Both the position numbers and the translations under genes were made by a program. DNA of 64,000 nt. It comes from Aulosira sp. ZfuVER01. Lineage in GTDB: Bacteria > Cyanobacteriota > Cyanobacteriia > Cyanobacteriales > Nostocaceae. Numbering within the stretch: the stretch's first letter is position 1; the number at the start of each line of letters is the position of its first letter. The notes under the pieces are model-generated. The model had not been told where the DNA came from and did no database searches. It saw nothing but the letters and a program-made list of their open reading frames with translations. Positions 1 through 64,000 of this stretch are shown in pieces. The stretch is taken from positions 42,404 to 106,403 of the forward strand of contig JAVRCV020000043.1 of the NCBI GenBank assembly GCA_034530615.2. Direction: 5' to 3'.

Positions 1-195
1 GGTAATAGGGTAATAGGAAAACTTAATCGGAGAATTCCTTTTACCTTATGCCATTAATTTTGATTTTTGCTAGGAACTTAAAATATAGCTAGCAAGTTTA
101 TTTTGCCAAAAAGGCTTAAACATATTAACACAGGTTTTTTTGGTGTTTCTGGTTGAAGATATTTATTTTGCTATTTTCAAAATTTATCAAAAATT

Positions 196-370
196 TGGGT
201 CTAAAACCTTGCCCTTCTATAGCGACTTTTTGTAGACTACGCCTAGTCGCCACGGAGCATTCAAGAAACTTCAAACGAACGTGAAGGAATGATAAGACTA
301 CTAACCAAGTAGCACAACCTAGTGAAGCGTCAAGAAATCCTCAACCCTTTAGGATGAGGAGGTATGCTAG
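196..370 (+). mobile_element. Non-autonomous IS200/IS605-family remnant (degenerate left-end hairpin plus tnpB 3'/right-end region, no ORF)
   Basis: GGGTCTAAAACCTTGCCCTTCTATAGCGACTTTT resembles cyanobacterial IS605 left ends; CAAGAAATCCTCAACCCTTTAGGATGAGGAGG is a right-end-like hairpin; recognised by eye. Confidence 0.6.
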
Positions 371-535
371 GTGAGTTAGTATGCGATCGCTTAACTATGA
401 AACTACAAGAACAAAGCCAACAATTAGGCAGCCTGAAAGCTCTAATCACAAGCAAAAATCTCTGATGCTGTGCATTATTAGCGCGTTAGAAGTCACCCCA
501 ACGCACCAATAATGCTAAGTCTAGATTTAACTGAT

Positions 536-1822
536 TTAGCTAAACTGCTCTTCTGCGTCTAGGTTAAATAACATTTGCAAAGTCTGCATACATCGCCGTC
601 TGGCTTCCACATCCTGTTGCGCTCGCAATTGCACCATCGGATCGTGTAAAATTTTGTTAACTATTCCTCTTGTTAAAGCTTCGATCACCTCTTGATGCTT
701 GTCTGCAAATTCCGAACCCAAGCGAGACAATGCTTTTTCCAATTCTTGTTCGCGGATGGTTTCGACTTTATTACGCAAACAGCTAATAGTGGAGACAGTT
801 TCTAGACTGCGCCACCACACATCAAAGGCTTCTACTTCCTCATCTAATATTTTCTCAGCTTCCTGAGCCATTTTCCGACGGCTTTCATAGTTCTGCGCCA
901 CTACTGCCTTCAAATCATCCACGTTAAACGCTTGCACGTTGGCTAGCTCATTTACATCTGCATGGACGTTACGCGGTACGGAAATATCAAATAGCATTAG
1001 AGACTGCTGAGGCTCTAAGACCATTTCTAATTTCGCACGATCCAGTATTGGGTCTGTGGCTGAAGTACTGGTAAATACTAAATCACTCCGAGAAATTACT
1101 GTCATCATTTCCGATAACGGTTGAATTTCCAGAGGTTGATCGGGGAACTGCTTGGCTAATTCTAGGGCGCGATCGCGGGAGCGATTTAAAATACTAATTT
1201 GCCCAGCGCCTTTAGAAATTAGATGCTGTACCAACAAGCGCGACATTTTACCAGCGCCGAGAATTGCTACACGGCAAGCAGCTAAATTTGCCACCTTCAT
1301 TTGCGCTAACTCCACCGCTGCCGAACTGATGGAGACTGCGCCAGTACCAATGCTAGTTTCTGTACGAACTCGCTTGCCTGCTGTTAAAGCTTGTTTAAAT
1401 AATCGATTCAAAATTGTTTTTATACCGTTATATTGCTGCCCTAGTTTGTGGGTATTCTTGACCTGAGCCAGAATTTGACCTTCGCCAAGTACCAAACTAT
1501 CTAAACCAGCAGCCACGCGCATCATATGCATCACAGCGTCATCATGCAGCAACATAAACAGGTGTTGCCGCAAAGATGTTACAGGTAATTTACTGTATTC
1601 AGCCAGAAACTGAGTTACTTCCCGGATACCGTGTTCGGTTTCACCAGTCACGATGTAAATTTCCAGGCGGTTACAAGTACTCAGAATGGCAACTTCGTCA
1701 ATATGGGGATAGCTGGTAAGTTGAGCGATCGCACTTTCTGCTTGAGGTTCTGGAATACTCAACTTTTCCCGGATTTCTACTGGGGCTGTTTTATGGCTTA
1801 ACCCCACCACTGCTATATTCAT
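536..1822 (-). CDS. hemA: Glutamyl-tRNA reductase
   Basis: [22 protein letters not shown] (catalytic Cys), [15 protein letters not shown] motifs. Confidence 0.98.
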
Positions 1823-1924
1823 CTGCTAATTGGTAATTGCTAAATGGTAAATGGTAAGTGGTGAATGGTCAGTAAAGGAGTTAGGAAGAGAATTCATAAC
1901 TCCTAACTCCTCACTGTTTATCGC

Positions 1925-2962
1925 TTATCGCAATTGTACGGTCTTAGGCGAATCAAACATGTGAATGGTATCTACAAACCGTGCAGTGTTTGACTGGTTG
2001 GAAATAACTAGGCTTTGAGTTCTAGCCCCACCTTTGAAGAAGCGTACACCTTGCATCAGATTTCCAGAGGTGATACCACTAGCAGCAAACAACACGGTTT
2101 CACCAGATGCGAGTTCATGAGCATCGTAGACTTTATCAGGGTCATTGATGTTCATAGATCTCAGACGCTCTAGGTTGGCTTCTTTGCTTTCGCCAATTAA
2201 ACCTGTTTTCACGACTGCTGGATCGTAGATTAGCTGACCTTGGAAGTGTCCACCTAAAGCACGCATTGCGGCTGCGGAAATAACACCTTCAGGGGCAGCA
2301 CCGATACCCATCAGCGCATGAATATTAGTACCAGCAAAACCGCAAGAGATGGCTGCACCCACATCACCATCGGAAATCAACTGCACTCTCGCCCCAGCGT
2401 CGCGGATTTCTTTAATCAAATCGTTGTGGCGTTCACGCTTCATAACAACTACCACAAGTTCTTCAATAGAGCGATTTAGACACTCGGAGAGAATTTTGAG
2501 GTTTTCTGTTGCTGACTTGTTAATGTCCACCTTGCCCTTAGCTGCTGGGGGTGCTGCTAACTTCTTCATGTAGAAATCAGGAGCCGCAAATAATCCACCT
2601 TTTTCGGAAATTGCTAATACAGCCATCGAACCAGGTTGTCCGTATGCTACCAAGTTCGTACCTTCACAAGGGTCAACGGCTATGTCAATTTCGATTAATT
2701 CATCTGGGTTACAGAAGTCCTTAGCATCTGGACGGGAGCAGATACCCACCTCTTCCCCAATATATAACATAGGGGCGTCATCGCGTTCGCCTTCGCCAAT
2801 CACAATGCGACCGCGCATATAAATTTTGTTCATCCGTTCCCGCATTGCTTCCACCGCTACTTGGTCAGCAGTGTTCTTTTCGCCTTTACCCATCCATTTG
2901 GCGGATGCGATCGCGGCTTGCTCTACTACCTCAATAATCTCTAGTCCAAGTGTATTTTCCAC
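1925..2962 (-). CDS. glpX: Class II fructose-1,6-/sedoheptulose-1,7-bisphosphatase
   Basis: [37 protein letters not shown] motifs. Confidence 0.97.
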
Positions 2963-3362
2963 AGAGTCGCCCTCTCAACTGCTTGACTTAGCGTCGTTTT
3001 ATCTAGCTGTTCCAGTCTTCAAGTCTACCAAAGGGCGGATACCCGTGGAAAATAGTCTTGCTAGGCCTGTTGTTAAGTTTTGCTGCTATAAATTTTGTCA
3101 TGTGTCGATTGTGACATTATTAGGATTTTTGCTTAGTCGCATTAAATAGGAATTTATATCAATTACTTAATAGTATATTCTGGAAAAGAAACATTTTATT
3201 TACTATTAGATGCTAAATCATCGAGTATCCAGATTCTTGTTAAACCTGACAATAATCCCCAAAATCCGCAGCATCAGCAAATGAAGTACAAATTAATATT
3301 CATGTTGAACTGTGAGTTTTGACATAGCCTTTTTAAACCAAATAGCCATCTGGAGGTAAATC

Positions 3363-3935
3363 ATGTTTATTGACTACATCACACTCATGTTGATCAATAT
3401 GGTAGCCGGATTATTTTTACTAGCAGATTACGTATATCGAGGAATAGATAGCGATAATCAAAAACGCTGGGTTCCTGGCTTTGGAGTTACAGGTGCGATC
3501 GCATTTACCACCGGCTTACACATGACCTTTACCTGGCCGATTAGAGGTAGTTTTAACATTGCTTTCGGTGAAACCACTATCCTATTCGGAATCTTGTTTA
3601 TTGCAGCTGCGATCGCACTTTCCTTAGGTTGGGATTTACTAACACTGGCAATTTACGCTTTCTTTGCAGGTTTAGCGGCAATTGTTATCGGTTTGCGCAT
3701 CATCAATTTGGGTATTACACAGCAACCATTAATGTCTGGTATAGGCTTTATTCTCACTGGCTTAAGTGGCGTTTGTGCTGCACCAACTCTCTATTGGAAA
3801 ACAAACCGAACTTGGCGGTTAATCGGGGTAGCGGTATTAATTGTAGCAGCGTTGATTTGGGCATTAACTGGTTATTTAGCTTACTGGAATCATTTAGAAG
3901 GTTTCCAGAAATGGGTTCCAACCCCAATGCGATGA
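3363..3935 (+). CDS. DUF981-family membrane protein
   Basis: 190 aa polytopic membrane protein starting MFIDYITLMLINM, with TWP..GSFNIAFGE; GGAGG RBS upstream. Confidence 0.8.
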   Translation: MFIDYITLMLINMVAGLFLLADYVYRGIDSDNQKRWVPGFGVTGAIAFTTGLHMTFTWPIRGSFNIAFGETTILFGILFIAAAIALSLGWDLLTLAIYAFFAGLAAIVIGLRIINLGITQQPLMSGIGFILTGLSGVCAAPTLYWKTNRTWRLIGVAVLIVAALIWALTGYLAYWNHLEGFQKWVPTPMR

Positions 3936-3939
3936 CTAT

Positions 3940-4017
3940 ACAAAAGACGTATTTATCTTGGCAGGGTAAGAAACAGAAATCATCATTAACACCAACGGAT
4001 ATTGGAGGTATTTATGA
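3940..4017 (+). pseudogene. C-terminal fragment of a DUF6888-like gene with internal stop
   Basis: Frame reads TKDVFILAG*ETEIIINTNGYWRYL* and overlaps the next ATG (ATGA), as in DUF6888/DUF6887 pairs. Confidence 0.5.
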
Positions 4018-4226
4018 GCAAGCCTGATTTCATGACAATGACCCGTCCAGAATTTCGTCAATATATTCTTGAGCATAGGGAAGATGAAGAAGCACTTCAA
4101 ATCTACATTGACAGGTTCCAAAACCCCAATGCCAAAGTTTACCCAGCACCCAAGTCATTAGAAGATTTAGAGAATTTCCCCGAAATTCACCGCCAACATC
4201 TAGAGCAGCAGCGCAAACAAGGATAA
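4014..4226 (+). CDS. DUF6887-like small protein
   Basis: MSKPDFMTMTRPEFRQYILEHREDEEA pattern; GGAGG RBS. Confidence 0.65.
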   Translation: MSKPDFMTMTRPEFRQYILEHREDEEALQIYIDRFQNPNAKVYPAPKSLEDLENFPEIHRQHLEQQRKQG

Positions 4227-4417
4227 AACCAGTCTCAGAATGTAAGGAAGAAAGGAGCAATGGCGTGATCGCATTCTTGCATTTCAGTGTTTATTTTAAG
4301 TGCGATCGCTGCTGAGGAAGGCTAAGATTAATAAATTTCTCTGGCAAAACAAACCGAACTTGGCGGTTAATTGGTACATTACTTAACACCTACTCGGTTG
4401 TTAAACTCCCGAATTTG

Positions 4418-6589
4418 TTATTTATTTGTTGTTATGACTTGTGATAAGCTCTGCAACAAATTCATTGCTGTGTAAGGTTTAGATAAAAAAGCTTTGGCAC
4501 CAGCATCCAGAAAATTTTGACGATGAGTAGATAAACCACTGGTAGCAATAATTTTTACATCTGGGTTAATATTGCATAGAATCTGGGTAGTTATTAATCC
4601 ATCCATATTCGGCATCATCATATCCATAAACACTACACTAATTTCTGTCTTATAGTGAGTATAAATATCGATAGCCTCAACTCCATTATTAGCAATTAGA
4701 GTTTTGTAATTATTGTTTTCTAAAGTTAACTTAGTAGTTTGTTGGAGAGATTTTTCATCATCGACAATCAAAATTAACTCACCGTTTCCCTGAGGTAGTT
4801 CTTTTTCGATGATTGACTCAGTAATTGCTTGTGGGACTATCGGTAAGTACACCTGAAACTTTGAACCCTTACCTAATTCGCTCTGCACCTTCACAAAACC
4901 GCCGAGGTTCTTGACGATACCTAAAACTGTTGATAATCCTAACCCTGTACCTTTACCAACCTCTTTAGTGGTAAAAAATGGCTCAAATATGCGCTCTAAA
5001 AATTCTGGCGGGATTCCCGTTCCTGTATCCGAGATGGTAACAACGTTATAGAATCCTGGTTTCGCCTCAATATCCGTTTGCGCATAGATTTCGTCAATCA
5101 TCCGATTTTCGGCAGTGATGGTAAGCGTACCACCATCAGACATAGCATCACGGGCATTAACACACAGGTTCATCAACACTTGGTGGATTTGGGTAGGATC
5201 TGCTGAGATCGTTCCCAGATTTGACGTTGGTAGATTGATGCAGATTTCAAGTGATTTAGGAAATGTAGTTTTGACAACTCTCTCAATTTCCTCGATCGAG
5301 TGTTTTAGTTTTAGAGGAATGCGTTTACCTTCTCCTCCGCCTGCAAACGACAGAATTTGCTTGACTAGTTCTTTAGCTCGTTGAGAATTTTCTGCGATTA
5401 TTCTCAATAATTCCCGATTTTGATTGTTAATATCGGGTAATTTCAGCGGTAACAGTTGGGCAACCGTGAGAATAGGCGTCAGTATGTTGTTGAAATCATG
5501 AGCAATACCGCTAGCCAGAGTACCAAGGCTTTCTAAGCGTTGTAACTGATAAAACTGTCGCTCTAGTAGTTTTTTCTCGGTGAGATCGCTTTCAACACAA
5601 AGGATAGATTTTGCCTGTCCTGCATCATTACACACTAGAGTCCAGCGACTAGAAACGATGATTGCTTGACCAGATTTAGTAATCTTATTTAGTTCTCCAT
5701 GCCATTCGCCTTGTTCTAAAACAGTTTTGCAAGCATCTTCTGCTTGTGATGAAATTTGCTGGTACAACAATTGACGAGAATCTTTACCAACAATTTCTGC
5801 TACCTGCCAGCCGTACAGACTTTCAGCAGCAGAATTCCAATATAAAATTCGATATTCTAAATCGCAGACAAAAATGGCATCGGTAGCAATATCAAGCAGC
5901 GCAGCCTGTTCGCGGATTTTTTCTTCTACTTGCTTGCGATCGCTCAGATCGCGAAACGACCAATATAGACGAACTAATCCCGGACTAGAGCATTCCGCAG
6001 ACAAAGAAACAGCAGTAGGCAATAATTCTTTTTGTCTTGGCGTTAAAGACACTTCTCTGTCTTGGAGTAAGTACTTTGCTGTCGAGTAAATGTTTTGTTG
6101 CTGACCTATTGACGGTAAATTATTTCTCATCTGAAGATTTTGCCCATCCTCAGCCAGCAATGTTTTCAGCTTTTCCAGCTGCTCATAAATAATTGCACGA
6201 TCTCCAGAGAACACAAACACACTTAGTGGTTTACCCACTAAGTAATCTTGCCAGACATTGAGTAGGGTATGCGCTGCGTAGTTTGCTTCTAGGATAATTC
6301 CCCGCTTGTCAGTTACTAAGTAAGCATCTGGAGCAAATTGGAATAAATCTCGGTAGCGCTGACGTTCTAAGTCCAACATTTGGCGAGTATTCTGCAATTC
6401 CTCGTTTTGTTGGTGTAATTCTTCCGCTGTAACCCTTAACTCTTCTAAGGCTACAGAGAGTTCGGTAATCGCTACTGAAAACAAGTCATTACTAATGTTA
6501 GATGGTGAATTTGTTGGCTGTTGGAGCTGTTCTAAACGCTCTTGAGCAGCAACAATTTGTTGGTCTAATTGCCGATCTTCAGGTGTCAT
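4418..6589 (-). CDS. PAS-PAS hybrid sensor histidine kinase/response regulator
   Basis: Coiled coil, two PAS domains, H-box GIAHDFNN, N-box NLCVNARDAM, G boxes, C-terminal receiver (LIVDDE, DMMMP, KPY). Confidence 0.93.
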   Translation of the reverse strand: MTPEDRQLDQQIVAAQERLEQLQQPTNSPSNISNDLFSVAITELSVALEELRVTAEELHQQNEELQNTRQMLDLERQRYRDLFQFAPDAYLVTDKRGIILEANYAAHTLLNVWQDYLVGKPLSVFVFSGDRAIIYEQLEKLKTLLAEDGQNLQMRNNLPSIGQQQNIYSTAKYLLQDREVSLTPRQKELLPTAVSLSAECSSPGLVRLYWSFRDLSDRKQVEEKIREQAALLDIATDAIFVCDLEYRILYWNSAAESLYGWQVAEIVGKDSRQLLYQQISSQAEDACKTVLEQGEWHGELNKITKSGQAIIVSSRWTLVCNDAGQAKSILCVESDLTEKKLLERQFYQLQRLESLGTLASGIAHDFNNILTPILTVAQLLPLKLPDINNQNRELLRIIAENSQRAKELVKQILSFAGGGEGKRIPLKLKHSIEEIERVVKTTFPKSLEICINLPTSNLGTISADPTQIHQVLMNLCVNARDAMSDGGTLTITAENRMIDEIYAQTDIEAKPGFYNVVTISDTGTGIPPEFLERIFEPFFTTKEVGKGTGLGLSTVLGIVKNLGGFVKVQSELGKGSKFQVYLPIVPQAITESIIEKELPQGNGELILIVDDEKSLQQTTKLTLENNNYKTLIANNGVEAIDIYTHYKTEISVVFMDMMMPNMDGLITTQILCNINPDVKIIATSGLSTHRQNFLDAGAKAFLSKPYTAMNLLQSLSQVITTNK

Positions 6590-7062
6590 AGGATTGCCTC
6601 GGCTCTTTACTGGTTAGAGTAATATGAAATAGAGGCGCAAATTCGTCTAGATGAACTTGCAACTAATGTAGGTATTCATTGAACGTTTCAATTTGCAAAG
6701 AAAACATTGGCTTGCGTATCCGCAGCATAAGGCTGGAGCAAGTGTAGGCTGTAAAGTCAAAGCCCCGCGATCGCCTGATAAATTCCAAAAATTATTCAAA
6801 TACTTGCTCTTCGTTGTTGATCGTCATGAATGGCGCTTTGCTTTGACATTTTATAGCGCTCAAATAAGAGTATATTAAACTTCGGGATTAATCTGTGCAT
6901 CTGTGTCGATCGTAGCAGCGCTGATTTGGGCATTAACTGGTTATTTGGCTTACTGAAATCATTGAGAAAGCTTGCAAATATGAGTTCTTGCTGCAATGCG
7001 ATCGCTGATGCCAGTAACGATCTAGGCTAGAGACAATTCACACAAATTGATAAGATGCAAAT

Positions 7063-7377
7063 ATGTTGGATTTTCTCAATCCCCTATTAAATCGCCATCC
7101 AGAAAGAATTAAGGCTAACGTCGAGATTTACACTTGGCAAACTTGCCCTTACTGCATCCGCGCTAAGATGCTGCTGTGGTGGAAAGGCGTTCAATTTCAG
7201 GAATACAAAATCGACGGCGACGAAGTAGCCAGAGCAAAAATGGCAGAACGAGCTAATGGCCGCCGCACAGTACCGCAGATTTTTATTAATAATCAGCATG
7301 TTGGTGGCTGTGATGACCTTTATCAGTTAGATACACAAGGTCAACTCGATCCTTTATTAGCCCAAACTGTTGCTTAA
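7063..7377 (+). CDS. grxC: Glutaredoxin 3
   Basis: CPYC active site, TVPQIFI, GGCDDL. Confidence 0.95.
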   Translation: MLDFLNPLLNRHPERIKANVEIYTWQTCPYCIRAKMLLWWKGVQFQEYKIDGDEVARAKMAERANGRRTVPQIFINNQHVGGCDDLYQLDTQGQLDPLLAQTVA

Positions 7378-7471
7378 TTTTAGGCTACTTACAACAGACT
7401 AAATTAAAAATCTAATTTGCCCGCCAAGGCGGGCTTTATATTGTTTATTGACAAGTATTCTCAATCATTAT

Positions 7472-7957
7472 ATGTTAATTGAATACCCAGGATATCTTGC
7501 CCACCGACAATGGATGACTCGCGCCTTAGAATTAGCACAGGCAGCAGGTGAAGCCGGAGAAGTACCTGTAGGAGCTGTAATTGTTGATGCCTCAGGCAAT
7601 ATACTGGCAGAGGGTGAAAACAGAAAAGAACGCGACAAAGACCCTACAGATCACGCAGAAATTATTGCCCTTAGGGCAGCTGCTCAAAATTTACAAAGTT
7701 GGCGTCTCAATGAATGCACTCTCTATGTAACTTTAGAACCTTGCCCAATGTGCGCCGGTGCTATTATACACGCCCGTATAGGACTGTTGGTGTATGGAGT
7801 AGACGATACAAAAACTGGTGCAATACGTACTGTTACCAACATCCCTGATAGTGCTGCCTCTAATCACCGTCTACAAGTCCTTGGAGGCATTTTAGAGTCT
7901 GCTTGTCGTCAGCAATTGCAAGCTTGGTTTGCTACCCGACGCCATAAGCAAAATTAG
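7472..7957 (+). CDS. tadA: tRNA adenosine(34) deaminase
   Basis: GEVPVGAV, HAE, TLEPCPMC; ATG at 7472 preferred over the upstream TTG. Confidence 0.93.
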   Translation: MLIEYPGYLAHRQWMTRALELAQAAGEAGEVPVGAVIVDASGNILAEGENRKERDKDPTDHAEIIALRAAAQNLQSWRLNECTLYVTLEPCPMCAGAIIHARIGLLVYGVDDTKTGAIRTVTNIPDSAASNHRLQVLGGILESACRQQLQAWFATRRHKQN

Positions 7958-8068
7958 CAGACAGAGACGAAACTGTCCAATAGGTAGGACACAAGTCATG
8001 AAAGAAAATCTACGGTGTAACTAATCAAGGTTTCGTCACATTTTATTTGACAATCAGCAGCCACCATC

Positions 8069-8848
8069 ATGATGGAAATTTACTCTGCTAACCCTACCTC
8101 TCAGCAAAAACTAGCAAATACCCGTGCAACTACCAAGGTGGCTCATACTACCTCTACTACCTCGTGGGTTTCTGCTTGGTTAGCGCCTCTAGCGTATCTA
8201 TTAGGAAGACACTTCCTCATCCCCTCGTTTTTTGGGAGGATTACAATCATTGGGCAAGAAAATCTTCCCACAACTGGCCCTGTGATTCTCGCACCTACCC
8301 ACCGTGCACGTTGGGATGCATTGCTTGTACCCTATGCGGCGATCGCTTGTAACGCAAAACAAGACTTACGATTTATGGTGACTAGTAGCGAATGCAAAGG
8401 GTTACAAGGCTGGTTTGTCCGACGCTTAGGGGGATTTCCTGTCAATCCTAAACATCCGTCAATTACTACCTTACGACATGGGGTTGATCTGCTTCAGCAG
8501 AAAAAAACCTTAGTAATCTTTCCAGAAGGCGGTATTTACCGTGATGGTGAAGTTCACCCATTAAAGCCAGGAATTGCGCGTCTAGCTTTGAGTGCTGAAT
8601 CTAGTCAGCCAGATTTGGGAATTAAAATTATACCTATTAGTATCAATTACAGCCAAACATATCCAAACTGGGGTACAGATGTGATGATTCACATTGGCCC
8701 AGCAATAAAAGTTGCAGATTATAGTCAAGGTTGTGTAAAACAAAATGCCAAATGCCTAACTAGCGATTTAGCTAAAGTTTTGCAACAACTCAGCCACCAA
8801 GAATCAGAAATTACTAGTCACACATTTGTAGAAATTCCTAATTCTTAA
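8069..8848 (+). CDS. Lysophospholipid acyltransferase (PlsC family)
   Basis: HRARWD (HxxxxD) and IFPEG motifs. Confidence 0.88.
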   Translation: MMEIYSANPTSQQKLANTRATTKVAHTTSTTSWVSAWLAPLAYLLGRHFLIPSFFGRITIIGQENLPTTGPVILAPTHRARWDALLVPYAAIACNAKQDLRFMVTSSECKGLQGWFVRRLGGFPVNPKHPSITTLRHGVDLLQQKKTLVIFPEGGIYRDGEVHPLKPGIARLALSAESSQPDLGIKIIPISINYSQTYPNWGTDVMIHIGPAIKVADYSQGCVKQNAKCLTSDLAKVLQQLSHQESEITSHTFVEIPNS

Positions 8849-8901
8849 TATGGTCAAGACTCCAGAGTGATTAACCTTTACCAAGGAACAATGACCATTG
8901 A

Positions 8902-11004
8902 CTAAATACTCAAATTTAATTCCCAGCTATTCAATTGACCGACATCTTGTGGTGCATAATCGACGAGCCATAATTGCCAGCGTCCTTTAGCTGAAGAGGA
9001 TAGCAATTGTTTGAGAGATGGGTGCGATCGCACTGTATAAGTTGTTTGTAAATTAGTGCGGCGGCCTAAGGTGCGATTTTGCAATAACACTTGTTGATTA
9101 TTGGGTGCTATTAAATAAATTTCTAGATCGCCTAAAAAATCATGAGTAATATTAACTGTTACTTGAATATCTTGGACTAAGTTCGTCTCTGAAATGGCGA
9201 TCGCACTTTTTATTCCCTGTTTATTATTATCTGGAATTCCTAGCGGGCTATCATTTTTGCCCTTAATTTGCTTGGTAGCAGTTGATGTTCCTGTACGCAG
9301 TTGCTGTGCGGCTTGCACTGCTTTAGCTGCATTCACCTTGCCATAACCAAACCATTGCGAATGGCCGTTACTGTCGTAAGTCCCTTCGCGTAAACCTAGT
9401 TGTGGGTCAGGGTTAGTGTCTAAAATTTTATCCGTGGTCTCTTGTAATATGCGTCTGACTTGTTGGGCGGTTAAGTCAGGATTTGCTGACAACATCAGTG
9501 CTGCCACACCTGCGACTACAGGTGTGGCGCCAGAAGTCCCGCCAAAGTTGCGGGTAAAGTCCCCAGGATCGTAACCTGCGGCTCCTAATTGATCGGTGGT
9601 GAGCATTCCTAATCCTGAAAGCGAAGTTGCGATCGCAGGTTGTGTTTCCATAAATCCAGCCTCCTGAAACCACATCCCAGGAGGAGCATTGTTACTAGGC
9701 GCACACACTGCAATATTATTACCCCAATTGCTGTAGGCTGATTTCTTGCCCAAACTCGTAGAAGCAGCGATCGCTATCACATCTGTATGTACCGCAAAAC
9801 CACTTAACCAGTCTGTATTACCTGATAACAGATTTTTAGGCCAATTGCGTTCGTAAACAGTACCATCAATTGGACGGTTGGCATTGCCTGCGGCAAATAA
9901 AATCACACAACCTTTACCATTACGCCCTTTGGTAGCAGCGCGGGTAATCGCAGCACTTTGACGTAAAGACAGGGGAAAATAAACAGCAGATGCTCCCCAA
10001 CTGCAAGAAATCACACTAGCGCCTTTGTCGATTGCCCAATTGAATATATCCTCAATTGATTCATCATCCAAAAACCCGGTGGTGCGAATTGGCATTAAAG
10101 CACAACCAGGGGCAACTCCAACAATACCTTTACCATTTTCTTCGGCTACAGCTATACCTGCACAAGCTGTACCGTGACTAGTTTCCTGTTCATCCGGCAA
10201 AGGTAAAAAATCATTTTCTTTTAAATCTCTAGGGGCAACAATCTTACCACTGCCTTGAAAATCTGGATGGTTCAAATCAAAAGAATCATCAACTACCGCC
10301 ACAACCACAGAACGGACACCGCGAGTCATATCCCAAGCTTTCTCGATAGAAATATGAGAACCGGCTGCTAATTGATTACCGCCATTGTGGTTGAGATACC
10401 ATTGCTGGGGATAGAGAGGATCGCGGGGTTTGTAATGAGTTTCCTGGCGTACAAGGATGTTAGGTTCAGCAGCTAATACTTCTTTTATTCCTTGCAGTTG
10501 ATTAGCAATTTTGATGGGATTTTCTGTTGCTTGTTTACTGACACGAAACACAAAAGTATTAGGCAGACCAAGAACTGGTTTTTCTTGAACTAGGTTGAAT
10601 GCAGTTGTGAGAGCATTTATCCTAGCTTCATCAACGTCAGCAGCAAATTGAATTGTAATTTGGTCATTGAGATATACAAAAGTTCCAGGATTATCTTTGA
10701 GTTTGTAAATATGGCTGGCAAAAGCAACATTTTGGTCAGCACGTGCTTGCGACATTGCTGTTTCTAACTGGTTGGGCGCTACCGTAAACAGTTCGAGCCT
10801 GGCTTGGGGAATGCTACGTTGCCAAGCTCCCCAACTAACTTGAGATAATTCCTGGTGAGGAATATCTTTAACAAAACGGATAGTGAAACGATCCAAAGCC
10901 TTTTCTAAAATTAATTCTTCACCACCGCGTTGTAATACCATTCCTAGATTACTAGCTGGTATACCTGTATTGGTAGAATTAGAGTAGTTAACGGGATCAT
11001 TCAT
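8902..11004 (-). CDS. S8 subtilisin-like serine protease with C-terminal P-domain
   Basis: Catalytic triad motifs VVDD, HGTACAG, GTSGATP; P-domain HDFLGDL...GRWQLW. Confidence 0.92.
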   Translation of the reverse strand: MNDPVNYSNSTNTGIPASNLGMVLQRGGEELILEKALDRFTIRFVKDIPHQELSQVSWGAWQRSIPQARLELFTVAPNQLETAMSQARADQNVAFASHIYKLKDNPGTFVYLNDQITIQFAADVDEARINALTTAFNLVQEKPVLGLPNTFVFRVSKQATENPIKIANQLQGIKEVLAAEPNILVRQETHYKPRDPLYPQQWYLNHNGGNQLAAGSHISIEKAWDMTRGVRSVVVAVVDDSFDLNHPDFQGSGKIVAPRDLKENDFLPLPDEQETSHGTACAGIAVAEENGKGIVGVAPGCALMPIRTTGFLDDESIEDIFNWAIDKGASVISCSWGASAVYFPLSLRQSAAITRAATKGRNGKGCVILFAAGNANRPIDGTVYERNWPKNLLSGNTDWLSGFAVHTDVIAIAASTSLGKKSAYSNWGNNIAVCAPSNNAPPGMWFQEAGFMETQPAIATSLSGLGMLTTDQLGAAGYDPGDFTRNFGGTSGATPVVAGVAALMLSANPDLTAQQVRRILQETTDKILDTNPDPQLGLREGTYDSNGHSQWFGYGKVNAAKAVQAAQQLRTGTSTATKQIKGKNDSPLGIPDNNKQGIKSAIAISETNLVQDIQVTVNITHDFLGDLEIYLIAPNNQQVLLQNRTLGRRTNLQTTYTVRSHPSLKQLLSSSAKGRWQLWLVDYAPQDVGQLNSWELNLSI

Positions 11005-11175
11005 AGGTACACTTTTAGATACTATGATTAAGGGCTAAGGGAACTCAATTAGGCTGATTTTCAGTCTAAAACAGAGAAACCTAGTGTGTTGCTTTGCTTG
11101 GTCAAAGACGAAAACAGAGTTAAGATACCCGAAGTTTCCATTGCTTTTTATATATTTGTCGCACGAATTGATCCC

Positions 11176-11775
11176 ATGAACCTAGCAGCAGCTGTGCCCT
11201 GGATTCGCTTCACTTCTTTATCACTCATAGCAACCCTTAGTTTGCTATCACCTGTTAATGCTCAGGTAATCAAGTTACCGAGCAATAACCAAGCACAACC
11301 TATTGACCCCAACAATCCAAATACTCTGCGTCCTGTAGCGCAAAACACTACCCTATTGAGCATTGACAGCGGCCAGCGTCTTCTCAAAGAAGCAGAAGGT
11401 GCAGTTTCTAGTCAACAATATGATGTAGCTGCCAAGAAACTCCAAGAAGCACGTCAGGTTTTCAATCAGCTATCTAATTTTTATCAGGATCTCAATTCTA
11501 GTTTTTCTGGAATTGACCTCAGAGTTTCTGATTCTCAGCGAGACAAAGCTAGACAGACCGCGCAATTGCGAGATGAAGCTACCTATAGGCTGGCATTGGT
11601 ACATCGAGCACAAAATCAATCAGAATTAGCCGTACCTTTGCTCATACAAATTATCAAGAGTCAAAGCCCCACAAGGGATTTAGGCAAGAAAGCCTACCAG
11701 CAGTTATATGAGTTAGGTTTTGTTGATGCACCCTATCCGCGGCAAGGTGGTAGTTCTTCTTCATCCCAAAAATAA
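11176..11775 (+). CDS. Conserved exported hypothetical protein (helical/TPR-like)
   Basis: Signal-like segment ending VNA-Q, then a helical domain; ATG at 11176 chosen. Confidence 0.7.
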   Translation: MNLAAAVPWIRFTSLSLIATLSLLSPVNAQVIKLPSNNQAQPIDPNNPNTLRPVAQNTTLLSIDSGQRLLKEAEGAVSSQQYDVAAKKLQEARQVFNQLSNFYQDLNSSFSGIDLRVSDSQRDKARQTAQLRDEATYRLALVHRAQNQSELAVPLLIQIIKSQSPTRDLGKKAYQQLYELGFVDAPYPRQGGSSSSSQK

Positions 11776-11978
11776 GCAAATATAGCAATCTTCTCGTTTG
11801 TTAAAGTCATGGCGGCTGAATGTCCGGTAGGATAGAGTTATCTACCGTCCGTAGAGGCATTCTGACCAACATTTGCCTAGAGCGCCTCGTTCCTTAGTCT
11901 TGCCAAAAAGTGCAAGTAGTAAAGGCGATCGCTCTATATCTGTTTAATAATAGAAAAGAAGTTTTTTCAGGAATTGCG

Positions 11979-12236
11979 ATGATTAGTCCGCAGCAGGTTG
12001 AGGAAATGATCAAAGCGGAACTGCCAGATGCCCTGGTTCAGGTGCAAGATTTGACTGGTGGTGGGGACCACTATCAAGTGACAGTAGTTTCATCGCAGTT
12101 TGCAGACAAAAGACTGGTGCAACAACACCAGCTAGTGTACGGTGCGTTGCGGCAAGCTATGTCAACTGAAGCGATTCATGCTTTGGCAGTAAAAACTTAT
12201 ACTCCCGAAGCGTGGCAGACAACAGCCGCCTCTTAG
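11979..12236 (+). CDS. bolA: BolA family protein
   Basis: [18 protein letters not shown] motifs; adjacent to grxD. Confidence 0.93.
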
Positions 12237-12339
12237 CAGTTTCAATAATGACTGTTGAACGCCAGTAGCACGCCAGTCGCGGTCACTACGGGCACTGGCT
12301 CCTCTCGACTTATAAGCAAAAGCAGGAAACAGAAAAACC

Positions 12340-12663
12340 ATGACGCCAGAACTCAAAGAGAAAATTGATAACTTGGTACAACAAAACAAGATTTTGGTTT
12401 TTATGAAAGGAACCAAGTTGATGCCCCAATGTGGTTTCTCAAACAACGTTGTGCAAATTCTTAACACTTTGGGTGTTCCCTTCGAGACTGTTGACGTTCT
12501 CTCAGACTCCGAAATTCGTCAAGGAATCAAAGAATATTCCAATTGGCCAACAATTCCCCAAGTGTTTATTGATGGTGAATTCGTTGGCGGTTCAGACATC
12601 TTAATTGAACTGTACCAAAAAGGCGAATTGCAACAATTAGTAGAAGTAGCACTTGCTTCGTAA
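12340..12663 (+). CDS. grxD: Monothiol glutaredoxin Grx4
   Basis: PQCGFS, WPTIPQ, GGSD motifs. Confidence 0.96.
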
Positions 12664-12729
12664 AAACATCAGTATCCTTGAGTGCTAAACCAAAGGATAT
12701 ATTACGTTATCAAATTTTAAGTAATCCAG

Positions 12730-12767
12730 AAAAATGTGAGGGAATTTAAATTCCCTCACATTTTTTA
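12730..12767. terminator. Intrinsic terminator after grxD
   Basis: AAAAATGTGAGGGAATTTAAATTCCCTCACATTTTTTT, perfect inverted repeat with T-tract. Confidence 0.8.
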
Positions 12768-13571
12768 TGACAGGGCGAGAGAACACCGCAAAAATAAGGT
12801 TTCCAAGCTGAGGGGTTCAACCCATCAATTTATTGACCCACAACATAATTAATTCCAAGACGAGATAACTACAAAGATTGAATAAATTACTTTTTGGTAT
12901 TCCCTAATCAGTTGTCAGCGAACATTGACAACTGATGTTTGTATTGTGGAGGATGTTGAAATTTTGCGGCGAGTGCAAATTTAGGGTTGTTTTCCATTAC
13001 TCAATCCCCAGTACCCAATCCCCAATTCCTTTGAAAATGCAGAATTCCGTACCACTCTTGGAAATACTGAGGCGGCAATGACTTGGTATTAGCACTTCAG
13101 CGTTACTACTAACGCACTGATTATGACAATCACTTACTCTACTTACCAAATATTCCCTAGAGAAAAATTAGCAATTTGTCAGGATAGTACTTCTATCCCC
13201 GTGTAGATATAGGTATGCCGATTATGAACATGATTTTTACTGAAATATGTTTATACCACGTTACTTTTGTAACAGTCAAGTCCCATCAAAATTGAAATGT
13301 TGAAAATGTATTTCAAAGCTTAAAGGCTAGCTGTAGATGTGAATAGCTATTGGTTCAATCAGAGTGCTACAGCCGCCGACTATTTCGGTAGTCATGTTTC
13401 AAAAACCATCAGTACAGTTTTTTTTAGATTTTTTTTAAAAAAACCGTAATGTTACCCTCAACCGTGTTAGTTCATCTTGAATCACGGGAACAATAGCAAC
13501 AGTTAATTAGCTGACCTTAATTTTTAGCTGACCGTAATCTATTGTTACCTGGAGCCATTGAGACGATCTTT

Positions 13572-14819
13572 ATGCCAGCAACATCTTTTTACGCAGATGC
13601 CCCCTACAATGCCCCAAAATCCCAGCATATCCTAGACCGAGATCTAACGGTTGATGATGAGTTACCTGTAGACGATTTACAGGATTTGGAGTTGGCTTCT
13701 GTTGATCCTGCTCATTTTGCTGCTAACACCAACCGTAGGAGTACAGACTTAGTACGCCTATATCTTCAGGAAATTGGTCGGGTTCGGTTGTTAGGCCGAG
13801 ATGAGGAAGTTTCAGAAGCGCAAAAAGTCCAACGTTACTTACGTATGCGGATAGTACTTGCTAATGCCGCCAAACAAGGAGATGCAGTAATTGAGCCTTA
13901 TCTGCGCTTAATTGAAGTTCAGGAGCGTCTAGCATCTGAATTGGGACATCGCCCGTCTTTGGAAAGGTGGGCTAGCACTGCTGGTGTGAACGTGTCGGAT
14001 TTGAAGCCAATTTTGTCAGAAGGCAAGCGTCGTTGGGCGGAAATTGCCAAGATCACAGTGGAAGAACTGGAGCAAATTCAATCTCAAGGACTCCAGTCTA
14101 AAGAACACATGATTAAGGCTAACCTTCGCCTGGTGGTGTCTGTTGCCAAGAAGTATCAAAATCGCGGTTTGGAATTGTTGGATCTAGTCCAAGAAGGCAC
14201 ACTGGGCTTGGAGCGAGCTGTCGAGAAATTTGACCCAACTAAGGGTTATCGCTTTAGCACCTACGCCTACTGGTGGATTCGTCAGGGAATTACAAGGGCG
14301 ATCGCAACTTCTAGCCGCACCATTCGCCTACCTGTTCATATTACTGAAAAGCTGAACAAAATCAAAAAAGCCCAACGCAAAATTGCTCAAGAAAAAGGTC
14401 GTACTCCCACACTGGAAGATTTGGCTGTTGAGTTAGAAATGACTCCTACCCAAGTACGAGAAGTTTTGTTGCGGGTACCTCGCTCCGTTTCTCTAGAAAC
14501 CAAAGTGGGTAAGGATAAAGACACAGAGTTAGGAGAATTACTCGAAACTGATAGTGTCACCCCAGAAGAATTATTAATGCGAGAATCTTTACAAAGAGAC
14601 TTGCAGCATTTGTTGGCTGATTTAACTAGCCGCGAACGTGATGTCATTCTCATGCGGTTTGGTTTGGCAGATGGTCATCCTTACTCTTTAGCTGAAATTG
14701 GACGCGCACTTGATTTATCGCGGGAACGAGTACGGCAAATCGAATCCAAGGCTTTACAAAAGCTACGCCAACCAAAGCGACGTAACCTGATCCGCGACTA
14801 TTTAGAATCTCTCAGCTAG
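13572..14819 (+). CDS. sigC: Group 2 RNA polymerase sigma factor SigC
   Basis: RRSTDLVRLYLQEIGR, ANLRLVVSVAKKY, RFSTYAYWWIRQ; located upstream of furA as in Anabaena. Confidence 0.9.
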   Translation: MPATSFYADAPYNAPKSQHILDRDLTVDDELPVDDLQDLELASVDPAHFAANTNRRSTDLVRLYLQEIGRVRLLGRDEEVSEAQKVQRYLRMRIVLANAAKQGDAVIEPYLRLIEVQERLASELGHRPSLERWASTAGVNVSDLKPILSEGKRRWAEIAKITVEELEQIQSQGLQSKEHMIKANLRLVVSVAKKYQNRGLELLDLVQEGTLGLERAVEKFDPTKGYRFSTYAYWWIRQGITRAIATSSRTIRLPVHITEKLNKIKKAQRKIAQEKGRTPTLEDLAVELEMTPTQVREVLLRVPRSVSLETKVGKDKDTELGELLETDSVTPEELLMRESLQRDLQHLLADLTSRERDVILMRFGLADGHPYSLAEIGRALDLSRERVRQIESKALQKLRQPKRRNLIRDYLESLS

Positions 14820-14849
14820 TGGTCTATGTCATTAGTTCGCCAGGTGAAA

Positions 14850-14910
14850 TAAGTTCGTAGTCAGCACTTTAGTGCTTAAAATCTAAGATTGAAGTCTTAA
14901 CTACGAACTT
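14850..14910. repeat. Inverted repeat/small dispersed repeat after sigC
   Basis: AAGTTCGTAGT...ACTACGAACTT arms. Confidence 0.65.
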
Positions 14911-15184
14911 CACTAACTCATCAGTAACCGAGTTGCTTGATCCCCGTTGCCAAAATCTCTCTTTAGTTTATGGCAAATAATTTTCATTTAAGTAGACTAG
15001 AGTTTTGCGGACTCTACTTTCAAGATGCTTTGATCGCGGGGATCATCTATTACTTTTGGTTTATGAATATTTCATGATTATTATTCAGTCTTTAGTAAAA
15101 ATTCTCAATAAGCTATGGTTGTTGCAAATTGCTCTAAATATTTGCTATATTCTCAACTATTAGGCTTTGTTGAGAAAAATTAGT

Positions 15185-15640
15185 ATGACTGTTTACACAT
15201 CTAGTTCACTCAAAGCAGAGTTAAACGATCGCGGCTGGCGTTTAACTCCCCAACGAGAAACAATTCTACACATTTTCCAAGAACTTCCGCAAGGTGAACA
15301 CCTCAGTGCTGAGGATCTTTATCATCGGCTAGAAACTGACGGTGAAGGAATAAGTCTGTCAACTATTTATCGGACTTTAAAGTTGATGGCCCGGATGGGT
15401 ATTTTACGGGAATTAGAACTGGGGGAAGGACATAAGCATTACGAACTTAATCAGCCTTACCCCCATCACCACCATCACCTCATCTGTGTCAGATGTAACA
15501 ATACAATTGAGTTTAAAAACGATTCAATTTTGAAAATAGGAGCGAAAACTGCTCAAAAAGAAGGTTTCCATCTTCTTGATTGTCAGCTAACTATCCATGC
15601 AGTCTGTCCCAAATGCCAAAGGGCGCTAATGCCGTTATAG
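15185..15640 (+). CDS. furA: Ferric uptake regulator FurA
   Basis: GWRLTPQRE, HLSAED, HHHHHLICVRC, CPKC; closely resembles Anabaena FurA. Confidence 0.95.
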   Translation: MTVYTSSSLKAELNDRGWRLTPQRETILHIFQELPQGEHLSAEDLYHRLETDGEGISLSTIYRTLKLMARMGILRELELGEGHKHYELNQPYPHHHHHLICVRCNNTIEFKNDSILKIGAKTAQKEGFHLLDCQLTIHAVCPKCQRALMPL

Positions 15641-15769
15641 TACCTGGGTGGGATAACAAGGTAGAGCCTCAATCTAACCACAATATGGAATTTTGAGCAG
15701 TTTCTTATTCGCTGTTATCGGAGGTAGCAACTAGTTGGGGACATCTTACTGCCAGTACCTAAGCGGATG

Positions 15770-16951
15770 CTAAAAGCGTCCGCTTCTTATATCACTAAGG
15801 CTGATACCGTAAAATTCTTGAGCTTGTTTGATTGCTTTTTTGGTATCTTCTGCCATTACACCGTTAAGTTGACCTTTGTAAAAGCCCTTTTCGTGTAATC
15901 GCCGTTGAATTTCCAACACACTAAACTCACTCTTGGGAGTATTACTCACTAAGCTATATAACTTAGCTCTGGTAGTTGGGCCAGCGATACCACTGGGTGC
16001 TAAGTAATTAGCAGCTTGAAATCGGCGGACAGCATCTGCCGTATAGGGGCCAAAATAGCCATTTGGTTCTCCCTGTAAATATCCGGCTTTAATCAATTGT
16101 TCTTGGAGAACGCGAACTGGTTCACCGCGATCGCCCATACGGAGTTTATCGCGATCGACCAATGCTTTAGGAGCATCTTCGCCACCACCAATATCAGTTG
16201 GCGGTAGTTTTGCTAGTGTTGCAGGTCCGACAACGCCATCAGCATCTAACTTGTAAGCCGTTTGGAATCGCTTGACTGCTTCTTCAGTAATCGGCCCAAA
16301 TATGCCTGTGGCGTTACCGTAGTAGAATCCAGCAACTCGCAACCGTTCTTGCAAAACTCTAACATTTTCACCTTCATCACCTCGAGAAAGGTAATTAGGA
16401 TTGCTGCGCTTGGTAGCTGGCGTAGTTGATGCAGTAGCAACAACTGTTTTTTTAGCTGTTGTATTTGTGGTAATTGGTTTTTTGGTTTGTGTAGTACTTA
16501 CAACTGTTGGTTTAGTACTGGGTTGTCTCACCCCTGTATTTGTACTTACAGCTTTAGGCCGCCAGCTTTGTAATTTTTGCAGTGTAGTTGTGTTGACGAT
16601 ACCATCTACTGGTAAACCTGCTGCTTTTTGGAAGCGACGGACAGCATCTTCTGTGGGGAAGTCGTAGATTTGAGTAATGGGAGCTTGATAAAAACCTACT
16701 GTACGCAACCGTTGTTGTAGATTCCTGACAGAAGGGCCTTGATCGCCTCGTTCTAATGCCATGACACTACTAACGGCGCTGAGAATAGACAAAGTGAGGG
16801 CAAGAGGTAACATATACCTCCAAGCCCTACCAGAAAGCCTTTTCCAGTCTGGTGTTGCTGCTTTGTTAAACAAAGCACTCAGGGAAACCAATTCACTGGG
16901 TTGGCTGTCTTCGTAAGCAAAAGCTAGGTGGAAATACGCGAGGTTGTCCAT
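15770..16951 (-). CDS. Peptidoglycan-binding domain protein (Alr1690-like)
   Basis: Repeated PG_binding_1 units (GD.G..VR.LQ..L...G...T..AV.RFQ); convergent with furA. Confidence 0.88.
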   Translation of the reverse strand: MDNLAYFHLAFAYEDSQPSELVSLSALFNKAATPDWKRLSGRAWRYMLPLALTLSILSAVSSVMALERGDQGPSVRNLQQRLRTVGFYQAPITQIYDFPTEDAVRRFQKAAGLPVDGIVNTTTLQKLQSWRPKAVSTNTGVRQPSTKPTVVSTTQTKKPITTNTTAKKTVVATASTTPATKRSNPNYLSRGDEGENVRVLQERLRVAGFYYGNATGIFGPITEEAVKRFQTAYKLDADGVVGPATLAKLPPTDIGGGEDAPKALVDRDKLRMGDRGEPVRVLQEQLIKAGYLQGEPNGYFGPYTADAVRRFQAANYLAPSGIAGPTTRAKLYSLVSNTPKSEFSVLEIQRRLHEKGFYKGQLNGVMAEDTKKAIKQAQEFYGISLSDIRSGRF

Positions 16952-16960
16952 ATCCGGTTC

Positions 16961-19900
16961 TTACACCACTGTTTGTTCTTCTATCGTTGCTTCAGCTTGA
17001 TGTACAAGACTTCGTAACATTTCTAATGTTTGTGTATTTACATCCTGCCATAAACCGCGTTGGTATGATTCTAATAGTCTCTCAGCAATATCACGCAATG
17101 CCCAAGGATTTTTTTTGTAAATAAAATCTGACACAATCGGATCGAGTAAATAAGCTTGTAATATGCCGTGATACATATAGTCTCCCACACATTGAGCCGT
17201 TGCATCATAGGCAAATAGAAAATCCATTGTGGCTGCCATTTCAAATGCTCCTTTATAACCGTGGCGCATCATTCCTGCAATCCACTTAGGATTAACTACA
17301 CGAGAACGATACACCCTGGCAATTTCCTCTTTGAGTTGGCGGACTCGTGGTTGAGCAGTAATAGAATTATCACCAAAATAAGTTTGGGGGTTTTTTCCTT
17401 GAAGCGATCGCACTGCGGCGGTTAAACCACCCTGAAATTGGTAGTAATCATCAGAATCAAGCAAGTCGTGTTCGTGGTTATCTTGGTTATGTAAGACAGC
17501 TTGTGTTTGCATCAAACGCTGCTTTAAGGCTTCAGGTGCGGCAATTGGGGATGAGGAAGAATAAGCATAAGAACTCCAGTTGATGTAAGCACGAGCTAAA
17601 TCCTCGTCATCTGTCCAATTTTGCGATTCAATTAAGCCTTGTAATCCTGCACCGTAAGCACCTGGTTTAGAACCAAATATACGGTAGCGCGATCGCACAA
17701 TTGCTTCTTCTGAAGTTAAACCTTGTTCTGTCCAAAAATCAGTATCTTGGCGAACTTGTGCTGCTAGCGGGTTTTCTTCTGGTGATTCGTCTAATGCTGC
17801 TACTGCTTGTACAGCTGAGTCAAATAAATCAATCAAGTTGGGAAAAGCATCTCGGAAAAACCCAGAAATTCTTAAAGTAACATCAACACGCGGTCTTCCT
17901 AAAACTGACAGCGGTAAAATCTCAAAATCTACTACGCGCCGTGCTGCACCATCCCATACAGGTTGCACACCCAACAACGCTAACGCCTCAGCAATGTCAT
18001 CACCTCCAGTCCGCATAGTAGCTGTTCCCCATACAGATAAAGCTAGTGTTTTGGGATACTCACCATTATCTTGGGTATAACGTTCAATTAAGGTTTCTGC
18101 TGCTCTTCTTCCGATATCCCAGGCTGTCTCTGTAGGTAAGGCGCGAATATCAACAGAGTAAAAGTTTTTACCTGTGGGTAAGACTTCTGGGCGTCCGCGT
18201 GTGGGTGCACCAGATGCAGCACTTTGAATATATCTACCATCAAGTCCGCGTAACAAGTTGGTAATTTCTTGGCTGGTTTTTTGCAATGCGGGGAGGAGTT
18301 TTGCAGCGATCCAGTTAATAACAGTGCTGAGTGCTGAGTTGTGAGTTGTGAGTTGTGAGTTATTAGCAATTAGTTGTTCGACGAGGAAGGCGGCGTGGTC
18401 TTCTAAGATTTCAATAGCATCACCGATAGTGTGACAGGATTGGAGTTTTGCTAAAGGTGCAGAAGAAGATTTTGGTAAGGTGAATTGATCGCGGAAGTCG
18501 GCTGTTAAGGGATCGAAATCTAAACCCCAATCTTGAGTTAAGGCGCGGGTAATACCGATGGAATGGCGATTGGGGATGCGGGCAATCGCTACTATTAAAT
18601 CGCGTAATTGTCGTCCTTGAGGACATTGCCCAAAAATGTGCAATCCGTCACGAATTTGGGCTTCTTTTAATTCGCAAAGATAGCCATTTATGGAATTTAA
18701 AATTAAAATTTCAAAATTTAAAATATCTTGTTCATTCTTAATGCCTAAATCTTGATGTAAATTTTCTTGAACAATTAGTTCGCGGATGCGATCGCGAATC
18801 ATTGGCAGTCTTACCGGATCTAAACTTTCAGCTTCGTAATACTCATCAATTAAATTCTCCAGTTGTTGCAGTGAACCATATAGTTCTGCACGAGTCATTG
18901 GAGGTGTTAAATGGTCAATAATTACGGCTTGAGTACGGCGTTTAGCTTGTGAACCCTCACCAGGATCGTTGACAATAAATGGGTATAAATGAGGCATCGG
19001 CCCTAAAGCAACTTCTGGATAACAATTACTTGATAACGCCAGACTTTTACCCGGAAGCCATTCGAGATTTCCATGTTTTCCTACATGAACCACAGCATCC
19101 GCAGCAAAACATTCCCTCACCCAATAATAAAAAGCTAAATAAGCGTGGGTTGGTTCCAAATCCGGTGCATGATAACTCAAACTGGGGTCAAGATCGTAGC
19201 CTCGTGCCGGCTGAATTCCCACGAAGACGTTACCGAGTTGAATTCCGGGGATGGGAAAGGAGGACAAGGGGACGCGGGGACGCGGGGACGCGGCGAAATT
19301 TTGATTCTCCACGTCTCCCTGTCTCACCATCTCCGCGTCCTCTTCTAATCCCCAGCGTTGAGAAATACCTTGCTGTACTGGCTCTGGTAAAGTAGCGAAA
19401 TAATTTTGATATTCGTCCACAGAAAGACTTTGCTGTACTGTACGCCAATCTTTACCTTCTGGATCGTTTGTTACGCCAGCAGTAAGACGTTGAATTAATT
19501 CATCGCTATCAGCAGGTAAATTTTCTACTTGATAGCCAGCTAACTCCAAAGCTTGGAGAATTTCGATACAACTAGCTGGGGTATCCAGTCCTACACCATT
19601 AGCGAGGCGGCCATCACGGTTAGGGTAATTTGCCACAATCAAAGCAATACGCCGTTCTTGGGGTGGCTTGGAACGTAGGCGTACCCAATTAGCTGCCAGT
19701 TGGGTGACGAACTCAATGCGATCGCTTACTGGCTCATAAACTACCACATCTGTTTCTAAATTCTGATTGCGAGCTTGCACTGTTTTAAAAGACACAGCAC
19801 GACTAATAATTCGCCCATCCACCTCTGGTAGTGCCACATTCATAGCAATATCGCGGGGAGAAAGTCCTGACAACTGTAACTCCCACTGCTCAACAGCACC

Positions 19901-20881
19901 ACCACTGAGGATTACCTGCAACACTGGCACATCCAATTGTTCCCACATTTCAACCTGGGGTGTTTCTGTTTCTAGCCGAGCCAGAGAGAAACTAGTGGTA
20001 TTTAGCAGCAGTGCAATTTGTTCTGTATCTTTCGGCTGGAAAAACTCGCTCAACTCAGCTTGGATATCCGGTTCGCGCAATGAAGAAACAAACACTGGCA
20101 CAGGTTGTAAATTTTTCTGTACCAAAGATTGACATAAAGCATCAATTACCTTGGTATTTCCTGACAAATAGTGAGCGCGGTAGAAGAGAATGCCGACTTT
20201 GGGAATGGGAAAAGGGGCATTGGGCATTGGGCATTGGGCATTGATTATTTCTGTGCGTCCCCGTGTCCCCGTGTCTCCTTGTCCCTCTTCTCCTCCCTGT
20301 CCCCCTTGTCCCCTTGTCCCCTTATCCCCTGACTGCCACTCATACAACCCAATACGCGGAACCAACTGCGGCGGTGGGGGATTAAATGAAGTTAACAGGC
20401 AGGTATCAGCAATAAATTCGAGTGCGTTAACAAAATTATCTACACCACCTTGGTTAAAGTATTGCCAGACTTGGTTCACAATATCTAAAGGCACGTTAGA
20501 CTGAGAAATTAACAGGGGATCAAAAGCATCGTCCCCTGGCATTACAATGAGGTTTGTACTATTACGTTGAACAATTTCTTGTACTACTTCTAAGCCGTAG
20601 GCCCAGTAAGAACGTCCTCCTAAGAGGCGCAAAATTATGACTTGGGCATGTTCTAAAACTTGCTCTCCATAAGTGTCTATACTAATTTGTTGCTGTAACT
20701 GTAATAAGTTTGCAACTCTTAAATCAGGGAATGTTGCAGGTAATTTGGGAACAGCAGCTGCCAGAGTTTGAATATCGGTATCAGCAGCCGTAATAAATAC
20801 AAAGGGAGCTGGAGTTTGTTCTAGAAAAATCAGGTCTTCTGACTGATTCCAACCCCCGGATGTGGCACTTACACGATGCAT
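16961..20881 (-). CDS. cobN: Cobaltochelatase subunit CobN
   Basis: 1306 aa; HVGKHGNLEWLPGK, PTGKNFY, RPRVDV, HGYKGAFEM motifs. Confidence 0.96.
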   Translation of the reverse strand: MHRVSATSGGWNQSEDLIFLEQTPAPFVFITAADTDIQTLAAAVPKLPATFPDLRVANLLQLQQQISIDTYGEQVLEHAQVIILRLLGGRSYWAYGLEVVQEIVQRNSTNLIVMPGDDAFDPLLISQSNVPLDIVNQVWQYFNQGGVDNFVNALEFIADTCLLTSFNPPPPQLVPRIGLYEWQSGDKGTRGQGGQGGEEGQGDTGTRGRTEIINAQCPMPNAPFPIPKVGILFYRAHYLSGNTKVIDALCQSLVQKNLQPVPVFVSSLREPDIQAELSEFFQPKDTEQIALLLNTTSFSLARLETETPQVEMWEQLDVPVLQVILSGGAVEQWELQLSGLSPRDIAMNVALPEVDGRIISRAVSFKTVQARNQNLETDVVVYEPVSDRIEFVTQLAANWVRLRSKPPQERRIALIVANYPNRDGRLANGVGLDTPASCIEILQALELAGYQVENLPADSDELIQRLTAGVTNDPEGKDWRTVQQSLSVDEYQNYFATLPEPVQQGISQRWGLEEDAEMVRQGDVENQNFAASPRPRVPLSSFPIPGIQLGNVFVGIQPARGYDLDPSLSYHAPDLEPTHAYLAFYYWVRECFAADAVVHVGKHGNLEWLPGKSLALSSNCYPEVALGPMPHLYPFIVNDPGEGSQAKRRTQAVIIDHLTPPMTRAELYGSLQQLENLIDEYYEAESLDPVRLPMIRDRIRELIVQENLHQDLGIKNEQDILNFEILILNSINGYLCELKEAQIRDGLHIFGQCPQGRQLRDLIVAIARIPNRHSIGITRALTQDWGLDFDPLTADFRDQFTLPKSSSAPLAKLQSCHTIGDAIEILEDHAAFLVEQLIANNSQLTTHNSALSTVINWIAAKLLPALQKTSQEITNLLRGLDGRYIQSAASGAPTRGRPEVLPTGKNFYSVDIRALPTETAWDIGRRAAETLIERYTQDNGEYPKTLALSVWGTATMRTGGDDIAEALALLGVQPVWDGAARRVVDFEILPLSVLGRPRVDVTLRISGFFRDAFPNLIDLFDSAVQAVAALDESPEENPLAAQVRQDTDFWTEQGLTSEEAIVRSRYRIFGSKPGAYGAGLQGLIESQNWTDDEDLARAYINWSSYAYSSSSPIAAPEALKQRLMQTQAVLHNQDNHEHDLLDSDDYYQFQGGLTAAVRSLQGKNPQTYFGDNSITAQPRVRQLKEEIARVYRSRVVNPKWIAGMMRHGYKGAFEMAATMDFLFAYDATAQCVGDYMYHGILQAYLLDPIVSDFIYKKNPWALRDIAERLLESYQRGLWQDVNTQTLEMLRSLVHQAEATIEEQTVV

Positions 20882-20963
20882 AATTCTGTATTACCGCCTT
20901 AAACTGTTGATTACAATACAAGAAAAAACCTTTTAGCCCAGCAGCCAGCCCCTCACTAAATTC

Positions 20964-23099
20964 TTGAACATGGTTAGTTCTCCTGATTTGAGCTTCTCCC
21001 GAACCTTACCCTTAGATACATTTAATCAGCTTGGGGAATTGTTACAGCAGATGGCTCAAGCAGTGGAAAATGGGGCTTTGGTGGTAACTGAGGCTGTGTT
21101 GTCAAGACTTCGCGTACCTGCTGAGTGGCAAGAGCAACGTTTTACATTACTAGTTTCTGAGCAGTTTAGTGCGCTTTTGCTGGGGTATTGCGTTCAGGAG
21201 CAACTGCTGTTTGGTACAGGAGCAACATCAGTTTCGACAACAGAGGTAAGCCCTAGTGAAAATTTGCTCAACTCTCTTACCCAGTCTCAGCAACTTCCTT
21301 CTACATGGCACCGTAGAGAAGTCTACAGCGATCGGGATTCAGCAGAACTCACTACTAGCTTGACATTTAATTCCGAGGCGATCGCTTCCTTCCTCTTGAA
21401 ATTGCGAGATTTGTTTGAGTCTGATTCCTATACTTATCAGAATCTTGAACGCTATCGTCAAATTCTTGGTACTAATGATGCTACGCTCCAAAGTCAATTT
21501 AGCCTCTTGTTACTAGAGTATCTCCTGCCGCAGATCAATCAGGAGGTGAACTTAGTATCAGATCCAGACTATTCCATTGCTTATTGCTGTCAACCTGTAG
21601 AAGATGCCCTGAAAAAACAGATTTGCCAAGAACGGCTGTTGAATCAGGTGACAACCCAAATCCGCCGCAGCCTAGATTTATCAGTCATTATGGCGACAGC
21701 AGTTACCCAAGTGCGTGAGTTTCTAGAATTAGACAGAATAGTAATTTATAAGTTTGAAGATTCCGGAGGTACAAGTTTACAATATCCTTTCGACACTGCT
21801 GCCTTAAATGGCGCAAACCTTAATCAAAGGCTGGGTGCGCAAAGAGGAGATCCTCCACACTCACCCAACGGCCTATATTCAGCGCCAACGCCACTTAACC
21901 CCCAACCCCCACTACAAGATTATCAACGGCATGGGGGTTGTATTGTTTATGAAGTTCGGGCAACAGATGCGATTCCGTCAGTGTTGAATTACAGGGAAGA
22001 AATGTGTTTTCTGCGTACCTCTCAATGTTGGGAGAAGTATCGTCAAGGCTTTACCTTAGCTGTGGATGATGTCGAAAAAACTTATTCTCTGGAAGAATGT
22101 TTGTTAAATTTTTTAAGGGAAGTTAAAGTACGAGCAAAGTTAGCTGCTCCAATTATGTTTGAGGAAAAACTTTGGGGGCTGCTAATTGCTCATCAGTGCA
22201 ACAGTCCACGAGAATGGACTGAAAGTGAAAGAAATTTGCTGACTTCGATTGCTGAACAATTAGCGATCGCAATTCACCAAGCAGAGTTAATGCGATCGCT
22301 TACTCAAGAAAAACACAGTTTAGAACAGCGAGTTGTTGAGCGCACAGTAGCGCTGCGCGATGCGTTACTGGCCGCCGAAGCCGCTAGCCGCCTCAGAAAT
22401 GAATTTCTCGCCACCATCAGCCATGAATTGCTCACGCCTTTAACTTATGTGATAGGGATGTCTTCGACACTGTTACGCTGGCCTTTGGGGGAATTGAGCC
22501 AACGCCAACGAGATTATCTACAAACCATCCACGATAGTGGCGAACATTTATTAGAAATGATTAATGACATCCTCGATTTATCTCAAATTGAGGCTGGCAA
22601 AACAGTTTTAAATATTACGGAATTTTCCTTAAGGGATGTAGCAGAAAATAGCTTGAAAGCTTTAGAAGATAAAGCTACAAATGAACAGCTGCATCTCACA
22701 CTAGATTTGCAAATTGACCCCAGACGCGATCGCTTTACTGCCGATGCCACAAGAGTAGAACAAATTATTGCCAATTTATTAACTAATGCCATTAAATTTA
22801 CCCCTAAAGGTGGCAATGTCACTTTACGGCTGTGGGTAGAAGACGACACTGCTATCTTTCAAGTAGAAGATACAGGTATTGGCATTCCCGAAGAAAAATT
22901 ACCCCTACTGTTTGAGAAATTTCAGCAACTTGACACACCCTATCGCCGCCGTTATGAAGGTACAGGACTGGGTTTAGCTTTAACTAAACAACTGGTAGAA
23001 CTGCATCGCGGTCGAATTGAAGTAGAGTCTACTGTAGGCATCGGCTCAATTTTTACCGTCTGGATACCAGCGCAGCCGTTAACGGTGGTAAGGGGATGA
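20964..23099 (+). CDS. cikA: Circadian input kinase CikA-like GAF histidine kinase (no receiver domain)
   Basis: CikA-like N-terminus, GAF domain (LWGLLIAHQC), H-box SHELLTPL, ATPase domain; divergent from cobN. Confidence 0.8.
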   Translation: MNMVSSPDLSFSRTLPLDTFNQLGELLQQMAQAVENGALVVTEAVLSRLRVPAEWQEQRFTLLVSEQFSALLLGYCVQEQLLFGTGATSVSTTEVSPSENLLNSLTQSQQLPSTWHRREVYSDRDSAELTTSLTFNSEAIASFLLKLRDLFESDSYTYQNLERYRQILGTNDATLQSQFSLLLLEYLLPQINQEVNLVSDPDYSIAYCCQPVEDALKKQICQERLLNQVTTQIRRSLDLSVIMATAVTQVREFLELDRIVIYKFEDSGGTSLQYPFDTAALNGANLNQRLGAQRGDPPHSPNGLYSAPTPLNPQPPLQDYQRHGGCIVYEVRATDAIPSVLNYREEMCFLRTSQCWEKYRQGFTLAVDDVEKTYSLEECLLNFLREVKVRAKLAAPIMFEEKLWGLLIAHQCNSPREWTESERNLLTSIAEQLAIAIHQAELMRSLTQEKHSLEQRVVERTVALRDALLAAEAASRLRNEFLATISHELLTPLTYVIGMSSTLLRWPLGELSQRQRDYLQTIHDSGEHLLEMINDILDLSQIEAGKTVLNITEFSLRDVAENSLKALEDKATNEQLHLTLDLQIDPRRDRFTADATRVEQIIANLLTNAIKFTPKGGNVTLRLWVEDDTAIFQVEDTGIGIPEEKLPLLFEKFQQLDTPYRRRYEGTGLGLALTKQLVELHRGRIEVESTVGIGSIFTVWIPAQPLTVVRG

Positions 23100-23189
23100 G
23101 GGAGATGAGGGGGACAAAGAGACAGGAGGACACGGCGACGCGGAGAATTAACTAATGACAAAGGACAGATGACAAATGACAAATGACAA
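23100..23189. repeat. STRR-type short tandem repeats
   Basis: GGGGACAA-like units followed by AATGACA x3; the last unit contains the nanE ATG. Confidence 0.75.
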
Positions 23190-23860
23190 TTCTAAAAAAA
23201 GGACTAATTGTATCCTGCCAAGCGCCTGTTGATTCACCACTGCATCAACCGCTAGTAATTGCAGCAATGGCACAAGCTGCTGTGAATAACGGTGCTGTGG
23301 GTGTACGCATAGATACCCCAAACCACATTAGCGCTGTGCGTGCCAGTGTGAATGTACCAATTATTGGGCTATGGAAGCAAATCATAGCTGGCTTTGATGT
23401 ATACATTACGCCACAGTTTCACCATGCTGTGGCTGTGGCGCAAGCAGGCGCAGACATTATCGCCATTGATGGGACGATGAGAAACCGCCCTGGTGATGAA
23501 AAATTAGCGGAGATGATTTCCCGAATTCATCAGGAATTAAATAAGCCAGTGATGGCAGATATCGATACAATTGAGGCGGCAAAAGCAGCAGCAGATGCTG
23601 GAGCAGATATTGTGGGAACAACTCTGTTTGGTTACACTGCCTCAACCAAGCATCTTCAGCCTCCAAATTGGGAACTCTTGAGCCAGATGGTAGCACAGCT
23701 AAATATTCCCGTGATTTGCGAAGGTGGTATTGCTTCACCCCAAATGGCTCGTCAAGCCTTAGATTTGGGAGCTGATGCTGTTGTCGTTGGCACTGCCATC
23801 ACTGGTATTGACATCCAAGTCAGAGCCTATAAATCAGCACTGAGTTCGGAAGAATTATGA
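23183..23860 (+). CDS. nanE: N-acetylmannosamine-6-phosphate 2-epimerase
   Basis: LIVSCQA, PIIGLWK, VYITP, GTTLFGYT, VVVGTAIT motifs. Confidence 0.92.
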   Translation: MTILKKGLIVSCQAPVDSPLHQPLVIAAMAQAAVNNGAVGVRIDTPNHISAVRASVNVPIIGLWKQIIAGFDVYITPQFHHAVAVAQAGADIIAIDGTMRNRPGDEKLAEMISRIHQELNKPVMADIDTIEAAKAAADAGADIVGTTLFGYTASTKHLQPPNWELLSQMVAQLNIPVICEGGIASPQMARQALDLGADAVVVGTAITGIDIQVRAYKSALSSEEL

Positions 23861-25074
23861 AAATACTTGTACTGAATGCCGGATCTAGTAGTCAAAAAAG
23901 TTGTCTGTATGAAATTACAGATGATGCTTTGCCTAAGCAAGCGCCTAAACCGCTTTGGGAAGGCAAAGTCAACTGGACTCAAGATAAAGGTGTAGCAGAA
24001 ATTCAGGTGAAAACAGCTACAGGCGAAGTGCTGCAAGAATCAATCTATGCAGACTCTCGACAAGCACACGTCACCTATATGCTATATACTCTGACTCGCG
24101 GTGCTACCAAGGTGATTGGTCAGCTATCAGAAATTGATGTGGTAGGTCATCGTGTAGTACATGGTGGGCAAGATTACCGAAAAAGTACAGTAATTACTGA
24201 GGATGTCAAAAAAGCGATCGCTCAACTTGCTACCCTAGCACCAGCACATAATCCCGCTGCTGTGGAAGGAATGGAAGCGATAGAGCAAAGCTTGGGAACA
24301 GTAAAACAGGTGGCAGTATTTGATACCGGATTTCATGCTACTATCCCAGATGCGGCAGCAATTTATCCCGGCCCTTATGAGTGGGTGGAAGAAGGTATCC
24401 GTCGCTATGGGTTTCATGGCATCAGTCACCAATACTGCGCTCAACGTGCAGCTGACATCCTTGGCAAAGATTTAGCATCGTTACGATTAATTACTTGTCA
24501 TTTGGGCAATGGTTGCTCTTTGGCAGCAATTAAAAACGGTCGCAGCATTGATACTACTATGGGCTTCACACCCTTGGATGGGCTGATGATGGGCAGTCGT
24601 TCGGGTTCTGTCGATCCAGGAATTTTGATTTATTTGTTACGACAATCTAATTATTCTGCCGAAAAGCTCGATTATGTTCTGAATAAAGCTTCGGGCTTAC
24701 GTGGAATTTCTGGAGTTTCCAGCGATTTACCGCAAGTCATAGAAGCGATCGCCCAAGGTAACTACCGCGCCCAACTTGCTTGGGATATGTACGTACATCG
24801 CTTGCGTTCTGGGATTGGTTCTATGCTTGCCAGTTTAGGAGGATTAGATGCCTTAGTCTTTACCGCAGGTGTGGGTGAAAAATCTCCCGGAATTCGCCAA
24901 GCTGTCTCGGAAGCTTTTGGGTTTTTAGGTTTGAAAATCGACCCAGAGAAGAATCAAAACAACCCTGTCGATGTTGATATTGCCACCCCAGAATCAGCAG
25001 TGCGGGTATTAGCGATTCATACTCAGGAAGATTGGGCGATCGCTCAACAATGTTGGCAAATTTTGAAAAAGTAA
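23857..25074 (+). CDS. ackA: Acetate kinase
   Basis: LVLNAGSSS, GHRVVHGG, RRYGFHGISH, HLGNG motifs. Confidence 0.96.
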   Translation: MKILVLNAGSSSQKSCLYEITDDALPKQAPKPLWEGKVNWTQDKGVAEIQVKTATGEVLQESIYADSRQAHVTYMLYTLTRGATKVIGQLSEIDVVGHRVVHGGQDYRKSTVITEDVKKAIAQLATLAPAHNPAAVEGMEAIEQSLGTVKQVAVFDTGFHATIPDAAAIYPGPYEWVEEGIRRYGFHGISHQYCAQRAADILGKDLASLRLITCHLGNGCSLAAIKNGRSIDTTMGFTPLDGLMMGSRSGSVDPGILIYLLRQSNYSAEKLDYVLNKASGLRGISGVSSDLPQVIEAIAQGNYRAQLAWDMYVHRLRSGIGSMLASLGGLDALVFTAGVGEKSPGIRQAVSEAFGFLGLKIDPEKNQNNPVDVDIATPESAVRVLAIHTQEDWAIAQQCWQILKK

Positions 25075-25201
25075 AAAATCGTACTTAAAATATTTCCTTG
25101 GCCATTCTCTGCGTGACATTAGCCTTGGCTGTTGATTTATGGTGTGCTGTAATTATATATACATATCAACAGCCCGAAACTAAAAAGGTTAGTCAAGCAT
25201 C

Positions 25202-25987
25202 ATGTTAGCTCTATACCGTCAAACTATAGGTACATTTTTAACAGTTTGTTTGTGTATGTTAGGCGTTGGCTTAATGCAATATCCCCAACTACAAAAACTA
25301 TTAAAAAGTCAAGAAACTTCTTCTTTAGAAACTCTAGAAGGGGAAATTAAAACAGAAAAAGTTCGGCTTAATCTTCTCAAGCAAATGCCTAGTTTTGGGT
25401 ACGATAACTTGATTGCCGATTGGGTATATATTAATTTTTTGCAATACTTTGGCGATGACGAAGCACGCAGCAAAACAGGTTACAGTTTTAGCCCAGAGTA
25501 TTTTGAAGTCATTCTCGAACGCGATCCACGATTTTTAGATGCTTATCTAAGTCTATCAACTAGTACTTCTCTGTATGCTGGCCTACCTGAACGTTCTATA
25601 GACCTGATGAAACAAAGTTTACAATTCTTATCGCCTAAAGTTCCAGAGAAGTCTTATTATGCATGGCGTTATAAAGGCATAGATGAATTATTATTTTTAG
25701 GGGATTCTCAAGCTGCCAAGAAATCTTTTATCAAAACTGCTGATTGGGCTAGCCAATCTTCAGACGAAGAAAGCAAGCTGATAGCTTATACTTCTCAAAA
25801 AACTACTGAATTTTTAAATCGTAATCCTGATAGTAAAATTGCTAGAATTTCTACATGGACAATGGTATTAAATAACGGAGTTGATGAAAAAACTCGTAAA
25901 AGAGCAATTAGAGAAATCGAGATGTTAGGAGCTAAGGTAGTTTCTACTCCTCAAGGTAACAAAATTATCATGCCAGCAAAAGATTAG
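25202..25987 (+). CDS. Membrane-anchored hypothetical protein
   Basis: 261 aa ORF with an N-terminal hydrophobic helix and FLQYFGD motif. Confidence 0.7.
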   Translation: MLALYRQTIGTFLTVCLCMLGVGLMQYPQLQKLLKSQETSSLETLEGEIKTEKVRLNLLKQMPSFGYDNLIADWVYINFLQYFGDDEARSKTGYSFSPEYFEVILERDPRFLDAYLSLSTSTSLYAGLPERSIDLMKQSLQFLSPKVPEKSYYAWRYKGIDELLFLGDSQAAKKSFIKTADWASQSSDEESKLIAYTSQKTTEFLNRNPDSKIARISTWTMVLNNGVDEKTRKRAIREIEMLGAKVVSTPQGNKIIMPAKD

Positions 25988-26064
25988 TAATTGATCGAGG
26001 GTCAAGAGTTATTTCTCCTCTGCTCCCTCATCCCCCTCATGTCCCCTGCTTCCCCATCCCCCTT

Positions 26065-26913
26065 TTGAGGTTAGTGTTATTTATTAGTGTTATTTATTGG
26101 TACAACGGTAAATTAATCCAGTCCCAATCCCTAGAATTAGATATTAACGATCCGGGGTTGCTTTATGGGGCGACAATTTTTACTACCATGCGGATTTATG
26201 AGAACTCGCTCGATAGCAATTTGACTCACTGGCTTTTACATTGCGATCGCTTGCGATTATCACTCAAAGCTTTTGGTTGGGAGCAACCAGATTGGAAGCG
26301 AGTACGTCAAGGTGCAGAAATTTTACTTGTAAACTTCCCTGTTCTCAGAATTACCCTGTTTCCCGATGGTAGGGAGTGGATAACGGGTAGGTTGTTACCA
26401 GAGGATTTGACCGAAAAACAAACAAATGGTATTGTTTGCGCCGTTGCTAGTGTAGAGTTATCTCGCAATCTCCCTTCTCATAAAACAGGAAACTACCTGA
26501 GTGTTTGGTTAGCCAAAACTACTAGCCAAAAGTTAAATGCCCAAGAAGCGATTTTAGTAGATGGGGCAGGAAATTGGGTAGAAACTAGTACAGGCAACCT
26601 TTGGGGATGGCGAGATGGCTGTTGGTGGACGCCGCCTATAGATGTCGGGATTTTGCCAGGGATTATGCGATCGCAACTTATCAAATGGCTGCAATACCAG
26701 CACCAACAAGTAAAAGAGGAACCTTGGACAATGGATTTAGTTCAAGGATTTGAAGCGATCGCTTATAGCAATAGTGTGGTGGAAATCGTCCCTGTCCATA
26801 CCGTTAAGCAGCCCGCAGGATCGTTAGAATATAATCCTCACCATCCTAGTTTTGAAATAATTCGGAGTTTTTTTAACATGACAACGTCACCATTTTGGTA
26901 TACGTTAAGATAA
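26065..26913 (+). CDS. Aminotransferase class IV (aminodeoxychorismate lyase-like); start uncertain
   Basis: GLLYGATIFTT, HKTGNY (PLP lysine), ETSTGN, ILPGIMR motifs. Confidence 0.85.
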   Translation: MRLVLFISVIYWYNGKLIQSQSLELDINDPGLLYGATIFTTMRIYENSLDSNLTHWLLHCDRLRLSLKAFGWEQPDWKRVRQGAEILLVNFPVLRITLFPDGREWITGRLLPEDLTEKQTNGIVCAVASVELSRNLPSHKTGNYLSVWLAKTTSQKLNAQEAILVDGAGNWVETSTGNLWGWRDGCWWTPPIDVGILPGIMRSQLIKWLQYQHQQVKEEPWTMDLVQGFEAIAYSNSVVEIVPVHTVKQPAGSLEYNPHHPSFEIIRSFFNMTTSPFWYTLR

Positions 26914-26993
26914 GTTAACATAATTCTTAAAAATGTCCTCTCTTTCTGAGAAGCTACGCGATCGCACAAAAAATATTAGGAGGATTCACCTCA

Positions 26994-28832
26994 GTGAATA
27001 AAAGATGGAGAAATGCGGGGCTGTACGCGCTGCTATTTATAGTTGTCATTGCCTTAGGCACAGCATTCTTTGACAAGCAACCTCAAAGCAGAGAGCCATT
27101 ACGCTACAGCCAATTTATTCAAGAAGTTGAAAAAGGCAGAATAGATAAAGTCAGTTTAAGTGCAGACCGTTCTACAGCCTTGGTTACATCCAGAGACGGT
27201 AACAAAAAAGTAGTTACATTAGTCAATGATCCTGACTTAATTAATACTCTTACTGCAAAAGGCGTTGATATCTCTGTATTACCTCAAACCGACGAAGGAT
27301 TTTGGTTTAAGGCACTCAGCAGCTTATTTTTCCCTGTATTACTTCTAGTTGGCTTATTCTTTTTGTTACGCCGTGCTCAAAGTGGCCCTGGTAGCCAAGC
27401 GATGAACTTTGGTAAGTCCAAAGCCAGAGTGCAAATGGAACCGCAAACCCAAGTAACATTTGGTGATGTTGCTGGTATTGACCAAGCCAAGCTGGAACTA
27501 AATGAAGTTGTAGATTTTCTGAAAAACGCCGATCGCTTTACCGCAGTTGGTGCAAAAATTCCTAAAGGCGTGTTGCTAGTTGGTCCTCCTGGTACAGGTA
27601 AAACCCTCCTAGCTCGTGCTGTCGCTGGTGAAGCAGGTGTACCTTTCTTCTCCATCTCTGGTTCTGAGTTTGTGGAAATGTTTGTGGGTGTGGGTGCTTC
27701 TCGCGTCCGTGACTTGTTCGAGCAAGCCAAGTCCAATGCTCCTTGTATCGTCTTCATTGATGAAATTGACGCTGTAGGTCGTCAACGGGGTGCAGGTTTA
27801 GGCGGTGGTAACGATGAACGGGAACAAACCCTCAACCAGCTGCTCACAGAAATGGACGGCTTTGAAGGTAATACAGGTATCATCATTATTGCTGCTACCA
27901 ACCGTCCTGATGTACTAGATGCAGCTTTGTTGCGTCCTGGTCGTTTTGACCGTCAAGTAGTTGTAGACCGTCCCGACTATGCTGGACGCAGCGAAATCCT
28001 CAAAGTTCACGCCCGTGGTAAGACCTTAGCCAAGGATGTGGACTTAGATAAAATTGCCCGTCGTACCCCTGGTTTCACCGGTGCAGATTTATCTAACCTG
28101 TTAAACGAAGCCGCAATTCTCGCAGCACGGCGGAATTTAACCGAAATTTCGATGGATGAAATCAACGACGCCATCGACCGCGTATTAGCTGGCCCAGAGA
28201 AGAAAGACCGGGTAATGAGCGAAAAGCGCAAAACCTTGGTTGCTTATCACGAAGCTGGCCACGCTTTAGTTGGTGCGTTGATGCCCGACTATGACCCAGT
28301 ACAAAAAATTAGCATCATTCCTCGCGGTCGTGCTGGTGGTTTAACTTGGTTTACCCCCAGTGAAGACCGGATGGATACTGGCTTATACAGCCGTGCTTAT
28401 CTGGAAAATCAGATGGCAGTAGCTTTAGGCGGTCGCCTGGCTGAAGAAATCATCTTTGGTGAAGAAGAAGTTACCACTGGTGCTTCTAACGACTTACAAC
28501 AAGTAGCCCGTGTTGCTCGTCAGATGATTACACGCTTTGGGATGAGCGACAAACTTGGCCCTGTAGCCCTTGGTCGTCAGCAAGGCAATATGTTCCTCGG
28601 TCGGGATATCATGTCAGAGCGCGATTTTTCTGAAGAAACTGCTGCGGCAATTGATGAAGAAGTTCGCAAACTGGTAGATGTAGCTTACACTCGCGCTAAA
28701 GAAGTGTTAGTGAATAACCGTCACATCTTAGATGAAATCGCGCAAATGCTGGTTGATAAAGAAACAGTAGATGCCGATGAATTGCAAGAAATTCTGGCAA
28801 ATAATGATGTGAAAACTGCTGCTTTTGCATAA
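26994..28832 (+). CDS. ftsH: ATP-dependent zinc metalloprotease FtsH (FtsH3-type N-terminus)
   Basis: [18 protein letters not shown] motifs; two N-terminal TM helices. Confidence 0.97.
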
Positions 28833-28883
28833 GCAGTTTTGGCGAAAATTTAAAATATAAATTTGGGGTAATTCTGGCAATTG

Positions 28884-29624
28884 CAGAGTTACCCTAATTT
28901 TTTCATGAAGAAGCCAAGCCAACACATTTATGCTAACTGTGCAAGGGATAGTCAATTCCTAACCTTATGTGTAAATAGGCAGATTTTCTGTTTGCCGAAA
29001 AAATTAACCCAGCACTTCCAGGTGATGATTCTCGTGGATACTGCATTCGGCAGTGTGGAATTTCTACATGGTGTGCGAAAGCTCAAGTATCACGTCATTG
29101 CTGGTATCGCAAAGACGCGGCAATTAACTTCGGGATACAGCGTTTCTCAACTACATCAACGCGGACAACACCTGCGTCTAAGAGGTTTAAAGTTTCCTGT
29201 TTATGTGTCTTGGTATTATTTTAAACGTGATGACGGTAAGTACGAAAAACGATTTGTCGTTTCCACCAAAGCTCTTAAAGCCAGCACTATTTCTTGGTGG
29301 GGTAAACGCCGATGGCAAATCGAGGGCTGGTTTAAAACTGCTAAACATCGTTTTGGCTTACACCGCTTTGGGCAAGGAACACTTTTAGGTGTTTACCGTT
29401 GGTTGATACTCTCCCTCATCTGCTATATCTTGGCCCATTGGGCTTACTTATCTACAACCAGAACATCAACAAGTTTACCTAATTGGGGACAAGCCGCTGA
29501 AATTGCATTCCAAACTCTCTTTCCACAATTATTGCTGTTATTTCTTTTACAAGATATTGAACGCCTGAGAAACTTAGCACTTAGTCACGGAATTGACATC
29601 CAAGTTTCCAGGTGCAAGCTCTGA
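28884..29624 (+). mobile_element. Internally deleted IS with C-terminal part of a DDE transposase (IS701/IS4-like)
   Basis: ILVDTAF and RRWQIEGWFKTAKHRFGL motifs; N-terminal part missing; ends CAGAG...CTCTG. Confidence 0.8.
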
Positions 29625-29715
29625 CTTAATTTAGTAGGTGCATTATGGAAGTTAATCCTAACGCACTGAAAATAATTGATGGTGCGTTGCGCTACGCGAC
29701 AACACACCCTACTGG

Positions 29716-30954
29716 CTAATTCGTAGAATCTTGAGAGTATCCACAATGTTTACAGTAAGGTAAAAGTTTGTAAGTAAGCTCGTGGCAGTTTTGGCACTCC
29801 ATATATTGATAGTAACCGCAGTGCGGGCAGTGGTTATCTTGTTGCCTAATTCTCTTAGCACAGTTAACACAGCAGGAGTTTTGTACTCTCTTAGCTGCTT
29901 GTAATTTAGCGTTAAAAACAAATTGTTGAAAAAATTTGATAATGCCAAAACCCACAAGTGGAATCAGCAAGATATAGATATAACTAATTAGGAACAGTAA
30001 CCCGCCAAAAATGGTACTAATGATATCAAAGAGGAATTGAAATATTGCACCTACTTGAAGGAATTCAAATATTTTTAGGATTAGAGGTATAAAAAATACG
30101 ATTAGTAAATGCCAGCTAATTAGCGCAATTATTCCATATCTTCGGTGTTGGGCAAAGTTATGAACTGAGAAAGCAATGAGAATTAGCGGCAGCAAAAAGA
30201 GGGTTTGAAAACCAAGTTGGATGCTGGGATACCAAAATGAAGCTTGTTTGTGTCCTTTTTCAACTTCACTGAATTTATTCTCATCTTTCAGAAAAGCTAG
30301 AAAGCTAACGCTTTCTGTCTTTGATAACAGTTCAGTTTTCTGATTAGAAATTTCAGTTTTTAGGGTAGCAATTTGACTGTTATTTTGCTCTAAATTCTGT
30401 TTGGCTTTTTCAGCAGCGACTTGGTTAATTGATTGCTCACGAGGCTGTCCGGCAATTTTTTCTAAAAGTGTTGAATCATATTGAGCACGAATATTACGAT
30501 TGGATTGTTCCAAGCTGCTGATTTTTGTTTGTCTTTGCTCAACGCTTTTGATAATTTGCTGATTTGCAGAATTATTAATCTTATCTTTGTAGCCTGCGTA
30601 CTCTAAACACGTTGATGAAACTTGACCTAGATGTCCTGTTTGGGCTTGTTGATAGGTTTGCTGAAAACTAGATTGATTGTTTATGGTATATGGCAATGAA
30701 AGTCTAATAATTTCATAGTCTTTATCTTTGGTATTTTGTGTCCGGTAATTTTGCCATTCAGAATAACAAGGATAAGTTTGGTAAGGGCTGAGATGCCATC
30801 TGCTAATATCATCCAGTCCAGTAAATACATTGATTAAAATAAAAATATCAATCACAATAATGACAATCAAACTTACTGAATTTAGTGGTTCGTTGTTGAT
30901 TGTCCTTGTCTTATTAAAAAGCTGATTCCAAAGACGGCGGATTCTGGCAAGCAT
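29716..30954 (-). CDS. Membrane protein with coiled-coil loop and C-terminal double zinc ribbon
   Basis: TM helices; CVNC, CPHCG, CQNC, CKHCG. Confidence 0.8.
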   Translation of the reverse strand: MLARIRRLWNQLFNKTRTINNEPLNSVSLIVIIVIDIFILINVFTGLDDISRWHLSPYQTYPCYSEWQNYRTQNTKDKDYEIIRLSLPYTINNQSSFQQTYQQAQTGHLGQVSSTCLEYAGYKDKINNSANQQIIKSVEQRQTKISSLEQSNRNIRAQYDSTLLEKIAGQPREQSINQVAAEKAKQNLEQNNSQIATLKTEISNQKTELLSKTESVSFLAFLKDENKFSEVEKGHKQASFWYPSIQLGFQTLFLLPLILIAFSVHNFAQHRRYGIIALISWHLLIVFFIPLILKIFEFLQVGAIFQFLFDIISTIFGGLLFLISYIYILLIPLVGFGIIKFFQQFVFNAKLQAAKRVQNSCCVNCAKRIRQQDNHCPHCGYYQYMECQNCHELTYKLLPYCKHCGYSQDSTN

Positions 30955-31142
30955 ATTCTTTTTTAATGGATTTTAGAAATAAGGTGCAGGATAAAAATTT
31001 ACCAGAAATAAGGTTTAGATATACTTAATTTTTGTAACCAAAAATGGCATTTATAGTAGTTTGAGTGAAATAAATAAAAAACTCCATCAACAAGCGGATG
31101 GAGTCTATTTCAAGGGAGCGATCGCCTAATTTTTCGCCCGAT

Positions 31143-32537
31143 TTATCGACCTGCTGAAGAAGCTTCCCAGCCATACCAGTGGCGCACTGCTAGCCAAACT
31201 GCTGAAAGCAAACCCGCTAGGCTCAGGGTAAGGCCGCTGTATGGTACTAATAATCCGAATACAGGTAATACTGCACCGGAAATAGTGCAAACGATCGCAG
31301 CTAAGGAAGCACGACGATTTGCTCCCAAACCCCACATTAGAGTTAGTAATACTAGGGAAATCATTGTCCACACTAACTGAGGGCTGATTAATCGCCCTAA
31401 ATAAGTTAAAGTCAGCAAGCAAGCAAAGAAAATTCCTCCGGCGATCGCTATATTTTTTAAATTCATTGGAATCGATAAATATAGCAATAATATCCACCAC
31501 AAAAATATAGCTGGTGCTAACAATAATAAACGGGGAATAATGCCAGTGTTACGAATTGGGGCAGTGTTAGTAAACACACCAAAAGGATTTTTTACAGAAA
31601 CATTGTCATCAAATATCCAAGTAAATTCGGTGCTGCCTCTGTCATTTTTAATATTAATAGGTACAATGCCACTAGCAAAATCAACTGAGCTAAAATTAGC
31701 AATTGCTGTTAAGCGGAATTTAGAAAGCAACTGTCCAGCTGCGTTATAAACCCAACGCGGGCCGCCTTGCGCTTGATAGGTGACTCTAAAAGTGGTTTCT
31801 GCGCCTGGTTCTAAGCGGAAGGGAAAGCCATAATCACCAGGATTAATTTGTTGTAACTGAGTTTTATCTCGCTCTAATTTATATCTAGCTAGTAGTGAGT
31901 AACCGTTGGGCGGTGATGCTTCAAAGAAAAAACTATTAATATCTTTGAGTGGGTTAATAACTTTGTATTCAGCAGTGTAATCTACGATATAAATAGAACT
32001 GCGACCTTTAACATCTGGACGTTGGTCAAGCTTTACTTGAATTTGCGATCCAGCTAATGTTAATAAGCGATTAACTTGTTGGATGTCATTGACTTTAACT
32101 ATTTTGTCTTTAACTCTAGTTGTATAAGTGTATGGTTCTTGCGCGACGTAGCGTACTTGAGGCGCAGTTTGTTCTAGCTTATCACCAGCAACGCTTTCAG
32201 CTACTTGCGCTACCCTTGCTTGTTCCCAGTGGTGGTAGCGATTACTCAAGGTTGAACACAGAAAAAATCCCGCGACTAATAGCACTAATATTAAAGCTAA
32301 ATGCTGTAATCCCTTTAAGAGTTGAGAGTAATGAATCGCCCACTCGCCAAAGAAAACTGACTGTTCTAGGGAATTTCGTCGTAGCGAAAAACTGACTAGA
32401 GCGATCGCAATTCCTAAAGCTATAACTAAAAATACAATTAACAGTGAACCTTTGAGTACTTGAGTGCCAAATTGCACTAGCTCATTGGGATGCGTCAAAT
32501 CAGGCAATCCGGGAATGCCTTGAGCAGAAGAATTCAT
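31143..32537 (-). CDS. Polytopic membrane protein with large extracytoplasmic domain (CreD-like topology)
   Basis: Two N-terminal TMs, beta-rich loop, about five C-terminal TMs. Confidence 0.7.
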   Translation of the reverse strand: MNSSAQGIPGLPDLTHPNELVQFGTQVLKGSLLIVFLVIALGIAIALVSFSLRRNSLEQSVFFGEWAIHYSQLLKGLQHLALILVLLVAGFFLCSTLSNRYHHWEQARVAQVAESVAGDKLEQTAPQVRYVAQEPYTYTTRVKDKIVKVNDIQQVNRLLTLAGSQIQVKLDQRPDVKGRSSIYIVDYTAEYKVINPLKDINSFFFEASPPNGYSLLARYKLERDKTQLQQINPGDYGFPFRLEPGAETTFRVTYQAQGGPRWVYNAAGQLLSKFRLTAIANFSSVDFASGIVPINIKNDRGSTEFTWIFDDNVSVKNPFGVFTNTAPIRNTGIIPRLLLLAPAIFLWWILLLYLSIPMNLKNIAIAGGIFFACLLTLTYLGRLISPQLVWTMISLVLLTLMWGLGANRRASLAAIVCTISGAVLPVFGLLVPYSGLTLSLAGLLSAVWLAVRHWYGWEASSAGR

Positions 32538-32765
32538 TTATGAGTATTTGGATACTTTTAACAATCAGACCGATGGATTCTGACAAAAGTTTCTGGTAAA
32601 AATAGCATTTGTATAGAAATTAACTTAATTATTTAACAAAGAAGCAAATTCTCATAAAAAATTAAGGCAATTCTGCAAGCTTTCAGAATTACCCCAACTG
32701 TTGTATTCTGCATAAGTTCTTAGTGATTGGACGAAAACAAACTCCGCGTCCCTATGCGTTTACAT

Positions 32766-33068
32766 TTAAGCCCTAGATACTGGCTTCAAAAATAGCCATG
32801 CTACCAAAAATGTAGCGGCTGTGAATAGTTGCGTTAAATCCAAAGCAGACAGATAACCATCTGCAAAGGAAGCAATACTGCGATCTGTAATGCCAAATAA
32901 CCAAGATGAGAGGCCAAATAGCCAAATCCCATTCTTCAAATTACCCAGAACATCTTTAGAGTCGGATGGTTTCTGGTCTTCCACGATCTTCTCCTCCATT
33001 GGTGAAGAATTCATTGATACAAAATCCTTGTCAGAGTTTTTCACTCTTAACGCTGAATGTATATTCAT
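32766..33068 (-). CDS. Small membrane hypothetical protein
   Basis: 100 aa, two hydrophobic segments. Confidence 0.65.
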   Translation of the reverse strand: MNIHSALRVKNSDKDFVSMNSSPMEEKIVEDQKPSDSKDVLGNLKNGIWLFGLSSWLFGITDRSIASFADGYLSALDLTQLFTAATFLVAWLFLKPVSRA

Positions 33069-33559
33069 ATTAATAAATATTTCAGAGGATTGACTAAACC
33101 GCCAAAAGATACATATCTATTCTGTGACATTCCTCCTTTGGATCTGTTATCCCGGATAAACGGCAATAGCTTGAGTTAGGAAGGTTGTCAGCTGAAAAAG
33201 TGTGTTATTGTAATACAATATCTATACAAAAACTACATAAAAATTTATATTTTGATACAAAAAATCCTTAAAAAGATAGATGTATTTCTTAAAAACGTAG
33301 ATAGACAAGAAGGAAACAGGATCTAGATACCCAGTGTGTACTGTCTTCATCCCTCAACCTTCAGAGTTCTGCCTTTAGATACTGATTACCCCAAGACAGA
33401 ACTTAGTTAAATCAAAGAAGCGCCAAAACTTGAGTAAGTGAATTAATGTCCGAAAGCGAAAGGGATACAAGCCCCAGATCGCCACGCTTCGCTCGCGGTG
33501 CTACGCAATTTATTGATGAGAGTCTTTTATTTTGAATTTTGAATTCGGAGCAAAGCGAC

Positions 33560-34513
33560 GTGACTGCAATCCAGTTCCAAAATCTACCTAATCTACAACT
33601 ACCAAAAGGTTTCCTACCAGAGTTAGGGCTGGTTTGCATTACCTTTGACAAACAAGTACGCTTTCGGACAATGACGCGGACGCGCTATTTAAAACTCACT
33701 CCAGAACAACGGGAAAGCGCCCTCAGAGAACTGTATCAAAGTAACTTGCAGTGCTTGGATGGAGCATTATCTTTTTGTGAGAAAAACAAGATTAGGCTGT
33801 ATCGGATGTCCTCGGCTTTGTTTCCCTTGAGTGATATGGAAGACGAGGTTGGCGCAAATATTTTAGAAGAAATGAGCACCGATCTAGCGAAAATCGGACA
33901 GCGATCGCAAGCCTTAAATATCAGAATGGTGCTGCATCCCGATCAATTTGTAGTGCTGAGTTCTGATTCTCCCCAAGTATTACAAACAAGTATCAAAATT
34001 TTAGAACGCCACGCCCGGACACTAGACTTATTAGGCTTACCGCGATCGCCTTGGTCATTGATGAATATTCATGGCGGTAAATCTCAACGTACAGAACAAC
34101 TGGTAAAGGTAATTTCGGAACTACCCGAAGCAATTAAAAGCCGCTTAACCTTCGAGAACGACGAATACGCCTATAGCGCCAGTGAAATTTTAGCAGTGTG
34201 TCAGCAGGCTGGCGTGCCAATGGTCTTTGATGCCCATCACCATATTTGCCACGAAAATCTAGACAGCTACGACGATCCGAGTGTGGCTGAGATGTTTTAC
34301 GCAGCGCGAGAAACTTGGGAAAATCCAGATTGGCAATTAGTGCATATTTCTAACGGTGACACCGCTTTCAAAGACAGAAAACACAGCGATATGATTACCG
34401 CTATGCCCAGTGTTTATTATCAAGCACCGTGGATTGAAGTCGAAGCCAAACACAAAGAAGTGGCGATCGCTAATTTGCGCTCTTGGTGGTTAATAGAGAA
34501 TAATCACAAATAA
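33560..34513 (+). CDS. uvsE: UV damage endonuclease
   Basis: LGLVC, LYRMSS, HPDQF, ENDE, FDAHHH, EVEAKHKE motifs; GTG start inferred. Confidence 0.92.
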   Translation: MTAIQFQNLPNLQLPKGFLPELGLVCITFDKQVRFRTMTRTRYLKLTPEQRESALRELYQSNLQCLDGALSFCEKNKIRLYRMSSALFPLSDMEDEVGANILEEMSTDLAKIGQRSQALNIRMVLHPDQFVVLSSDSPQVLQTSIKILERHARTLDLLGLPRSPWSLMNIHGGKSQRTEQLVKVISELPEAIKSRLTFENDEYAYSASEILAVCQQAGVPMVFDAHHHICHENLDSYDDPSVAEMFYAARETWENPDWQLVHISNGDTAFKDRKHSDMITAMPSVYYQAPWIEVEAKHKEVAIANLRSWWLIENNHK

Positions 34514-34580
34514 GTAGTTTGTTGTAGGACATTTTCGCCGGGAAGTGTCCTGGACTTGGCGCGAAATAATAAATTAAGAT

Positions 34581-36179
34581 ATGGCGATCGCAATCGATTT
34601 TGGTACTAGCAACACAGTCATTGCTCGTTGGAACCCTGTCACCCAGCAGCCAGAAACCCTTAACATCCCTGGTTTATCAATTCAACAAAGTCTAAATCCG
34701 CCACTAATTCCCAGCTTGGTTTATGTTGAAGACGCAACCCAAGGTAAAGTTTTAGTAGGGCAACAAGTACGCGATCGCGGTTTCGATCTCAAGGGCGATG
34801 CGCGATTTTTCCGCAGCTTCAAACGCGGTATTGGCGCGGATATTCAAGGTTACTTACCCGAATTAGATGGGCAATTAGTCACCTTTGAACAAGTAGGTAA
34901 ATGGTTCCTCACCCAGGTAATTGCAGAATTAGCACCCCAACAAGGCGGGTTAGATTCTCTGGTTTTAACCGTACCTGTAGACAGCTTTGAAACTTACCGC
35001 CACTGGTTAGGACAAGTTTGCCAAGCCCTTCCCGTCGAACAAGTGCGGATGCTAGATGAACCTACAGCGGCCGCTTTAGGTTATGGTTTAGCAGATCAAG
35101 AAATTCTCTTAGTAATTGACTTTGGCGGCGGTACGTTGGATTTATCCCTGGTGCGCTTGGATAGAAGCGTGCAAGCAAATACCAAGCCTGTAGGATTTCT
35201 CCTGAAGTGGGGTAATAAATCCTTAGCGGAAGACTCCAAACAAAAAGTCAAAACCGCCCGTGTATTGGCGAAAGCTGGACAAAATTTGGGTGGGACTGAT
35301 ATTGATACTTGGATTGTCGATTATTTTGCCAAAACTCAAGAGTTGGCGGTAAGTCCTTTAACAACGCGACTAGCAGAACGAGTCAAAATTCAACTCTCAA
35401 CTCAAAACCAAGCCAGTGAAGTTTATTTTGATGATGAAAGCTTTGAGAGTTACGAACTCGAACTTAACCGCGACACTTTAGAAAACATCCTCAAAGAACA
35501 CGCATTTTTTCAGCGACTCGATGAGTCGATGACGAGTTTGTTACAGCAAGCACGACGCCAAGGAATAGAAATTGCAGATATCAATGCAGTATTGTTAGTT
35601 GGTGGTACTGTACAATTGCCAGCAGTGCAGACATGGGTGAAACAGTATTTTGAGCCGGAAAAAATTCGTTGCGAACGTCCCTTTGAAGCGATCGCTCAAG
35701 GTGCCCTGCAAATAACTCAAGGTATAGAAATCAAAGATTTTCTCTACCACAGTTACGGTGTTCGCTATTGGGATAAACGTAATCAACGCCACAGTTGGCA
35801 TCCAATTATTCGGGCTGGACAAGCTTACCCGATGAATCAGCCAGTAGAATTACTTCTCGGCGCATCCTTAGAAAACCAGCCCAGCATCGAGTTAATCATG
35901 GGAGAATTAGGTGCAGAGTCTGGCGGTACTGAAGTTTACTTTGATGGCGATCGCTTAATTACCCGTCGTCTGGATAATGGTGCAACCACTGTCAAACCCC
36001 TTAACGATAAAGAAGGCGCGAGAACAATAGCCCAACTCACACCGCCGGGATTTCCTGGGAGCGATCGCATTAAAATCCAGTTTCAAGTTGATGAGCAACG
36101 CTTTTTGCGAATTACCGTTGAAGACTTATTAACCAATGATACGGTGTTAGAAAATCAACTCGTAGCACAGTTGAGTTGA
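34581..36179 (+). CDS. Hsp70-family protein (non-DnaK)
   Basis: AIDFGTSNT, DEPTAAA, DFGGGTLD, LVGG motifs. Confidence 0.9.
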   Translation: MAIAIDFGTSNTVIARWNPVTQQPETLNIPGLSIQQSLNPPLIPSLVYVEDATQGKVLVGQQVRDRGFDLKGDARFFRSFKRGIGADIQGYLPELDGQLVTFEQVGKWFLTQVIAELAPQQGGLDSLVLTVPVDSFETYRHWLGQVCQALPVEQVRMLDEPTAAALGYGLADQEILLVIDFGGGTLDLSLVRLDRSVQANTKPVGFLLKWGNKSLAEDSKQKVKTARVLAKAGQNLGGTDIDTWIVDYFAKTQELAVSPLTTRLAERVKIQLSTQNQASEVYFDDESFESYELELNRDTLENILKEHAFFQRLDESMTSLLQQARRQGIEIADINAVLLVGGTVQLPAVQTWVKQYFEPEKIRCERPFEAIAQGALQITQGIEIKDFLYHSYGVRYWDKRNQRHSWHPIIRAGQAYPMNQPVELLLGASLENQPSIELIMGELGAESGGTEVYFDGDRLITRRLDNGATTVKPLNDKEGARTIAQLTPPGFPGSDRIKIQFQVDEQRFLRITVEDLLTNDTVLENQLVAQLS

Positions 36180-36343
36180 TTATTAGAACCACAGTTAACA
36201 ATTCAAAATTCAAAATTCAAAATGGAGGCCATTTGAAGTAGGGCATTTAAACCTTTTAATTTATGAGAAATACTAATGCGCACAGATATTTATCTGTGTG
36301 CATTACTGTACATCTGCGGTTGATTTTCCTCAATCCAAAATTA

Positions 36344-36817
36344 CTAAATAGTTGCATATTGCAGTACTCGTTTCCATTCCCAACGCCATGCAGTTTCTAC
36401 TACTAATTCTTTGCCGTTGGTGAATTTAATAAATTCTTGACCGTTATCATAAAATACATCGGCTACCAGGCGATTTCGTAAATCATTTCCCCACATTTTT
36501 GCAGCCGCATTCCACCATTTTTGCCCTGAAGATTGCAACATTGGTAGTTCAAGATATTCATCACACCATGCTACAGGTCGCCATTGCTCTTGCAGCGCTC
36601 GAATTAAAATTGCATTGGGAAAAATCTCTCGTTGATTTTCATGTAACCACAGCACATACTCAATCGTTCTTCTCAATGCATCTTCTAATCCAGAGGTACA
36701 ACTTTCGAGAGCATTTTGAACTTCCTCTTGGGACAAATTTACTCCAATAGCTACTAAAGCTCGTTCGTATTGCTTAAATATCTCATATTCAATTGAGTCT
36801 TTTTCCCAAAACCACAC
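36344..36817 (-). CDS. Hypothetical protein
   Basis: 157 aa Trp-rich ORF; GGAGG RBS before GTG. Confidence 0.7.
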   Translation of the reverse strand: MWFWEKDSIEYEIFKQYERALVAIGVNLSQEEVQNALESCTSGLEDALRRTIEYVLWLHENQREIFPNAILIRALQEQWRPVAWCDEYLELPMLQSSGQKWWNAAAKMWGNDLRNRLVADVFYDNGQEFIKFTNGKELVVETAWRWEWKRVLQYATI

Positions 36818-37081
36818 AGTTAATCAACCTCCAAATTAATTAACTTAAATACTCATTATTTTTATTCCTAATAATGGTTGGCAATGCCCACCCTACAATA
36901 CTAAACTAGGATTTTTATGATTTTTTCGGTAAATAAGTAAGATTAAAGTGCAATATGTAAAGTTTTGTGTAGTAGACGCCAGCAGTTAGCTGCGTAAGAT
37001 GTAGATTAAGTCCCATACAACAGTGAAACTAAGTCACATACAACAGTTAAAAGCTGTTTTTTTGACGGTTGAGAAGATCGC

Positions 37082-38239
37082 ATGACAAAAGAATCTGCTT
37101 TAGTTTCTGTTATTGTACCGGCTTACAATGCTGAGAGTTTTATTGAACGGACATTAGATTCTATACTAGCTCAAACTTACATAAATATTGAAGTTTTGGT
37201 TGTTGATGACGGTTCCCAAGATAGAACTGCTGAAATAGTAAAATCTTTTGTTGAAAAAGACAGTCGTGTAATTCTATTAACACAAAAAAATGCAGGGGTT
37301 GCCGCTGCTCGTAATTTAGCAATTGAAAAGTCTAGGGGTGAATATATCGCCCCAATTGATGCTGATGATATTTGGGCTACTCAAAAGCTAGAAAAGCAAG
37401 TGCAATGTATGTTAGAAGGAGATCAATCTCTAGGATTAGTCTACGCTTGGTCAGTCGATATTGATGAGGATGATGTAATTATTAAACTATTTAACAGTGA
37501 ACATCATAAGTATTTTTTCAGTATTGAGGGAACTGTTTACCCAGATCTAGTTTACACCAACTTTTTAGGCAATGCTAGTGTACCTTTGATACGCCGAGCT
37601 TGTTTGGAAAAAGTTGGTTTTTACAACTGCGAACTTAAAGCAAAGAATGCTCAAGGTTGTGAAGATTGGGATCTTTATCTGCGTATTGCTGAACATTATA
37701 AGTTTAGGGTAGTACGAGAATTTCTGATTGGCTACCGTCAGGTAAAAGGAAGTATGTCTCGTAACTATATAACAATGGAAAGGTCTTACAATCTGGTTTT
37801 GGCAGAATTTCGACAAAGGCATCCAGAAATTCCTACCTATATCTACAATTGGTCTGCTAGTATCTTTTACTTTTACTTATCAGAACCTAGCCAGGATTGT
37901 GGAGACTATTGGGATAGCCTAGTCTACGTATATAAATGCATAAAATTAGACTATAGTCAAATTTTTAGATTATTTGATAATCAGTATTTGATTAAAATTG
38001 GTTTAAAAATATTAGCTAAACCAATTATGTCTTTCATGGGACTTAAACATGACTATTGGTATCAATTTTTAAAAGAATTAAATAAAAAATATTTTAATAA
38101 TTTAGATAAAAACCCTGCTATTAAAATTTCCGATATTTCGCCAGAAACCACAAAAAATCAATACAAAATAGTGGGTTTTGGGCATAGAATTTATCGGCAA
38201 AGATGGCTGCAAATTTTGCAGTTTTGTCAAGCAGGATAA
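37082..38239 (+). CDS. Glycosyltransferase family 2
   Basis: VSVIVPAYN, VVDDGS, DADD, EDWD motifs. Confidence 0.93.
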   Translation: MTKESALVSVIVPAYNAESFIERTLDSILAQTYINIEVLVVDDGSQDRTAEIVKSFVEKDSRVILLTQKNAGVAAARNLAIEKSRGEYIAPIDADDIWATQKLEKQVQCMLEGDQSLGLVYAWSVDIDEDDVIIKLFNSEHHKYFFSIEGTVYPDLVYTNFLGNASVPLIRRACLEKVGFYNCELKAKNAQGCEDWDLYLRIAEHYKFRVVREFLIGYRQVKGSMSRNYITMERSYNLVLAEFRQRHPEIPTYIYNWSASIFYFYLSEPSQDCGDYWDSLVYVYKCIKLDYSQIFRLFDNQYLIKIGLKILAKPIMSFMGLKHDYWYQFLKELNKKYFNNLDKNPAIKISDISPETTKNQYKIVGFGHRIYRQRWLQILQFCQAG

Positions 38240-38554
38240 TTTTTTCGAGTCTCTATCTTTGGTAATATCTTCTAATTTGCTATTTTCAAATTTATTCTTG
38301 TCATGATTATTGAGCCTTTAGAGAGAGGTTTTCATATATTTCATTGTTTAAGCTGCAATAAATGTAGGGTTTTTGAGCTTACTTCATCGTAGCCAAACGC
38401 TTTTACCGCCAAGTCTCTAATTTAGATGGGAAATAAAAATGCGACTGAATTTTGTTCTATTTTGGGTCAGCCTATCATTCGTAGTTGTAGGATTGCTAAT
38501 GCTACTGCTCCAACCCTCAATCGATTTTCATTCAGCAGTAAGTTGAGGTAGTTT

Positions 38555-39070
38555 ATGAATTACATTGTTGCAGTTTTACCAGACCGGATGCAAGCTGAAG
38601 CGGCCTACTCTGCTCTAGAAAAAGAAGGCTTACAGAATAACCAAATTGATATTTTAGGTAGTGGCTATAAAAGCGCTGATGAATATGGGTTAATTAACCC
38701 TGAAAAACAAGCTCGTAAAGGAGCAGAACGCCTAATTTATTGGCTTGTACCCTTAGGATTTGTCGCAGGTTATACTTTCAATTTTTTAACAGGAATTGAA
38801 ATATTCCCGCCAATTGGTGCTTTTGGTAATCATATTATTGGTGGAGTTTTGGGAGCAATGTCTGGTGCTTTAGGTGCTTACCTTGTCGGTGGTGCTGTAG
38901 GTTTAACGGAAGGTAGTGGAGATGCTTTGCCTTATCGTAATCGTCTGAATGCAGGTAAGTATTTGATTGTGGTGAAGGGTACTGAAGAATTAACTCGTCA
39001 AGCAACTCGTGTGCTGCGTCAGTTTGAACCAGAAAATATTCAAGGTTATACAGAACCAACAGGTGCATAA
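38555..39070 (+). CDS. Conserved membrane hypothetical protein (general stress protein-like)
   Basis: Gly-rich TM hairpin; LPYRNRLNAGKYLIVV. Confidence 0.75.
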   Translation: MNYIVAVLPDRMQAEAAYSALEKEGLQNNQIDILGSGYKSADEYGLINPEKQARKGAERLIYWLVPLGFVAGYTFNFLTGIEIFPPIGAFGNHIIGGVLGAMSGALGAYLVGGAVGLTEGSGDALPYRNRLNAGKYLIVVKGTEELTRQATRVLRQFEPENIQGYTEPTGA

Positions 39071-39091
39071 ATTCTGAGTTACGAAGGATTT

Positions 39092-39123
39092 AGATTCCCG
39101 ACTTTTTAGAAAAGTCGGGAATT
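39092..39123. repeat. Palindromic dispersed repeat, possible terminator between convergent genes
   Basis: AGATTCCCGACTTTTTAGAAAAGTCGGGAATT; related copy at 60764-60796. Confidence 0.7.
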
Positions 39124-39139
39124 TTGCAGGCTATGAAAA

Positions 39140-42058
39140 TTAATGCGATAGGCCACTAGGAGGATGGCTACCCCGCTGGCGTTTACGGAGTCGTGCTTTG
39201 CGTAGTTCTTCTGCACCTAGTAAAATTGGTGGGCAGACTAGCAAAAATAACCATTGCCAAGGTGTTAATGGTGAAGTAGAGAAGATATGTCGCAGGGGAG
39301 CGATTTCAATAATTGCTAAAATCAACGTCCATTCTGTGGCAATTCCCAGCCAGATGAAAGGATTGGAAAAGAATCCTAATTTAAATATTGAAGTCCGTTC
39401 AGAGCGACAAGCAAAAACGTTGCCATCTTGACAGGCAACGATAATTGCTAAAGTCATAGTGGTAGCTTGGGCATAAATCAAGGCGATCGCTGGATCTGCG
39501 GTGCGAGAAAGAATTGCGGGAGCGATCGCTTGCAATGATGCCAAGTTGTAACCATAGCTTTGCCAAACCATGAAGAAGCCAATCATCCCCAATGTTGCTT
39601 CGATCAATCCTAAGAAACAGTAAGCACGCAAGAGCAAAGAGCGATCGAGGAGTTGTTTGGATTTAGCACGGGGTGGCAACTGCATTGTACCTGCTTCGGC
39701 ACGTTCGGCTCCCAATGCTAGGGCTGGTATGATATCGGTTCCCAAATCCACGATCAGAATTTGCATAATGATCAACGCTGGGGGAATTTTTAAGGCAACC
39801 ATTGCCAGAAATGGCACGAGTTCGGCAACATTGGATGCCAAAATGTAAGTCATAAACTTGCGAATATTCTGATATACAGAGCGCCCTTGCTCGATCGCCG
39901 CTACAATCGTGGCAAAGTTGTCATCTGTCAGCACAATGTCTGCGGCTTCCCTGGCGACATCTGTACCGTTCAACCCCATCGCAATCCCGATGTTGGCAGC
40001 ACGGAGAGCAGGCGCATCGTTCACGCCATCGCCTGTGACTGCCACTACTTCCCCGATATCTTTGTAAGCTTGTACTAAACGCAGTTTGTGTTCTGGTGAC
40101 ATTCGCGCAAAAACTAAACCAAAGCGATATTTGACAATTTGCCGTAGTTGTGCATCAGAAAGATGTCCCATGCCTTCACCTGTGACGACGCGCACTCGAT
40201 CGCTAACCAGACCGATGTTGCGGGCGATCGCTTCCGCAGTCAGTCCATAATCACCAGTCACCATTGTGACTTTGATACCAGCTTGATGACATTTGGCGAT
40301 CGCATCCCTCACTTCCTCTCGGGGTGGATCGAACATGGCCACCAAACCGATAAAAATCAGGTTTTGCTCTAAATCCTGTGCCTTGAGATCCAGCAACTCT
40401 TGGCTACCCCGGCGCGCCGCCAGCCCCAAGACGCGAAATCCCTGCCTAGCCAAATCATCATTCGCCTGCACAACATCATCCCAAGCCTCATGGCTTAATT
40501 CCTGCACCTCACCATTGTGCAGAACTGTATGGCAGTGCCTCAAAACTTCCAAGGGGGCACCTTTGGTAAATGCTAGATAGGGAGATGCATCTGGCCATAA
40601 CTCCGCAGCTTGCCAATTTAGCACCACTGTCATCATCCGGCGGCGGGAATCAAAGGGAATTTCCCGCAAGCGCGGTAACTGCTGCTGTAAATTTTCTAAA
40701 TTGAGTCCGGCTTTAGCCGCTACCACTAGCAACGCTGCTTCCGTCGGATCGCCAATTTCTTGCCAGCGGCTAGGAGCAGTGAGATGAACCAAGCGGGCGT
40801 TAGAACAAAGGGCAGAGCCGATGAGTAAAAGATTTGCTTTCCACCTTACAGTAGCATCTGATGGCAAATTGACCTTACCAATTGTGGGATCGTAGCCTGC
40901 CCCTGTGACCTCAATCAAGGCATTGGGACTAGAAGGATGAGACTGCTGAGGTAGCCACAAATAGCGCACTGTCATTTCATTTTTCGTCAATGTGCCTGTC
41001 TTATCGGTGCAAATCACAGTTGTGGCGCTCAGGGTTTCTACCGATGAAAGTCGCCGCACCAGGGCATTCCGCCGTGCCATCCGGCGCACACCGATCGCCA
41101 AGGATAAGGTGACAGTCGGTAATAATCCTTCTGGCACAAGTGCGACGATGATGCCAATGGCAAAAATGAAGCTTTCTTTGACCTCTATGCCCACTAAGAA
41201 GTACGCTAGCAAAAATACAAGAATTCCCATACTGACAGCGATCGCAGTGATGATGCGGACGATGCTGGCAACTTGAACTTCCAAAGTGCTGGGTTCCCGC
41301 TTTACCACTGTTGTCAAATGAGCTACTTGTCCAAACTCGGTTTGGGCGCCTGTAGCATAAACCACGGCAACGGCGCGTCCTGCTGCTACAGTCGAGCCTG
41401 CTAAAACAAGGTTGGCAATTTCCGATGGATTCACCCGTTCTTGTATCGGCTGTTCCCCTGGACGTAGCAAGGTTTTCCCGCCACGAATCGGCACTGCCTC
41501 CCGCAGTCGCACCGGGTAAGCACTTCGCCCCACAGGCAGAGACTCCCCCGTCATCACCGATACATCTAAATACAAATTATCGGCAGATACCAAACGTGCG
41601 TCAGCAGAAATGCGATCGCCTTCTTCTAGCTGCATGACATCGCCACGCACCAACTCCCGTGCGGGTATTTGCTTGAGTTCGCCATCCCGATACACTTTCA
41701 CCTGCATCGGCAATACTTTTTTCAAAGCTGCTAGCGCTTGTTCTGCTTGGAACTCTTGCCAAAAGCTAAAGATAGCGTTAATCCAGATTACTGCCCAAAT
41801 TGCCCAGCCGAGTTCAGGTGTCCGAGAAATAAACGCTAAAATCCCTGCAACCCATAGCAGCAAAGCCATGAAATGGGTCAATTGGTCGGTAAAACGCAGC
41901 CATAGGGGACGATGAGCCGGTTCGGGTAACTCGTTTGCGCCGAATTGTGCAAATCTTCGTTCGGCTTCATCTGCCGATAAACCATCAGTAGCGCTGCCTA
42001 GGTACTCATAAACTTCTTCTACAGGTAATGCCCAGATAGGTTGATGAGGAGATGCCAT
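39140..42058 (-). CDS. Cation-transporting P-type ATPase (type II)
   Basis: TGES, PEGL, DKTGT, KGAP, TGDGVND motifs; start set at MASPH because the ORF extension is repeat-derived. Confidence 0.93.
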   Translation of the reverse strand: MASPHQPIWALPVEEVYEYLGSATDGLSADEAERRFAQFGANELPEPAHRPLWLRFTDQLTHFMALLLWVAGILAFISRTPELGWAIWAVIWINAIFSFWQEFQAEQALAALKKVLPMQVKVYRDGELKQIPARELVRGDVMQLEEGDRISADARLVSADNLYLDVSVMTGESLPVGRSAYPVRLREAVPIRGGKTLLRPGEQPIQERVNPSEIANLVLAGSTVAAGRAVAVVYATGAQTEFGQVAHLTTVVKREPSTLEVQVASIVRIITAIAVSMGILVFLLAYFLVGIEVKESFIFAIGIIVALVPEGLLPTVTLSLAIGVRRMARRNALVRRLSSVETLSATTVICTDKTGTLTKNEMTVRYLWLPQQSHPSSPNALIEVTGAGYDPTIGKVNLPSDATVRWKANLLLIGSALCSNARLVHLTAPSRWQEIGDPTEAALLVVAAKAGLNLENLQQQLPRLREIPFDSRRRMMTVVLNWQAAELWPDASPYLAFTKGAPLEVLRHCHTVLHNGEVQELSHEAWDDVVQANDDLARQGFRVLGLAARRGSQELLDLKAQDLEQNLIFIGLVAMFDPPREEVRDAIAKCHQAGIKVTMVTGDYGLTAEAIARNIGLVSDRVRVVTGEGMGHLSDAQLRQIVKYRFGLVFARMSPEHKLRLVQAYKDIGEVVAVTGDGVNDAPALRAANIGIAMGLNGTDVAREAADIVLTDDNFATIVAAIEQGRSVYQNIRKFMTYILASNVAELVPFLAMVALKIPPALIIMQILIVDLGTDIIPALALGAERAEAGTMQLPPRAKSKQLLDRSLLLRAYCFLGLIEATLGMIGFFMVWQSYGYNLASLQAIAPAILSRTADPAIALIYAQATTMTLAIIVACQDGNVFACRSERTSIFKLGFFSNPFIWLGIATEWTLILAIIEIAPLRHIFSTSPLTPWQWLFLLVCPPILLGAEELRKARLRKRQRGSHPPSGLSH

Positions 42059-42106
42059 GATCTTCTTTCGGTGTTGGGTGAATGAGAAGGCAGAGGGCAG
42101 ATGGTG

Positions 42107-42206
42107 AGCCACTGCGGTGGACGGGTTCCCCGACATAAAGGAGGCAGTGCGTTGGGCGGCTTTGCCGACTTGAAGCAACTGCCGTCAAGTGACGAACCCG
42201 AAGGGC
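42107..42206. repeat. Nested small dispersed repeats
   Basis: AGCCACTGCGGTGGACGGGTTCCCCGACATAAAG [related unit 42141-42185] CAAGTGACG. Confidence 0.65.
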
Positions 42207-42458
42207 AGAAGGGGAAGAGGAAAGAAAAAGCCTTTAACCTTCCAAAACAGATTTACAGTTCAAAATGCTTAACTGAGTAGTATTGGAAGGGTAAGTTTTT
42301 TATCCTGGTTCACTGATTTTTAAATAGTTATATTTATTTTTGCATTTACATTTAATTGCAAAAGGCAGTTGAGAGGAAGGAATTTTCCCGACTATGCCTG
42401 AAAAATGTATATTTCCTTCTGCCTTCTGCCATCTGCCTTTACTCTCTGCCTTTATCGT

Positions 42459-42866
42459 TCACAATTTTATCTTGATTACATCCTCTAATAAACCCAAGTT
42501 TTCTGCTTGTTTAAATGCATCTTCTAAAGACATACCTTGTTTAGTGGCGATATACATTAATACCATTGCGATCGCCCGCACTGCACTATCACAATGAATC
42601 AACGTCGGCTTGGGCAGTTCGGCAATTTTATGAAATACCTGGAGTGCTATTTGCGGATTAATTTCTGTCAGCTTTGTAGGCAGATTCGCGTAATGTAATC
42701 CTAGTAATTGAGTATAAAGTTGCTCGCTGTCTTGAAAACCTTGTTCATCAGGCGATCGCAAGTTGAGTACAGATTTATATCCCTGCTGGGCAAGTTGTTT
42801 TAATTCTTCGGGAGCAATTTGTCCGGCGATCGCCAATTCATCGTTAATTTTTTTGATTGTATCCAT
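42459..42866 (-). CDS. DUF442 / beta-lactamase-hydrolase-like phosphatase-fold protein
   Basis: AGQI, GYKSVLNLRSPDE, HCDSAVRA (Cx5R). Confidence 0.82.
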   Translation of the reverse strand: MDTIKKINDELAIAGQIAPEELKQLAQQGYKSVLNLRSPDEQGFQDSEQLYTQLLGLHYANLPTKLTEINPQIALQVFHKIAELPKPTLIHCDSAVRAIAMVLMYIATKQGMSLEDAFKQAENLGLLEDVIKIKL

Positions 42867-43035
42867 CCCTCCCTCCTCCCTAGTTGTGAGTAATATATTA
42901 AAGAAGTTATATTATGTCCTTGAAATTATCGATCAGCAACAAAGAGATTTACTGCAAAACTGTGCTTTGTATAGCTAATATCTAGCTTTGAATAGCAAAG
43001 ACATAATATTCTTCCTTAATCCAACTCACTAAAAA

Positions 43036-43215
43036 TCAATAACGTTTATTTTTAGCAGGAGGGTCGCCTTCGTATGGTTGTACTCCTGACTCTGGATAGT
43101 TATCGTCACTTGGTCTAAAAGCTCTTGTGGCCGAGCTATAAATAGAGTCAATTACCCCAGCTATCGGTGTGATAATTGTGCGTAGTGTTTCTCTCATTTT
43201 AGTTTTAAAAGACAT
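43036..43215 (-). CDS. Small conserved hypothetical protein
   Basis: FRPSDDNYPESGVQPYEGDP motif; GAGGAG RBS. Confidence 0.7.
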   Translation of the reverse strand: MSFKTKMRETLRTIITPIAGVIDSIYSSATRAFRPSDDNYPESGVQPYEGDPPAKNKRY

Positions 43216-43286
43216 AAATTTTCTCCTCAATTAATCAAAACTTGTATTTGAAACTTTACTAACCCAAACTAGCGAACATTAGAGCG

Positions 43287-43472
43287 TTACTTATTCCAGC
43301 AATCTTCTAATATCTGAACCGAATCAAGATGCCAACAACGCTCTAGTAGCTGGATTTTGTAATCGTTCCAAAACTGGAAAGGATTTAAAACAGTTGTTTT
43401 ACTAAAAACTGGCTGTTTGAGAAATAGCCATAATGGAAAGTGAAGTTTTATTGAGTAAGTTTTAGTCAGCAT
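43287..43472 (-). CDS. Small hypothetical protein
   Basis: FPLWLFLKQPVF and repeated LERCW/LEDCW; co-oriented within the cluster. Confidence 0.6.
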   Translation of the reverse strand: MLTKTYSIKLHFPLWLFLKQPVFSKTTVLNPFQFWNDYKIQLLERCWHLDSVQILEDCWNK

Positions 43473-43509
43473 GGTAATTTCCAATATGGTGATATATAGG
43501 TTGAATATT

Positions 43510-44214
43510 TCAAGAAATTGAAAAATCTTCAGCAAACTGTTTTCTGGTTAAAGGTTCTGTCAAACTGACACCTTCACCACCAAGTGGATAATTGTCATCT
43601 AGCAATTGACCTTCGATTGAGATAAAAACTTTATCTTTTGGATCGAGACTACTGGCTGTATATAGCACTTGAGCAACCCGATAAATCATCGAGCTACTAC
43701 CACCCCCAGACCTAAATTCACTCGACAAATTGACGTGAATTCCTGTTTTAGAGATCTGCAAAGCTAATAACTTAGTACCTGCGGGAATTGTGGTACTTAA
43801 ATTATTAGTTTTAGGACTGCTAAGAAGATTGTTAAGTGCTTCTTTGATCGCCAATTCCTTGGATGCGCCCTGAGTGACAGTAACTAATTGAGGAGCTAAA
43901 TGAAGTTGCGTACCTTCAACTGTTAACCAATAAGTTTGAGGTTGTAACTGTATTGCTTTTGTGTTGGCTTTTGGCGCTAATGTTTGTGTTGTTGTCGGTA
44001 TATTCGTCTGCTCTTGTGGTAGAGGAACTGTGGTTTTGGGAATTGTTGAGACAGGAGGCTGCTCTATTTGGGAAGGAACGGTAAGTTGTTTAACAGAGCT
44101 GGGTTTTGTGGCTTGCCAAGTCCACCAAGCGGTTCCTCCGACTACGGTTAACAGGAGTAGCGCAAAACCGATTAGAACCTCCTTTTGCTTTGAATGATTA
44201 TTTTGGGTTTTCAT
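43510..44214 (-). CDS. GerMN-domain membrane-anchored protein
   Basis: One TM helix; TTIPAGTKLL, VNLSSEF, GGGSSSM, QVLYTA motifs. Confidence 0.88.
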   Translation of the reverse strand: MKTQNNHSKQKEVLIGFALLLLTVVGGTAWWTWQATKPSSVKQLTVPSQIEQPPVSTIPKTTVPLPQEQTNIPTTTQTLAPKANTKAIQLQPQTYWLTVEGTQLHLAPQLVTVTQGASKELAIKEALNNLLSSPKTNNLSTTIPAGTKLLALQISKTGIHVNLSSEFRSGGGSSSMIYRVAQVLYTASSLDPKDKVFISIEGQLLDDNYPLGGEGVSLTEPLTRKQFAEDFSIS

Positions 44215-44388
44215 GGCTAGCTCCTGCAAATTAAGATAATTTAAAGAATTTTTATCAATAGCAAACCTTTTGCTACATTCCAAATTGAAATTCTTGCTGC
44301 TGGTGCAGGTGCGCCTACCTCAGTAGCAGTGCAGCTATTCATTGTCTCTTCCATACTTGGATAGTGAGCCAATGTCGGCTGTACTCTC

Positions 44389-44421
44389 AAGTTAGGAAAA
44401 AAATTTGAGGAACTTGTGAGG
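44389..44421 (-). promoter_or_regulatory. Direct-repeat motif plus -10-like hexamer (GerMN cluster)
   Basis: CCTCACAAGTTCCTCAA-N10-TAACTT on the minus strand. Confidence 0.75.
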
Positions 44422-44522
44422 GAAGCTTGATTTGATAAAGATTAATAAAATTTCTTGATAGGAAGATTTTTTACACGTCACCGCGTCATCACGCCACCGC
44501 GTCTTGTTTGTAAAATCCCCAT

Positions 44523-44555
44523 CCTCACAATTTCCTCAACTTATTACTCTATAAA
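44523..44555 (+). promoter_or_regulatory. Direct-repeat motif plus -10-like hexamer (hoxE)
   Basis: CCTCACAATTTCCTCAA-N10-TATAAA. Confidence 0.75.
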
Positions 44556-44630
44556 CTTAAATACAAGGCTGCTCTCAGCCTGAAATTGTGTCGGCAGCTA
44601 TCTCGAACTTCTGATAAAAAGGCTCAAATC

Positions 44631-45170
44631 ATGAATTCAGCATCCGCTGCTCAAACAGACAAAACTACAAAAGCACCTTTAGCAACACACGCCAGCGGTG
44701 ATAAACGCTTTAAGATGCTGGATGCAACTATCAAACGCTACCAGTATCAGCAAGATGCACTGATTGAAGTACTGCATAAAGCGCAAGAACTTTTTGGTTA
44801 CTTAGAAACTGATGTATTATATTACGTTGCCCACAGTCTAAAATTACCGCCCAGCCGAGTTTATGGAGTTGCCACTTTCTACCATCTATTTTCACTAGCA
44901 CCTAGTGGCGCGCATACCTGCGTGGTGTGTACAGGTACAGCCTGTTATGTCAAAGGCGCTCAAGCTATTCTCACAGAAGTAGAACAGTCTGCCCACATCC
45001 ATGCTGGTGAAACTACACCTGATAGTCAACTATCATTACTAACAGCCAGGTGTTTAGGTGCGTGTGGAATTGCACCTGCGGTAGTTTTTGATGGCACAGT
45101 ATTAGGTAATCAAACTGCTGACTCAGTATGCGATCGCATTAAAGGATGGCTTAAAGATGGATCTAGCTGA
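44631..45170 (+). CDS. hoxE: Bidirectional hydrogenase diaphorase subunit HoxE
   Basis: NuoE-like; [10 protein letters not shown] and CLGACG 2Fe-2S ligands. Confidence 0.96.
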
Positions 45171-46776
45171 ATTACAGGAAATCGCCCAAAAAGAACGCGC
45201 TGGCGAAAAACCCGTGCAAATTCGCTGTTGTGTTGCGGCTGGTTGTCTCTCAGCCAATTCCCAAAACGTCAAACAGCGCTTAGAAGCATCTGTCACAGAT
45301 GCAGGGTTAGAAGAACAGGTGCAAGTAACTGGGGTTGGCTGTATGCGCTTGTGCTGTAACGGGCCATTAGTGGAAGTTAAGGAGAAGAACACAGATAGTC
45401 TAGGCACACTTTACGAAAAAGTCACTCCTGAAGATGCACCATCAATTATCGCTGCGCTTGGTGGAGAAGAGACAACAGTTCAAAAAGGCGATTTAGCCCA
45501 TCCATTTTTTACCTACCAAATGCCGATTGTTTTAGAAAACAGTGGCAAAGTCGATCCCGAACGCATTCAATCTTATATTGCAGCTAAAGGTTATCAAGCG
45601 CTTTATCATGTACTGCGGGAAATGACTCCGGCGGAAGTGGTAGATGCAGTAACTCGTAGTGGTTTACGGGGAAGAGGTGGTGCTGGTTATCCTACAGGAG
45701 TGAAATGGGCGACAGTTGCAAAAGCGAAAGGCGATCGCAAATTTGTCATCTGTAACGCCGATGAAGGCGATCCAGGTGCATTTATGGATCGCAGCGTTCT
45801 CGAAAGCGATCCCCATCGAGTTTTAGAAGGAATGGCGATCGCAGCTTATGCTGTCGGTGCTAATCAAGGCTATATCTACATCCGCGCCGAATATCCCGTT
45901 GCTATTAACCGCCTGCAAACTGCTATTCGCCAAGCACAACGTCTCGGCATTTTGGGCAGTCAAATCTTCGACTCCCGTTTTGATTTTAAAATTGATATCC
46001 GCATTGGTGCGGGTGCTTATGTTTGCGGTGAAGAAACTGCACTCATGGCTTCTATTGAAGGTAAACGCGGTCTTCCCGAACCCCGTCCCCCTTATCCTGC
46101 TGAGTCTGGTTTGTGGGGATATCCTACCTTAATTAACAATGTGGAAACCTACGCCAATATTTCACCGATTATTCGCAAAGGTGCTGATTGGTTTGCCAGC
46201 ATTGGGACAGAAAAGAGCAAGGGGACAAAAGTTTTTGCACTTGCAGGTAAAATCCGTAACACAGGTTTAATCGAAGTGCCGATGGGAACCCCATTACACC
46301 GGATTGTCGAAGAAATGGGTGGTGGCGTACCAGATGGCGGTGTAGTCAAAGCAGTACAAACAGGCGGCCCTTCTGGGGGATGTATCCCCGCATCAGCTTT
46401 TGATAGTCCGGTAGATTACGAATCCCTCACGCAACTGGGTTCAATGATGGGTTCTGGCGGCATGATTGTCATGGATGACAGTACCAATATGGTGGATGTC
46501 GCCCGCTTTTTTATGGAATTTTGCATGGATGAATCCTGCGGAAAGTGCATTCCCTGTCGGGTTGGGACTGTGCAATTGCATCAGTTATTGACCAAAATTC
46601 GGTCAGGTAAAGCCTCAATGGCTGACTTGGAACTCCTGGAAGAATTATGTGACATGGTGAAGCATACCAGCTTATGCGGTCTTGGTCAGTCTGCACCCAA
46701 TCCGGTATTTAGTACATTGCGTTATTTCCGAGATGAGTATTTAGCTTTGATTCAAGAAGCCGCCAAATCTAAATAG
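45157..46776 (+). CDS. hoxF: Bidirectional hydrogenase diaphorase subunit HoxF
   Basis: [28 protein letters not shown] motifs; overlaps hoxE. Confidence 0.96.
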
Positions 46777-46936
46777 TCGAGCCAAATGTTGACTTAAATA
46801 TTTCTCAACATTATTGATGCAAGGTTAGCGATCGTACCCAGCAATTAATTGAACAATCAGCCATAAGTAGATAACTAGTACTTCAGTGCAGCTTGAAATT
46901 AAATTAAAGCCACATCCTTGAAATAAGGAGGCGGAA

Positions 46937-47638
46937 ATGATTAATTTTTTTCAGCGCCATAAGCAAAAGTGTAAAAAGTGCAAAAAAGAGTTTAAGAAAG
47001 CACAACTTTCAGAGGGTATTTGTCAAGAATGCCAAAAACTTGGAATACCTGCTAAATCTACATGGCAAAGATGTACTCATTGCAGTATATTCTTTCCTGC
47101 GCTGCAACTTTCTGATACCTTATGTCCAGCATGTCAAAAATTATTTCAGAAAGCAGAAAAATCTGATTTTTATCCACCCATATATGAGCCTTATGGTAAA
47201 GGCTATCCTCATGTTCCTATACAGCCACTGTCAGATTGGGTAGATCTAGGCTGCCAACAACCAAAAAGACATGAGAATAGAGAAAAATGTATTTGTTGTC
47301 AAAAATCATTCTTTGAATGGCAACTTTCGCATGGTTTATGCCCAAATTGCCAAAATATACCACAAGCACAATGTGCTCATTGCGGTAAATGGTTTTTTGA
47401 GTCAGAACTGTCAAATGGTTTCTGTTGCAAGTGTAAATTCAAAAGTTGGAGAAACCGAAGAATTTGCGATCGTTGTCATAAATTGGTTTTCCAGTCAGAA
47501 CTTTCAAACGGTTTATGTTTAAAGTGCCAATCTCAAGACTTAAAAAAGCAAGCAATTTGTGTTGGTTGTCATGAATGGTTTTTGATGTCAGAACTGAGAA
47601 ATGGTTTATGTTTTAAGTGTCAACTCAAAGGATTGTGA
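46937..47638 (+). CDS. Cys-rich protein with six Cx2C-x13-Cx2C repeats
   Basis: AGGAGG RBS; six evenly spaced repeats with (E/Q)LSxGLC core. Confidence 0.8.
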   Translation: MINFFQRHKQKCKKCKKEFKKAQLSEGICQECQKLGIPAKSTWQRCTHCSIFFPALQLSDTLCPACQKLFQKAEKSDFYPPIYEPYGKGYPHVPIQPLSDWVDLGCQQPKRHENREKCICCQKSFFEWQLSHGLCPNCQNIPQAQCAHCGKWFFESELSNGFCCKCKFKSWRNRRICDRCHKLVFQSELSNGLCLKCQSQDLKKQAICVGCHEWFLMSELRNGLCFKCQLKGL

Positions 47639-47769
47639 CCAAAAATAAAAAGTTTGCTGAAATTCTGGTTTTTTATTTCTAATAGCGAGTTGTGAGATTA
47701 ACCAAGATGATAATTATATTTTTTAAATCTATGTAAATCTAATGCGACTAGAAGTATGAGGGGAATTAA

Positions 47770-49395
47770 ATGACTAACTCAAATCAATACGATGCAATTG
47801 TGATTGGTTCTGGTATGGGTGGTTTAACTGTTGCTGCTATCCTCTCAAAATTCAATCACAAAAAAGTTCTGATTTTAGAACAACATTTCGTTATTGGCGG
47901 CTACACCCACGAATTTGAACGCGATCGCAAATTCAAATGGGATGTGGGACTCCATTATGTAGGAAATATGGGACAAGGTGAACTCGGACGGACTGTATTC
48001 GATTACATCACCGATGGCAAATTGCAATGGAGTAAAATGCCAGATCCGTTTGAGAAATTTGTCTATCCTGATTTTACATTTGCCCAATCTTCAGACCCGC
48101 AAAAATTTCAAGCTGACCTGATCGAGATATTTCCAGAGGAACAGACAGCAATTATCAGGTATTTTTCAGATGTGAAAAATACTGCTAAGGTAGGAACTTT
48201 ATCTGGTTTATTAGGTTTTTGGCGTAAATTATTTTTACCCAGAGTCAGCAAAATTTCTCGGTTAACAACTAAAGAATATCTTGACCAGAATTTTGACAAT
48301 CCTACGCTCAAAGCACTGTTAGCTTCTCAATGGGGCGATTATGGTTTACCACCTTCAGAAAGTTCCTTTGTGATTCATGCGATATTAGTTTACCACTATC
48401 TTAGAGGTGGATACTATCCTGTGGGTGGTGCTGCGGAAATTGCCAAAAATATCATGCCTGTAATTGAAAGAAATGGCGGTCAGGCACTTACTCAACGTCA
48501 AGTAACAGAAATTATTATCAAAGACAATGTAGCTAAAGGTGTAAAAGTCCAAAAGACACACCAATCTGATGCGCCAATTGAAGAATTTTATGCGCCGATT
48601 ATTATTTCTGATGCTGGCGCATTTAATACCTACACTAAGTTAATTCCCGCTACAGTCGAAAACAAATTAGTTGCTAGATACTGCAAAGAAATCCAAGAAT
48701 TTCCCAAACCTCACAGCTTATTTACTCTGTATTTAGGATTCAAAGAATCACCTGCAAAGTTGGGGTTTAAAGGTGAAAATTATTGGCTATATTCAGGTTA
48801 CGACCACGATCGCACTTTTAAAGAACAAAGCGCTGCACCTCATCAAGGTATTAAAGCCTGTTATCTCTCCTTTGCTTCCCTCAAAGACTCCACCCAAACA
48901 GCCCACACGGGTCAAATTATTGTCTTTATTGATTACGACTTCTTTACCAAATGGCACAACCAAACTTGGAAGCGAAGAGAACAGGAATATTACAAACTCA
49001 AAGAAACAATTGCACATCATCTTCTCGATTTTGTTGAGACTCACTATCCTGGTTTCCGAGAATTAATTGAATACAGCGAACTTTCTACACCTCTGACTTT
49101 GGAATACTTTGACCAAAGCTACAGAGGAGCTGTTTACGGTATCCCTGCTGTACCAGCCAGATTCAACAAAAAATGGATTAGTCCCAAAACTCCGATTAAA
49201 AACCTCTATCTCACTGGAGCAGATGCAGCATTATTTGGCATCATGGGTGCTTTGATGGGTGGTGTTTCTACAGCCGCAGTGCTTAACGAACCGTTTGGTT
49301 TTTCCAAGTTGATAAGCAATTGTTTCCAAGAAAGCGCTCAAGCTCTTAAGCCTAAGGATAATGTGACGGATAAAGCGATGCAACCAAGTTCATAG
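47770..49395 (+). CDS. FAD-dependent oxidoreductase, phytoene desaturase/retinol saturase family
   Basis: GSGMGG, LEQH..IGG, DVGLHY, STPLT, NLYLTGAD motifs. Confidence 0.88.
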   Translation: MTNSNQYDAIVIGSGMGGLTVAAILSKFNHKKVLILEQHFVIGGYTHEFERDRKFKWDVGLHYVGNMGQGELGRTVFDYITDGKLQWSKMPDPFEKFVYPDFTFAQSSDPQKFQADLIEIFPEEQTAIIRYFSDVKNTAKVGTLSGLLGFWRKLFLPRVSKISRLTTKEYLDQNFDNPTLKALLASQWGDYGLPPSESSFVIHAILVYHYLRGGYYPVGGAAEIAKNIMPVIERNGGQALTQRQVTEIIIKDNVAKGVKVQKTHQSDAPIEEFYAPIIISDAGAFNTYTKLIPATVENKLVARYCKEIQEFPKPHSLFTLYLGFKESPAKLGFKGENYWLYSGYDHDRTFKEQSAAPHQGIKACYLSFASLKDSTQTAHTGQIIVFIDYDFFTKWHNQTWKRREQEYYKLKETIAHHLLDFVETHYPGFRELIEYSELSTPLTLEYFDQSYRGAVYGIPAVPARFNKKWISPKTPIKNLYLTGADAALFGIMGALMGGVSTAAVLNEPFGFSKLISNCFQESAQALKPKDNVTDKAMQPSS

Positions 49396-49454
49396 CAATT
49401 GGGGATTTACATTTGCATAACACCTCTATGGACATCCTTAGGTATTGCTACTGG

Positions 49455-50354
49455 CTACTCGTTAATCCGTAATCCGTAAAAAGCTTTGAGTACCATTGGC
49501 AGACGCCGATGCCAGGATTCTTCTGTGTGATCCCCAATCGGATCTTCATAAGTAAACAGTTCTCGATCCTGCACATAGCCGAACTTTTGATTGAGCAGAA
49601 GATCTCTCATTTCTCGTCCCCTCTTGGTAGCATGTTTCTCAATCCACCAGTTGTGTTCGCCTCCATCCCGCACCAGTCCCCAATCCAGCCATACTCTAGG
49701 TCTGATAGTTTTGTCATACAGGGTTTTAGAGGTTAGCTCGATCAGACTTGAGTTTGCGAGGGAGGCGAACACTCCTAATCCGGTGTCGAGTCCTACCCAA
49801 AAGGATGGGGATAAAGCGGCGACATTCTTAAAGCTATCGGGTTTGCAACAGCCAATATAGAATGCAGCTAGTCCACCGTGGGATGAACCCAGAATTGTAG
49901 TTTCCTGTGCTTGAGGTAGAGTCCGGTAATTGCGATCGATAAAAGGCTTAACATAGTCACTTAGATACTGGGCGTAATCTTTAAGTCCGCAACAGGGACG
50001 GTATAAAACTGGCTCATGGGTATACTCACGATCGCGGTTAAGAGGACAAACCGCTACGACTATCAGCTTGCGGATGGCATTTTCACCATAAAGTGTGCTT
50101 AGTACCTCTGCTGTCCACCAAGATTTGTTCGCTAGTCCTCCTGGGAAGAAGGCAGTATCTCCATCGTTCATGTAAACAACAGGATAATGCTCTCCCACGC
50201 TTTCATACTCCCGTGGCAGAAACACATGGACCTTTCGCGGTGCATCGTTTACCCCTGCTACTTGAAAGCGATCGTAAGTATGAAAGAAACCTGCAAAGTG
50301 ACCCAAATCGTGAAACCAAGCTTTCTGACCTGCTTTCTCAAATGGAATAGCCAT
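49455..50354 (-). CDS. Alpha/beta-hydrolase (putative esterase)
   Basis: YPVVYMNDG, GSSHGG nucleophile elbow, HTEESW. Confidence 0.87.
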   Translation of the reverse strand: MAIPFEKAGQKAWFHDLGHFAGFFHTYDRFQVAGVNDAPRKVHVFLPREYESVGEHYPVVYMNDGDTAFFPGGLANKSWWTAEVLSTLYGENAIRKLIVVAVCPLNRDREYTHEPVLYRPCCGLKDYAQYLSDYVKPFIDRNYRTLPQAQETTILGSSHGGLAAFYIGCCKPDSFKNVAALSPSFWVGLDTGLGVFASLANSSLIELTSKTLYDKTIRPRVWLDWGLVRDGGEHNWWIEKHATKRGREMRDLLLNQKFGYVQDRELFTYEDPIGDHTEESWHRRLPMVLKAFYGLRINE

Positions 50355-50392
50355 AGTTACCCTTTATTTACGTATTCCTGTGCGATCGCCCA

Positions 50393-51466
50393 TTAGCTGG
50401 AACGGTCAGGATCGGCACTGAGGCGTCCCTGATTGACCGTCTTGAGATAATAGCCTGTGGTGGGTCGGTTTTTCAGGTCAAATTTTTGACCATCGCTCGC
50501 TTTCCAGATTTTAAATTTGGAGAAACTGAGCGATTGACCTGGCTCACACCTGTCAGGTGAGCGATCGCCTAAGACAAAGTAGACTGGCCCTTTTCCCATG
50601 ACCTGAGCCATGCCATCGCGATTAACAACCAGCGAAGTGGCTTCTGGAAGGCCAATGCCCAAGACCTCATCTGCCATGCCATCACGGATTTGACGGGCAA
50701 TGAATGCCATCAAGCGACCCATGCGATCGTGTGTATCAAAGTGCGTGTCGATGATTGTGCCCTTGAGAGTTGTCCAGTTGAATAAGTCATTAGTAAAACT
50801 AATATCTCTATAGGGATCGCTTAAAGCATCGTCACTGGTGATGTTCTTTCGTCCTTGTAAACAAGCATTGTAGATAAACTCACTTTGGATCATGGCACCG
50901 GCACTAGTACCACCAATTCCACCCCCACGTGCATAGACTGATTTCACGGCGTCTTCCAGTCCATTACGCTGGAAATTTCGAGCATAGTTGCACTGGTCGC
51001 CTCCAGCAAAGAAAATTACCTCCGCTTGGCGGATGCGCTTGACGACATCTGGCTGATTGGCATCTTCCCGACTGCCAATCACCAAAGTTTCCACGGAATC
51101 GACCCCTTGCATATCCAGAATCGGCTGATTGTAAGCATCATCGTCGCTGGGATCGTCATCAGGCGAGCGAATCACCACCACATCTACTTTAGTGGCGCAA
51201 TTGCTACACCCCCTCACCTGATTAATCATCCACTGAATTGCGGGATCGACATCAGTCCCCCCACCGCCTAAGTCAGAAACCATGCCAGATAGGGGTGGAT
51301 TTACATCAGCAGAATTACCTTTGAGGTATTGCATGACTTTAGCCTCTGCTGATGAGGGAAAGGCTGCGATCGCAACAAGTACAACTAGGACAAACAACCA
51401 AAATGATTTCGCCAAATACTTGAATCGGATTGTGGGGAAATCAGACTCTTTGATGTTCGCACTCAT
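50393..51466 (-). CDS. Secreted cyanophycinase-like S51 peptidase
   Basis: Signal peptide (AEA-K); FFAGGDQ, GGTSAGA, DTHF...RMGRL motifs. Confidence 0.87.
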   Translation of the reverse strand: MSANIKESDFPTIRFKYLAKSFWLFVLVVLVAIAAFPSSAEAKVMQYLKGNSADVNPPLSGMVSDLGGGGTDVDPAIQWMINQVRGCSNCATKVDVVVIRSPDDDPSDDDAYNQPILDMQGVDSVETLVIGSREDANQPDVVKRIRQAEVIFFAGGDQCNYARNFQRNGLEDAVKSVYARGGGIGGTSAGAMIQSEFIYNACLQGRKNITSDDALSDPYRDISFTNDLFNWTTLKGTIIDTHFDTHDRMGRLMAFIARQIRDGMADEVLGIGLPEATSLVVNRDGMAQVMGKGPVYFVLGDRSPDRCEPGQSLSFSKFKIWKASDGQKFDLKNRPTTGYYLKTVNQGRLSADPDRSS

Positions 51467-51478
51467 AGTGCGTTCCTC

Positions 51479-52408
51479 CTAATCTCCAGGTGGAAAATCC
51501 GCCAATTGATTTGCATCCGTAATTACGATTTGAGGCTTTCCATTCGCATTTGCTGGATAAAGACTCGCGGTTCCTGAGACATACACATAACCTCGACCAG
51601 AGTTGGCATAGCGGGTTTCAATCAGCCGCAAGATAGTCTGAGCCGCTACCGAATCCTTATCTGGAATCCACAAATTAAACTTTTGAAATTGTGACCCTGC
51701 ATAGATCAGGGCACCATTTCCTGTCCATTGATTAATACCTGATTGCAGGTCGCAGAACACAGTAACTTCGCTACCCGCTTTCGCAGCTTCCAGCAAACGA
51801 TTGTAGTCTAGACGCACCGATAGCACCCCAGCTTGAATGCCAAAGTACCGATAGTCCTGTACCACACTGTCCCGCAGATGCCACCAAGGAATCAGCGTCG
51901 TGTAGTCCCTGCGATTACCACCCCCATTAGTTGCCGGATTCCAGATCGCCAGTCCTTTCGCTTGAGCATCAGACTCCGCTTCGACAAACTGACGGTGATA
52001 GAGGCGAGAACGACCGTATTTAACAAAGTAGGGACTCCACCCTTCCCGCACGATGCGCACATTGGAATTTTCCTGCTCTGTGGCTTTGTAGACATAACAG
52101 AGCAACCGCCCATAGTTGTCTCGATGTTTAACCAGGCAAACCTGGACAGGGTCATTAGTGTCAAATTCAAGATTCACCCGGACATCACCGATGGGCATCC
52201 CTTGCTCATTTGCGCCAAAATACTGCTTCGCCCATTTTGATGCCAAAATACCAGCATTAGTAACAGGCTTATCGCCTCCATGCTGGCTTTCTTCAGTGTC
52301 AAGACAAACAAACCGAATCGATTCTTGCTCGTTATCCAGGAGTACTTTGATTGTGTCACCATCAATGACTTTGATGAGTTTCAGGTTTTTGATAACTGTG
52401 CCTTTCAT
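51479..52408 (-). CDS. Thermonuclease (SNase) family protein with extra C-terminal domain
   Basis: VIDGDT, IRFVCLDTEE, DNYGRLLCYV, A..KGLAIW motifs. Confidence 0.88.
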   Translation of the reverse strand: MKGTVIKNLKLIKVIDGDTIKVLLDNEQESIRFVCLDTEESQHGGDKPVTNAGILASKWAKQYFGANEQGMPIGDVRVNLEFDTNDPVQVCLVKHRDNYGRLLCYVYKATEQENSNVRIVREGWSPYFVKYGRSRLYHRQFVEAESDAQAKGLAIWNPATNGGGNRRDYTTLIPWWHLRDSVVQDYRYFGIQAGVLSVRLDYNRLLEAAKAGSEVTVFCDLQSGINQWTGNGALIYAGSQFQKFNLWIPDKDSVAAQTILRLIETRYANSGRGYVYVSGTASLYPANANGKPQIVITDANQLADFPPGD

Positions 52409-52664
52409 GCACTCCTCTCTTTGTTCATGAACAATGAAATGAGGGATTAAGATTGGTTGTTATTCTGGGTGTAGCACTAGATTTAATTTGTGTTGGGATC
52501 GCTGTTTCTCTTGTACTTCAGATTTGCGATCGCGTTATTGCACAGTTAATCCGGTCAGTGAAGTTTTAACTCTAGTTTGATTCTGGCGATCGCGTCCTTG
52601 TGAAGGAATAGCTCAGTACGTTCTCCTAATTAGCGATCGCACAGGCTCAACTTAACTTCAAAAC

Positions 52665-54608
52665 TCAGGGATGATTGATCAAAATCAAAAATTCGGATGC
52701 TGGAATCGGTTGGATTTCGACATAGGTAGTCCCATCTTGTTGCTGTACTGATAACGTTGACCCCACTTGGTGAGGGCCTGTGTAATTCGGATTTGCCACT
52801 TCAGCCGTATTCAGAATCACTGTCATAGAACTTCCAATGGGGCTGAGATTGGCATCTACCAAAACTCTCGCTCCCCGCTTATCTATTCCATGACTATTCA
52901 GCACGCAAACCGCCTCTTCATCATCTAAAATTCGTGACCAGCTAATAATTTCTCCACTCCGTCCATGATGACCAAAAGGCAAGTTCAAGAAAGGAATTGC
53001 GATTGGTCGCAAATACTGCCGTCCCAATCGCAGTACCGGAAACTGTTTGCGGATTGCTGCCATTGCTGCAATCCGGACATAGGCAGGGTGATTTGGATCG
53101 AAACAATGAGCACCCGCTGTCCCAAAAGGCCCAAAACCAGGTAAGTCTCGATCGAGGGTTTGCAGTCCCGCTACGCCAGATTGCCGGGGATGTTCAGGCC
53201 CAAACATTGCCTCTCGTAAATAGCGATCTGACCCCTTCCAGTCGGGCAACCACTTCCGTTCCGAAGGTTCTGGCCCTGCTAATGCCAGCTCAGTTCCAGC
53301 GTAAATGCAGGGAACCCCCAATGTGAACAGTTGCAATGCCACTCCCGCAATCACCTGATGATCCGATGCAGCTTCGCTGGAAAAGCGGATTTTTTCACCG
53401 AAAACATGATCGTGATCGTCCAAAATTGAAACATGACGCCGTCCAAGATTCCGGTGCGACCCCATTACAGCGTTCCCTGGATCAAACCCGTTAAAGTAGG
53501 CTCTTGGGTCTATCAGCCCTTTGGCAACCTGGTTAAGATTTCCCCGCATCTCGCCGATATCCAGGGCAGCATTTAAGTTTTGCCCCACTACATCCAGATA
53601 GCGGTTTTCGTTATAGTCTCCGCCTGCTACTTCTCCCACCAAAAAGAAATCACTCTTACCCAAATTGGCCGCAAACTCCTTAATCGTTCCGCAAAAGTTT
53701 CGGGCTTGATCGTAGGTCACATGCTTGAGCGTATCAATCCGAAAGCCATCACAGTCTGTTAGAGCAATCCAGTATTTATAACATCGGGCTAAGTTATCTA
53801 AGAGTTGGGGATAGTCTAATTGGAAATCTCTAAGCGTAATGAAATCTGAACGCCGGAATTCGGCATTGGGATCATCCAAGTCTCCCCGCCCCAAATCTCC
53901 CTTGCCAGCACGAGTATAGCAATCTGCTTCCTGAAGTTCCTTCGGCCACACTCCTTCTGCGCTCGTTTGAGGCCTTCCCCCAATAGATTGTCCACGATCG
54001 CCTAGCCACGAGCCAAACTGATACCAACCAGACGTATAGGGGGGTTCCCATTCTCCCCCAGGCGTATTAGGAGCATAGAACCAGTTAGATCCGGAATGGT
54101 TAAAAATGATATCGAGGATAATGCGTAGCCCCTTTTCGTGGGCTTTATTGACCAGACTGACAAGATCTTGGCGAGTCCCAAAGCGAGGATCGACCTCTAG
54201 AAAATCTTGAATGCCGTAACCATGATAGCTATCCAAGTGTCCCCGTTGCTGAAAAATTGGCCCCACCCAAATCGTCGTTACCCCCAGTTGTTTGAGATAA
54301 TCCAGCTTCGACTCTAATCCTTTGAGCGTCCCACCCTGCCAGCGATCGCTTCCCGACTTTGCCCATTGGTCAAATTGCCAAGACTGCCCATTTTGTAGAT
54401 TAGGGCGGAACAGATTCAGTTGCTGTCGATCCAGCAGAGGACGTGTATTCTCTTTACCATCACTAAAGCGATCGGGTAAGAGAAAATAGAGTACTTCATT
54501 TCTCCAATCCCCAGGGGAGGGAAAGTAATTCTCGCGTCGAGGCAAAGAAAATTCTGTGAGACTATCTGGTCGCCGCTGATTAGCTAGATTCTGTTCGGCA
54601 AATGTCAT
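52665..54608 (-). CDS. GH13 alpha-amylase family glycosidase
   Basis: YFLLPDRFSDG, YHGY, DIIFNH, DGFRIDT, GEV, DDHD motifs. Confidence 0.92.
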   Translation of the reverse strand: MTFAEQNLANQRRPDSLTEFSLPRRENYFPSPGDWRNEVLYFLLPDRFSDGKENTRPLLDRQQLNLFRPNLQNGQSWQFDQWAKSGSDRWQGGTLKGLESKLDYLKQLGVTTIWVGPIFQQRGHLDSYHGYGIQDFLEVDPRFGTRQDLVSLVNKAHEKGLRIILDIIFNHSGSNWFYAPNTPGGEWEPPYTSGWYQFGSWLGDRGQSIGGRPQTSAEGVWPKELQEADCYTRAGKGDLGRGDLDDPNAEFRRSDFITLRDFQLDYPQLLDNLARCYKYWIALTDCDGFRIDTLKHVTYDQARNFCGTIKEFAANLGKSDFFLVGEVAGGDYNENRYLDVVGQNLNAALDIGEMRGNLNQVAKGLIDPRAYFNGFDPGNAVMGSHRNLGRRHVSILDDHDHVFGEKIRFSSEAASDHQVIAGVALQLFTLGVPCIYAGTELALAGPEPSERKWLPDWKGSDRYLREAMFGPEHPRQSGVAGLQTLDRDLPGFGPFGTAGAHCFDPNHPAYVRIAAMAAIRKQFPVLRLGRQYLRPIAIPFLNLPFGHHGRSGEIISWSRILDDEEAVCVLNSHGIDKRGARVLVDANLSPIGSSMTVILNTAEVANPNYTGPHQVGSTLSVQQQDGTTYVEIQPIPASEFLILINHP

Positions 54609-54849
54609 AGGAATTATCTCAAGATTGGTGAATCGGTTTACTCTGTGGAAAGCCTCTCTTTTCCAACGAAGACTACTTTGTTATCCAGTTTTCGTTGGGG
54701 GGCGATCTCAACCTTGTACAGTCGAGCAGTTCAATGCTGTTCCACATCCGGTTTGATGGTAGCGATCGCATCTCAAAATATTCGCAAAAATCAGTTCTAG
54801 GGAACAATACGATGATCTGCGTATAGAATGATGACAACCTTGTAACAAA

Positions 54850-55530
54850 CTATTGTTTAAGTAACCCCAACTTTTCTAGAGCAACCATCACCGCACCTGT
54901 CCGGGTTTGTACACCCAGTTTTTTGTAAAGATTCTCCAGATGTTTTCGCACTGTTCCTTCACAGCAACCCAGCACTCTAGCAATTCCAGCATTGCTTTTA
55001 TCCTTGGTAATCCAAAACAGCACTTCCGCCTCACGTTTGGTGAGTCCTAAAAATTCCAGAGCAGCAATAGAGAAGGATTGCAATTGTTGTTCTTCCAACA
55101 GCAACAGATATTGCTCCTTGATCTGATCGGGAATAAGACGGATGAGCAGTTGTCGTCCTGCTTGCTCTATTTGCAAGGGTAAACAGGGGGATGACACATT
55201 TTCATTGAATGTGAGTTGTGCAATTTGATGCTTGAACCATTGTTGTAAAGCTTCTGGCAATGAGTGTGGGGTATGGGGTAAAGAATACTGGCTCAACAGT
55301 TGTTCTGCCCGTTGAGTCATGAGCTGCACTTGCCCATCGATCGCCAAAAGGATCGCTCCTACACGATCTGAAATCTGCTTGAATTGTGTCAGTATTTGCC
55401 GATCTTGGCTGGTATGGTTATTCTCATTTGTCTGAATCAGTTGTAGACGCAGGAGATTCAGAACACAGCGATCGCACTCTGTGAAATTCAGGCGATCGCT
55501 ACTCAACGAAGTCCTTTGCTTTAACACCAT
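54850..55530 (-). CDS. LuxR-family HTH transcriptional regulator (short N-terminus)
   Basis: LTKREAEVL...SNAGIA...TVRKHLENLYKKLGV; AGGAG RBS before ATG 55530. Confidence 0.87.
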   Translation of the reverse strand: MVLKQRTSLSSDRLNFTECDRCVLNLLRLQLIQTNENNHTSQDRQILTQFKQISDRVGAILLAIDGQVQLMTQRAEQLLSQYSLPHTPHSLPEALQQWFKHQIAQLTFNENVSSPCLPLQIEQAGRQLLIRLIPDQIKEQYLLLLEEQQLQSFSIAALEFLGLTKREAEVLFWITKDKSNAGIARVLGCCEGTVRKHLENLYKKLGVQTRTGAVMVALEKLGLLKQ

Positions 55531-55777
55531 ATACTCCTTCTCTATGCAAAAATCACGCAACCTGCGGCAGGGTCTTTTTGGCATTCAACTTTGATTTTTT
55601 GACCAATCTAGTGCCGATTTGCGGAGCTTAGTTTGACAGCTAACAAGGTTTTCGGGCATTCAAACCGAATTGTTAATCGCTAAGATGCACCAGCCAACAA
55701 AAGATGGCTGGCACAAGTAAGTGGTAAATAACTTTAAGTTGCGAAAATTACAAAGTTATCTAAATACCAATGCAATA

Positions 55778-55930
55778 TAAGTGCAGATGCAAAAATATTT
55801 ATGTCATTGCGTACTCCTTCGGAGAACCCGAAGGGTACGAAGTGAAGTAATCCCAAACCATTGCGATTGCTTAGTTTCGCTTTGCTACACTCGCAATAAC
55901 AATCTATATTTAATTTTGCATAACTACTTA
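55778..55930. mobile_element. MITE-like element
   Basis: Imperfect TIRs TAAGTGCAGATGCAAAAAT / AATTTTGCATAACTACTTA around GTCATTGCG...CGCAATAAC palindromes. Confidence 0.55.
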
Positions 55931-55982
55931 ATGCAATATGAAGATGCATCTCATTAGCCTGTGTCACCAAACTTTGTTTGTG

Positions 55983-56128
55983 ATACCAATTCTCTAAAAT
56001 TCGTTAACAGATTCAAACCAAAAAACCAAGAGTCTGTCGGGCTTTTGTAATGACAAATTAAGAATGGGTATGAGCCAGTGGCTTACAGCCTGAGGGCGTT
56101 AATGTGCAGCATCACATAGAATTGGTAT
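55983..56128. mobile_element. MITE-like element
   Basis: TIRs ATACCAATTCT / AGAATTGGTAT; same end type at 62319-62468. Confidence 0.6.
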
Positions 56129-56379
56129 AAAACTAATGCGTTTACATATTTTCGGTGAAAACCGTCACTAGTCAGAATGCAAGTACGTCAGAGTTAAAAG
56201 ACGGAATGAAGCAAATTTATCCAGTTACTTTTATGTTAATTGGTTTAGTATCACACTGATGTTAAATAATTTTACTGTTTCTCATTAAATCCGCGTAGAC
56301 ACGGAGTGGCTTGCTGGAGGCATCGCACTAAATTCATGTCTCTGTATCTAGCAAAACAAGAATCTCTGCTCTTGGCTAA

Positions 56380-56412
56380 CCTCACAATCTCCTCAACATT
56401 GTCGTCTAGTCT
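56380..56412 (+). promoter_or_regulatory. Direct-repeat motif plus -10-like hexamer (DUF4342 gene)
   Basis: CCTCACAATCTCCTCAA-N10-TAGTCT. Confidence 0.75.
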
Positions 56413-56443
56413 TTGAATATAACCAACAATGGAGGGTTAGAAG

Positions 56444-56785
56444 ATGAACGCACCGACTGATCGGGCTGAAGAAAACAACGAAAAGATTCAAGGTGAGATA
56501 GTACTTACAGAGCCGAACGCGAAGACTGAGGAAAAGGTTAGTGTGGAAGAATTTAGCATCAATGGTGATGCTCTAGTTACCAAAATTAAGGAACTCATTC
56601 ATCAAGGAAATATTCGCCGCATTATTATCAAAAATCAAGAAGGAGGGACATTGATTGAAATCCCGTTAACTGTGGGAGTGGTTGGCGGTGTCATCAGTGC
56701 AGCGCTATTTCCAGTCATCGCTGCTGTCGGCGTGATTGGCGCGATGGTTGCGCATCTCACCATTGTGGTTGAGAAACGAGATTGA
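56444..56785 (+). CDS. DUF4342 domain protein
   Basis: KIKELIHQGNIRRIIIK, LIEIPLTVG motifs. Confidence 0.87.
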   Translation: MNAPTDRAEENNEKIQGEIVLTEPNAKTEEKVSVEEFSINGDALVTKIKELIHQGNIRRIIIKNQEGGTLIEIPLTVGVVGGVISAALFPVIAAVGVIGAMVAHLTIVVEKRD

Positions 56786-56870
56786 CACTCCTCGACCTAA
56801 AGGTACGAGGATTCTTGGTTCAGCGAGTCCACTTAGCTTAAACCCCTTGCGGTATCTAAACCAGAGGTGG
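56782..56870 (-). mobile_element. IS605/TnpB right-end (omega-RNA scaffold-like) fragment
   Basis: Minus strand reads CCACCTCTGGTTTAGATACCGCAAGGGGTTTAAGCTAAGTGGACTCGCTGAACCAAGAATCCTCGTACCTTTAGGTCGAGGAGTGTCAA: subterminal hairpin plus TCAA end. Confidence 0.7.
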
Positions 56871-56873
56871 AAA

Positions 56874-57704
56874 ATGATTGCAAAAATTTTACTTGGCATT
56901 GGTGTATTGTTCGCGATCGCATTCATCGCTTTAGTTAACAACAGGATAAGCGCTGACCAAGAAGTGAATCGAATTTGGCGATCGCTTGAAGCAGTCCCAG
57001 CAGCAAATTGTTTCACTGAAGACATGGTTGCAGAATTAGCTGCTCCCGTCAGACGCTACTTTGTTCATGCGATTGCACCGGAAACTCCGGTGGCTGATTC
57101 TGTCAGCTTACAAATGGGTGGCAGTTTTAGAATGGCGCAGGATAAACCCTGGATGCCGATGCAGGCAAAAGAAATTATCTCAACATCGAAAGGATTTGTT
57201 TGGAAACCAGTTATCGGTCGCGGTTTGTTGCAATTTGCAGGAGCTGATTACTATACCAACGGATTTGGTCGAATGCGCTTCTTCCTGTGGGGGCTGATTC
57301 CCATCGTCAATGCTCACAGTCCTGATACTGCCCGCGCTAGCATTGGCCGATTTGCTGGAGAATTGATCTGGCTACCTTCTGCTTTGCTACCTCAAAATGG
57401 CGTAAGTTGGCAGGCAATTGATGATAACACTATTCAAGCTAGTCTCAAGATTGATGGTGAGCCTGTAACGCTCACACTCACTATAGATGCTGAGGGTAAA
57501 CTACTGAAGCTGTCTGTGCCACGTTGGGGAGAACACACAGAAGATGGTAGCTTTGCTTACATTCCCTTTGGTGGAGAAGTTCAAGAAGAAAAAACTTTTG
57601 GCGGTTTTACAATTCCCTCCCAAATGTGTGTAGGTTGGTGGTTTGGCACAGACCGTTACTCAGAGTTCTTCTGTGCCACAATTGAGCAAGCTGATTTTCG
57701 GTAA
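56874..57704 (+). CDS. DUF6544/DUF6920-like membrane-anchored protein
   Basis: N-terminal TM; LAAPVRRYF, GELIWLPSALLP motifs. Confidence 0.75.
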   Translation: MIAKILLGIGVLFAIAFIALVNNRISADQEVNRIWRSLEAVPAANCFTEDMVAELAAPVRRYFVHAIAPETPVADSVSLQMGGSFRMAQDKPWMPMQAKEIISTSKGFVWKPVIGRGLLQFAGADYYTNGFGRMRFFLWGLIPIVNAHSPDTARASIGRFAGELIWLPSALLPQNGVSWQAIDDNTIQASLKIDGEPVTLTLTIDAEGKLLKLSVPRWGEHTEDGSFAYIPFGGEVQEEKTFGGFTIPSQMCVGWWFGTDRYSEFFCATIEQADFR

Positions 57705-57836
57705 ATTAAGTTTTTGACTTGTGAATCAAGTTGATTGGGGTAAAAGTAGCGATCGCCAAGTTTATAGTTACTAAATCGGCTTTTTAGCTCTTAAACTCTT
57801 ATTTTCGTCAAATTCCAGAGCTTCATTATTCGTAAT

Positions 57837-57869
57837 CTTCACAAGTTCCTCAAACTCTTAGCCTATAAA
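57837..57869 (+). promoter_or_regulatory. Direct-repeat motif plus -10-like hexamer (hoxU)
   Basis: CTTCACAAGTTCCTCAA-N10-TATAAA. Confidence 0.75.
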
Positions 57870-57932
57870 TCAAGGCGCGGGTGATATAAGAAACTAAGAG
57901 CTAAAGGCGAATTCTGATTGAGGCTAGGAGCA

Positions 57933-58649
57933 ATGTCAGTAAAAACTTTGACAATTAACAACCAACTCATTAGCGCTCGTGAGGAGGAAACTATTCTCGA
58001 AGCGGCGCAGGAGGCGGGAATTCACATTCCGACACTGTGCCATTTAAACGGAGTCTCAGATGTTGGCGCTTGTCGTCTTTGCTTAGTGGAAATTGCTGGC
58101 AGTAATAAACTCCAACCTGCTTGTGTAACTAAGGTAGCTGAAGGGATAGAAGTTAAAACTCATAGCGATCGCCTACAAAAATATCGTCGCACAATTATCG
58201 AAATGCTCTTTGCTGAGGGCAATCACGTTTGTTCTGTCTGCGTAGCCAATGGCAATTGTGAATTGCAAGATTTGGCAATTGAGATGGGCATGGATCACGT
58301 GCGTCTAAATTACCATTTCCCCAACCGCAAAGTCGATGTGTCTCACGATCGCTTTGGGGTTGACCATAACCGTTGTGTTCTTTGTACTCGTTGCATCCGT
58401 GTTTGTGATGAGATTGAAGGCGCACATACTTGGGATATGGCGGGGAGAGGAACAAACTCTCATGTGATTACCGATTTAAATCAACCTTGGGGAACCTCAG
58501 ACACTTGTACTTCTTGCGGTAAGTGCGTTAATGCTTGCCCAACAGGTGCAATTTTTAACCAAGGTTCGACAGTCGGAGAAATGAAACACGATCGCGCTAA
58601 ACTCGACTTCCTAGTTACAGCACGGGAGAAAAAGCAATGGAACCTTTAG
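57933..58649 (+). CDS. hoxU: Bidirectional hydrogenase subunit HoxU
   Basis: [33 protein letters not shown] motifs. Confidence 0.96.
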
Positions 58650-58792
58650 GGAGAGGGTGGGGAGTGTGGGGAGTGTGGGGAGTGTGGGGAGACAAGGAGG
58701 ACAAGGGGGACAAGGGGGACAAGGGGGAGATGAAAGGAAGAAGAACAAATGCCAAATGACCAATGACCAATGACAAATGACCAATGACAAAT
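58650..58792. repeat. Compound STRR array between hoxU and hoxY
   Basis: GGGGAGTGT x3, GGGGGACAA-like x3-4, AATGAC(C/A) x5. Confidence 0.85.
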
Positions 58793-58802
58793 TAGGAATA
58801 TT

Positions 58803-59348
58803 ATGAATCGTTTGAAATTAGCAACAGTGTGGTTAGGTGGTTGTTCTGGCTGTCATATGTCATTTCTGGATTTGGATGAATGGCTGATTGATTTAGCCCA
58901 GCAGGTGGATATAGTTTACACTCCCTTCGCTGATATTAAGGAATATCCACAAGGGGTAGATGTGGTATTAGTTGAAGGTGCGATCGCCAATGAAGAACAT
59001 CTGGAAATGATTCAGACAGTAAGAGAGCGATCGCAAACTTTGATTTCTTTTGGAGATTGTGCTGTCACAGGCAATGTTACCGCTTTACGCAATCCTTTAG
59101 GTAGCGCGGAACCTGTACTTCAGCGTTGTTACATTGAAGCCGCCGATATGTACGGGCAAATTCCCCAAGCACCTGGCATTGTCCCACCGTTATTAGATAC
59201 AGTACAACCAGTGCATAAAGTAGTCGCAGTTGATATTTATTTACCTGGTTGTCCACCCTCAGCAACTCGCATTCGCGCCGTACTAGAGTCATTATTGCGA
59301 GGCGAAAAACCCCAATTAGAAGGACGCGAATTCATCAAGTTTGGCTAA
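58803..59348 (+). CDS. hoxY: Bidirectional hydrogenase small subunit HoxY
   Basis: GCSGCHMS, GDCA, PGCPP motifs. Confidence 0.96.
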   Translation: MNRLKLATVWLGGCSGCHMSFLDLDEWLIDLAQQVDIVYTPFADIKEYPQGVDVVLVEGAIANEEHLEMIQTVRERSQTLISFGDCAVTGNVTALRNPLGSAEPVLQRCYIEAADMYGQIPQAPGIVPPLLDTVQPVHKVVAVDIYLPGCPPSATRIRAVLESLLRGEKPQLEGREFIKFG

Positions 59349-59374
59349 ATATCCTCAATTAGCGAGGTGAACCG

Positions 59375-60754
59375 ATGAATATCAGCAAAATATGGTTTCC
59401 ATCTATAAAAAGAATCTTGTTTCTTTTGGTTTTGCTGTTGTTAGGAATGCTATTAGCTATCTTGCCAGCTTGGTCAACTATTAGTGCAGCGAATAATAAC
59501 CAAAATTTGTACTTAGCAGGCGATAATGTGACGATCGATGCCGATCTGGTAATCGATGATGACGTTTATTTAGTAGGCGATCGCGTCACTATCGATGGTA
59601 CTGTCAAAGGCGATGCTGTGCTGGCTGGTAAACAAATTACCATTAACGGCACAGTTGAGGGAGATGTCATAGCTGCTGGTCAAGCAGTAGTCATTAACGG
59701 TACGGTAGGGGATGACATCCGGATAGCTGGTCAAGTTTTGATTCTCGACAACAAAGCGCGGGTATTAGATGATGTCATAGCAGCTGGTGCAAGCTTAGAA
59801 AATAACGTAGGAAGCGCAGTAGAAGGGAATTTACATTTTTATGGTGCGCAGGCTTTATTGGCTGGTAGCGTCGCCGGAAATATGGTCGGCGCAATGAATT
59901 CCCTCGATTTGAGGGGAACGGTTGGCCAGGATGTGAAAGTAACAGCCCTTGGCGATCCCAATCCTTTACAAGCGCCTTTTATACCTAAATCACCTGTACT
60001 TATTCCCAAAATTCAGCCTGGTTTGACTGTGGGTGATTCTGCCCAAGTAAACGGTAAACTAACTTACAAATCACTTAATAATGGCAATATTAGCCAAAAA
60101 GCACAAATTACTGGTGGTGTAGTTAGAAAAGAATTACCCCCAGATGCTGCACACAGATATGGTACAGCTTGGGAGCAAATGCCTACACAACGTCATTTTG
60201 GTTGGTTTTTACTGAATCGATTACAGCGTTTATTAGCCTTAGTGTTAGTGGGGTGGTTGTTGATGCGGGTGTTACCTAGTTTCATTTCCAGCTTGGCTGT
60301 AACTGTGCAAACAAGAACACTAACAACTTTGGGATGGGGTATTGTTAGCTTTTTAGCAGTTTGGGCAATGATAATTGCGATCGCCATCATCAGCTGCATC
60401 TTAATTTTGATATTCGCATTCACCCTACCTCACTTAATCTTGCCCGTAATTGGGCTGGGAATGCTAGCTAATCTCACCCTGTTAATTGGTTTGCTGATTT
60501 TTGCTAGTTACATACCGCAGATTATCCTCAGTTTCTTAGGCGGAAGATGGCTGTTGCGAACAATCCGACCAAATCAACCATCAGGGCGTTTTCTTTCCCT
60601 CGTCGTCGGTTTAGTAGCTTTAGTAATTCTCACCAGCATACCAATGCTAGGCCCTATTCTCAATTTGATAATCTTCTTCATGGGCTTGGGTGCGTTCTGC
60701 TTGTGGTGGATCAAACGCGATCGCACCCCAGTTAAGCAACTCCAAATGGTTTAG
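59375..60754 (+). CDS. Beta-helix (polymer-forming/bactofilin-like) repeat membrane protein
   Basis: N-terminal signal/TM; repeats of type V.IDGTV.GD...AG; about six C-terminal TMs. Confidence 0.8.
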   Translation: MNISKIWFPSIKRILFLLVLLLLGMLLAILPAWSTISAANNNQNLYLAGDNVTIDADLVIDDDVYLVGDRVTIDGTVKGDAVLAGKQITINGTVEGDVIAAGQAVVINGTVGDDIRIAGQVLILDNKARVLDDVIAAGASLENNVGSAVEGNLHFYGAQALLAGSVAGNMVGAMNSLDLRGTVGQDVKVTALGDPNPLQAPFIPKSPVLIPKIQPGLTVGDSAQVNGKLTYKSLNNGNISQKAQITGGVVRKELPPDAAHRYGTAWEQMPTQRHFGWFLLNRLQRLLALVLVGWLLMRVLPSFISSLAVTVQTRTLTTLGWGIVSFLAVWAMIIAIAIISCILILIFAFTLPHLILPVIGLGMLANLTLLIGLLIFASYIPQIILSFLGGRWLLRTIRPNQPSGRFLSLVVGLVALVILTSIPMLGPILNLIIFFMGLGAFCLWWIKRDRTPVKQLQMV

Positions 60755-60829
60755 TAGTCTACCAGATCCCCAATTTCTCAAAGAAGTCGGGGATCTATGC
60801 ATTCAACTCACAATCTAAAACAAAGTCTT

Positions 60830-62287
60830 ATGTCGCAAAAAATTATCATCGATCCTGTCACCCGCATTGAAGGACACGCCAAAATATCTATTTACTTGGA
60901 TGATAGCGGACAAGTTAGCGATGCTCGGTTTCATGTTACCGAATTTCGCGGATTTGAAAAATTTTGCGAAGGTCGTCCTTTTTGGGAAATGCCAGGAATT
61001 ACCGCGCGGGTTTGTGGTATTTGTCCGGTAAGTCATTTATTAGCTTCAGCGAAAGCAGGCGATCGCATTTTATCTGTAACAATTCCCAAAGCAGCCGAAA
61101 AACTGCGTCGCCTGATGAATTTGGGACAAATTATTCAATCTCATGCACTGAGTTTCTTTCACCTCAGCGCCCCAGATTTACTATTAGGAATGGATAGCGA
61201 TCCGCAAAAACGCAATATATTTGGATTAATTGCAGCCGAACCAGAACTAGCCCGTGGTGGAATTCGCTTGCGTCAATTTGGACAAGAAATTATTGAACAA
61301 TTAGGCGGGCGGAAAATTCACCCATCCTGGGCTGTTCCTGGCGGTGTGCGCGAACCCTTATCAGAGGAAGGACGCACCCACATTAAAAATCGCATTCCCG
61401 AAGTGCGAAATACAATTATTGATGCACTGGGCATATTTAAGCACTTAATTAATGATTATCAAAAAGAAGTGCAAACCTTTGGGAATTTCCCGACATTATT
61501 TATGGGATTAGTCACACCTGATGGTTTGTGGGAAAATTACGACGGACATATACGATTTGTAGATAGTGCAGGTAATATTATTGCCGATAAACTGGAAGCA
61601 ACTAACTATCACGAATTTATTGGTGAAGCAGTTCAACCAGATTCATATTTAAAATCTCCTTACTATCGTCCTTTAGGTTATCCCGACCAAGAAGGACATT
61701 GTAGTTTAGATAGTGGTATCTATCGAGTCGGTCCACTAGCACGGCTAAATGTTTGCAGTCATATCGGCACACCATTAGCTGATGCAGAATTGCGGGAATT
61801 TAGAGATAGAGGCAAAGGCACAGTTTCTTCATCATTTTTCTATCATTACGCTCGATTAATTGAAATTTTGGCATCAATAGAAAGAGTAGAAATTTTATTA
61901 GATGACCCTGATTTATTCTCAACTCGACTGCGTGCTGATGCGGGGATTAATCAATTAGAAGCAGTAGGTGTCAGCGAAGCACCACGGGGTACATTATTTC
62001 ACCATTACAAGGTTGATGAAAACGGCTTAATTTTGAAAGTAAATTTACTCATTGCGACTGGTCAAAATAATTTAGCAATGAATCGCACAGTCGCTCAAAT
62101 TGCCAGACATTTTATTCATGGTTCTGAAATTCCTGAAGGAATGTTAAACCGTGTGGAAGCTGGAATTAGAGCTTTTGACCCTTGTTTAAGTTGTTCGACT
62201 CATGCAGTAGGACAAATGCCATTACATCTTGAATTAGTCGCCGCAGATGGGACTGTTGTTCATGAAATTTGGCGTAATCAAAATTAA
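60830..62287 (+). CDS. hoxH: Bidirectional hydrogenase large subunit HoxH
   Basis: [10 protein letters not shown]1 RVCGIC; L2 DPCLSCSTH followed by a cleavable tail. Confidence 0.97.
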
Positions 62288-62318
62288 GAAAGTATGGGCA
62301 CGAGAATGTTGTGCCCTT

Positions 62319-62468
62319 ATACTAATTCTTTATGAAGCTGCATATAATCCGATCCCCCCTAACCCCCCTTAATGAAGGGGGGAACTGGAAAAATGTCTAT
62401 CAAAGTCCCCCTTTTTAAGGGGGATGTAGGGGGATCGAGATATGTGCAACTTCACATTAAATTGGTAT
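62319..62468. mobile_element. MITE-like element with internal palindromic repeat
   Basis: ATACTAATT...TGAAGCTGCATAT / ATGTGCAACTTCA...AATTGGTAT arms enclosing CCCCCCTT..AAGGGGGG hairpins. Confidence 0.65.
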
Positions 62469-62582
62469 TACGAATAATTTTATGTAGCACAAACATTATT
62501 TTAATTAGTATGAGATTAAGGCGTTTATGATAATAAAAGAAAAAGCCATTTTTTGTTTACCAACAACATCAACAATATTTTT

Positions 62583-62894
62583 ATGAATATCAAAGAAATC
62601 CTACTTCAAGAAATTGAATCATCTCCAGAGTCACTCCTAGAAGAAACTCTTGATTTTCTACGTTTTTTGAAAACTAAGCAAACATCAGTAAAAAAAGATA
62701 TCCATTCTCAAGATATTAAGCCAGAAACAGCAAGTTCCGATACCCTACATCAAGCAGAGGAAAAACCAAAAGACAGTTCTCAACAACCTTACCGTACAGC
62801 TTCCGGTCGCTCCATTCTCAGACACGCAGGTAGTTGGGCAGGTGATGACTTTGATGAGTGTCTTCAGTCTGTTTACGCGACTCGTATTGATTAG
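62583..62894 (+). CDS. DUF2281-like (antitoxin-type) protein
   Basis: LLQEIESSPESLLEETLDFLRFLK and HAGSWAGDDF motifs. Confidence 0.75.
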   Translation: MNIKEILLQEIESSPESLLEETLDFLRFLKTKQTSVKKDIHSQDIKPETASSDTLHQAEEKPKDSSQQPYRTASGRSILRHAGSWAGDDFDECLQSVYATRID

Positions 62895-62920
62895 GAGCGG
62901 TTATCGATCCTCTTGTGCTT

Positions 62921-62953
62921 CCTCACAAGTTCCTCAAGTTTTTTGCCTAACTT
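62921..62953 (+). promoter_or_regulatory. Direct-repeat motif plus -10-like hexamer (hoxW-hypA)
   Basis: CCTCACAAGTTCCTCAA-N10-TAACTT. Confidence 0.75.
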
Positions 62954-62980
62954 GATAATAGGGCTGGGCAGGTAAAGATA

Positions 62981-63424
62981 ATGGGCAATATAGTAGCTAT
63001 CGGTTACGGCAACGATTTACGCAGTGATGATGGCATTGGACAACGGGTAGCTAATACGTTGCAGTTATCGAATGTGAAATCTTTGGCTGTTCACCAACTT
63101 ACCCCAGAACTGGCGGAAATTTTAGCAAACGCTGATTTAGCAATTTTTATTGATGCTTGTTTAACTTCCGAAAGTTCCGAAGTGCAAGTACGATCGCTCT
63201 CACCAAACTCTTCCAACATTATTACAGGACATACCGCCGATCCGCGATCACTCTTAGCTCTAACTCAAGTCCTTTACGGTTATTGTCCAACCGCTTGGTG
63301 GGTGATTGTCCCTGGAGAAGATTTTACCGTAGGCGATTGCTTATCACCAATTGCCGAACAAGGAGTTGCGATCGCTCTAGAAAAAATCGCCCAAATTATC
63401 AACCCAGGTAAAATATATGAATGA
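62981..63424 (+). CDS. hoxW: Hydrogenase maturation protease HoxW
   Basis: GYGNDLRSDDGIG, HQL (HOXBOX) and IFIDA motifs; downstream of hoxH. Confidence 0.88.
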   Translation: MGNIVAIGYGNDLRSDDGIGQRVANTLQLSNVKSLAVHQLTPELAEILANADLAIFIDACLTSESSEVQVRSLSPNSSNIITGHTADPRSLLALTQVLYGYCPTAWWVIVPGEDFTVGDCLSPIAEQGVAIALEKIAQIINPGKIYE

Positions 63425-63758
63425 AGTTGCACTAATGCAAAACATTGTAGACTCTGCTGTAGAGCGAGCTAAACAAGACGGCGCTCACCACATTTACACA
63501 ATCGAAATGCGTGTAGGTACAGAAGCAGGTGTAACACCAGAGTCTTTAGAAAAGGCTTTCGATGTTGTCAAAAAAGGAACAATAGCAGACATGGCAAAAC
63601 TCCAAGTTGATTATGTTACTGCTGTCTGTTATTGCGCCAACTGCAAAATTGAATTTCAACCTACCGACTCACGTTATGAATGCCCAGAGTGCCATCAACC
63701 ATATTGTGAAGTTCGCAAAGGTACGGAATTGGAACTTGCTTCATTAGATGTTTCGTGA
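63417..63758 (+). CDS. hypA: HypA-family nickel metallochaperone (atypical MNE N-terminus)
   Basis: 113 aa; CANC...CPEC zinc site; GTELEL C-terminus; overlaps hoxW. Confidence 0.85.
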   Translation: MNEVALMQNIVDSAVERAKQDGAHHIYTIEMRVGTEAGVTPESLEKAFDVVKKGTIADMAKLQVDYVTAVCYCANCKIEFQPTDSRYECPECHQPYCEVRKGTELELASLDVS

Positions 63759-63819
63759 GCAGAAGCCTTACTGAAACGTCCGTCTTGAAAATAAGGCAGG
63801 GGGCAGAAGGGATAATAGG

Positions 63820-64000
63820 AATTGAGTACTCCGAAATAGCAAATGTAGTATCCGAAATGGCAATTGTAGTGTCAAAAACAGCAAATGTAGTATGCAAAAT
63901 AGCAATTGAGTACTCCGAAACAGCAAATGTAGTATGCAAAACAGCAATTGAGTACTCCGAAATAGCAAATGTAGTATCCGAAATGGCAATTGTAGTGTCA
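63820..64000. repeat. 21-bp tandem repeat array, runs off the window end
   Basis: At least 8.6 units such as AATTGAGTACTCCGAAATAGC and AAATGTAGTATCCGAAATGGC. Confidence 0.92.

Follow-up and report, generated by a model that had tools for sequence, protein, structure and literature searches.

The window, that is, the whole 64-kb stretch of DNA that was analysed, contains a split hox locus whose pieces and neighbours are preceded by copies of a 17-bp box. The boxes, their predicted -10 hexamers and the genes that follow them are listed below.

39140..42178, minus strand, cation-transporting P-type ATPase
42459..42866, minus strand, DUF442/phosphatase-like protein, which in relatives is very often a boxed target
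43287..43535, minus strand, 82-aa ORF with no Pfam match; relatives have comparable ORFs after the box
43510..44283, minus strand, GerMN-domain protein (PF10646, 1.4e-18); longest ORF, the true start being probably later
44389..44394, minus strand, predicted -10 hexamer belonging to box 1, after a 10-nt spacer
44405..44421, minus strand, box 1, direct repeat of 11-bp period, before the GerMN, 82-aa ORF, DUF442 and P-type ATPase genes
44523..44539, plus strand, box 2, before hoxE-hoxF
44550..44555, plus strand, predicted -10 hexamer of box 2
44586..45170, plus strand, hoxE (NF005747 above cut-off)
45157..46776, plus strand, hoxF, NuoF-like diaphorase subunit
56380..56396, plus strand, box 3, before DUF4342-DUF6920
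56407..56412, plus strand, predicted -10 hexamer of box 3
56444..56785, plus strand, DUF4342 protein
56736..57704, plus strand, DUF6920/DUF6544 protein
57837..57853, plus strand, box 4, before hoxU-hoxY-(459 aa)-hoxH
57864..57869, plus strand, predicted -10 hexamer of box 4
57918..58649, plus strand, hoxU (NF005745 above cut-off)
58803..59348, plus strand, hoxY, hydrogenase small subunit
60797..62287, plus strand, hoxH, NiFe hydrogenase large subunit
62921..62937, plus strand, box 5, before hoxW-hypA
62948..62953, plus strand, predicted -10 hexamer of box 5
62981..63424, plus strand, hoxW, hydrogenase maturation protease (TIGR00072)
63417..63758, plus strand, hypA (PF01155)

A sequence-only reading of this window had described five 17-mers with their strands, 10-nt spacers ending in C and five downstream hexamers, all of which were recovered exactly as claimed. 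All five boxes are intergenic (located between ORFs) and oriented toward the downstream gene, and each piece of the split hox locus carries one. The motif was said to be absent from the first 44 kb, and the best other match in the window has 4 mismatches. The same reading saw no OmpR-family gene in the window, in agreement with the genome search, where 0 of 22 Trans_reg_C matches were located on the window's contig. A LuxR-type gene in the window (54850-55584) was rejected as the regulator, being absent from the corresponding locus of genome G003. A two-component system linked to GerMN was sought in 17 loci and none was found. GerMN is a variable passenger of the box 1 cluster: between the box and the DUF442 gene to which it leads, loci L026, L028, L029 and L033 have no GerMN ORF of at least 110 aa.

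A genome-wide scan, suggested earlier as a check, placed the box far beyond chance: 23 sites with at most 1 mismatch to the consensus were found in the 8.03-Mb genome versus 0 in each of 3 shuffles, and at 2 mismatches there were 8 sites versus 3-5 in the shuffles. PWM matches scoring at least 17 numbered 34, of which 27 have the downstream TA. TCA is present at positions 3-5 and 14-16 in all 23 sites and forms the direct repeat of 11-bp period, an invariance on which the choice of this set at no more than 1 mismatch bears. TA was found at spacer 10 in 22 of the 23 sites; of the remaining spacers between 6 and 14, spacer 12 has it in 6 sites and each of the others in 0-1. The full TAnnnT hexamer is present in only 14/23 sites, and the hexamer downstream of the Feo box is non-TA. 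Short dispersed repeats abound in Nostocales genomes, so such a set might in principle reflect a repeat or chance matches with no regulatory role. However, in the dispersed-repeat test the site flanks were at background identity only (mean 0.28, max 0.45), no sites arose in the shuffles, and the functions of boxed targets are coherent across cyanobacterial orders. This explanation is therefore extremely improbable, and the box is almost certainly a functional regulon element.

In PhoB/Pho-box promoters two half-sites with an 11-bp period end 10 bp above the -10 element and take the place of the -35 element. The Pho-box geometry proposed for this motif was borne out by the repeat and by the TA position given above; the box differs from the Pho box in its half-site letters and its targets, and the genome's own PhoB-like protein is also found in box-negative genomes. 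For promoters of this class a transcription start would be expected about 7 nt after the hexamer. Published starts lie 8 nt (hoxW, -70) and 9 nt (alr0750, -64) downstream of the hexamers of the orthologous promoters in G346, although other values for these starts would give 7 and 7 nt; the published hoxW hexamer has two letters swapped relative to the G346 hexamer, and a second published hoxW start (-44) is not accounted for by the box. Three RNA runs had only 5-6% of sampled words in common with the window. The box overlaps the -35 position, which would also suit a repressor that blocks this region in oxygen and comes off under anoxia, and RcaC is known to activate or repress according to the orientation of its site. 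For a repressor acting by steric block there would be no need of the orientation and 10-nt distance that are fixed in 22/23 sites; no canonical -35 sequence was found under the box, and at the hoxW start (-70) the 5'RACE authors saw 'no -35 box'. Repression is thus quite unlikely, and activation is the preferred reading.

LexA binding to the hox promoters of PCC 7120 has been published. The motif had been stated not to match the LexA box, and indeed the strict LexA consensus occurs at 0/23 sites between -150 and +100, as does the strict NtcA consensus; a palindromic CRP/FNR box was sought at the 23 sites and the left CRP half-site was present in 1 of them. The LexA, NtcA and CRP readings of the box were thus rejected. 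The available text of a review names LexA, CyAbrB1/2 with SigE, RpaA and ChlR as regulators of hox and nifJ or of low-oxygen genes, and assigns the box to none of them (PMC13421787). The literature searched, where subscription journals are thinly covered, gave no account of the box or of the regulon, and a text search with four 13-letter pieces of the box matched only unrelated eukaryote and virus papers.

Five boxes within 19 kb around hox, and a regulator gene that often adjoins usp-hoxE, would suit a regulon specific to hox, as had been proposed. This proposal did not hold at the genome level, because 22 of the 27 sites lie outside the window, hox makes up the smaller part of a fermentation and dormancy regulon that extends over the genome, and the boxes outlast hox decay, being retained at loci with truncated or absent hox genes (L029, L032). 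A hox-specific regulon is therefore very improbable. In relatives with hoxE and hoxF apart (L026, L028), hoxF has its own box. Boxed targets in the genome include PFOR, PEP synthase, Pfk, acetate-CoA ligase, PTOX, Usp, HPF and a D1 protein without Mn ligands; the names acetate-CoA ligase, Pfk and PTOX were given from reading the G000 translations and are supported by orthologue family scans where these were run. The suggested check of motif conservation found the box in 33/61 relatives and in 44/301 genomes of the phylum, with 0 for the reversed-pattern control in both sets. It occurs across cyanobacterial orders, 77 of 80 named loci being cyanobacterial and 3 'uncultured bacterium'. A link to anoxic nif2/cnfR2 was sought in G356, where 0 of 12 boxes precede such a gene. 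As a promoter box, the 17-bp direct repeat is conserved in front of hydrogenase, fermentation and dormancy genes.

The boxes had been attributed to an activator without a name. An OmpR-type activator is likely, but the second part of this claim was given up since one candidate stands out. Its gene lies outside the window (G000 C55:28846-34080, minus strand, P0001) and encodes a 1,744-aa fusion, REC-wHTH-Hpt-REC-REC-PAS-GAF-PAS-PAS-kinase-REC-REC, with the winged-helix domain at about residues 125-225. One clade of 136 REC-wHTH sequences is found in box-positive genomes and is absent from four box-negative genomes. The exact helix of the candidate occurs in 47/50 genomes with at least 3 boxes, 4/8 with 2, 5/12 with 1 and 1/90 with 0, counts that overstate independence because the genomes are kin. 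The proteins of G085, G194, G178 and G091 fall inside the core clade with one substitution in the helix, and none of the 29 best HMM matches from 80 box-poor genomes falls inside it. At 13 of 26 regulator loci a box is found no more than about 4 kb from the gene; about half of the loci were chosen because box proximity had already been seen. The gene is divergent from box-usp-hoxE in G124, G198, G158, G152 and G094. There are exceptions: G150 has 3-4 good boxes and no candidate orthologue was found there, G038 has the candidate and lacks the box, and six one-box genomes are without the candidate. The helix common to the candidate is also present in G148/G315 and G204/G339, yet outside the core clade.

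Another factor could read the box, whether an alternative sigma factor, a paralogue or one of the universal OmpR proteins, RpaA for example, and the candidate would then be just a linked gene or a target. A sigma factor would have no need of two half-sites one turn apart. In favour of another factor, no box was found upstream of the candidate gene in G000, G150 has boxes without the candidate, and hox is placed under RpaA control in PCC 7942 in the available text of the review (PMC13421787). RpaA, RpaB, SphR and NblR orthologues with unchanged helices, however, occur in box-negative genomes, and an RpaA regulon, with the box wherever RpaA is found, was rejected because RpaA orthologues are present in box-negative G021, G032, G064 and G118. 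In 45 box-rich genomes the helix of the candidate was found in 42 versus 17 for that of the control paralogue, which is the nearest rival. Of the 10 OmpR-type genes of G124, a genome with 4 boxes, it is the candidate that lies divergent from box-usp-hoxEF. A different factor is thus unlikely; the candidate protein very probably binds the box, and its action as an activator is just as probable. Also rejected were proteins which we take to be Rre3-like, SrrA-like and NrrA-like, whose distribution does not track the box, and an RcaC-like paralogue, which is present in 20/80 genomes.

The Hpt motif is conserved in 116/120 homologues of the candidate and the kinase H-box in 120/120, and a stand-alone receiver-like ORF of 126-148 aa, read from translations, adjoins the gene in most of the 26 loci. 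RcaE-RcaF-RcaC, which serves chromatic acclimation in Fremyella, and RfpA-RfpC-RfpB likewise have a REC-wHTH-Hpt-REC output with a small stand-alone receiver adjoining, and the RcaC L box is a 7-bp direct repeat with a 4-bp spacer. In comparison with the probable RcaC orthologue of the genome, as we take it to be, the candidate belongs to a separate clade with a different recognition helix. Unlike the RcaC/RfpB systems, it has a haem-type PAS beside the kinase and fermentation genes as targets, and in most Nostocaceae sensor and regulator form one polypeptide, unlike RcaE-RcaF-RcaC. RcaC itself has pigment genes as targets, and the cognate kinase of an RcaC/RfpB-type regulator is a bilin-binding photoreceptor. 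The regulator is unfused in G317, G296 and G052.

The last PAS of the candidate, at about residues 1095-1220, has FixL (8e-19) and DosP (6e-15) as its best PDB matches; proteins of FixL or DosP type fill the 13 best places among 16 PDB sequences, and this PAS is the sole PAS of this type among the ORFs of the genome. His1155, Met1172 and Arg1175 are present in 120/120 homologues, and the predicted proximal His aligns with that of FixL, in which the proximal His and the distal Arg have known roles. In two genomes the residue three positions after the haem His is changed, the His itself being kept. The candidate resembles rhizobial FixL-FixJ-FixK and DosP in a haem-type PAS directly before HisKA, in the proximal His and distal Arg and in low-oxygen-type targets, whereas it has an OmpR winged helix on a direct repeat instead of NarL-type FixJ and CRP-type FixK, and a multistep relay within one chain. 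A 1,627-aa orthologue of the candidate (accession BAB74127.1), in the cluster of a close homologue, is presumably Alr2428 of Nostoc PCC 7120. The PAS of Alr2428 reportedly binds haem, according to work of 2004. The assignment fits the account in the available text of PMC12267927, where Alr2428 is a hybrid sensor-regulator that has an OmpR-like portion; that text was found to name no target, box or regulon for it.

Published expression data of PCC 7120 bear on the input signal (PMC7699953). Six entries were down 42- to 146-fold, the next entry being -5.8, and the orthologues of all six, each repressed more than 40-fold, are boxed in G346; this comparison was made with the main-text tables, the full list having 211 down-regulated genes. 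Expression of the regulon was high in illuminated cultures at 3% CO2 and went down within 1 h after a wash into fresh medium in air, a shift which the authors attribute to C/N balance. Low oxygen is not the obvious trigger in that experiment, because the on-state culture was illuminated, shaken and supplied with air + 3% CO2 (oxygen not reported). The chlL-chlN operon was down 3.3-fold in the same shift, which would fit lower oxygen beforehand. With box and regulator unchanged, the haem might instead respond to CO or NO, or the input might be carbon or redox status or a signal read by the GAF and the other PAS domains. Besides the high state in 3% CO2, such an input is suggested by the extra PAS/GAF domains, which differ among orthologues, the GAF missing in several, by 7/26 regulator loci where no haem-type PAS was found in the examined stretch, including box-rich G317 and G296, and by the joint response of the hox clusters and nifJ to Ca2+ shifts in the available text of PMC4915528. 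On the other side, the haem-type PAS is the input kept beside the kinase, with invariant His/Met/Arg, the targets are oxygen-sensitive or of hypoxia type (PFL + activase, PFOR, Feo, Usp), the chlL-chlN drop would fit oxygen as said, and hox is induced microaerobically in heterocystous strains according to the accessible part of PMC2674450. A non-oxygen input is a possible but minor alternative, and oxygen sensed via the predicted haem PAS is probably the main input.

Taken together, we consider it reasonably likely that a winged-helix regulator of RcaC type, fused to a predicted low-oxygen FixL/DosP-like haem PAS kinase, binds the box and activates transcription from it; we infer binding, haem and oxygen as the signal. 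Loss of O2 from the predicted PAS haem would switch on the adjacent kinase, and phosphate would pass from His to Asp (of a C-terminal or the stand-alone receiver), to the Hpt His and to the N-terminal receiver. Two winged-helix domains would then sit head to tail on the two half-sites over the -35 position and recruit sigma70-type polymerase in a PhoB-like manner. PFOR or PFL, acetate-CoA ligase, Pfk, PEP synthase, Hox with its maturases and PTOX would be switched on, together with Usp, Hsp20, HPF and D1 without Mn ligands. Two-component haem sensing, Pho-box activation and the RcaC architecture are of known kinds; what is new is the box, the regulon and the way in which these parts are combined.

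To our knowledge, LexA and AbrB-like proteins bind hox promoters yet are not oxygen sensors. If true, the proposed mechanism would answer the decades-old question of how the bidirectional hydrogenase and fermentation genes are induced at oxygen fall in filamentous cyanobacteria. It would provide the long-missing switch for hydrogen production and fermentation in cyanobacteria, place a haem oxygen sensor inside an oxygen-producing cell and account for the unexplained 40- to 150-fold co-regulated gene block in the published data. The outcome is a named gene, a predicted binding site, a target list and a predicted sensing residue, and a switch with a portable promoter would be available for biohydrogen work. 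In a broader form, the balance tips slightly toward a dedicated oxygen master regulator in heterocystous and many other cyanobacteria, with a FixL-type haem sensor, a four-step phosphorelay and a DNA-binding output in one polypeptide, which would govern dormancy and fermentation in the manner of DosR, with Hox among its targets and a D1 that would stop the cell's own water splitting, the same chassis serving light colour in the paralogues RcaC and RfpB.

In content the regulon is like the DosRST dormancy regulon of Mycobacterium, since both comprise several Usp, Hsp20, an Acg-type nitroreductase, Pfk, a P-type ATPase, a phosphoribosyltransferase and a ribosome hibernation factor, with no homology implied. 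DosS/T bind haem in a GAF domain and DosR is a NarL-type regulator with a palindromic box, whereas the candidate has a Trans_reg_C domain and its box is a direct repeat.

The sequence-only reading had placed five 17-bp direct repeats in the window, and all five were recovered exactly, with the same strands, 10-nt spacers and hexamers; any other match in the window has at least four mismatches. The genes downstream of these boxes are:

GerMN-DUF442-P-type ATPase cluster
hoxEF
DUF4342-DUF6920
hoxUY-hoxH
hoxW-hypA

The reported lack of an OmpR-family gene in the window also held, with no Trans_reg_C gene on the whole contig. A genome-wide scan (8.03 Mb) found 23 sites with at most one mismatch to the consensus, and none in each of three shuffles. 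In this set, which was chosen without use of the -10 hexamer, TA lies exactly 10 nt past the box in 22 of 23 sites and the full TAnnnT hexamer is present in 14. A weight matrix derived from the box alone gave 34 hits scoring at least 17, 27 of them with TA, of which five are in the window and 22 outside. The earlier interpretation was retained for a fixed-spacing box at the hox pieces of the window and abandoned for a hox-only regulon, the box occurring genome-wide at fermentation and dormancy genes. A dispersed repeat was excluded because the flanks of the boxes are unrelated to one another (mean identity 0.28). As had been stated, the box is distinct from the LexA box (strict consensus near 0/23 sites); the strict NtcA consensus was likewise near none of the 23, and a CRP left half-site near only one.

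The motif is conserved beyond the source genome. Box and TA were found together in 33 of 61 relatives and 44 of 301 genomes of the phylum, and reversed-pattern controls gave 0 in both sets. Among the named loci listed from all GTDB genomes (at least 80), 77 belong to cyanobacteria from several orders and three are labelled 'uncultured bacterium'. In two loci (L026 and L028), where an inserted gene separates hoxE from hoxF, a box of its own precedes hoxF. Two decayed hox loci, L029 (G001:C98) and L032 (G011:C1), which keep hoxY and have hoxU/hoxH missing or truncated, show a point change in the hoxU box.

In the source genome, boxed genes encode PFOR, PEP synthase with Usp, a second Usp, a phosphoribosyltransferase, HPF-CSD, two radical-SAM proteins (one NrdG-like), DUF7219, UPF0182 and one D1 protein (psbA), as well as acetate-CoA ligase, Pfk, PTOX and a second P-type ATPase, which were named by reading translations. 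Elsewhere in cyanobacteria the box precedes genes for PFL with an activase-like radical-SAM protein, pyruvate kinase, glycogen phosphorylase, aldolase, Hsp20, CBS and CBS-CP12 proteins, protoglobin, nitroreductase, hypD and Host_attach. The boxed gene set is a fermentation and dormancy programme. The boxed psbA is:

C4:9330-10400 (= L276:5331-6401), psbA of the source genome; boxed psbA also in L378 and L110

It shares 67% identity with the genome's three standard copies and, because of the substitutions E189D, E333A, D342V and A344S, its product is without Mn-cluster ligands, a loss in which it resembles the 'rogue/sentinel' D1 class. This gene would tie water-oxidation shutdown to the regulon.

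Some boxes have no obvious target. Those at C32:192995 and C41:262873 are near-perfect, with TA, and no ORF lies within 600 nt downstream; small RNAs or small proteins are possible there. A perfect box on C1 is followed by an HPF-cold-shock fusion and, about 480 nt downstream of the box, by a KaiB-like ORF recognized from its translation (C1:76065-76424, L278). A boxed 83-aa zinc-ribbon ORF with no Pfam match (L279:2743-2994, on C62) is divergent from ppsA in many genomes. In L374 (G346) and L394 (G356), a boxed LysR (CbbR-like) gene, which could form a second regulon tier, lies upstream of sucrose synthase; by family and this neighbour, the G346 gene is taken to correspond to all4986 of PCC 7120. 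Several Nostoc loci also have a sucrose synthase-like gene after the boxed DUF442 gene.

Published data on PCC 7120 were compared with G346, a genome that matches the published PCC 7120 gene order in its hox region. In the expression tables of PMC7699953, six entries were down 42- to 146-fold 1 h after cells grown at 3% CO2 were washed into fresh medium under air, namely the hox clusters, nifJ, ppsA, ptox, the LysR gene all4986 and the Fe(II) transport operon; the next-largest drop in the tables was -5.8. The box is present at the G346 orthologues of all six, the Feo box (score 28.7, non-TA hexamer) having been sought only after PMC7699953 was read. As described there, the cultures were shaken in the light, and C/N balance is the explanation given by the authors; these conditions, with O2 not reported, speak against a simple oxygen reading. 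PMC2670836 maps the hoxW start to 70 bp upstream and reports a -10 and 'no -35 box' for it, and a table of PMC4183373 places that of alr0750 (printed as alr0705) at -64. On the G346 promoters, where the predicted hexamers are 78 nt (hoxW) and 73 nt (alr0750) from the ATG, these published starts fall 8 and 9 nt past the hexamer. Sjoholm in 2007 reportedly mapped starts 66 bp (alr0750) and 57 bp (hoxU) upstream, both 7 nt past the hexamer.

The candidate regulator, P0001, is an OmpR-type REC-wHTH protein fused to a kinase and encoded outside the window (C55:28846-34080, minus). In a REC-wHTH tree of 136 sequences from nine genomes and three loci (five listed matches had no locus), a single clade was found in box-positive genomes and absent in four box-negative ones. 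Its recognition helix was scored in 160 of 178 photosynthetic genomes with box counts, the 18 omitted being all boxless. The exact helix occurred in 47/50 genomes with at least three boxes, 4/8 with two, 5/12 with one and 1/90 with none, counts that include related genomes and are not independent. Among 45 box-rich genomes the candidate was present in 42 and the only rival paralogue in 17. Four genomes (G085, G194, G178 and G091) have core-clade members by HMM and tree with one helix substitution, and two (G224, G204) have a near-identical helix at a position outside the core clade. The best 29 hits from 80 box-poor genomes contained no core-clade member, and the G045 hit has a similar helix. 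HMM and tree searches found no regulator orthologue in G150 (60 contigs), which has three to four good boxes. Related genomes of planktonic size have single boxes and no regulator, and such boxes are possibly relics after its loss.

Of 26 loci, a set partly chosen for proximity already seen, 13 have the regulator gene and a box no more than about 4 kb apart; the gene is near a box also in G085, G178, G112, G333, G097, G088, G019, G348 and G350. At linked loci it is usually divergent from box-usp-hoxE-hoxF; in the source genome it is unlinked to boxes and has no box of its own.

P0001 (1,744 aa) has the domain order REC-wHTH-Hpt-REC-REC-PAS-GAF-PAS-PAS-HisKA-HATPase-REC-REC, and the next gene encodes a 131-aa receiver-like protein. 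There are at least 345 fused homologues; of the 120 listed, those with a name come almost exclusively from Nostocales. The kinase-proximal PAS matches FixL (8e-19) and DosP (6e-15), and no other PAS of this type occurs among the ORFs of the source genome. Its His aligns with the FixL haem ligand, and His1155, Met1172 and Arg1175 are invariant in all 120 listed homologues. A haem-type PAS was found in the fusion or a neighbouring kinase at 19 of 26 regulator loci and was not seen at the other seven, including those of box-rich G317 and G296. In L274 (G132) and L038 (G030) the regulator is unfused, with a C-terminal GGDEF domain and a haem-PAS kinase in the adjacent gene; the G148 haem-PAS kinase has N-terminal CBS domains.

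What the sequences show directly are the box with its geometry and targets, the domain order and conserved residues of the regulator, and its co-occurrence and linkage with the box. The predicted regulator would bind the box and activate transcription, with haem as cofactor, oxygen as the signal and a putative order of phosphotransfer. The proposed system is likened to FixL in sensing, PhoB in activation style, RcaC in chassis and DosR in output; the regulon content is near that of the DosR regulon. By the tests run, it belongs to none of the FixLJ-K, DosRST, LexA, NtcA and RpaA regulons. The literature searched, a scope without subscription journals and RegPrecise, contained no description of the box. 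The examined parts of a 2026 redox-regulator review name CyAbrB, SigE and RpaA as LexA-independent hox controls, and also ChlR, and do not mention a box-regulator system (PMC13421787).

Other genes lie between the hox pieces of the window. The hoxF-DUF4342 interval (46937-55584) encodes a Cys-rich 233-aa ORF without Pfam match, an FAD oxidoreductase, an esterase, an S51 peptidase, a nuclease, an alpha-amylase and a LuxR-type gene, and the bulk of this block is missing at the matching G003 locus. The hoxY-hoxH gap holds a bactofilin-like membrane protein of 459 aa (59375-60754); in relatives it contains different genes or is empty. The contig end (about 63661-63990) carries a short tandem-like repeat and repetitive minus-strand ORFs.
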